Shown: positions 1 to 41,161, counted from the first letter of the stretch. The stretch is 41,161 nucleotides of DNA from Aduncisulcus paluster (GCA_024181965.1 BQXS01010044.1:1-41161); one strand, 5' to 3'. Program-made: numbers and translations. Notes: generated from the sequence alone by a model not told the origin.

Positions 1-204
1 AATCTAAAAATATTATCTATATATTTACTTATCGTTGCAATTTATAATCAGTTAATAATAATAATAATAACTTATTATTATCAAATTAGATAAGATCCAC
101 TCACACCAATTATAGTTTATAACTTGAATAATATTTTTTGATGCGTTGAAAAAACAAAAAAATAGAAATCGAAATATTGCCTCGATCATTTATGAAAACC
201 CGTC

Positions 205-2319
205 TTAAATCTCATCTTCTTCAAGATGTATACCAACGGTACGATCATGGTAATGAGTCATCTCTTGCAACATTCTTGGACAAGGCATTCTGACACCCGA
301 CCCACCCGAAAAGGCCGATTGAGGTTGAGTACGAGCTCCAAGAATAAAATTAAACCCAACAGTATTTCCAACAGGTTTGGATGATTCCTCATCCATCGCT
401 CTGCTCCTGTGAAGCATCTTTTCAGCAATCTCTTCACTCTCAGAGTGGGACCTCGAAAGGTGGGGTTCAGACAAGTGAGATTCAACCTCGAGTTCAAACT
501 TTCTCCTTGCTGCCTCCGAGATATGGCCGTCACTTTTCCCAACAATCTCACCCTGCCTGATAGCTTGCATCTCTTGTTCTCTCTCGGATGCATGGAGAGA
601 GACATCATCAAGACCAATAGAACCATCCCGTTTGTCATGCAGAAGATCCTCACGGCTCCTGGAACGTTCAGCATCAATAGAACGACGATTGAATATCCCT
701 TCACTGCCCAAAATCTCAATAGAAGCACGAGGAGTTATGTGGGCACTTGAGACGACGGATGCACTAGTCGAGGAAGCAACTCCTTTCCGCAAATGCTCAT
801 AAATTGTGTGGTGTACAGTGATCTCAAGCTCTTCAAGAAGATCCGCTTCATCATCAGGGGGCACTTTACAGAACCATCGTTGGAAATATTTTTTATCCAT
901 TCGTGAGAACCATTTACCAAACTTATTGGAAGTCCCAAGCATACCTTCTCCTGTCGAAACAAGCATGGGAAGAGCACGAGTGAGTGTTTTAAAGGCCAAA
1001 GACTGACCTTTACCAACACTTTTCTTTAGGTTTATGTCCAATCCTTTCAATATAGGTTTGATTGTGGATCCTTGAAGGAACACAGTGAACATAACGACAA
1101 ATAAAGCACATGCAATGATCATGTCTTTGTTGTCTTCGCCTCCAAACACTTCAGCCTCGAGAGTCAACGTTAGGGCGAATGCAATGGCTCCACGAAGTCC
1201 CCCATAGCACAAAATAAACTGTTCCTTCAGAGATATGGGCTGAAGTCGCATTTTGTTCACGAATAGAGACAAAAATGGAACAACTACAAACCTAGACACC
1301 GTGATGAATAGAATTGTCCACCAAATATACTTCCAATCCCAGATAACTCCAGAAGATGATAAACTCATTCCCAGCATGAAGAAAACAAAGGTCTCAGAGA
1401 TGGATGAGAGCATTTTGAGCATAATTTCAGAAGCTGTTCTACAAGAGTCAAACAGGTTCTTTTTGGTATAGTGATCCATGATAATACCACACGTAAGAAT
1501 GGATACAATACCACTCAGAGAGAAAATTTCAGCCATCAGATATGACGTGTATGCAAAGAGGATGAGGAAGAAAGGTTCAATGTGTCTTGGAATACCCTCA
1601 ATTTTAATCAACAGAGCACTGATAAGACCAAATATAAGGCCAACAATAAGACCTCCGCATGCTACAATTACGAACTTGGCGACGGCAAGGAATCCCGAGG
1701 CGACAGAAACATGGCCATCCTCAGCCATTCCTTTGAAAACATTATAAAGGACGATGGATATGGCATCATTGAGAACAGATTCACCCGATAAAACCATTCC
1801 GAGGGTGTCATTGACATGAACTTCATCAAAAATGGAGAGAACTGCAATGGGATCAACAGCAGATATAACCGCACCAAAAGCAAGACATTGGAGCATATTC
1901 AGCTGAATTTCGGTAAACCCAGCATTCATAACAAGAAATAAAAGACCACCAGTAATGAAGGTGTTTAGAAGGGTTCCAATCAGAGCGAACACCAAAATAG
2001 TTCCTAAATTGCCAAAGAAATAATCTTTTCGCATATGAAATCCTTCCTGAAGGATAATGGGAGGGATTAGAACTGCAAAAAACATCTCGGGATTCAGAGC
2101 TTCCACATATTTAAGAGAATCATGTTCTATGTGACCTAAAGCAAAAGGTAAACCAAGTAAAGCCCCTGCAATAATAAAAAGAGATGATTCTGGCAAAAAT
2201 TTTATGTGATATTTATGGACAAGTGTTGCCAATAAGGATGTAATGATAAAAAAGGATAAAATCACAAGAAATGTGAGAGAAAAGCCATCTGTATGTATAT
2301 GAATCAGTGAATTTGTCAT
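205..2319 (-). CDS. Na+/H+ exchanger, CPA1 (NHE/NHX, SLC9-like) family
   Basis: 704-aa ORF with ~12 hydrophobic segments and CPA1 motifs LPES, FFAVLIPPII, FFGNLGTILVFALIGT, ISAVDPIAVL, GESVLNDA and GGLRGAIAFAL, followed by a hydrophilic C-terminal tail. Confidence 0.95.
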   Translation of the reverse strand: MTNSLIHIHTDGFSLTFLVILSFFIITSLLATLVHKYHIKFLPESSLFIIAGALLGLPFALGHIEHDSLKYVEALNPEMFFAVLIPPIILQEGFHMRKDYFFGNLGTILVFALIGTLLNTFITGGLLFLVMNAGFTEIQLNMLQCLAFGAVISAVDPIAVLSIFDEVHVNDTLGMVLSGESVLNDAISIVLYNVFKGMAEDGHVSVASGFLAVAKFVIVACGGLIVGLIFGLISALLIKIEGIPRHIEPFFLILFAYTSYLMAEIFSLSGIVSILTCGIIMDHYTKKNLFDSCRTASEIMLKMLSSISETFVFFMLGMSLSSSGVIWDWKYIWWTILFITVSRFVVVPFLSLFVNKMRLQPISLKEQFILCYGGLRGAIAFALTLTLEAEVFGGEDNKDMIIACALFVVMFTVFLQGSTIKPILKGLDINLKKSVGKGQSLAFKTLTRALPMLVSTGEGMLGTSNKFGKWFSRMDKKYFQRWFCKVPPDDEADLLEELEITVHHTIYEHLRKGVASSTSASVVSSAHITPRASIEILGSEGIFNRRSIDAERSRSREDLLHDKRDGSIGLDDVSLHASEREQEMQAIRQGEIVGKSDGHISEAARRKFELEVESHLSEPHLSRSHSESEEIAEKMLHRSRAMDEESSKPVGNTVGFNFILGARTQPQSAFSGGSGVRMPCPRMLQEMTHYHDRTVGIHLEEDEI

Positions 2320-2693
2320 AATTTAAAGATCGATATCAAATTATTAAATGAATATATCCGTCCACAAAAAGCTGGCAGTAAATTTTGTCTGGAGAATATG
2401 ATATGGTAAAATAGATGATGATTCACAACTCAGCAGAGTTATTTTTTTAAATAAGAAGAAAAGAGGAAAAATATTATGGTTCAAAACTCCTTGGAGCAGT
2501 TGGTGTAGTCATATCTACAACACAGGTAATACAGCCACCTTTAGTATAAAAAAATCCATGAGTTGACTTCACTATTTATTAAAAAAAATATGGATTTGTT
2601 GTTATTTTATACAAACTATGACATATATGACTTTTTCTTCTTACGTGACCATAATGCAATAAATCCAATTGAATATAGACTATAATTTAATTT

Positions 2694-3575
2694 TCACTTC
2701 TTCTTTTTGGTTTTCTTAGCATCTTGATCTTCCTCTGAATCCTCTCCGGATATCTCTTTTGCAACCTTTTCCTTAAGTCCAAGAAATTCTCTGTGAACGG
2801 CAATTGATATGGCTTTTCTCAACATATCTTCATCAACAGTTCCTCCTGCAACCTTGATTCCCTCGTCTACAGCCTTTTTAGCGGCTTCTTCAACAGCCTG
2901 TAAAACCTCTTCATCATCAATATGCCCAACTTCGCCGGAAGAAATAGCTTCGAAGCGACCACTATCGAGAGGAGCGAGCTGATATTTCATTTCAATCGTT
3001 TTAACTTCATTTCCTTTTTCATCTTCTGTCGCAACTTCCTCTCGTTTATACAAATAATCAGTAGCTTTCAAAATTTGCTTTCCAGCTGTTCCTACGCATT
3101 TCAGATTAATTAATGGTTTGGATATTAATGAATACCTGTATAAACGCCAAAAAGCAATAATATTTTCAACAAAAAATGTGAGAACAGCTCGACTTTCAGC
3201 GATAGAAAAAACTAAAAAGCAAAATGGAGGACGATGAACAGAACATCTTGCAATTGCATGTTGTAAATGGTCCATTGCATCTTTTTCACTTTTATATGGA
3301 TTTTGTAATAGTTTGAGAAGAGACAACATAATAGAAAATACTGCGGTCGTTTGAGTCAATTTAAGATCCGAACTTAGACAAAAGGATATAGCGTTTTCAC
3401 ATATTTCATCGTATACCTCATATAAATCCTCATCATCCTTTGAATATTTGATAGAATCGTCCCAAGACATTTCAATGAAACGAATAACAGCTTCACGACG
3501 AATTGGTTCTTCATTTTCAGAATTTTGTAGGATCGTAATAACACATTTCGTGAGTTCTTCGTTTTGAGCTTTCAT
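2694..3575 (-). CDS. CFAP119: Flagellar central-pair C1a-32 / CFAP119 (CCDC189)-like protein
   Basis: 293 aa; SVHRPPFCFLVFS followed by FFVENIIAFWRLYRY matches the C1a-32 family signature as I recall it. Not database-checked. Confidence 0.75.
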   Translation of the reverse strand: MKAQNEELTKCVITILQNSENEEPIRREAVIRFIEMSWDDSIKYSKDDEDLYEVYDEICENAISFCLSSDLKLTQTTAVFSIMLSLLKLLQNPYKSEKDAMDHLQHAIARCSVHRPPFCFLVFSIAESRAVLTFFVENIIAFWRLYRYSLISKPLINLKCVGTAGKQILKATDYLYKREEVATEDEKGNEVKTIEMKYQLAPLDSGRFEAISSGEVGHIDDEEVLQAVEEAAKKAVDEGIKVAGGTVDEDMLRKAISIAVHREFLGLKEKVAKEISGEDSEEDQDAKKTKKKK

Positions 3576-3930
3576 ATTGACTCCAAAACATCAAATTCGC
3601 TTCAGTAGCAAACCTTAAAATATTCATGGACATACAAAGTAAAAAAACCATTTTTAATGANNNNNNNNNNNNNNNNNNNNGTATACCTCATATAAATCCT
3701 CATCATCCTTTGAATATTTGATAGAATCGTCCCAAGACATTTCAATGAAACGAATAACAGCTTCACGACGAATTGGTTCTTCATTTTCAGAATTTTGTAG
3801 GATCGTAATAACACATTTCGTGAGTTCTTCGTTTTGAGCTTTCATATTGACTCCAAAACATCAAATTCGCTTCAGTAGCAAACCTTAAAATATTCATGCA
3901 CATACAAAGTAAAAAAACCATTTTTAATGA
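3411..3930. other. Assembly artefact: 20-N gap (3661-3680) with duplicated flanks
   Basis: 3411-3660 is repeated at 3681-3930 with one mismatch (catgga/catgca). This creates a false second 5' end of the CFAP119 gene. Confidence 0.92.
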
Positions 3931-4040
3931 TGAGAAAATGAATTTACATCTAAATAAATGCCTAAATTTCGATTATTTTGGGATTTAGAGAAAAAGAATG
4001 GATTTGGGAGTATATTCTAAGATCCATTCCATATTTTTAG

Positions 4041-6488
4041 ATGGAAGACGATGAATCTATCATATTATCTCGGATTTCGAGGATATTAAGATACAACCCA
4101 GAGAATAAGGCTGAGTTTGTCGATACAGCTTCCCAACTTATTGATGATTCGATTAATTTATATTTATACTCTGACCATATTTTTAGAACTATTTGTGATA
4201 TGATTGAAGAGCAATACACATGCATGCCTCGCTTGGCCGCAATTTTAAATATGATAAATTCTCACCTCCCCGATATCGGGTCAGATATGATTTCTTGTAT
4301 ATTGTTGAGGTATATTCGTCATTATTATTCTATTATTACAATGAATATTGAGGGCAAAACTATAAAATATGATGTAAAAAAGAAAGCTATCTCAATCTCA
4401 AATTCTTTTCAAGCTCTATGTGAATTTTTAGGACATTTATGCACCCAACGTCTGATTTCATCTAACTTTTTGCTTTATTTACTGACTATATCCTTTACTC
4501 CGATCGTGAATAATGATATTCTCCATGGGGCTCTCCACTGTTTGAAGATTTCTGGGGCTAGAGTGTCTAAGCAATTGCCGAGTTCATATAGGAAGATATT
4601 AAACAACATTGTTTCATATGGTAAACTTAGCAGTGTAAAAAGAGCTACAAGAGTAGAAATTCTTCGCTTAGAACAGCGTTCCTCACAGTTTCGAAGGGTA
4701 TCAACTTCGGGCTTAACATTTGCCAGTCGTCCTGATGAAAATCCATATGTTCCTGCAATATACGATGTTGTTCCACCTTCGATGGTACATGAATACAAGC
4801 ATTCTCTTGACACGTTGGTCCAAGTCAAGGATCTCTCTGAATATCTTTCTACTTTATGGCGAATAAGCATTAAACAAAAAGAGGAGAAACAAAAGAGGAA
4901 ACAAAGGAAGAGAATGCGTTCGGATAGTAGTAGCGATATTTCGATAGAGAGTCCCATGTTGAATCCAAAGATTCGGCCAATTGAGGATTTTTTGGTTCAT
5001 TTTTCTCCCATTTTTGTATCTCTTAAAGATCTTTCTGCTCGTGATAGACACTCTCTCCAACTCAAGTGGGAAATAGCCATCAAGAGAATATTTGGGGAGG
5101 AGGAAGAAGAGGAAGAGGAGGAAGAAGAAGGACGAGGAAAAGAGGAGGAAGATCATGAAAACGATGAAAATGAAGGGAGAGAGAGAGAAGAAGAGGAAAG
5201 TGAAGAAAGGAAGATAGTTGAAGAAAACGATCAAAAGTCAAGGGAAGATTATTCGAAAGGTGAAGAGGAAACTCTTTACAATAGCAAAATTGGGTCAAAG
5301 AAAGTCTCATCGTCTCCCTCAGCTCCCTCATCTTCCTCTTCTCCTGATCTTGTTGACGGTTACGACGATGGTGAGGATGCAAAGCGTTTTCAGACTCATT
5401 ATCGTGATCGTGAGGAACGAGATGCTTCTCCTGAGCGACGCAAGCATGTCGAGCAAGTTAATTATGAAATTGGAGCAGATTATGTTGATGTGACTGATAT
5501 TCGCACTATGAATTTCCGCAGAAGGGTTAATCTGACCCATATGAGTTCGGTGACGGCCGATGAAGCCATAGAAAAGTTGATGAGAGATGGAATACTGGAG
5601 GAACAAGTCGATCCTCTCCTCGAAATGTTGCTTTTGGGTGCGAAGAATGAGCGTGCCATCCGTAACATATATGGAAACATGGTCACTTTGTTGTGCAGAC
5701 ATGGAGTGTGCTCATCGTTGCCAAAGCCTCTGAAGCGGAGATATTCTCGTCCTGCTCTGGGTCCATCCAAGATTAGGATTCATCCTGATGTGTTTGTTCA
5801 ATCTTTCATTCGTCTCTTCCAACAAGAATATGACAAACTTGAGGAATATTCAGACGATCAGATGATACGAAATGCAGCTCAGTTCTTTGGAGTTGTCCTC
5901 AGAGAGCAAGTAGTCCCGTTTGATGACTGTTTGACTATTGTTCGCATATCTGGTGACACAACTTGTTCTGAACAACGAAAGTTTCTCAAATATTTATTTT
6001 TAACTATTCTTGGTGGAGTTTCTGTGAAAGATCTCTCTTCCTATATGTATAGGAATGCCGACACGCCAGAAATTGTCCAGGCAAGAAAACAATGGAAAAG
6101 GGCCAAAAAGGAATATGATGTTGCACTGAAGAAACGAGAGAAAGCAGAAGCAGCATTGACGCATCAAAACCTTGTTAATGGAAGGGATTCTCTGTCGCAA
6201 GATGGTGCTCCTTCTCTTCCACCAATGCCTATACCTCTCCCACCACCACCTCCTCCTCCTCTTCCACTCTCTTCCCTCTTGCCGTGTGACTATCTTCACA
6301 ACACGTTGTACGCGATAACTTTTTACAAGGGCATTGGAGGAGGCGTTGAGAAAATTGCGAAGGGTCTTGAAGAGTGGAAAGAGAAGAATCTCGTTCATGA
6401 AGAGGAAGAGGGAGAGGAAGAGGAGGATGAAGATGGAGAAGAATATGAATACGAATATGAAGAGATCGAGGAAGAAGAAGCTGAGTAA
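4041..6488 (+). CDS. CWC22: Pre-mRNA splicing factor CWC22 homolog (MIF4G + MA3), divergent
   Basis: MA3-region motifs NFRRRVNLTHMSSVTADEAIEKLM, IRNAAQFFGVVL, TTCSEQRKFLKYLF and NTLYAITFYKGIG parallel CWC22 (RRTIYLTIMSS, LRNVAKFFAHLL, TTSSSRIFVKILF, NTRFAINFFTSIG). It has a helical N-terminal domain and an acidic linker. Confidence 0.85.
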   Translation: MEDDESIILSRISRILRYNPENKAEFVDTASQLIDDSINLYLYSDHIFRTICDMIEEQYTCMPRLAAILNMINSHLPDIGSDMISCILLRYIRHYYSIITMNIEGKTIKYDVKKKAISISNSFQALCEFLGHLCTQRLISSNFLLYLLTISFTPIVNNDILHGALHCLKISGARVSKQLPSSYRKILNNIVSYGKLSSVKRATRVEILRLEQRSSQFRRVSTSGLTFASRPDENPYVPAIYDVVPPSMVHEYKHSLDTLVQVKDLSEYLSTLWRISIKQKEEKQKRKQRKRMRSDSSSDISIESPMLNPKIRPIEDFLVHFSPIFVSLKDLSARDRHSLQLKWEIAIKRIFGEEEEEEEEEEEGRGKEEEDHENDENEGREREEEESEERKIVEENDQKSREDYSKGEEETLYNSKIGSKKVSSSPSAPSSSSSPDLVDGYDDGEDAKRFQTHYRDREERDASPERRKHVEQVNYEIGADYVDVTDIRTMNFRRRVNLTHMSSVTADEAIEKLMRDGILEEQVDPLLEMLLLGAKNERAIRNIYGNMVTLLCRHGVCSSLPKPLKRRYSRPALGPSKIRIHPDVFVQSFIRLFQQEYDKLEEYSDDQMIRNAAQFFGVVLREQVVPFDDCLTIVRISGDTTCSEQRKFLKYLFLTILGGVSVKDLSSYMYRNADTPEIVQARKQWKRAKKEYDVALKKREKAEAALTHQNLVNGRDSLSQDGAPSLPPMPIPLPPPPPPPLPLSSLLPCDYLHNTLYAITFYKGIGGGVEKIAKGLEEWKEKNLVHEEEEGEEEEDEDGEEYEYEYEEIEEEEAE

Positions 6489-6642
6489 GTAAATACATTA
6501 CTGTTGATTTTTGCAAATGCTTTTGATATCCAAAGTCATACTCATTGAAAAAGGATCAATCAATATTGAAAACTCCCATCTTATCAACCTGACGGATAAT
6601 ATACACCTTAACATCGAACAAATAAAAAGAAATAGACATAAA

Positions 6643-7179
6643 TTAAATCCATGGCTTGTAAGAAAGACGATCAATTGTTTCCCACTCAAGTTCTTTTTCT
6701 TGATCAGCGAGGAAACGAATCCCAAAAAAGGTACAAAATCCAGCTTTAGGACATTTAGATACAATATGAATATCACACGATATAACATTTTCAATTCCAA
6801 CTGGAAATGATTGCCAAAAAACCTGATATGGACGGAGTTCTTTCATCTCGTATTCTTTTTTGATTTTGGCTCCTTCCAAGCAAGAAAATTCAGCATTAAA
6901 TTCCACTATTTTATCATCATAACTATGATGACATATATAGAGCTCCTTAATGGGGCGTGGTTTGTCAAAAGATAGAAACAAATTGGGATAGAAACGAAGT
7001 TTTGCTTCACCTTGAAGAAATTTAAACAAATTATCATGATCCATATCCTTTAGACCTTCAGCAGTTGCTTTTGTCTCATCTATTGGAATAACACCATGAT
7101 GACCAACAGGAAAAGGCCCACGATAATAATTAGTGTCATATAACCCATATATCAAAGCTTCTGAACCGAATATTCTCAT
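6643..7179 (-). CDS. Hypothetical protein, probable beta-sandwich domain of a lineage-specific family
   Basis: 178-aa ATG-to-TAA ORF with alternating beta-strand patterns (LFLSFDKPRPIKELYICH, WQSFPVGIENVISCDIHI, FFGIRF). No recognised family. Confidence 0.6.
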   Translation of the reverse strand: MRIFGSEALIYGLYDTNYYRGPFPVGHHGVIPIDETKATAEGLKDMDHDNLFKFLQGEAKLRFYPNLFLSFDKPRPIKELYICHHSYDDKIVEFNAEFSCLEGAKIKKEYEMKELRPYQVFWQSFPVGIENVISCDIHIVSKCPKAGFCTFFGIRFLADQEKELEWETIDRLSYKPWI

Positions 7180-7266
7180 ATGTGTTTAATAATTTTCAAA
7201 ATATCAAGTGATGACTTTGTTATCTCCTTGAATAGTCTGATATGCAAGGTGTTGTGGTAGCAAAAT

Positions 7267-7318
7267 TCACTGTCACAGTGATTTCAAATCGTCAAGTTGA
7301 CGGTCAAAATCAATATTG
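7267..7318. repeat. Chain of overlapping 1-nt-spacer palindromes
   Basis: TCACTGT-c-ACAGTGA, GATTT-c-AAATC, CGTCAA-g-TTGACG, TTGAC-g-GTCAA and CAATATTG. Confidence 0.9.
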
Positions 7319-7797
7319 TGTTAAATCGATGATACCGATCCACATGTCAAAAATTAATACCAATTTTGTTTAAAATAATAAATAAAGAGGCCTTTTTTAA
7401 TTTTTAGTTCCGCTGAAACCCTTCATATATAGCTGGAATTAACTCGCTATTTTCAACTTGAAAAGGTTTTGAAAACCTGTTTTTTCTGCCAATGATCTGC
7501 ATTTATACTCTATTTCCCAATTTTATCTTTCTTTATTTCAAATATGATCTAATTAATTGATCTTTGTAGAGCTTGAAATAGAGTGACACAAGCTCCTTGC
7601 GCTGATGCAACAGTTCCAGACGTTCATTACAGAATTTTTTTAATATGTTTTTATTATTAATGTTTAATAAAATGTATCTATAAGCTCATCTTATTGCTCA
7701 AAAACAATTTTTAATTTCAGTTGAATTTTTAGATTCTTTTTCTCTCGCTTGTTGTTATATCCACACTTGTCTTTTTTGTTGATTTATCATAAATTCA

Positions 7798-8280
7798 ATG
7801 GCTATTATTTATTCTTTGTATTTTAAGTGTGAAATGGAAGGTATCACCTCCATTAAGCCCTTTTCTCATATTGTGAATACTCAGATCAAATGTACTTCTT
7901 GTGGTCATGTTCATGATGGTATTTGTATCGATTATCATACGGCAATCGAATCAAAAAGAGGTCGTGGAACCTTTAATCTTGTTATGAAGTGTAAAGATTG
8001 TAAAAGAGATATGACAGCTGTGTTAATGAATTTACCCTCAATAGAATATACTGAGGAGAATGGCAGTGATTTTGCTAAGCTTGTCGGCATTAAAACAACC
8101 GGATGTGAGATTACTGGTTTTGTTCTCGAAAAGTTTACTGGAATCTCCGAAGGAGGAGCACCCATCGATGAGATTATCATTGATGAAGATGGTAGTTTCG
8201 CCGATTATATTGATGCAACAGATGAAACGGTATCAATAATGGAATACGACACGAAAATCGAGTTCACGCGTTCCAAGTAA
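7798..8280 (+). CDS. CZIB: CXXC-motif zinc-binding protein (DUF866/C1orf123)
   Basis: 160 aa with KCTSCG and RGTFNLVMKCKDCKR CXXC pairs and a C-terminal FADY...ETVSI; size is typical of the family. Confidence 0.9.
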   Translation: MAIIYSLYFKCEMEGITSIKPFSHIVNTQIKCTSCGHVHDGICIDYHTAIESKRGRGTFNLVMKCKDCKRDMTAVLMNLPSIEYTEENGSDFAKLVGIKTTGCEITGFVLEKFTGISEGGAPIDEIIIDEDGSFADYIDATDETVSIMEYDTKIEFTRSK

Positions 8281-8360
8281 TCAACAGCGATGAAACTTCA
8301 TATATTATTGAATATACAGAATAAATTGGATTTTAAATTTCCCTTATGTTTCCACATCAT

Positions 8361-8419
8361 TCAGATCTGAGATCAGGCAATGATTTTGATCAGGGCCCCT
8401 GAGAAGCCCGGGGCTTCTC
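8361..8419. repeat. GC-rich palindrome chain
   Basis: TCAGATCTGA, GATCT-g-AGATC, TCAGGG-c-CCCTGA and GAGAAGCCC-g-GGGCTTCTC. Confidence 0.9.
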
Positions 8420-8595
8420 GGAAGATCAATGAAGCGAAAAATTACAAATAATCATTGTATTTATTATTTTTTTGTATTTTACGAAATCAAATGAGTGTAA
8501 TCTAAAATCAAAATTGATTATCAATCAGTTCAACTCGGCAAGATAAGAAAAATTGATTCTTGCAAACCTCAATTCCAACTTTGACGCATCATCCA

Positions 8596-10549
8596 ATGGC
8601 TGAACAATTAAAAACAGAGGGGAATTCCTTTTTTGGAAAAGGTGAATATGATAAAGCTGTTCAAAAATATACTCAAGCCCTTGATTTGGATTCTGATAAT
8701 GCCTTTCTGTATGCCAATCGAGCCGCTGCATTATTACAATTAAAACAATATAAAAAAGCAAAAGTGGATAGTGAGAAGGCATTATCGCTTAAACCCAACT
8801 TCTCTAAGGCTTTATTGAGACTTGCAACTGCCGAATTGTGTTTAGGTGATCCCAAGAAAAGTTTAGCAAATATTTCAAAAGTTGTGGCCTCTTCTCCGAC
8901 CAATGCCTCTGCCTTGGACATTTACAGAAAAGCTAAATATGTAGATAGAGTCTTATCAGATCTTGATTCTCAAGTGAAACATGAAGCCAAAGCGTTGGTC
9001 GATTCAATCAAAGAGACTTTGTCCAATAATGGAGATTTAATAATTGCATCAAAAAAACCTGATCCTCCATCTTCTGATGAGGGCAGCAAACTTGCTCATT
9101 TGGAGCGGACTTATGAGACCCTTCAACCAATTTGCTGTGGGTCCTCAACTATTTGTGCTTATTCTGCGCTAATTATGACTCTTAGAGCTCAATNNNNNNN
9201 NNNNNNNNNNNNNTTATCAGATCTTGATTCTCAAGTGAAACATGAAGCCAAAGCGTTGGTCGATTCAATCAAAGAGACTTTGTCCAATAATGGAGATTTA
9301 ATAATTGCATCAAAAAAACCTGATCCTCCATCTTCTGATGAGGGCAGCAAACTTGCTCATTTGGAGCGGACTTATGAGACCCTTCAACCAATTTGCTGTG
9401 GGTCCTCAACTATTTTTGCTTATTCTGCGCTAATTATGACTCTTAGAGCTCAATCGTGGAAACTTGTTCACGGCGCTCAAGGAATTGCTCCCACAGACTT
9501 GTCTATCTTTGCTCGTGGGATGAAAAAGAAGCTTCATGAGCGTCTTAAGCAAGCCCAAACCATTGATTCAAATAATAGTGAACTCTGGCTCTGTGTTGCC
9601 ATGATTCGTCTGTACGACAAAGATATTGACAATGCTCTGTCTGCTCTGCGTCATGCCTTGTCCTTAAGTCCTGATGATCCCAGTTGTCAAAAAATATACC
9701 GTCTTCTCAAGAGGGCTAAAAGTGAATCCGATAAGGGGAAGGCTATTTTATCGCGTGGAGCCAACAAATCGGCGTATGAACAAGCCATGACTCATTTTAA
9801 TTCTGCCATTGATTCGTACCTTGGAGACAATATCTTTGCCATCTGTTCTGTCGGACTGATCTCCCGTGTGGTTGGTAACCGTTCCGTTGCCTGGCAGAAG
9901 CTCGAGCAAACAGACAAGGCCGTTGGTGATAGCACCCTTGCCGTTCAACTTGATCCCCTGTATGAAAAGGCTTATCAGAGGCGTTGTACCCATCTGATTT
10001 CTTCTGGTGAACACCAACAGATCTGTGTTAGTGATGCCAACTTCCTCACCCGTGTTAACCCCTCAGAAAGAGCCTATAAGGAACTTAAGCGTAAGGCCGA
10101 ATCTAGTAGACGGAAGAATGCCCGAAAGGATTATTACAAAATCCTTGGCGTTGAGAAAGGGGCCAATGCAGCTATGCTTAAGAAGGCCTTCCGGAAGAAA
10201 GCTCTTAAGTATCATCCTGATAAAGTCCCTCATGATGCATCCCCTGCAGAGAAAGAAGAGGCCGATAAGTGCTTCAAGGATGTCAATGAGGCCTACAATG
10301 TCCTGAATGACGAGAGAAAGAGACAGATATATGATGCCGGTGGTGATCCTGAGAACCCTGAATCTGGCATGAGGAGGAGGAGGAGGAACCCATGTGTTCA
10401 CCATGGGTGGCATTGATCCCTCGGATATTATCTCCATGTTCGGTGGCATGATGGGAGGAATGGGAGGTGGTGGCAGAAGTGGGAGACGTGGACGTGGAGG
10501 ACAGAGCTTCTCGTTCGGTTTTGGAGGACCTGGAGGGTTCCCTTTCTAA
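8596..10549 (+). CDS. DNAJC7: TPR-repeat + J-domain co-chaperone (DNAJC7/TPR2-like)
   Basis: First ATG at 8596 ([13 protein letters not shown]), TPR repeats, then J-domain DYYKILGV...ALKYHPDK. The G/F-rich tail lies in the +1 frame (10373-10549, TAA). About 563 aa after removing the gap duplication and one base. Confidence 0.9.
8953..9454. other. Assembly artefact: 20-N gap (9194-9213) with duplicated flanks
   Basis: 8953-9193 is repeated at 9214-9454 with one mismatch (atttgt/attttt). Confidence 0.92.
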
Positions 10550-10728
10550 TAATCTTAAATTATCTGAACATTTCAAAGATTGAGAAATATTTTCTCGAGG
10601 ATTTTGACTCAGTAAATCTGTGAATTGATTGTGTGATCTGGATCTCCCATTCTTACGAAGTACATGCGAGAGAATCCTTGATTCGTGAAATAAATAGAGT
10701 GGACCAGAAAATATATCAATTCATAACT

Positions 10729-10783
10729 TACGACTCGTATGTCTCATTCGGAATGAGACACATGAAATTCACACGTGAATTTC
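10729..10783. repeat. Three near-abutting palindromes
   Basis: TACGA-c-TCGTA, TGTCTCATTC-g-GAATGAGACA and GAAATTCAC-ac-GTGAATTTC. Confidence 0.9.
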
Positions 10784-11201
10784 CACCAAGAATACAAAAA
10801 GAATGTCAGGTAAAGCGAGTGGAATCATTTTATATAGTCCAGAAAACTCAAAATGCACGAGAAAATTGATTGAACAAACCAATACACACTGACATTGTGA
10901 AAGAATGTGAAACTATCAGGGAACCAGGATCTAATATTCAGCTATATATTTTGTTTCTTGTATATATATCTATAAACAGCAACTTATATACATTATAATG
11001 TCTTGACCCCTAATATTCAACGAGAAATATGATTTTTTGCATTTCTCGTCAATTTACTTAAAGTTTCATGAATTTGATATTTAATCCTTTAATTAAAACC
11101 TTATAAACACTTAAAAATTATTTATTGGAAAATTTATATGGTCAGGGAAAATGATTAAAAAAATTCCAGCAATTTCTTTGCATATTGTCCATTTTGTGAT
11201 A

Positions 11202-14200
11202 ATGCGACTTCAATTTTATATCATTTCAATATTTATTGTACTATTTAACCTATTTTTGGGATCTAATTCCGAAAATATCTCTTCTTTTATGATGATTGCA
11301 GAAGAGGAAAAGGTTACATTCAATTCCATTGATTCAAAGCTTTATATTTTCAATCAAGATTCTATTTCCGATCTTCAACGTGCAAATCCTGATGAACTTG
11401 AGAGAGTTCACTTTTATGGTCTGAGTGGGTCGGAAATTCGTTTGTATTCGAACGAAGTTCAAAGTTCTGGGAATTCAAGTGTATCCTATTTTAACCCACC
11501 TCTCCTCGATTCTGTTTCCATCCTTGATACCTCTGGTGCCGAAGTTACTCTCCCAATACTTTTCGGTGGTCCTGCTAATTCTCTTGTAGAGTATGAAGAA
11601 TCATCTCCGGAGGCCCCAGATGTCATTTCATTGGTTCCATTAGATGCTGCAAATGCAATTGATCATGCTTCTCTCGGAACAATTCCCATTTCCACCATTG
11701 GAATACATCCTGAGGTTCCAAATGGAAGGTATCTCTTATTTATTTGCGAAGCGGCATTAAACAGGGCTGTGATTGATTATTACAATGAAAATATGATCCA
11801 CATTCTAACAGTACGATTCACTGATGTGACTTGTGATACTTCGATGAAACTACACCTTAAATATGATAGTGACAATGGTATTAATCTTGCCATTGTTGAT
11901 GAAACAGCCACTACAATGTATGCAAGCGTGTATTCAACACCTCTTGGTGACATGCATGTTGCTAATTATTTCCCCGTAACCTCTGGTTCTCCCAACATTG
12001 AATTGGGAAGAAAAACCAACGATCTATTTCGAATTCATTCAACTCATTCATGTGACTTGCCCATTTCTGAATCTTCACCATGTCTGGCCAGTTTTCGAAG
12101 GACCGATTCCATGATTTTGCCACATGAGGATGAGAACACGTATTTCGGTGAACTGGCGCTCATTAGTCGGTTAGGAGTTGCTGCCAGTTACGCTATATTC
12201 TCATCCATTGCTTCCATGTTCCAAAGTCTCTCCAATGGTACTGCTAGTACCCTTCCCTCTGCTGTGAGTGTCCCCCTGAGCGATGGAACATTACAAAGCA
12301 TTTCAACAATCAGAGTAACATGTACGGAGTACCATGACACGTACGAGTTCATCAGTGGTGTCAACACTATTTATACAATTGAAACTTCCTACACCTATCC
12401 CAGGACTGAGGAGGAGTTTCCCTTGGCCAACGATAGTGATGTTCGCATTGGTATTCTTATCCTCAGTTCCTCTTCTATGATATGTGTCTGGTCTCAGGGT
12501 GGAGCTGATCTCTCCTCTTGTGTCATGATTGCCTACAACAATGTCGATACGGGTGAGTTCAACGTGTCTGCAGTGAGATATGACAACAATGGTGCCAACA
12601 GCGATGATGATTTGGTCTGGGTTACAGCTACTCTGGACGATTCCTCTCAGTTCTTGGGAGATTTAACTAGTATTACAGATATGACTCTCAAGGTGAGTCC
12701 TTCAATGTTCAAAGGAAGAATATCAGATTATTTTGTCTTTGAAATGTCAACCAAATCATATTGGCCAGAGTCTTTGCTCCCTTTGAGTCTTGACGCTCTG
12801 ATATCGGCTACAGACGATGAATTGGCAGCCGCTACCGATGCCTATCTGTATGCAGAGGCCTCAATGGAGGCTGTCACTGGCGATGCTCGTATCCTCATCG
12901 ACTGTGAACGTACCTCTGCTTCCTCCACTACTGAGCTTGTCTATGCTTCCAACCTCTCCTATACCTGTGAGAGTGTTGATGGAAGCACTGCTGGCACGAA
13001 AGATGTCAATTTGACACTATACTCCTACGTTGGGGATGAGATTGTTCACGANNNNNNNNNNNNNNNNNNNNTGATATCGGCTACAGACGATGAATTGGCA
13101 GCCGCTACCGATGCCTATCTGTATGCAGAGGCCTCAATGGAGGCTGTCACTGGCGATGCTCGTATCCTCATCGACTGTGAACGTACCTCTGCTTCCTCCA
13201 CTACTGAGCTTGTCTATGCTTCCAAACTCTCCTATACCTGTGAGAGTGTTGATGGAAGCACTGCTGGCACGAAAGATGTCAATTTGACACTATACTCCTA
13301 CGTTGGGGATGAGATTGTTCACGAGGTGTCCATCATTGGTGTTGATTCGACTGGCTCATTCAGTTGTCTTGATCAGGGGCTTCCTTATCTATACGGTGCA
13401 TATGACTCAAACCAAGTCAAAATGTACAATGTGGGTCTTATGGTGAATGAAGAGAATGAGTATTTGGTTGAGTTCACAGCTTTGTTCTCTGTTAATGCTC
13501 TTGGTGTCGTGTCTGTTGCTCTTCACGGAACAGGTGATGCTCTGGGAGGGTCTACACCTCTTGATGATATCAGAGTGCTCGGTACTACTAGAAATCCTCT
13601 GATCCCTCTCTCCTCCTCTGGATCCACTCCACCAGATCCTCTTCCGGAGGCTACAATCACCCATTTCGATGAGAATCTCACCCTTGGTTCTGGGACATAC
13701 GTTTACTCCATCTCTGTAATGTTCGACAGCGACAACACGACAACGGATATGTGTGTGGTTAAATATCACCCTAGCTATTCAATGAAGTTTATGGAGACTG
13801 CCGATATTCAGGCTGGAATCTGGACTTCTCAATGGTTCCCCAATCTTGGATATCAAAACACTTTGGCTGTTCGTGACTCCACCCTTGCCGTGACTGATGG
13901 CGGATGTTCATTGGACTCCACCAACTGTCTTGTATTTAGCAGGAAGATTCCTATCATCACAGATGGGACTACACCCTTCCTCGCCGAGTATGGATTTGTC
14001 AAGACTGAGATTGATGATAATGGGGACGTCGATAAGATTATCCTTGTGCTAGAGGGATCCCGTACAGACGAAGCTGTGAGTGGAGTCCTCTATGTTACTG
14101 TGGAGAATGCCTTCCGTGGAGATGTTCAAGAGATTGAGACTATGTCCACTTTATCGGGCAACGCCAAGAATTCAACAGAAATCAAGAACTTCTTCAATGT

Positions 14201-17200
14201 TTTCTCTGCACAATGTAATGCCAATGGTGACAATGCAAGCCATTATCCTGCCGTAACTTTTATTGTCTATTCCACTGGTTCCATTGAAGTCATAGCTAAT
14301 GTATCTTTGCCTCACTTGAGCACTTCTCTTGACCCTGGATATGGCGTTGATGGTGCTTGGCCTCTCCGTACAGACATTGACTCCCTGACTTCCTCTCTTT
14401 CTAAAGTCTATGTGTCCATTCCTGCAAGTGATTTCTCATATTATGACCCACCTGCTTCCTTGTATGACCGTGATCTCGAGACAATCGCCATGGACTTGTC
14501 TGCTCAGGCATCATACAGTGTCATCTTCTCCCCTGTCATGTACTTTGACTCTTATGATCCTCCAACCCTCATTGTGAACTACAATTCCTGTGACCCTGAG
14601 AGTTTGTCCTGTGACCACGGTGTGTGTTCTGCTTCCCAAAGTAACTCTTGTTCATGTGATGGAGAGTGGAAGATTAAAACCGGAACATCGGTGTGTAGTT
14701 CAAGAAATACAACTGTATCTGATTGGACGACATATACAAACCCTTTCTCTTACAAATACTCCATGGCAAATGCTCTCGAGGTTCAATATGATGAATTCTT
14801 ACTGAAAAAGAATAGTTATCTGGATATTGTTCGTAGTTTTGTTCAGGATAAGCGTATCTTCGTGCGTGGGGAGACAGGGTCAATTGTTAGGGTCTGGTCT
14901 GAATCTCCCACCATCGAGAGTGGAACTGTGACTCCTACATTCTTGCCTGATGTCAGCCTATACCTTTATGACTCTTCTTATGACATGTACTTCACTCAGT
15001 ATTTCAGTGGCTATTCCTTTGATCAGCTTTCTCTTGTTAGTTCCATCACTGAGCACATTCCTGTGGGAATTGTATGGACATCCATGACACCTGATAATAA
15101 CTCAACCTCTGAGGAGAATCAACTCATATCCCTCAAACCACCTCTGCCTGTTGCTGTGGGTTCTGTACAGGAATCTGTTGAGGATACCCGTGTGTTCTAT
15201 GTACAATTCTTCAAGTCCTTCACTGATTCATCCACGTCTGGGCTAGGAAGTATCAGTATTGGGCTCAACTTGTTTGATGAATATGAGGATGAGGTTGGAC
15301 AGATTGTATTCTTCTCTGGACTCATGAATGAGGATAACTACAATGAAATCGATAGTATGAGTGTGGCTGTCGATGTTGATCCATCTTCTGATTCCTACGA
15401 TCTGTTTAATATAACCACATCACGTGCTCCTGGAGGTCATTGGTTCACTCTATTGAATTCTTCGAGTGTGATGCTCAGTCTCATTCACATGGATTACCTT
15501 GGAAACGTCTTCATGTTCGCCTCTCTTGGAACAACAGACATTCCAGGCCTCGTGTTTTCAGATTTATCGAAACCTTCATTCTTTGGAGTTTCTCAGTCTT
15601 CTATTTCTGGACTGTCTCTTGTGAACAGTTCCTATTCCTTTGTTCGTTTCACCCCTACCATATACTCTTCCTCTAATCTTGGTTCCCTTGGACCCTGGAC
15701 AGGTAGAACTTACTGTAGAAATGGAGTTGTCGATGACACTAACTATGCATGCGATTGTACCTCATCCTACACGGGATCCATGTGCACTGAATCTGCTTGT
15801 TCCGACTCTGAGATTAACCTGTGTCTATATTTAGCTGGAGGTATCTCTGAGGTATGTGATGTTAATAATTATATGCTAACTGTGGACACTTCTGGGTATT
15901 TCGTTGGTTTAGGACCATCACAATCTGAAAGTTCCACACGCACAAATGGTCCTTACTGCCGTATTCTTGTCCCCAAGAACAAGACTCTGTACATCCAAGG
16001 TGGAGACGTTTCTGGCACTATATTTGTGCTGGATAGCGCTGTCCTTGGATTCATTGGTCGTCAGTTCACATATGAAGAGGATGACATTACTAAATTTAGT
16101 GTAACAGGTCATCCCGTGTTCCAGTATGATCAAGGAGAGTCAGACCACACGTATCAAGTTGTTTTCCCCCCAGATTCCTACAGTTCTGACTCTGATGACT
16201 GTTGCAATACTTCTTCTGATATGATTACATTCCCTGCTGTCGATAGCGCAAATATGATTGAATATGGAAATGAATATGATCTTCCGTTTCCTCTTCCCGT
16301 GCCTTCTAACTTTGTAACCACGGTCTCTTGGAGTATTGAAGACAGTGACATTGTGTGGTGTTTCAATGGTATCTACGGATCTACTCCTTCTGGAGCTGAA
16401 TCTGACTGCCCTTTCAAGATTACTGGTACTGCGTATGGTGAAGGTATTAGTTCCTCAACTGTTTCTGTTATTGCTGATATCGTCAACCTCAGTGATAGCA
16501 TGGAAGTTGGTGAGATGGATTTCTATGTTCAGAATCTTGATGGTGGTCTTGAGTATCTTCTCAAAATTATGGACAATGGAGCCATTATTATCCAATACAG
16601 CGCTGGGAGTTCAAGCACATACAGCGGTGATGTGTCTATTTCTTTCGGTAGTGGTTCTTCCTCATATCTCACCATTGACACTGACACATATGGCATCTCC
16701 TCACACGTTGGACAAATTGTCTCTTTCATCCCTGTGCTCGATTCAACCACAGTGAGTTCTGCCATCACTTTCCTTCCCCTCACATGTGTTAATGGGTCAG
16801 TGTCTGTCAATGATGGCGAGGCGACGTGTGAATGTGATGACAGATGGACGGGCGACGCTTGTGATCTCTGCACCCTCGCTTATTGGGGTGATGAGTTGGG
16901 AGGCTGTGAGACTCCGAATTGTAATGATCAGTGTTCTCCTGACCGTTGTGTGGCCATTTCCAATGATGCTGCCATCTGTGCTTGTAGTTTTTCCACTTCT
17001 GACGATGAGTTTGAAGATGTCACGATTCCTAATCCACTTTCTAGAACTATATTCTACGGTGGAGCTGAAGCCGATCTTGAACTTCTTGTCGATAATGAGG
17101 ATGAGATTTATGATGCCCTGAGATATGGAACCACTCACGAGTACGTGTGTGCTGTCGTTGCTGGTCCTTCAACTACAGCTATTCTGAGAGGTGTCAGTGT

Positions 17201-20200
17201 GGCAGGAACTGTCGTGCTCTCTTCATCGGCTCAGTTATCGATCGAGGGAGCAGTCTTTATTGTTAACGGACAACATGTTCTCTCTAAATCACTCCTCAGT
17301 GCAGCGCAGAAGGCATCGCTTCTCACAGATATGTATTCAGGAATTGTACGCTGGAACTATGTTGATGAGTTCGATCCTTACGTTGGCTCTCCTGAATTGG
17401 CTAGTTCTTTTACATCAAACTCATTCCATTCAGCTTGTATTGTTTCAAACCCAGGGAGTTATTCAATTGAGACTGACTCTGGTGGTGATACTCTCTATGA
17501 CCTTGAATTCACCTGTGAGGACTCGTATGAAACTCGTATCATCGATGGATCTGTCTCTCTTGTCCGCGGAAGCTATATTGATGATGTCATTGGACTGATA
17601 GCCTCCTACACGTCGGCCGAGTGTGGGGAAGGTCAGACCTCCTGCATATTCGACCTTCCTGTGTGGGACTTCCCTCTCTATGGAAGCTCTGTTGTTGCTC
17701 TTCAGCTCTACATTGGAACTGTCCGTCTCCTCGATGATAATGGAGATGTCATTGGAACTCTCACCCCTGTCAATGCTGAGGTTTCTGCACCGTATAATAT
17801 ATATTTCGACACGAGGGAGACAGATTCTGATTGTCCGTGCTGTGATCATCGTTTAATCATCCAGAGTGACATTGAGACTCTTTCTTATAAGGCTACGGTA
17901 CAGATATCCATGTACAGAACTGGATCCATTTCTCTTGACTATAAAGTTGACTCCCTCACTGCAATTGATGGAAGAATCAGGCCTGAGCTTGCTGTATCAG
18001 GGAAAAGTCCTCCCGATTTCGAGGTCCCCAGTGAAACATCTGTCTCTGTCGATACTGTTAGTCAACTGACTGGGTGCAGTTCTGTCGCTTCTGAAGAAGA
18101 TGCTGGTTTCGAGTTTTCCTTAAACCTTTTGGCTGCTTCTCAGTCCTCGAGCCTTGTTGTCCCCGCCACCCAATGCTCCAATCCTTGTGTCTTTGGTGAG
18201 TGTGAGGTCAATGAAAGTGACGAGAGAGTCTGTGCTTGCAGTGTTCGTTTTGATGGAACATACTGTTCTTCTTGCATTGGAGGGTGGGACTCTAGTGGAG
18301 CCACAACCTTCATTGGAATGGCCACCACCGAGACTGCCTGTTCCACTGCGACTTGTTCTTTCTTCAGTTTCTGTAATTATCATGGAGAATGTGATGGAGA
18401 TAGTTTGACTGGTGTTCAGGAGTGTCTGTGTGCCGATGGTTATGTCGGAAGTTCATGTGATGCTGCTACTCCAACTGTGGAGTGTGATGCCGATTGTGAG
18501 AATGGAGGGTTCTGTTATGGTGGAACATGCCAGTGTCCTGATGGATTCGGAGGGACGTATTGTGATGAGTATGAATGTGTTGATGGATGCTCAGAGTCCA
18601 TTGGAGGAGGAGAATGTGACACGTCCACCGGTGTGTGTTCTTGTAATGATAACTTCAGTGGCGATACTTGTTCCGTTTATACCTCAGATGAATCATGTCA
18701 GTTTGGAGTCTCAAATGGATCTGGATGCACTTGTCAGACCAACTATAATGGAACTTACTGCCAATGTTACAATAACTGTAGCACCCATGGTATGTGTCGT
18801 GAGTGGGGATGTGAATGTGAGGATGGGTACAGTGGAGATGGATGTTCTGTTGGAGAAGAACCCACAATCGAGGATGTGTCTGTTGATCTTGATACTAATA
18901 CGATCACTATCACCTTCGAGAATGCTGTGTCACTGTCCTCTCTCGATGATGATGAATTAGACTTTGATTGCACCCTTATATTCGATGCGGATACATATTT
19001 TGGATCCTGCGATCTCTCTTCTACTGGTGACGGTCAGCGTGTTCTCCATGAAAGGATGACTTGCTCAAGGAATGAATCGGGAACTCAGATGATCATTACG
19101 CCCGGCTATGCCAGTTGGTTGGCACCTGGGATGGTCTTGAGCATGTCCTCTGAGGTTGTTAGTCGTGTCACTCGTCTTTCTGCCGACGGACTTGAGGTTG
19201 ACCTCGATCGCAATCTTTTCCCACCTCAGAACCCCCCCGTTATCTCTCCATTCTTCATTCAGTCCTCTGTATGTGTCTGTGAAAACGGTGGGGGCGATGA
19301 CATTCCCATTGAAGTGAGTGCTATCTGGTATAAAGGTTGGGGACGTGCAATTACTTCGTTCTCCCTTGTGATTGAAGAGGAGCTTATGGATACTTACACC
19401 AATGAACTTGATGATCTTCTGAAGGATAACTCTACTAATATTATTTCAGATGATCCGACGGAATGTTCCTCAAAGTTTATCACCGACTTCAGTATTCCTG
19501 GATTACTTTTGTATAACCTCAAGGCCGCCGGGCATGATGAGCTTGTCATCTCCGTTCGTGCTTACAGTATGTTCAGTGTTGCTAGTGCCGAGTTGGAATT
19601 CACGATTGAGTTGAGCTATGAACCCGTTGTAACTGCCTTCGTTACTCGTGGTCTTGAGGAGTACCCTTATTCATATGATTTCTTGTACCCTATCCGAGTG
19701 AAGGAAAGTCTATGTAAAGGTGATTTGATTTCTAACGAAGTTACCTTCAACGCTGTGGACTTTGACTCGACTTCTGCGGATGATGATGTTTCTTTCCCTT
19801 CTGTTACTCCTCTTGTATATAAATGGTCTTGTGTAAATGCCAAAGCCAATGATACGTTCACGTACGATCGACCAGATCTATATGCAACTTCTCTCTCACT
19901 TATCCAGGATGTTTACTCTTGTAGTTTTACAATCAAGAACAAAGGTAATCCACTCCCCATCTTCACAAACTCTCTCGAATACGAGGCTAGGCCTGCCAAC
20001 CTGGGTCTCAGTGTTGTTGAGTCTACCGATGCAAATGTTATGATATCATCGACATCTGTTCACCCATCCGAATCAGTCGAGTTGCTCATTGAGCCCAAGC
20101 ACACCATGGAGTATTTGTCTGATTCAGATCTCGATACCAAGTCGATCCAAATCAATTGGTATGTCAATGATTCTGATGGTAGACTCACATACTGGTCCGA

Positions 20201-23200
20201 CTCTGAGCGTTTGGCGTTTCACGTGCCTGAATATGTCGCCGAAACTGTGTCTTTCACTGCTCACGGGCTGAGTTGGGTTGACGGAGACAGTGAGATTGGC
20301 TTCATCGAGCACATTGCCCATATTGTGTCCCAACAAGGAGATGTGAGAGTTGTGAATGGAGAGGAACGTAACCGGGGTGGTATTCGTGTTGAAATCTTTG
20401 GTCCGAGTCATATTCATGTTGGAGCCGCCGTCTCGATTGTCTCCCGGTTATCTGTGATTGATAAGAATAATAATATTCTGCAGATTGAAGAAATGCCTGA
20501 ACAAATCAATGGAATCGTCCTTAAGTGGTCATGTGATAGTATTTCTGATGATGACTTAATCACTTTTTCTCGTGAGGGTTCTTTGAATCTGTCAAGGCTT
20601 TCTTTCACTGGGGAAGATACCCGAAAGATAATTTCTCAGACTGGAGGTGAAGAGATTCAATTTGTTCTCTCTGTTTCTCGTGATAGTGAGTATGATGACG
20701 ATGATTCTCTCATTCCCATTGACACTGAACTCCCCTACACCATATTGGTGGATTCATTCCTTACCTTCTCGAGACAACTCGATTTGAGTAGTGAATCTCT
20801 TGACGACGCTACCACTCTCCTCGATGGTTCCGAGGCCAATCCTTTCTATTGTGATGCTATGAGTTATGAATTACACGGATCTGCCAATGATACGTGTGCC
20901 TCTGAGAATATCAAGTTCAATGTGGACACGAATACTATATTCTGTGATCAGACAGATTTTGTTGCCGGTTCCATGCCACTTTCAACCGGTAAAATATCGT
21001 TCACTCTTGATCCTGTGGCTTTCCCTGAAGGAATCCCTGCCAACATTGGAATGGTATTGCATTCTGACGAAGGTAATACACCCTTGATTGATAACATTTC
21101 ACAACCTTCAATGGATATTTATGTGCCTTGTTGGACTGTGATGGGCATGAGTGAGGATACATCTCAGGCCGTTTCTCTCGAGACAACTCTTAGCACCAGT
21201 GGAGGAAGCCGTGTCTCCGAGACGAGGGAGATCTATTTCCAGCGTGGCACAGCAGACCTTGAACTTGCTGGTACTGATATCTCAGCAGATATCTATCTGA
21301 CTGCTATGAAACAGTCAATCGCTCGCACAGCTCTTATCATCAGGGAGGCCAGATACAGATTGTTGGACATTCAGGTGCACTTTGATTCATACACAATGAG
21401 TGAAGCTGCTTCCCGTTATTTGCTGCGGCTTGTTGCGATGACCTTGGAAATTGATGAGATTTTCGAGGAAGCAATTGATGATGGCCTCGATAGTTCTTCG
21501 GACACCTTCTCTGAACTTCTTGCTGCTGGATTGTACTCCGTCCAAGGTATCTTTGAGTTCGCTCAATGGTTCAGCGACAATATCACTGATGAGGATTCCC
21601 TGCTCTATGGTCAGTTCCACACTCCTTGGTATGCACAAGTCTTTGCACTCCTCATGAAGTCACTTCGAATGATTGTCCACACATATACACACATCTTGAG
21701 TGCATTGCCCAATGAAGGAGGGTTATCTGCTAACCTTGATATTGTTGAGAAGGTTTTTTCCCTTGTTTCCTCCAATGATCTCCATTTGTTGTCGTCTCCA
21801 CCGTCAAGGATTGATCAGTTTTCTGTCGTCACAATATCCCAACTCATGATTGTTCTTGTATCAAACCTCCCAACCATTGAGAATTACATCACATCGCAGA
21901 TCGCTGAACACTTTGTCTATACTTTGTATTACTTTGCGAACAATGATATGATGCCTATTCAATACGCTCTCCAACTGATGCAAAGTACTGTGACCAAACT
22001 CTATCTCTGGGATGAGGTTAAGTCTTCTGACATACCAGAAGACTTTGATTTGATAATGGGGACTGCTCCACTGTATCATTACTTTAAGGAAGCTATCACA
22101 ACAACAGCTGGGGCCTCCATCTCGATTGATATGGGAAGTTTGGTCGATACTGATAATAACTCTGTAGGGCTATTTGATACTATTGTGTATTCATACATTT
22201 ACCATCTGAACGAATCACAGGCCACAGACTTTGCATACAGATACAAGCTTCCCAATGTCACTGAAGAAGAGTTTGTGGCTGCTCTTGATTGCTATCCACT
22301 CATCATCGGTCTCACTGATGAGTCTCTGCAGGCTTTCTCTTGTCAGAACGATGAGTTATGTATCGAGTACACTATTCCAGCCATCCCTTCTGGAAACTCT
22401 GTGTCCGAAAACGGTAGTTCTCTTGAAAAAGAAGAGACTGAGTACATTATTATTGAATCCCCAACCACTCCGACGATAGCTGATGGTGCTATTGTCCACC
22501 CAGGGACTCCCAAATATGATGCAGATGCCAATGTTTGGAGATTTAAAGTGAATCAGAGTGGAATGTACGCCGTCGTCCACCGGTCTGTGTATATCAAATC
22601 TGGCTTCAAGATGTTCCTATTCATTGGTGGTTTCTCCGTTGTTGGAATTTTGCTCATTTTAGCTATATTGTTAATTGTGAGGAAAGCTCATAAGAAGCAT
22701 AGGAGATCTCACCCTCGTAATAATTATGGACTTTTGACCTCTGAAGGGAAGAAAGCGGTCAAATTCTTGCATTTTTATGAGAGGAAACTTGCCAATATGA
22801 AGCAAAAAGCTGAGAAGGCAAAGACGAAGACTGTTGATATTCCCGAGGAAGAGTTTCGTGAAATTGGAACTATTGAAAATATGATTATAAACCTCAAGTC
22901 TGACCTTGAGAGTGGAAAGTACAGTGTTCCTCAATCTTCCGATATTCAAGTCCACGAGGTATCTGCTGGAAAAGAAGAGGAAGCTATTGTGAAGTCCACT
23001 AATCTTACTGTCGACGGAGAGGAGAAAGGAATGCCGATGCAGGGACTTTATGGGGATATTGACGATCTTGTCAGTGTGGATGAAAGTGATTCCAGATCTC
23101 AAGGAAAAGCTTCTCTTGAATCAATCCACGATTCAGTGCCCAAACAGGAACAGGAAATTATTCCTGTTACTCATCAGCATTCTCCATCTCACTCTCACTC

Positions 23201-23258
23201 AAGGAGGACAAAAACACACCACAAACGTAAATATATTGTTGAACATTCAAAGAAATAA
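11202..23258 (+). CDS. Giant type-I membrane protein: signal peptide, repeated beta modules, EGF-like repeats, REJ/PKD-like region, single TM
   Basis: Signal-like MRLQFYIISIFIVLFNLFLG from ATG 11202 (alternative start 11151). Tenascin-type EGF cluster at ~18170-18850, YKWSC/LKWSC motifs, TM MFLFIGGFSVVGILLILAILLIV (~22611-22679) followed by basic RKAHKKHRR. About 3,927 aa after gap correction. Confidence 0.88.
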   Translation: MRLQFYIISIFIVLFNLFLGSNSENISSFMMIAEEEKVTFNSIDSKLYIFNQDSISDLQRANPDELERVHFYGLSGSEIRLYSNEVQSSGNSSVSYFNPPLLDSVSILDTSGAEVTLPILFGGPANSLVEYEESSPEAPDVISLVPLDAANAIDHASLGTIPISTIGIHPEVPNGRYLLFICEAALNRAVIDYYNENMIHILTVRFTDVTCDTSMKLHLKYDSDNGINLAIVDETATTMYASVYSTPLGDMHVANYFPVTSGSPNIELGRKTNDLFRIHSTHSCDLPISESSPCLASFRRTDSMILPHEDENTYFGELALISRLGVAASYAIFSSIASMFQSLSNGTASTLPSAVSVPLSDGTLQSISTIRVTCTEYHDTYEFISGVNTIYTIETSYTYPRTEEEFPLANDSDVRIGILILSSSSMICVWSQGGADLSSCVMIAYNNVDTGEFNVSAVRYDNNGANSDDDLVWVTATLDDSSQFLGDLTSITDMTLKVSPSMFKGRISDYFVFEMSTKSYWPESLLPLSLDALISATDDELAAATDAYLYAEASMEAVTGDARILIDCERTSASSTTELVYASNLSYTCESVDGSTAGTKDVNLTLYSYVGDEIVHXXXXXXXXISATDDELAAATDAYLYAEASMEAVTGDARILIDCERTSASSTTELVYASKLSYTCESVDGSTAGTKDVNLTLYSYVGDEIVHEVSIIGVDSTGSFSCLDQGLPYLYGAYDSNQVKMYNVGLMVNEENEYLVEFTALFSVNALGVVSVALHGTGDALGGSTPLDDIRVLGTTRNPLIPLSSSGSTPPDPLPEATITHFDENLTLGSGTYVYSISVMFDSDNTTTDMCVVKYHPSYSMKFMETADIQAGIWTSQWFPNLGYQNTLAVRDSTLAVTDGGCSLDSTNCLVFSRKIPIITDGTTPFLAEYGFVKTEIDDNGDVDKIILVLEGSRTDEAVSGVLYVTVENAFRGDVQEIETMSTLSGNAKNSTEIKNFFNVFSAQCNANGDNASHYPAVTFIVYSTGSIEVIANVSLPHLSTSLDPGYGVDGAWPLRTDIDSLTSSLSKVYVSIPASDFSYYDPPASLYDRDLETIAMDLSAQASYSVIFSPVMYFDSYDPPTLIVNYNSCDPESLSCDHGVCSASQSNSCSCDGEWKIKTGTSVCSSRNTTVSDWTTYTNPFSYKYSMANALEVQYDEFLLKKNSYLDIVRSFVQDKRIFVRGETGSIVRVWSESPTIESGTVTPTFLPDVSLYLYDSSYDMYFTQYFSGYSFDQLSLVSSITEHIPVGIVWTSMTPDNNSTSEENQLISLKPPLPVAVGSVQESVEDTRVFYVQFFKSFTDSSTSGLGSISIGLNLFDEYEDEVGQIVFFSGLMNEDNYNEIDSMSVAVDVDPSSDSYDLFNITTSRAPGGHWFTLLNSSSVMLSLIHMDYLGNVFMFASLGTTDIPGLVFSDLSKPSFFGVSQSSISGLSLVNSSYSFVRFTPTIYSSSNLGSLGPWTGRTYCRNGVVDDTNYACDCTSSYTGSMCTESACSDSEINLCLYLAGGISEVCDVNNYMLTVDTSGYFVGLGPSQSESSTRTNGPYCRILVPKNKTLYIQGGDVSGTIFVLDSAVLGFIGRQFTYEEDDITKFSVTGHPVFQYDQGESDHTYQVVFPPDSYSSDSDDCCNTSSDMITFPAVDSANMIEYGNEYDLPFPLPVPSNFVTTVSWSIEDSDIVWCFNGIYGSTPSGAESDCPFKITGTAYGEGISSSTVSVIADIVNLSDSMEVGEMDFYVQNLDGGLEYLLKIMDNGAIIIQYSAGSSSTYSGDVSISFGSGSSSYLTIDTDTYGISSHVGQIVSFIPVLDSTTVSSAITFLPLTCVNGSVSVNDGEATCECDDRWTGDACDLCTLAYWGDELGGCETPNCNDQCSPDRCVAISNDAAICACSFSTSDDEFEDVTIPNPLSRTIFYGGAEADLELLVDNEDEIYDALRYGTTHEYVCAVVAGPSTTAILRGVSVAGTVVLSSSAQLSIEGAVFIVNGQHVLSKSLLSAAQKASLLTDMYSGIVRWNYVDEFDPYVGSPELASSFTSNSFHSACIVSNPGSYSIETDSGGDTLYDLEFTCEDSYETRIIDGSVSLVRGSYIDDVIGLIASYTSAECGEGQTSCIFDLPVWDFPLYGSSVVALQLYIGTVRLLDDNGDVIGTLTPVNAEVSAPYNIYFDTRETDSDCPCCDHRLIIQSDIETLSYKATVQISMYRTGSISLDYKVDSLTAIDGRIRPELAVSGKSPPDFEVPSETSVSVDTVSQLTGCSSVASEEDAGFEFSLNLLAASQSSSLVVPATQCSNPCVFGECEVNESDERVCACSVRFDGTYCSSCIGGWDSSGATTFIGMATTETACSTATCSFFSFCNYHGECDGDSLTGVQECLCADGYVGSSCDAATPTVECDADCENGGFCYGGTCQCPDGFGGTYCDEYECVDGCSESIGGGECDTSTGVCSCNDNFSGDTCSVYTSDESCQFGVSNGSGCTCQTNYNGTYCQCYNNCSTHGMCREWGCECEDGYSGDGCSVGEEPTIEDVSVDLDTNTITITFENAVSLSSLDDDELDFDCTLIFDADTYFGSCDLSSTGDGQRVLHERMTCSRNESGTQMIITPGYASWLAPGMVLSMSSEVVSRVTRLSADGLEVDLDRNLFPPQNPPVISPFFIQSSVCVCENGGGDDIPIEVSAIWYKGWGRAITSFSLVIEEELMDTYTNELDDLLKDNSTNIISDDPTECSSKFITDFSIPGLLLYNLKAAGHDELVISVRAYSMFSVASAELEFTIELSYEPVVTAFVTRGLEEYPYSYDFLYPIRVKESLCKGDLISNEVTFNAVDFDSTSADDDVSFPSVTPLVYKWSCVNAKANDTFTYDRPDLYATSLSLIQDVYSCSFTIKNKGNPLPIFTNSLEYEARPANLGLSVVESTDANVMISSTSVHPSESVELLIEPKHTMEYLSDSDLDTKSIQINWYVNDSDGRLTYWSDSERLAFHVPEYVAETVSFTAHGLSWVDGDSEIGFIEHIAHIVSQQGDVRVVNGEERNRGGIRVEIFGPSHIHVGAAVSIVSRLSVIDKNNNILQIEEMPEQINGIVLKWSCDSISDDDLITFSREGSLNLSRLSFTGEDTRKIISQTGGEEIQFVLSVSRDSEYDDDDSLIPIDTELPYTILVDSFLTFSRQLDLSSESLDDATTLLDGSEANPFYCDAMSYELHGSANDTCASENIKFNVDTNTIFCDQTDFVAGSMPLSTGKISFTLDPVAFPEGIPANIGMVLHSDEGNTPLIDNISQPSMDIYVPCWTVMGMSEDTSQAVSLETTLSTSGGSRVSETREIYFQRGTADLELAGTDISADIYLTAMKQSIARTALIIREARYRLLDIQVHFDSYTMSEAASRYLLRLVAMTLEIDEIFEEAIDDGLDSSSDTFSELLAAGLYSVQGIFEFAQWFSDNITDEDSLLYGQFHTPWYAQVFALLMKSLRMIVHTYTHILSALPNEGGLSANLDIVEKVFSLVSSNDLHLLSSPPSRIDQFSVVTISQLMIVLVSNLPTIENYITSQIAEHFVYTLYYFANNDMMPIQYALQLMQSTVTKLYLWDEVKSSDIPEDFDLIMGTAPLYHYFKEAITTTAGASISIDMGSLVDTDNNSVGLFDTIVYSYIYHLNESQATDFAYRYKLPNVTEEEFVAALDCYPLIIGLTDESLQAFSCQNDELCIEYTIPAIPSGNSVSENGSSLEKEETEYIIIESPTTPTIADGAIVHPGTPKYDADANVWRFKVNQSGMYAVVHRSVYIKSGFKMFLFIGGFSVVGILLILAILLIVRKAHKKHRRSHPRNNYGLLTSEGKKAVKFLHFYERKLANMKQKAEKAKTKTVDIPEEEFREIGTIENMIINLKSDLESGKYSVPQSSDIQVHEVSAGKEEEAIVKSTNLTVDGEEKGMPMQGLYGDIDDLVSVDESDSRSQGKASLESIHDSVPKQEQEIIPVTHQHSPSHSHSRRTKTHHKRKYIVEHSKK
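12799..13324. other. Assembly artefact: 20-N gap (13052-13071) with duplicated flanks
   Basis: 12799-13051 is repeated at 13072-13324 with one mismatch (tccaac/tccaaa). Confidence 0.92.
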
Positions 23259-23536
23259 GCAAGATTAATAAGAGTTTCATAATATTTTTTTTTTAGTTAT
23301 ATTTTTCTTTCGCTTTTTAATTATTTTTAAAAATATATCGTCATTTTTTATTTTTTTATTATTATTTATACTATCTTTTGTCATTATTTGTGTCATTTTT
23401 CTCTTTATTTTCAAGTATCATTCAAATAGTATAATTTCAACGTTTCCAATGGTCGTTGTATCGAACTCACTCATTTTCTAAATATAGATAAGTTGGTTCA
23501 TTATTTTTCAAAATGTCGATCGTAGGCTTCTTTGTT

Positions 23537-23562
23537 TATATATATAATATATATATATATAT
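23537..23562. repeat. Imperfect (TA)n microsatellite
   Basis: tatatatataatatatatatatatat seen directly. Confidence 0.8.
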
Positions 23563-24656
23563 TTCTGCGATTATCTTCATTTTTCTTTTTGCTTGGTTTT
23601 GCTTTGAGACTCCATTGCCCTGACAAACCTGTTTTTAATCAATCAAAGATTTCTCTCATTTGTGTTGTTTGTTCCAAAAATAGATTTCAAACGGCTCAAG
23701 GAGAAAATATGGCCGAGATAAAATTTGACAAAAAATTAAATTTTTATATTATATTCGTTTCGGGCGTCATTTTCTAAAATGTTGTTATTTAATCTATGCT
23801 TATTATAACATAAACTTGATATATGATTGTTTTAATTTAAATTTTATTTTATTTACTTGCTTAGTTCTTAATTATCGTTGAATGCTGCTAATTTCTTCTA
23901 TCATGAAGAAATTCACGGGATTTTGTTTGATATTCGAATAAGAAATAGATGATTCGGTTTCAACTGGATATATCCTAATATTTTCACATATTACCTTCTT
24001 TACGGTTGGAATTCAATCATAGATCATTCTCGCCGAACTTCTTCGGAGAAATAAATGTTAATATATGTCACGTGACAAAAAGATCAATATAGAATCGAAC
24101 TTGAGGAGTTTTATGATATAAAATAGGAATATAATGTCACGATTTGAGTCAAATATTTTGATTTGTGGAGAGGGGTGTTGAAAATATCATATATGCCTGA
24201 AAATGAAAACATTTGGGAATAAAAGTTGCATATTATCCGTGGTAATTCATAGAAAATAATGGACAATGAATAATGACCAGAGAATTATGTGATGAGCTCT
24301 GGTTTTCGAAATTCAAATGATTCTTTGGATAGACACGAAATACCAAAATATTCAGGATCAAATCACATGCTACACTGTGGCCAGTACCATTTTGATTCAT
24401 GGATTCCCCAATAATAATCCTATAATATGCACGATAATACCGGATATGAGTATCAAAATCCATTGAACTCAAATAACATTCCAGCCTCAAATATGGAGTT
24501 CATAATTTCATTGCATGTTCTTTGTATCCAATTTAAGTGAAAAGGAGGGAATATTCACAAGAAACTCGGAGCAAAACCAAGACATTTCAAAAGAAGTTCT
24601 TTTGACAACATTCCACCGTCAATCACGATTTTTTTTCGATCAAATCTAGATTTCTA

Positions 24657-27600
24657 ATGCATCATGAACATTCGTTTTCGCCTTGTACAGTATGTCGTTG
24701 CTATATTTCAAAGTCGGATTCTGTAAATGGATTTTTATAGTCGTCAATATGAGCTATAAAGGCAAGAACTTTGCTTTATCTACATTCTCCGTTTTTATTT
24801 TATATTATTTTTTCCAACGAATTGAACTTACTAATTTGCTATTGTTTGTCAACATCCAAATATCAGGAAATCTCTGTATCCGATCCAACTCTCGCCACTT
24901 TAGGCGACAAATTGAAGGATCTGATAAAATTCCGAACAACCCATTCAAAAGTTGAGATTAGGAGACTCTTTGATGATATTATCTTATGCCTGAAATATTT
25001 CTTAAAATCCTTCACGACGCCATCTGAGATTGAGGAAAATCGATCAAATTTCATCTATATCTTTGATTACATATCATCATTATTGAAGAGAAGAGACCCC
25101 ACGACTTCGAATCCACTTTTCTTCAAAATGATTATTGGATCGAGTCTCATAAAAAATATACTAAGATCTCTTCTTACTCCGATGTTGAAAGTCGAGGTAA
25201 TTCTGAGAGATAAGAATCCGAGACGAATCAATTCACTCACGAAGGATCTGTTCCTATTTTTAGGAAATTCGATGATGCTATCTCCCCTACACTTCATAAA
25301 TAATATTAGAGACAACGATAAGTGCCATGACTTCCTTGAAACATCGATCAATATCTTCAAACATGGATCATCTATGTCACTTGAAGAAGAATTTGTTGAA
25401 AGTATCCTCGCCAGTGTCAAGATGTTATCCGTTCTGAGCCATACCACGTCTATGCATATAAGTTTCGATTCGTTTTTGCCCTATGTGGTTCCTTGGATGG
25501 AAAAATATCAATCACAACGGTTATGTGGTGATTGGATAACTATTTTGAGAGGATTTATGTATGATCCTTTTGGAGAATCTCTCAATAGTGAACGAATGAA
25601 AAAATGCTGGCATCTCTTTCCTAAGTTGTTTGAGGTTATCAAGAAAGAAGTTAGTCTAGAAAATCCCACTATCAATGTTAAGGATGATCATAATGTTAAG
25701 AGCTCAAAAAGATATGAGTTCGATTTCCAGGATTATTTCGTCAATTTCCTCGAGATTTCTTTTTATTTCTGTTCTTGTTCCCACACAGCTGAAGTATTTG
25801 ACATCTTGAAGGATTCTCTCGATGATATTATCAAATTTGTTGTCACACATCGTGTTGATGGACACATGGCTTCTTTCCTTCAATTGATGTCTTCTTTCTC
25901 AGCTATTCCATCCATTGTTCCTCATATATCACCCAAATATGATGAAGATGTGCTATATTGTCACAGAAATAGAAATTATCATTCACGTAGCGGAAAATAT
26001 TCACTTGAGTCTTTGCAATATTTGAGATATTTCTTGAACTGTCATTCTTCCCCTTCCATTCAAAAATTGGATGAATTGATTGGTACCATTAAAGAATATG
26101 ATGAAGATGAAGGCTTTGACGATGAAGCCTTCGACCAACTCTTCTTGAAGTATCAAGATAGTCTTCTCGAGATACTTTCATCTTGTTGCACATCTGATCA
26201 ATCTATCTGCGATCATCGGATTGAATTAGTATTGTGTGTTGGCTGTTTGGTGTTTTTCTTTTCACAGATGGATCTTTCTCTCTCTGAAGAAATCATTCAA
26301 CTTATTTTTGCAAACTTTTATGATTATCTCTCAAGGATTGTACGGGGCTTGGAAGGAGATATTGACTACGAATTCGGTATTCTATGTGAACACTTTCTGA
26401 TTCTTACATTTTGTGTTGAACCTCTAACGATTCTTGTAAAGATTGAACCAGAATTGAGGTATCTTTTTAAGCAAGGCGCAATGAATAAGTTATGTGGCGA
26501 TACTCCATCTGTCGTCCTTTATATTTGTGATGAATGGGCTTCTGTACTATATGATACCAACCCCGGCAAATTACTCCTTTTAAATATCATTGGCGCATAT
26601 TTTAAGGATTGGTTGAGAATCTATCAAGATCCTCAAGTTTGTGTTCCCTTTTTTTCAATTCCCAACACTATTTCCCGTCAAGTCGATGAAATCGTTGATG
26701 AAAAGTATATAGCTATCTGTACTGAGATATGGCCAATGTTTGATGCTCTTTTTGAACTTTTCGAGGGAAAGGAATCTATGTTCTTTAAGGATGGTTTTTG
26801 CGAGGAGAATATTTTGAATGCTCAAGTTTATCATCTTTTTTACTTGATGGTCCATTTATCGAGTATTCACTCGAATGCCATAAAAATATATGATTTGATA
26901 AATGATATGCTTCCTATTTGGTCTGAGGATATTAGGTGTTTAGAATTAGGTGCAAATAATTCCAGTCTTGACGCCCGACTCTTGGGTAATCTTGTTTCTG
27001 TTTTCTCAAATGTTCCGTCTCTGGTTCCCCATTTATCTCCGCGATTTGATGACATTATGATATGGTGTACGAAAAGGCAGATGAACAATAATGATGTTTT
27101 GAACTACATAAGCAACTGTTACCCCAAACTGAGCCATTGGGTTGATATGGTCAAACATTTACAAATAGGTGTAGAATTCGAGGAGTGTCCTGGCTTTCTG
27201 TATCGTGACGAGATTTTCTCCCTATTTCTTGCCTATCAATCCCGAGAAGAGATTCAAGAGCATAAACTTGAATTTTTGATGTGTATGAAATGTTTGAGGA
27301 CAAGTATCGATGTATTCCAATCTGAAAAGATAGTTTCTTGGATCATTGATCTTGTTGAGAATATGTTCGATCATCTAATTAATGTTCAGCAAATTCTCAA
27401 TATCAATATCATTTCTCAGGGGTTTTGGGAAATATGTTTAAAAATTGCTGCAATTGTTTCTTTTCGTAATGATGATGAGTCTTTTCCAGGTATCGATGAT
27501 TCCCTTGTTGCCTTGTTTCTTTCAAAAATCTCCCCGATTATTGGATGTTATTATGTGAGTGAAGGAACTGAGGGAAGTGGACGCATTATCTCATTAAGAG

Positions 27601-28862
27601 AATTGGAGGTGCTTTTGGATTTGTTAAGAACTGACAATATTACGACTTCTTTGTCTATTCTTGGCATCTTGAAGCCTTTCATCAAACCCTTGATTGACAG
27701 AATTACTATTGAAAACAACGATAAATCTGGAGATTCCTATTCTAAGTGTTCTGTTTTGATTGATATCCTCACAACAATACTGGCACAAAATTCTGATCAA
27801 GAAATGAATCCAACACTTCTTGCTGAAATATGGGATATTTTCCTTGCATTTCGAGAGTTTTTTCAAGATCATTATGGTATATTGTTATTATTTCGTCGAA
27901 TTCCCTTTGGATTCCTCAAATTTCTATCTAAATTATGTTGTGTTCAAGTTCATACTACTTGTGAGATATTTTCTGTCGTAAAGGATAAATTGGATGATTG
28001 GTTACATGTTATTGAAGCAAACGAAAAGATATTTATGATGGAGTTGATTGATCTTGTCATTTCTTTGTCTAAGGTTCCATCCATTGTTCCTCAATTATCA
28101 CCCAAATATGATGATCATATTGCATTGCATTGCAAGCGAGAAGAGTGTATAACTCTTCCTTCATATCTTCAGAATGTGTACTCCCACATTTCAAGTTTTC
28201 TTTTTCCCTCACTCCTCCATTCTATTCCATCCATCTCTCTCATTCCCACAATTGAAACCACACAATACCCGAATGCTACATCGCTTTTGCCAACTACTCA
28301 TTTTTGTGATGGAGTTAAGTATGTGTCTTCAATATCTGCAGGATATTTACAACATCAAGAGATCAGTACCATATGTCTTATCGTTGGAGGAACTGAGCTT
28401 GAATATTCTCGGGTGAGATATGGGGAATTATGTGTTGAAACTTGTGTTGCGAATGAACGAAAGGAAGAAGAAGAAGCTGCTGCCGAGAAGGAAACAAGAG
28501 AGAAGGAGGAAGAAGAGAAGGAGGAAGAAGAGAAGGAAAAAGAAATCACAAGAAACACTCGCCAAGTCACCCATTCTTCACTCATTAAATACACTCCTCC
28601 CCACCACATGCTTGTGACCATGTCCTTTACTGAGGAAAGACCTCTTCGACAATCTGTGTATGACTTTATCGAGCGGACTGGTGCATGTGTGGAAATCCTA
28701 TTTGATGAACAAACATGTTCATTCGAAGGGTTCGATCAGGAAGCTTGGAAGGAAGGCATGGAGGAAGTTGAAGAAGAATGTAAAATGATAAGATCACAAG
28801 AAAGCTCGGGTTGTGAAGATCTTGGTGATTTCTACCCGGCGTTTGCTTCTGGATACATGTAA
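24657..28862 (+). CDS. Orphan helical (ARM/HEAT-like) protein with three ~360-aa repeats; predicted exons 24657-24689 and 24867-28862
   Basis: The long ORF has no ATG near its start (the track uses a TTG). Splicing 24690-24866 gives MHHEHSFSPCT|EISVSDPTL in frame (~1,342 aa). The motif PS(I/L)VPx(I/L)SP(K/R)(Y/F)D occurs three times. Confidence 0.8.
24690..24866 (+). other. Predicted spliceosomal intron (177 nt)
   Basis: Donor GTATGT, branch-like TACTAAT at 24829-24835, and the first AG downstream of it is ATCAG (ends 24866). The phase-0 junction restores the frame, and the interior is T-rich. Confidence 0.65.
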
Positions 28863-29366
28863 AAGTTATCAATGTAACCAATACCAACCTTCGTTTTTTC
28901 CAAGTCTCTGAATGACTGGTTGTAATATATCCATGAATCCAAATCCAGAGCATAATTTGAGTTTATCGATCATTGCAATTTGCAATAATGTTTTCCCTGA
29001 ATAACAAACACGATTTGTCTTATTTTCTCTCATAAATCAAAGATTTATTTATAAAACCCCCTTAATCTAGCAAGAACTAGCATTTTTAGCAAGAATAGAA
29101 ATAAGGTGTTCTATTTTTAGAAAATCTATTTTTAGAATTGTCATTTCAAAAATGTCATAAAAACTCCATTTTCAACGTTTTTGAAGCTTTACTTTTTCTC
29201 CTAGCGGAGTTTGGAAGATAGTTGGACACATAGGTGTAGGCGACGTAATAAAGAGGCTCATAATCTCGGAGAATGGTATGGATGTTTTTAAAGTGAAACA
29301 TTGTCGAACAAAGGATTAATTCCGATATTACAGGAATCTCATTGAATGATTCAGTTTTCATGATGA

Positions 29367-32300
29367 TTACTTATTAGTTGTGGATGAACCAATTTCACAT
29401 TCTTTCTTTCTCTTTTCCCAAACACATTCTAGAGCTTCATTAACACTCTCAAAATGAACCATTCCTTTCATTCCCATTGATGCCAAATCAGTACACACAT
29501 TTTCACTCTCTCCAGGAGGTGTGGCACAAACGCACACCACTCTTGTATTTGTATCTTCAAGCTTCTCAGATGGTGATTTGGTTTCCCATGTCCACTCATC
29601 ATTTGGATTGACTAGAGATGATTCCTTGTCTCCTTCTTTCTCCCAGACCCAAAGTGCCTTGAAATAGCATTGTAAAACACCAGCAACTTCCTCTGACGTT
29701 GCCAACATAACTCCCTTGATTCTCTCCTCCACAGGAACCCATTTAGATTCGGTTAGAACACTCTCCATGATGCTACTAGCCTTTTCGTAGGAAGTATCAC
29801 ACTCAGTTGAAATCAAGTTGAAGATGGCCGATCTCTTCGCCTGATCAAGAGCAGAGGAAGAGGACAACAATAGACGGTACCCTTCATTCTCTTCATCAGT
29901 ATCATCAAGAACAGCTCTCATCCCACACACGAGCTCCTTCATATTGGTTACAGAAGAGCAAGAGCACCACACACCAGTGAGTCTTGTTGAGAATCCATAA
30001 CTGTACACGCATCCTTTGCCACGAACTCGACGCCATAACTCTCCTTCACATTGGTTCAAAAGATCGATAGCAGTGTCTATAATAGGGCAGAGAGGAGAGG
30101 AAGTGGTCGGTCTACCTTGTCGATCAAAGAAGGAAGAAGAGGAAGAAGAAGTGTCAGATTTACCGCAGAGCCCACAATAACATTTCTTCCCCTTGCCAAC
30201 TCCCTGACACATAATTCGTTGCACCTTTCCCAAAGATGGGTAAGGAATGTATGAATATAGAGTCGTACCCTCACTGCCACACACTGGGAAAGCCATTGAG
30301 TAAGGACACAAAGGAGGGATTCGGGGATGCAGGAAAGAAGAGAATGGGATATCTGAGCTTTGAGAAATTAGTCCCGAGATGTGTGCATGCCGTTCAGAAA
30401 TATCAGGAGATAAATGAGATACATCAACATCAGGACCGATTCCAAGCATGTTATTTACCATATTCCCTTCGAGTAATTCGTGCAAACACTCCTCAGCATC
30501 AAGAGATGATCCCACTCCACCGCCAAGGTTAAAGGGACCCGTGAGAACGAGGATAGGAGGTCTCACGAACAATTTCTCAAAGGTAGTTTGGATAAGATTG
30601 AACAAATCTTTGGGCCCTAGCTTATCCTGGGGCTGATCAGGTGTGGAAGAAACGGTTGATTCCGATACTCTAGTTGTCTTTTCTGACTGTGCTTCATCAC
30701 CGAGACCAAATATCTCCCAGACATTATGTTTTAAACTCATTCCACAACGTTTTGACACAAGATCATGCGTAAGATCACGAATAAGAACGTTAACTAACAA
30801 AGAACAAAGATAACCACTCACGGCAAGCATTCCTTCCCACCGAAGGTTTAGCCTATTTGAAGACGAAGTTATGATAGAGTTGTCAAAGTTCAAAGGAGCA
30901 AAAGCCTGCGCAAATAGAAGGGCTAAATTAGTCGAGAGAGTGGAAATAGCACAGTTTGGTTCGGCTTTCTCTCCCTTTTCTATCTCTTTCCTCTTGCTAG
31001 ATACCCCTCTATCCAAGCGATTTCCAAGACAAGGCACTTTCTTCCAAGGTTTTATCTCAGTGCAAGATATCGACGACTCTTTTGGAATAATACTCGATGT
31101 GACAGTTGAACTCAGACATTGGGGATAGTAGCAACTTGATGACAGAGGAGATGCTCCCATGGCGATACCCATCGAAGAGGACACCGAATGTTCCAAGAAG
31201 ACATTCCTAGCCTGTGATGAAGGGAGATGTGCGATTGTGTATAGTTTCTTGTCATCACCATCACTGTGTGTGTCGTGTTCTTGTGTCATGTGAGAGTTAT
31301 TCTTGTTCATGACAACCAAGTCAACACCACTGTCATCAACTGCGTCACACATTATTCCAGTCACACTGCCTTCACGGATGGACATGGCATCTGTGGACAA
31401 AATTAAACGAGATCTGAGGAAGGAAGAAGGGGAGGAAATCACAAGTAGTGGGAAAGGGAGAGATGGCGAGGACATGAGATATGGTTGAGAAATGTACTGC
31501 AAGGAACCNNNNNNNNNNNNNNNNNNNNCTGTCATCAACTGCGTCACACATTATTCCAGTCACACTGCCTTCACGGATGGACATGGCATCTGTGGACAAA
31601 ATTAAACGAGATCTGAGGAAGGAAGAAGGGGAGGAAATCACAAGTAGTGGGAAAGGGAGAGATGGCGAGGACATGAGATATGGTTGAGAAATGTACTGCA
31701 AGGAACCAGAAGAAGTGGATACACAGACACTTCTGGATTGTGAAATGAAAGCCCAAGTATCTATTTTGGGAGACAACTGAGAAAGTTGATGAGAAGGAGT
31801 GATTATTCTTGTAGCGTCAATTCCCATTCTTGCATATAATATCCACTGTAATTTGGTTGTCGATATATTGAGAGGGTTTGGAAGAGGATTAATAAGTTCT
31901 TTACATAATTTAGGCAAATCTTTTGTGTCTTTCTCAAGTTTCATTGCTCTGACATTCTCTTCTCTCTCTTTAGCTTCTTTCTCGATTTTAGAAAGAGAAG
32001 CCAACTCAGATTCCCATTGTTTTTTGATAAGTTTCTTCCTTTTCTCAATGCTTTCCTTGATTGCTTTGCTTTTTTCCTCACATGGTAAAGAAAGAAGGAC
32101 AAATGATGGGTATGGGATTGGAGAATGTGTAGTATCTTGTTCAGTACTAAAAATAGATTCAGACTCTGATTTCTCCTTTGTCACAATCGAATTATCATTC
32201 ATACACATGAATCTCTTCCGAATATCTTCCCATTGAGATACATCCCAAGAGGCCAACTCAGTGTAACTAAGCAGGGAAAGGGAGGGAGGGTGGTGATGCG

Positions 32301-34913
32301 AACTCATAGAGACCGTAGACTTGGTCTTACCACCACTAGAGATAGAAGAGTGTCTTTTAAGTAACGATTCTTTCTTCTCTTCTTCTTCTTCTTCTTCTTC
32401 TTCTTCTTCTTTTNNNNNNNNNNNNNNNNNNNNAGAAGGACAAATGATGGGTATGGGATTGGAGAATGTGTAGTATCTTGTTCAGTACTAAAAATAGATT
32501 CAGACTCTGATTTCTCCTTTGTCACAATCGAATTATCATTCATACACATGAATCTCTTCCGAATATCTTCCCATTGAGATACATCCCAAGAGGCCAACTC
32601 AGTGTAACTAAGCAGGGAAAGGGAGGGAGGGTGGTGATGCGAACTCATAGAGATCGTAGACTTGGTCTTACCACCACTAGAGATAGAAGAGTGTCTTTTA
32701 AGTAACGATTCTTTCTTCTCTTCTTCTTCTTCTTCTTCTTCTTCTTCTTCTTTTTCTCCCTCTTCTTGAAATTCAACCTTTTCGTGCCAATTACCTGACA
32801 CTACGGCATCTATAAGAATCTCGGCCAAAGAATAATGGGGGTCACGCTCACAATCTCTCTCAATCTCACATCTCTCTCTAAGGGCTTGGTTCCTGAGCAG
32901 AGATACAGGAATGAGTAAAGACGGAGGAAGAGGAGAATGTCCATTATTTTCTCCTTCTTCTTTCTCTTCCTCTTTCCGCCTTGCTTCTTCTTTCCGCCTC
33001 TCTTCCTCTTCTTTCCGCCTCTCTTCATCCGAGACAACACGAACTTGTCGTAATACCTCCATACATACCCCAATACATGCCTCAACATTTGTTTTGTCAA
33101 CATCTTCAATGCACAGCACAAGGGAAGAGGAGGAAGGACGTGGTGGGCAGTCTCTAAGTTCACTAGACACACAAGCACTTGGGGAAATGGGAGATTCTTC
33201 GTGTGTTAAGGGGGACATAATCTTTTGTTTTGGTGACAAACACTCGACATTCAGACTTCTCTTCACTCTTTCTTTCCATCCCAGCCCTTCCCAAGCTCCC
33301 CCTCCAAAGCCAAACCTATCATCAGAGGATACAGAGGAAGATAGAGGGTGAGCTGGATATGTTGGAGAAGATAGGGAGAAGAGAGAGGGGTGTATGGTCG
33401 ATGGTGTATGATAATCAGGGGTTTTAACAGTAGATGATTGAGAACATTCTTCAACGAAAGAAGGAGAAGAGGAAGTTGCAGATTCATGAACCTCTTCCTT
33501 TCCCTCTCCTTTCTCTTCTTCTTCCTCTTCCTCTTCCTCTTCCTCTTCCTCTCCTTCTTCGCGATGAGTATCTTGCTCTTCGGAGGAGACTTCACAGAGC
33601 CCAACACGACGTCCTCCAAGAGCAGCAGACAAGGGACTTGTGGGGAGATCTGTGAGGGCAGAAAGGAACAAAGAGGCAGCCACAAAGTTAATATAATCAG
33701 CATGATCACTCTCCTTGTCAGCGGATATAGTAGAAGATTCATCTTTCTCAATATTCTTTAAATAGCGAATGACCTTTCGTTCACTTTGAGTCCTTTCTAT
33801 ACTCCATACAATATTGATTTCTCCTTGAGATGTCGTCTCTGGTGCTGGGAATGTTATAGAAAATATTGGAGGTAAAGAATCCAAAGAATGACCAAAATCA
33901 GAACGTTGTCCAATACCCATTCCATCTTGATTTAAGGAAGAAGAATATGGTTTATAACCGTACTTTGCAAGATGTTCAAGGGATTTGTCAGTAAAAGTAT
34001 GTAAGGAGACATCAGAGAGATTGCGCAATTTGAAAGTAGAGGGTTGACCAGGGATAAAATTAAGAATATTATTTGAACCACTCTTGGCAATAGCTTCAAC
34101 GTGTGAAGCAGGGATTATAGCTCTTGGAAGAGGAGGAATGGAAGAAGGCTCTCCAAGTTCCCATTGTTGAAGTGAACTAAGAACCCTTTCATGATCAACA
34201 CCACCAACAATGCATAAATAAGCCCTATCAGCACGATAGAATAAACTATGTGTTGACCGGATAAGCTCAGGGGTTAGGGAGGATAGATGGACGGCAGAAC
34301 CCCAACATGTGTATCCACCTGGGACGAAAGTTTTAACTTCTTGTCCACCTGAATCTTTGAATTGATCGGTCCCATTCCGAAGAACATGGCTTAAATATTG
34401 GATGGCAGTGGAGGTAAGATCATCCTGGGCATTCTCCTGAGTAATAATTTCGCTGAACACAACACCACTCTCTTCGCCATGCTTATCTATCCCATACAAC
34501 TCTGTCTTCATTCCAGAAGCCTCGAGGGAGGGATGAAATACGTGATCAAGGTAAATAGGGAGAAGGGACAGAGCTCCTTCTTCTCCAGCAGTTGTATAGG
34601 TATATACGGTCTCTGTGGCAGTAGTCCACGCATTTGTTCCTGTTGTTAAACACAGATTAGCTGCATTATCAAGGAGACCTCTTTGAGAAAATTTCTTAGA
34701 ACCAAGAAATATCATATGTTCCAACGCATGGGGAATTCCTCGTTCATCAAGGGGTATTGTTGGAATGACAATGAATACTGATACATTTGGCCATTCTCCC
34801 TTATTTCCTGCAAATAAAACATCCATTTTTGTTTTTGAACTTGTATAGGAGCAACAAGAAACATTGGAGTAAGAAAAATCCGTTTTCTTCCTCCAATACT
34901 CAAAAGGATTCAT
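29367..34913 (-). CDS. M16 zinc metallopeptidase, SDD3/YOL098C (C05D11.1)-like subfamily; a single gene split by two gap duplications
   Basis: PHALEHMIFLGSKKF (HXXEH), GTNAWT, YTTAGEEG, LPIYLDHVFHP, GVVFSE and C-terminal GELWRRVRGKG. Removing 341 and 199 nt of duplicated sequence plus gaps joins the three ORFs in frame (~1,668 aa). Confidence 0.88.
31330..31707. other. Assembly artefact: 20-N gap (31509-31528) with duplicated flanks
   Basis: 31330-31508 is repeated at 31529-31707. Confidence 0.92.
32093..32754. other. Assembly artefact: 20-N gap (32414-32433) with duplicated flanks
   Basis: 32093-32413 is repeated at 32434-32754 with one mismatch (gagacc/gagatc). The contig breaks at a (TTC)n poly-Glu tract. 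Confidence 0.92.
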
Positions 34914-35325
34914 TTTAATGTCTTTTATAATTTGATTGATTTACAATATCCATGATACGGATGATGGCAAGTCCAATCCTTGATTAAGAAGTATATAGAT
35001 AGTCAGAAAAACTTTTCATGATGTTTTTAATATTATCTTATATATATCTACAAATTGGCATTATAATATTACGACAATCCTTTATAATTCGCGAGATAAA
35101 CCTATTTTATCATTTGATCCTAATATCAAATGATATATACTTTCAATATTTTATAATCTTCCAGATAAATGGATATCAGCAACAAGATATTACCTACACA
35201 CTTGAAACAAGAAGGAAGAAAGAATTGTTGAATAAATGATGATTTTGTTCTAGGGGAATATACATTAAAGTGTAAAAACATTTATTAAATCAAATATATT
35301 GAAAAACTAAAGAATATATATCTCT

Positions 35326-37976
35326 ATGGACAGTATATCACGAGAAAAAAAACAAACTCGCCGGAAAGGCCATAAAAAGTCTAGGCGGGCAAAGTTTCGA
35401 CAACAAGGCATTCAACTGGTATCAAGTGCCTTAAATAGTTATATTTTTCAATGTGGAATTAAGAAAGAGCGTACAGAGCGAGAAAAGGCCTTAATTCATA
35501 ATATTATTCAATTTTCCCATGGTTCTTCTTCAATATTCCCATCATTACCTATTCATTATATATCAACAAGTTCAAAGCATTCCACCAATCCTCTAACCAA
35601 GCTTTCGCTCCAATTTGAAGTTTCAAAGGCCGATCTAGCAAATGCTGAATCGCGCTCCACTCCCTTTCCCCATGAAATTATTTCTGCTCTTGATGTGCAT
35701 TCTGACGATAGCGAAGAAGATATTGAAGATGAAGAGGAGATAACTTTCTCAGAGGATTCATCATCAACTTCAACATCGTCATTCTCCATTTCTGAAGCTG
35801 TTGCAGCCCATATCTTATCAATTCACCCTTCAATGTTGGTTGGAGAGAAGAAAGTATGCTTCGTGAGTGGATGGGCTGACTCTGAAGAGAGCTCTGATGA
35901 TTCTTCCACATCTTCCACATCTTCCACCAAAGAATCCAAAGAATCAATATCAGTGAGCGATACTAACTCAGATTCTGATCAGTATGGTGGAAAACGTTCT
36001 TCTATATCGTCCTCTCATAGTTCTGATTACAATGAAGTTTCTTCTCAATCTTCCTCTGAGACTATTCATCGTGATACATTCTTGTCACAATTTTTATTTA
36101 AATTCGATAAAAAAAGAAGGAAGAAATCATGGATATCTGATGCTTTGTCTTGGGTTACCCAGAAAGTATCCAGACTATGGAACATTAGAAGGAAAGGAAA
36201 GAATAGAGATACATCCGAAAAGCATCATTCTTCGCTCTCTGGTGAACGTGCTGGACGTCCTGAAGGTGTAACACCGGAAAGAGTAGCCTCGCTTTCGACA
36301 TCTTCTTCAATACAAATCGGTGCGATTATTAAAAATAGCACAATCGGATTGAACTCCCCTTATGTTGTTCCCCGTTCAGATACACCTAAAATCGGTGATA
36401 TTCTACACCTTCATTCTCAAGTATCTATAATTATACCCTCTACTCAACCTCAATCTTTATCTCAGGTAGTTTCCCCTGTTCCTTCCTCTGGGTTGGCCTT
36501 TACTCTTATCCTTCCCCGCTTCTNNNNNNNNNNNNNNNNNNNNCATCTTCTTCAATACAAATCGGTGCGATTATTAAAAATAGCACAATCGGATTGAACT
36601 CCCCTTATGTTGTTCCCCGTTCAGATACACCTAAAATCGGTGATATTCTACACCTTCATTCTCAAGTATCTATAATTATACCCTCTACTCAACCTCAATC
36701 TTTATCTCAGGTAGTTTCCCCTGTTCCTTCCTCTGGGTTGGCCTTTACTCTTATCCTTCCCCGCTTCTTATCGCCTGAAGTCTCCAATTTCTCCTCTTCT
36801 TCCTTGCCAACTCAGTTTGTTGAGACTGCTTTACTTAATGCTTTCTTCACAGTTCCACGTGCAGGTCTGCGTCTTTCTTCTGAGGGATCTCTGGCCCAGC
36901 CGAGCAAGTCTAGAATCCTTTCCCATCCAAGCTCAGCAGCTTTCTCTTCTCTTTTCCCGATCTTCACCTCCGTGGCTTCCATATCTTCCTCGGTACATTC
37001 AGATGATATCCAGTATCCAGGTGATATGCAGTATCAAGGAGACGATGATGATTACATCGGACATGTTGATGAGATTGGTGGAATAGTACAACCTCAGATG
37101 CGTATGATATCACGTGTCGATTCGGCTTCATATGTAGGCCCGTATGGTCGTGTGAGTCCAACCTCAATTCCAGTGATCGGAGAGCTTCAAACACCAATGT
37201 CCACACATTCATACAAGAATCTCTTCTCTCCAACCCTTGATGATGTCTTCATCACGGGAGAAATATCTGTCAGGGTCACTTTATGTGGTGGTGTGGTGTT
37301 AACAACTAATAACAGCGAAGAGAGTGACATGCAACGACAAGAAAAGCTTGTTCGGTCGCTATTCCCGATATCTCCATCCCTTTCTCTCGATCGAGTGTAT
37401 GATACAAAGGTGATGCTTGCAAAACTTGTATTGATCCCCGGTGTTAAGCCTCCTACCTCACCCTCCTCTTCACCGTCTGTCAGTGATCTGGACTTGTCAT
37501 CGGCTGGTTCGACTGGAGAGCCTCATCATCATTTTGGAAGGGGAGGAGGAAGAGAGAGAGATGAGGATGAGGAAGATGGGTTTAAAAGAGGGACGAGTAT
37601 GCTGTCTTCAAGCGATAGCACCCTATCTTCTTTGGGAATAATTAAAAAGGGGGCCGTGAGAAGCCATTTATTCCCTCTCAGAGCATTGGCCATCGCTTCT
37701 TTGTATTTTGATAGACTTTGCCGGAGTGGAGTTGTTACAAACGACCGTACAAGGGTGGTTATGTGTGCTTGTCTCTCAATAGCTCTAAAAATAGAATGTT
37801 ATGAGTATAAAAGCATCCTGAAAGTCGGATGCTCAAAACTTGGAACAAATTATCGAACAGTGTTGAAACAAGAATTGCCAATATTATTCTTTTTTAATTG
37901 GAAACTTTATCCACCAAGGGAAGTCGTCTGGAAAGAAGCGAATTTACTTCTTGATATCGTTGGGTATGATCATTGA
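35326..37976 (+). CDS. CABLES-type cyclin-box protein with a long Ser-rich N-terminus; a single gene split by a gap duplication
   Basis: C-terminal ALAIASLYFDRL...VMCACLSIALKI...LKQELPILFFFNWKLYPP parallels the CABLES cyclin box. Removing 245 nt joins both ORFs (~801 aa). Confidence 0.75.
36299..36768. other. Assembly artefact: 20-N gap (36524-36543) with duplicated flanks
   Basis: 36299-36523 is repeated at 36544-36768. Confidence 0.92.
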
Positions 37977-37999
37977 AGAGTGCTGGCATTAACTGTTTT

Positions 38000-38198
38000 T
38001 CAGTCCGACTGATCTGAATTTCAAATATCTGAAGAAATAGAAAGTTTGTGCCACAAACTGTGGCAGTGCCAGAGACTTTGTGAAGCTTGAAGCTTCTAAT
38101 ATATTGCAATAAATTCAGTTTTTTGCACTGTCGTAGAAAATCATTATACGTGGTGCAAATAATTTGTTCCTTGGAAATTTTGAAGCAAAATTTTTGCT
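38000..38198. repeat. Palindrome array upstream of the Myb gene
   Basis: TCAGTC-c-GACTGA, AGTTTGTG-c-CACAAACT, TGGCA-g-TGCCA, GAAGCTT-g-AAGCTTC, TATTGCAATA, CAAAT-a-ATTTG and AGCAAAA-t-TTTTGCT. Confidence 0.9.
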
Positions 38199-38242
38199 GA
38201 AATTTTAAGTTTGGTTCATAAACCAAAAAATTAAAGAAAATC

Positions 38243-39289
38243 ATGTCAACCCTTTTCTCTTTTTCTGGAAATGATTGGAAAGAAACGCAAATTTCAACAT
38301 TAAAAAAGCTTGTATTAACTCAAAGATCTTCTTCTTCTCATGGTCGTGTCAATTGGATTCAAATTGGAAAAATTGTTGGTAAATCAGCATCACATTGTCG
38401 TTTTATGTTCAATTTATTGCATCCTCCTTCCGTAAAACATCAACCACCTCCAGAATTTGTTGTTTTCCCAAAATCATATGTGACACCCAATCCAAAGATC
38501 TATGGAAGAGAAATTGTTAATCAACCTCGAACACATCTTGCTTGGACTGATGAAGAGGTTTTTCAATCTGTGTTTCTTTATAGTCGACTTGAGAACAAAT
38601 GGAAGAGCTATTCTGCCTATGCCTCCCTTCTTTCCAGAAGAGCGACTCAAATTAAGTGTAAAATATTTAATTTGCGTTCGAAAAATTCTCTAGATTTTTC
38701 TCTTGAAAAGGTAAAAGATATAATTACGAAGGCTGGACTTTCTTGGAAATTATGTTCGATAAAGCAGGGATTGATCGCACTAGGTGTCAATTATAACTCT
38801 CCAAAGGTTGTTCCACCTCCTATTCCAAAGCGTCATCGGGCTGTATATGATTATGAATCTTGGCATGAAAAATCTGAACCCAAACCCACTGAAATCTCTC
38901 ATTCTGTTAAGTTAGATCCGGAATCCCACAAATCTGATGAAAAAAATGATGTATTATTGGATGAAGAAAAAGATTCTCCCACAGATCAGCATGAATCTGC
39001 CATATCAGATCCTCATGAATCATGTGCTATCTCTCCTCATGTCACAGCGAGCCCATCTCCCTATTCATCTCAACCTATTTCAGGAATTGACTCATTGGGT
39101 GGATCAATTCTTTCAGTTGAAGCCCGTGGAAGTCTCAAACAATCAAGAGTTAAGTTAACCGAAGAGAAGGAAGAGATAGCGTCTTCATCCATCTTCCACT
39201 CTTCTCATGAATCTCTGAGTTGGGAGGACAGTTTTGATACATTCTTTCCTCGTTTGACAATTGAAAGGGTGGTTGACGAATTGTTATGA
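38243..39289 (+). CDS. Myb/SANT-domain protein (two repeats)
   Basis: WKETQISTLKKLV...NWIQIGKIVGKSASHCR and WTDEE...NKW...RRATQIKCKIFNL, followed by an acidic/Ser-rich tail. Confidence 0.75.
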   Translation: MSTLFSFSGNDWKETQISTLKKLVLTQRSSSSHGRVNWIQIGKIVGKSASHCRFMFNLLHPPSVKHQPPPEFVVFPKSYVTPNPKIYGREIVNQPRTHLAWTDEEVFQSVFLYSRLENKWKSYSAYASLLSRRATQIKCKIFNLRSKNSLDFSLEKVKDIITKAGLSWKLCSIKQGLIALGVNYNSPKVVPPPIPKRHRAVYDYESWHEKSEPKPTEISHSVKLDPESHKSDEKNDVLLDEEKDSPTDQHESAISDPHESCAISPHVTASPSPYSSQPISGIDSLGGSILSVEARGSLKQSRVKLTEEKEEIASSSIFHSSHESLSWEDSFDTFFPRLTIERVVDELL

Positions 39290-39962
39290 TCGTTAACAAA
39301 TATTTTTTCACATATCTTTTTGTTGACAGGTTCTCTTTGAAGAACTACAAAACATAATTTTTGCGATACTTATATATTTGATTTTATCTTATTTATTTTT
39401 ATCTTTTATATGGTTAATTTTCTCATGTTGTCATGAAATTATCAACCATTTTCAATGTCTTTCTCCTAATTTCTCCATTTCTTTTAAAATGCTATAATTA
39501 TCTTAATTATCGAGTTTTTTTTAATATATTATATATATTGATTGTGATGTTCTTTACTAGGTGTCTATTTTTTCAATAATGATTACTTTAAAACTAATTG
39601 GAAGATTTTCTTTTCACGTTTCTTCTTTCCAACGTACTCTTACTGATGCTTTCAGAATGCTCTGAAATATCTTTATGCTATCCTCTTAATGTCTCTCTTT
39701 ATCAGCTGCCTAAAATAGACCATACACAAACTAATTTTAAGAATCTTATTTTTTTCTTTGTCTTTCTTCTTTCTCCTTTGCGAAATGATTTGTTCTCTTG
39801 TTTGCGACTCTTTTTTTCAGGCCTAACTATTAACATTAGCAATGTCATATGTCCTTTTCTCTATTGTGTTCATCCACATATGGCATGGCTGCGTAGCTTT
39901 TTCGTTGACTTCCAATCAATTGAAAACCCCGAATACTTACTAACTTAATTAATGATTATTTG

Positions 39963-39966
<4 letters not shown>

Positions 39967-40003
<37 letters not shown>
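39967..40003. repeat. (TA)n microsatellite, ~18 units
   Basis: Perfect TA run seen directly. Confidence 0.95.
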
Positions 40004-40005
<2 letters not shown>

Positions 40006-40452
40006 ATATTATTGGCTCCTGTTTTTCTATCAACACATGACGAATGATTGCTATACCGTACTGTACTATTGCTTGTTAGCGGTTGTGTGTTATTTGTATT
40101 TTTGTCTTTTTAATAGAGGCTGTATTTTTTCTTAATTTTTCTGGTTTTTGAGTTTATATTTACGGTATAAATATATTATTAACCCTGGTATTTTCCTTAT
40201 TTTCATCGCTATCACATGATTTTTTGTTCTCTTTACATAATAATACTCTGTAATGAACTGTATCAAATAATAAATGGCCAAATCTGAATATCATTTTGAT
40301 TTCTGACAATATTACGGACTCCATGAAGTTCATGGCATGAACTCGAAGTGGATCTTCGCGACACGAGTGAAATATGGAATAAATAATGTTTAAGAATTAA
40401 TTGTTTCAATGGTGATCCACAATATTGAATTTTGATGCGATAATAAATATAG

Positions 40453-41161
40453 GAATGCACAGATGCACGAATTATTATTCGGTCTCTACCGCTACCCAGG
40501 TCAGGAAAGAGACAGGTCGAAGGCACAGACCAAGAACCGGCAGCCAAGGAACCGCCTCATCGGGCAATCCACCAAGATGAGGCGAGTGAAGATTGTGACC
40601 ACAATGCCAGACATGGATCAAAGGAAGAAGAAACTTCTGGTGACCCCTTTGATCCCAAAGACAAAGAAGAGGAAGAGGAGGACAACTTCAATACTCCCCG
40701 TTCCAAATCTAGATCACCAGAAATTTTTGATGTTGTTGATGATGAAGGTTTAGCTATTTCACAACCTGGAGGAATGAATGTTCCTCCATTTTCGAACCTT
40801 TCATCTTGCGTAAGGGGCTCATGTATATCCCAAGAGACACAGATTCCTGATTCTGTCAACGAGTCCCCTTCTATGATCCCCCCCAACCCCTCCCAACGCC
40901 CCTCAAGCCCTCAATCTGCTTCCGGTACTGAGAAGCAGGACGATAGTTCAGAAACGAGCTACGCTCAAGACCCTTTTGCCAATATTGTTGACACAGGCTG
41001 TGCTAAAAAGCACCAACCCTATCTTTTGATACCCTTCGCCTTGACAACAATTGGAGCCATTGGAGAGAAAGCTTGGGAGTTTATTGAGCACGTACGGAGG
41101 AATGGAACCGATTTCATGGTACCTGGCCGAACCAGAGAAGAGAGATCACGTAGATGGGCAT
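40453..41161 (+). mobile_element. Open frame running off the window; possible relic of an RLE-type non-LTR retrotransposon
   Basis: 236 stop-free codons (first ATG 40774), absent from the ORF track. Near its end is AKKHQPYLLIPFALTTIGAIGEKAWEFI, which resembles the tail motif of restriction-like endonucleases. No RT is visible. Confidence 0.45.

What the first reader, a model, noticed from the sequence alone, without database searches (positions are those of the whole stretch)
61..40343. Window-wide system of sequence-unrelated palindromes with a single central base in intergenic DNA
Seen: 13 perfect inverted repeats with arms of 7 bp or more and exactly one spacer base, at 61-81, 7267-7281, 7450-7464, 7464-7478, 8401-8419, 10740-10760, 24587-24605, 28972-28986, 38043-38059, 38082-38096, 38184-38198, 40321-40335 and 40327-40343, plus many with 5-6 bp arms next to them. 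The arms share no consensus, 11 of the 13 centres are C or G despite the AT-rich context, and many palindromes abut or overlap in chains. Rough hand estimate: ~6 kb of intergenic DNA at an assumed ~70% AT gives about 1 by chance. Inference: geometry rather than sequence is being conserved or generated. Candidates are (a) cruciform/hairpin-defined promoters or replication origins (Carpediemonas species are known to lack ORC/Cdc6, relevant only if the taxonomic guess holds); (b) scars of hairpin-opening or iterative fold-back repair in open chromatin; (c) triloop RNA hairpins in UTRs. I did not scan coding regions exhaustively.
Basis: partly seen in the sequence, partly recalled or inferred. Interest (0 to 1): 0.85.

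Follow-up and report, generated by a model that had tools for sequence, protein, structure and literature searches.

The report
Palindromic excision scars between genes
The DNA between the genes of this little-known flagellate is littered with short perfect palindromes built around a single G or C, and the way they sit in pairs looks like the repair scars a jumping DNA element leaves each time it cuts itself out.

Summary
All 13 listed palindromes are perfect. In 7,297 nt of noncoding DNA, spacer-1 repeats with arms of 7 or more number 16 against 1.4 in dinucleotide shuffles (0 of 300 reach it), and 1 against 3.4 in 33.9 kb of coding DNA.

With low-complexity DNA removed, the excess is specific. 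Spacer 1 gives 13 against 1.1, spacer 0 gives 0 against 1.0, and mirror repeats give 1 against 0.9. It lies almost wholly in G/C-centred palindromes: 11 against 0.4, versus 2 against 0.6 for A/T centres.

Abutting palindromes follow a hidden rule. The left one is centred on C and the right one on G, and the 2 nt before the C recur after the G. This holds for 5 of 6 abutting pairs, plus a sixth pair nested around one of them.

That layout is a 2-bp target-site duplication, a constant end base, and inverted copies of both flanks. It matches hairpin-mediated transposon excision footprints, as known for Ac/Ds. I read the palindromes as repair scars, not functional elements (confidence about 0.55).

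No element or transposase lies in the window, and no genome is held. The origin and RNA-hairpin readings gain no support.

The parts
7267..7307 (.). Nested double scar. The outer pair is 7267-7281 (centre C) with 7297-7307 (centre G), repeated dinucleotide GT. The inner pair is 7280-7290 (C) with 7290-7302 (G), repeated dinucleotide TT, 1-nt overlap.
   Evidence: Taking out 7285-7298 leaves the two outer palindromes 1 nt apart.
7450..7478 (.). Paired scar: 7450-7464 (centre C, arms 7) with 7464-7478 (centre G, arms 7); repeated dinucleotide AA; 1-nt overlap at the joint.
8390..8419 (.). Paired scar: 8390-8402 (centre C, arms 6) with 8401-8419 (centre G, arms 9); repeated dinucleotide GG; 2-nt overlap.
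   Evidence: covered without differences by an X1 contig.
10729..10760 (.). Paired scar: 10729-10739 (centre C, arms 5) with 10740-10760 (centre G, arms 10); repeated dinucleotide GA; arms abut exactly. It is followed at 10764-10783 by an unexplained repeat with 9-nt arms and a 2-nt spacer.
   Evidence: covered by X1 and X2 contigs.
38043..38071 (.). Paired scar: 38043-38059 (centre C, arms 8) with 38061-38071 (centre G, arms 5); repeated dinucleotide TG; 1 filler base between them.
61..81 (.). Single G/C-centred palindrome (centre C, arms 10). The left arm is part of a TAA microsatellite and the right arm is its inverted copy.
   Evidence: covered by an X1 contig.
24587..24605 (.). Single palindrome (centre G, arms 9). 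Read on the minus strand, G plus the expected dinucleotide sits at the joint with a 2-nt overlap.
24142..24154 (.). Single palindrome (centre G, arms 6).
38000..38012 (.). Single palindrome (centre C, arms 6). The expected dinucleotide TC follows directly.
38082..38096 (.). Palindrome (centre G, arms 7). It can also be read as a tandem duplication of a 7-mer that holds a 6-bp even palindrome, so its origin is ambiguous.
   Evidence: and direct reading.
40321..40343 (.). Two overlapping G-centred palindromes (arms 7 and 8) forming a zigzag of three copies of one 6-mer. Possibly two successive events; they do not fit the pair rule.
29339..29353 (.). Two overlapping G-centred palindromes (arms 5), about 15-25 nt beyond the stop codon of the minus-strand gene 29367-31547.
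8364..8374 (.). Single palindrome (centre G, arms 5), 16 nt before the 8390-8419 pair.
7192..7202 (.). C-centred, A/T-rich palindrome with 5-nt arms, 13-23 nt upstream of a start codon. With 7534-7544 (arms 5), 7782-7794 (arms 6) and 40992-41002 (centre G, arms 5) it belongs to the weakest class, some of which are expected by chance (5.0 expected at arms of 5 or more).

Best explanation
The palindromes are repair scars, not working elements. The proposed sequence of events is as follows. A cut-and-paste DNA element whose ends carry a constant C...G (or G...C) base pair inserts into spacer DNA and makes a 2-bp target-site duplication. When it excises, the transposase seals each flank into a DNA hairpin with that one terminal base at the tip. 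A host nuclease opens each hairpin 5-10 nt away from the tip, and fill-in turns the opened arm into a perfect inverted copy of the flank (a long P-nucleotide tract). The two ends are then joined with 0-2 nt of overlap. The result is: flank, xy, C, inverted flank, joint, inverted flank, G, xy, flank. That is two abutting odd palindromes of unrelated sequence, or one palindrome when only one side keeps a long tract. Shown here: the statistics, the G/C-only centres, the C-then-G order, the 2-nt repeat and the background-like arms. Inferred: the element, its ends, the hairpin step and the nuclease. An element that keeps hopping, often to nearby sites, would leave many scars and few copies. That would explain both the clusters and the nested scar.
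For: (1) The excess is specific to reverse-complement symmetry with one central base: 13 against 1.10, with spacers 0 and 2 and the mirror-repeat control at chance. (2) The excess lies in G/C centres. In noncoding DNA at arms of 7 or more, S-centred are 11 against 0.41 and W-centred 5 against 0.89 (2 against 0.62 after the low-complexity filter). At arms of 5 or more, S-centred are 26 against 5.0 and W-centred 15 against 10.7. A constant tip base explains this; copying of A/T-rich flanks alone would not. (3) Of 6 abutting pairs with arms of 5 or more, 5 have centre C then G and share the dinucleotide before C and after G. The null frequency is 0.025 among 638 non-adjacent ordered pairs, giving a binomial P of 5.8e-8; the pattern was noticed post hoc. 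Against 200 shuffles this composite occurs 5 times against 0.01 expected; the orders G..C, C..C and G..G with the same rule occur 0 times, and coding DNA has 0. (4) The sixth abutting pair (7267/7280, C..C) resolves as a nested event. 7267-7281 pairs by the same rule with 7297-7307, and removing the inner scar brings them 1 nt apart. (5) Joints overlap by 1, 1 and 2 nt, abut exactly (1 pair), or hold 1 filler base (the nested outer pair is 1 nt apart after removal), as in microhomology-assisted end joining. (6) Arms have background composition (33% against 30.5% GC) and no consensus, as expected of copies of whatever flanks the break. (7) 16 of 17 lie in noncoding DNA, where insertions and scars are tolerated. 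(8) There is precedent. Ac/Ds footprints are palindromic P-nucleotide insertions on either side of the joint, each centred on one base, with arms up to 20 nt in yeast and microhomology at joints (PMC5873905, passages). Flank hairpins are shown for MULE, hAT, Transib and RAG1 (PMC5499845, passages). The EnSpm-Mirage-Chapaev-Transib clade mostly has 5'-CA..TG-3' ends and 2-5 bp duplications (PMC12730594, passage).
Against: No element with terminal inverted repeats and no transposase domain lies in the 41-kb window, and no genome is held to look further. The pair rule rests on 5 pairs plus 1 nested pair from one window and was found post hoc. Isolated palindromes do not show the expected partner more often than chance: 6 of 14 have the dinucleotide at offsets -2..+1, where roughly 4-5 are expected by my rough estimate. 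The classical hAT geometry is not met. There the centre is the complement of a flanking base and the duplication is 8 bp. A 4-bp CNNG variant also fails, with the predicted third base present in only 2 of 6 left arms and 2 of 6 right arms (my reading of the and 61 listings). Retention of exactly one element base at a hairpin tip is not a mechanism I found described. Two zigzags with two G centres (40321-40343, 29339-29353), the spacer-3 and spacer-6 excesses and the repeat at 10764-10783 are left unexplained. About 15 scars in 7.3 kb with no visible decayed copies (low power) needs a very active element or fast spacer turnover.
Confidence: 0.55

Rival explanations
1. The palindromes are scars of break repair or replication errors without any transposon. 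Candidates are fold-back (snap-back) priming at double-strand breaks, or template switching to the opposite strand at a stalled fork, possibly triggered by a lesion at a G:C pair. Each would write a short inverted copy of the adjacent sequence.
For: Perfect arms with sharp ends and background composition. Restriction to noncoding DNA. Clusters and zigzags such as 40321-40343 that look like repeated turn-arounds. Modest excess of short direct repeats at gaps of 0-3 nt, 8 against 2.7. Known processes do this: template-switch mutations make perfect inverted repeats in one event and are thought to bypass lesions (PMC10710096, passages). Very short fold-back inversions of 5-34 bp form at yeast breaks (PMC11724301, abstract and section 15).
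Against: These processes use pre-existing microhomology, so loop length and parity should vary. The yeast case has a 41-nt loop (PMC11724301, section 15). Here spacer 1 dominates and spacers 0 and 2 are at chance. A one-base loop cannot prime within a single strand (established hairpin sterics; not tested here). Nothing in these models supplies a constant C on the left and G on the right, or a 2-nt direct repeat across the pair. That would need a 2-nt staggered break, fill-in and addition of one C to both 3' ends, for which I know no precedent.
Confidence: 0.2
2. The palindromes are functional, geometry-defined elements: cruciform or hairpin signals for promoters, transcription termination or replication origins, or hairpins in RNA. 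They would be kept perfect by selection.
For: They are perfect, with no excess of imperfect copies. They cluster between transcription units at 85-235 nt past stop codons in four tandem or convergent spacers. Sequence-unrelated palindromes do mark transcript ends in giant viruses; I recall this 'hairpin rule' and saw only a search listing for PMC5413956. Short inverted repeats are enriched in yeast spacers, especially 3' flanks (PMC2908449, abstract and sections 14, 18, 28). Scars could also have been co-opted later.
Against: A structural signal would tolerate or prefer 3-5 nt loops and would not require a paired base right next to a single central base. It would not demand G/C at the centre, nor a C-then-G order with a 2-nt direct repeat. 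Arms are not G+C-enriched. Stems containing G-U pairs show no general excess: sp3 on the plus strand, 10 against 2.6, is the one exception, and the other spacers are at chance. The palindromes fill a divergent spacer as well (7267-7478). Contigs guessed to be RNA from two studies stop near 10636-10672, before the 10729-10783 cluster (a weak hint). No Rfam family or tRNA matches. Arms of 5-7 bp are short for cruciform extrusion (general knowledge, not tested).
Confidence: 0.1
3. The pattern is chance, base composition, simple-repeat effects or an assembly or library artefact.
For: Some items have trivial origins. 23537-23557 and 23731-23745 are A/T low complexity. 28972-28986 and 38082-38096 can be read as tandem duplications of a 7-mer containing an even palindrome (direct reading). 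The assembly has flaws: duplicated stretches beside N gaps and a missing GG.
Against: 0 of 100 to 0 of 300 shuffles reach the observed counts under three shuffle schemes. The mirror-repeat control is flat. Independently built contigs of two libraries carry the same sequence where they were laid. Fold-back library artefacts would not respect coding boundaries, G/C centres or the pair rule.
Confidence: 0.03

Closest known systems
Ac/Ds (hAT) excision footprints with palindromic P-nucleotide tracts, as sequenced in plants, S. cerevisiae and Candida albicans (PMC5873905, passages read; it cites Lazarow 2012, Huefner 2011 and Yu 2004, which I did not read)
   Same: Inverted repeats on either side of the repaired joint, each centred on a single base. 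Arms are copies of the flanks, so unrelated between sites. Arms reach up to 20 nt in yeast. Microhomology is frequent at the joint. A direct repeat (target-site duplication) brackets the scar.
   Different: In hAT the central base is the complement of the flanking base, so it varies by site, and the duplication is 8 bp. Here the centre is constantly C on the left and G on the right, and the bracketing repeat is 2 nt. That implies a different cleavage register (one element base kept at the tip) and a different superfamily. No element was seen here.
EnSpm/CACTA-Mirage-Chapaev-Transib clade of DNA transposons, and RAG1 (PMC12730594, passage; PMC5499845, passages)
   Same: Ends are mostly 5'-CA..TG-3' and duplications 2-5 bp. 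This fits an inferred C...G end with a 2-bp duplication. Transib and RAG1 make hairpins on the flanking DNA.
   Different: RAG-type hairpins are sealed exactly at the border and give even P palindromes (established V(D)J knowledge, recalled). Here the palindromes are odd. No transposase or terminal repeat was available to test membership.
Template-switch mutations and fold-back (snap-back) insertions at breaks (PMC10710096, passages; PMC11724301, abstract, section 15 and passages)
   Same: Both create a perfect inverted copy of neighbouring sequence in one step, are enriched where selection is weak, and can be iterated into complex clusters.
   Different: Loop length depends on local microhomology. 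No constant central base, no fixed left-right order and no bracketing duplication are expected.
Short inverted repeats enriched in yeast intergenic DNA (PMC2908449, abstract and sections 14, 18, 28; PMC6420913, abstract only), and the survey of 118,019 genomes (PMC13155455, passages)
   Same: Perfect inverted repeats are more frequent than random and are concentrated between genes.
   Different: The yeast enrichment is modest (12.7% overall) and without a special spacer. Eukaryotes in the survey favour spacer 0, A/T-rich palindromes (arms of 10 or more). Here spacer 0 is at chance once the (TA)n tract is set aside, spacer 1 is about 12-fold enriched, and centres are G/C.
Giant-virus 'hairpin rule' palindromes at transcript 3' ends (recalled; PMC5413956 seen only in a search listing)
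   Same: Sequence-unrelated palindromes in A/T-rich intergenic DNA.
   Different: This is a cellular eukaryote. Palindromes also occur in a divergent spacer. The one transcript end that could be guessed lies about 60-90 nt upstream of the nearest cluster (a weak hint).

Membership tests
Hairpin-intermediate transposon excision footprints (general kind) | An inverted copy of the flank on each side of the joint, each centred on a single base | tested here: met
   5 abutting pairs plus 1 nested pair; composite count 5 against 0.01 in shuffles.
Hairpin-intermediate transposon excision footprints (general kind) | A direct repeat (target-site duplication) bracketing the scar | tested here: met
   The 2 nt before the left centre equal the 2 nt after the right centre in 5 of 6 abutting pairs (null 0.11; P = 8.7e-5) and in the nested pair.
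Hairpin-intermediate transposon excision footprints (general kind) | Microhomology or small filler at the joint | tested here: inconclusive
   Overlaps of 1, 1 and 2 nt; 0 in one pair; 1 filler base in two. Compatible, but short overlaps arise by chance.
Hairpin-intermediate transposon excision footprints (general kind) | A matching mobile element and transposase in the same genome, with filled or empty site polymorphism | not testable with these tools
   No genome is held. Within the window there is no terminal-inverted-repeat element and no transposase domain.
hAT (Ac/Ds, Hermes) footprints specifically | The central base is the complement of the flanking base next to the element, and the duplication is 8 bp | tested here: not met
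   Centres are C/G far beyond background and in fixed order. The bracketing repeat is 2-3 nt, not 6-7. A 4-bp CNNG variant predicts a third base found in only 2 of 6 left and 2 of 6 right arms (reading of the and 61 listings).
EnSpm-Mirage-Chapaev-Transib clade element | 5'-CA..TG-3' ends with a 2-5 bp duplication, and a DDE transposase with the C(2)C and H(3-4)H motifs | tested here: inconclusive
   The inferred C...G tip bases and 2-nt repeat are compatible (PMC12730594, passage). Only one end base is inferred and no protein is available.
Template-switch or snap-back inverted insertions | A perfect inverted copy of adjacent sequence, with loop set by local microhomology and no constraint on the central base | tested here: not met
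   Perfect copies: yes. But spacer 1 alone dominates, centres are G/C only, and there is a C-then-G order plus repeat rule.
Transcript-end hairpins (giant-virus hairpin rule, intrinsic terminators) | The palindrome coincides with the RNA 3' end; terminators have a run of T after the stem | tested here: not met
   Contigs guessed to be RNA stop near 10636-10672, before 10729-10783 (a weak hint). Palindromes lie in the divergent spacer 7180-7797. No Rfam match.
Cruciform-type replication origins or promoters | Extrusion-competent inverted repeats at mapped origins or start sites | not testable with these tools
   No origin or start-site maps exist. Arms of 5-10 bp with one central base are short for extrusion (general knowledge).

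The most novel reading that the evidence does not exclude
The scars are not left by a transposon. They would come from an endogenous, recurrent break-and-repair process in spacers: 2-nt staggered breaks whose filled-in ends each gain one C and turn back on themselves. This would be an undescribed mutational pathway that continuously writes new hairpin-forming sequence into promoters and terminators of a compact genome, some of it later co-opted as geometry-defined signals (for example for termination or replication start).
Probability: 0.1. Interest if true: 0.8.

Novelty: new variant of a known kind. Interest (0 to 1): 0.5.

Why it matters
If the reading holds, about 5% of this organism's spacer DNA is made of transposon excision scars: 336 of 7,297 nt lie in G/C-centred palindromes.

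From the scars alone one can predict an unseen element, with a C...G end base, a 2-bp duplication and a flank hairpin carrying one element base at the tip. One can also predict a host that opens hairpins 5-10 nt from the tip.

That is a directly testable forecast for the rest of the genome of a deep, poorly sampled eukaryote lineage. The best homologue of one protein is only 43-44% identical, and another protein has no relatives at all.

It would show excision footprints acting as a major source of new intergenic sequence and of ready-made hairpins. It also removes a tempting but unsupported link to replication without ORC.

Tried and rejected
- **Whole-genome test:** impossible, because no genome is held.
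- **Earlier notes of this scan:** none for this genome. A word search returned only prokaryote palindromes.
- **Sequencing runs:** no RNA holder listed. The runs laid are contigs, so no starts, ends or strands could be read.
- **Relatives for comparing orthologous spacers:** none found. The Na+/H+ exchanger has best hits at 43-44% identity (428 proteins with E of 1e-20 or lower). The CLAMP-domain protein found only itself (1 of 1301 candidates). I therefore did not spend the metagenome scan.
- **Rfam and tRNA scans:** 0 matches.
- **RNA-level selection via G-U pairs:** no general excess. One class, spacer 3 on the plus strand, gave 10 against 2.6, and I did not pursue it.
- **Decayed copies:** classes with 1-3 mismatches are at chance, but the power is low for 7-nt arms.
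- **hAT geometry:** 8-bp, 4-bp, 3-bp and 2-bp duplications were each worked through by hand and rejected (full report).
- **Tc1/mariner-type footprints:** rejected, because they carry constant element bases rather than inverted flank copies (recalled mechanism).
- **Cleavage of a pre-existing 5-bp palindrome with self-folding overhangs:** rejected, because it predicts the wrong orientation of the right inner dinucleotide.
- **Partner search for isolated palindromes:** not above chance.
- **Non-abutting C..G pairs with the rule, gaps 3-40, arms of 4 or more:** 1 against 0.04; this is the nested one.
- **Outer TCA...TGA ends** of several palindromes were noted but not tested.
- **Supplements:** I did not open the supplementary files of any paper. 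Those of PMC5873905 and PMC5499845 may hold footprint tables that bear on arm lengths.

Full report
**Setting**

The window is a whole 41,161-nt contig of an intron-poor, gene-dense eukaryote. Long ORFs carry Na+/H+ exchanger, flagellar C1a-32 (CLAMP), MIF4G, eukaryotic CXXC zinc-binding, TPR-DnaJ, M16 peptidase and cyclin domains. There is also a 4,035-aa cysteine-rich protein with EGF-like repeats.

The lineage is poorly sampled. The exchanger's best relatives are 43-44% identical and come from scattered eukaryotes. The CLAMP protein finds only itself. No genome is held, so everything below rests on this one window.

I defined noncoding DNA as 12 intervals totalling 7,297 nt (30.5% GC). The remaining 33,864 nt are coding (41.4% GC). 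The status of 39290-41161 as noncoding is uncertain: it has small ORFs only, with no Pfam hits.

All 13 listed repeats are perfect, with arms of 7-10 nt and one central base; 11 of 13 centres are C or G. A full scan finds 17. The 4 extra ones are two A/T low-complexity loci (3 hits) and one inside an ORF.

- Whole window: 17 against 4.2-4.9 under three dinucleotide-preserving shuffle schemes; 0 of 100 reach 17 in each.
- Noncoding DNA: 16 against 1.38 (0 of 300). Coding DNA: 1 against 3.4.
- With low-complexity hits removed, the noncoding profile by spacer length (arms of 7 or more) is as follows:

| Spacer | Observed | Expected |
|---|---|---|
| 0 | 0 | 0.98 |
| 1 | 13 | 1.10 |
| 2 | 1 | 0.93 |
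| 3 | 5 | 0.89 |
| 4 | 3 | 0.89 |
| 5 | 1 | 0.95 |
| 6 | 4 | 0.82 |
| 7 | 0 | 0.90 |
| 8 | 2 | 0.94 |

- Mirror repeats, which control for short-range self-similarity, show nothing at spacer 1 (1 against 0.89).
- Short direct repeats are only mildly enriched: gaps of 0-3 nt give 8 against 2.7.
- The repeat finder independently returns the same arms.
- Contigs assembled independently from run X1 (DNA, possibly the source data) match with no differences over 1-3410 and 6467-8952, and with one 2-nt insertion over 9214-12611. A contig of a second library (X2) covers 10613-12798. The palindromes in the first 12.6 kb are therefore not assembler quirks.

**Anatomy**

- The arms share no consensus and have background composition: 33% GC, with positions -1, -2, -4 and -5 background-like.
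- The arms end sharply. Classes with 1-3 mismatches are at chance, though that test has little power for 7-nt arms.
- The longest arm is 10 nt.
- The excess is almost entirely in G/C-centred palindromes:

| Arms (noncoding) | G/C centre, observed vs expected | A/T centre, observed vs expected |
|---|---|---|
| 7 or more | 11 vs 0.41 | 5 vs 0.89 (2 vs 0.62 after the low-complexity filter) |
| 5 or more | 26 vs 5.0 | 15 vs 10.7 |

- Palindromes abut far more often than placement allows: 6 neighbours within -2..+1 nt, against 0.58 on random placement (0 of 5000) and 1.07 with a +-60-nt jitter (P = 0.0006).

**The pair rule**

Reading the abutting pairs, I noticed a pattern in 5 of 6. The left palindrome is centred on C and the right one on G. 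The two bases just before the C recur just after the G. The dinucleotides are AA at 7450-7478, GG at 8390-8419, GA at 10729-10760, TT at 7280-7302 and TG at 38043-38071.

This pattern reads the same on the opposite strand, so the order G-then-C is a true alternative.

- Using all 638 non-adjacent ordered pairs of the 26 palindromes as the null, the joint pattern has frequency 0.025. Five of 6 then gives P = 5.8e-8. The pattern was found post hoc, so this figure should be discounted, but it survives any reasonable penalty.
- In a direct scan against 200 shuffles, the composite (arms of 4 or more, gap -2..+2) occurs 5 times against 0.01 expected. The orders G..C, C..C and G..G with the same rule occur 0 times, and coding DNA has 0.
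- The one non-conforming abutting pair (7267-7281 with 7280-7290, both C) resolves as nesting. 7267-7281 (GT before C) pairs by the rule with 7297-7307 (G then GT). The conforming pair 7280-7302 sits between them. Removing 7285-7298 brings the outer two to within 1 nt.

So all four palindromes of that chain are accounted for by two successive events at one spot.

**What this layout means**

The layout is: flank, xy, C, inverted flank, joint, inverted flank, G, xy, flank. Formally this is a 2-bp direct duplication bracketing an insert. The insert consists of one constant base at each end plus inverted copies of the two flanks.

This is the architecture of a hairpin-mediated excision footprint. 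For Ac/Ds, sequenced footprints show palindromic P-nucleotide insertions on either side of the joint. Each is centred on a single base. Arms reach up to 20 nt in S. cerevisiae, and 66 of 140 footprints have arms of 3 or more. Microhomology is frequent at the joint (PMC5873905, passages).

Flank hairpins are demonstrated for MULE, Hermes, Transib and RAG1 (PMC5499845, passages).

The joints here overlap by 1, 1 and 2 nt, abut exactly, or hold 1 filler base.

**Which kind of element?**

I worked the classical hAT register through by hand. There the tip base is the complement of the outermost duplicated base.

- An 8-bp duplication would give a 6-nt repeat across the scar. It is 2 nt here (3 in one pair).
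- A 4-bp CNNG site would fit the centres. But it predicts C three bases before the left centre and G three bases after the right centre. Each is present in only 2 of 6 pairs.
- Duplications of 3 and 2 bp lead to contradictions.

The data require a 2-bp duplication of arbitrary sequence plus a constant tip base that does not come from the target. The simplest source is the element's own terminal base (5'-C...G-3', or G...C if the tip comes from the other strand). That means a cleavage register shifted by one base relative to hAT.

Ends of 5'-CA..TG-3' with 2-5 bp duplications characterise the EnSpm-Mirage-Chapaev-Transib clade (PMC12730594, passage). This is a lead, not a test.

No terminal-inverted-repeat element and no transposase domain lies in the window.

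An element that hops often leaves one scar per hop while its copy number stays low. So about 15 scars and no copy in 41 kb is not contradictory, but it does demand high activity. Local re-insertion would explain the clusters and the nesting (inference).

**What does not fit**

- Isolated palindromes do not show the expected partner dinucleotide at the joint more often than chance (6 of 14). Deletion on the partner side would have to be assumed.
- Two zigzags with two G centres (40321-40343, 29339-29353) do not obey the rule.
- The spacer-3 and spacer-6 excesses are unexplained. These include 35108-35135 with 11-nt arms and 23890-23913 with 9-nt arms. So is the 9-nt-arm repeat at 10764-10783.
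- 28972-28986 and 38082-38096 can equally be tandem duplications of a 7-mer that contains an even palindrome (direct reading).

**Rivals**

Transposon-free fold-back or template switching explains perfect, background-like arms and clusters, and has precedent (PMC10710096, passages; PMC11724301, abstract and section 15). It predicts variable loops and unconstrained centres. It offers no source for the constant C/G or the bracketing repeat.

Functional hairpins or cruciforms would not need pairing right up to a single base, G/C centres or the pair rule.

- The arms are not G+C-enriched.
- The palindromes fill a divergent spacer.
- There is no Rfam match.
- The 3' flank of the DnaJ gene carries an AGTAAA-type signal. 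Contigs guessed to be RNA from two studies stop near 10636-10672 while DNA contigs run on, about 60-90 nt before the nearest cluster (a weak hint only).

Chance and artefact are excluded as general explanations.

**Comparison with what is known**

Intergenic enrichment of perfect short inverted repeats is known in yeast. It is modest there and has no special spacer (PMC2908449, abstract and sections 14, 18, 28).

A survey of 118,019 genomes finds that eukaryotes favour spacer 0, A/T-rich palindromes (PMC13155455, passages; arms of 10 or more). The present pattern is different: spacer 1, G/C centre, about 12-fold excess.

My full-text searches did not return a description of the present pattern. 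The searches were for odd palindromes with inverted repeats, Carpediemonas with palindromic and intergenic, and excision footprints with hairpin and palindromic. That is not proof that none exists.

**Verdict**

The palindromes are most likely footprints of a hairpin-forming cut-and-paste element with C...G ends and a 2-bp duplication, in a host that opens hairpins far from the tip (confidence 0.55).

This is a new variant of a known kind and is of moderate interest. It makes a crisp genome-wide prediction.

Noticed in passing
window 3410-3681, 8952-9214, 12798-13072 (N gaps at 3661-3680, 9194-9213, 13052-13071): Contigs of runs X1 and X2 skip 261-273 nt that include each 20-N gap. The sequence beside each gap is duplicated in the window, which is a scaffolding artefact. 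It inflates some repeat counts (for example the same 11-13-nt palindromes at 3475/3745 and 13010/13283) and adds 87 spurious codons to the DnaJ ORF.
   Followed up: partly
window 10370: All four runs carry two extra G after 10370, so the window has a 2-nt deletion. With it the TPR-DnaJ ORF would run on to about 10550 instead of stopping at 10416.
   Followed up: partly
window 8278-8285, 6486-6497, 29360-29369, 2688-2696, 10611-10618: AGTAA(A/T)- or AGTGAA-like motifs overlap or closely follow several stop codons. This resembles the short poly(A) signals recalled for Giardia and hints at very short 3' UTRs.
   Followed up: no
window 35108-35135, 23890-23913, 40767-40788, 38187-38206: Perfect inverted repeats with a 6-nt spacer (arms 11, 9, 8 and 7) are also in excess in noncoding DNA (4 against 0.82). 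They do not fit the scar model and may be a separate class of hairpin.
   Followed up: no
window 8556-10672: Run X2 has a summed contig depth of roughly 17,000-100,000 over the TPR-DnaJ gene, against about 137-550 elsewhere. If X2 is RNA this suggests very high expression; the run type is only guessed.
   Followed up: no
window 7684 and 8191: One X2 contig and one X1 contig match the window up to these points and then continue for 255 nt of unrelated sequence. This could be an allele with an insertion, a paralogue or a chimeric contig. The first lies in the palindrome-rich spacer 7180-7797.
   Followed up: no
window 39967-40003: A (TA)18 microsatellite accounts for nearly all spacer-0 'palindromes' in the raw counts.
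   Followed up: yes
window 11151-23258: A 4,035-aa ORF has weak matches to teneurin-type EGF repeats and internal repeats that vary between contigs (18520-18903). It is a giant cysteine-rich surface-protein candidate.
   Followed up: no
S-centred palindromes, position -3 from the centre: The third base out from the centre is G or C in 13 of 26 palindromes, against about 30% expected. This may be a target-site preference and was not tested further.
   Followed up: no
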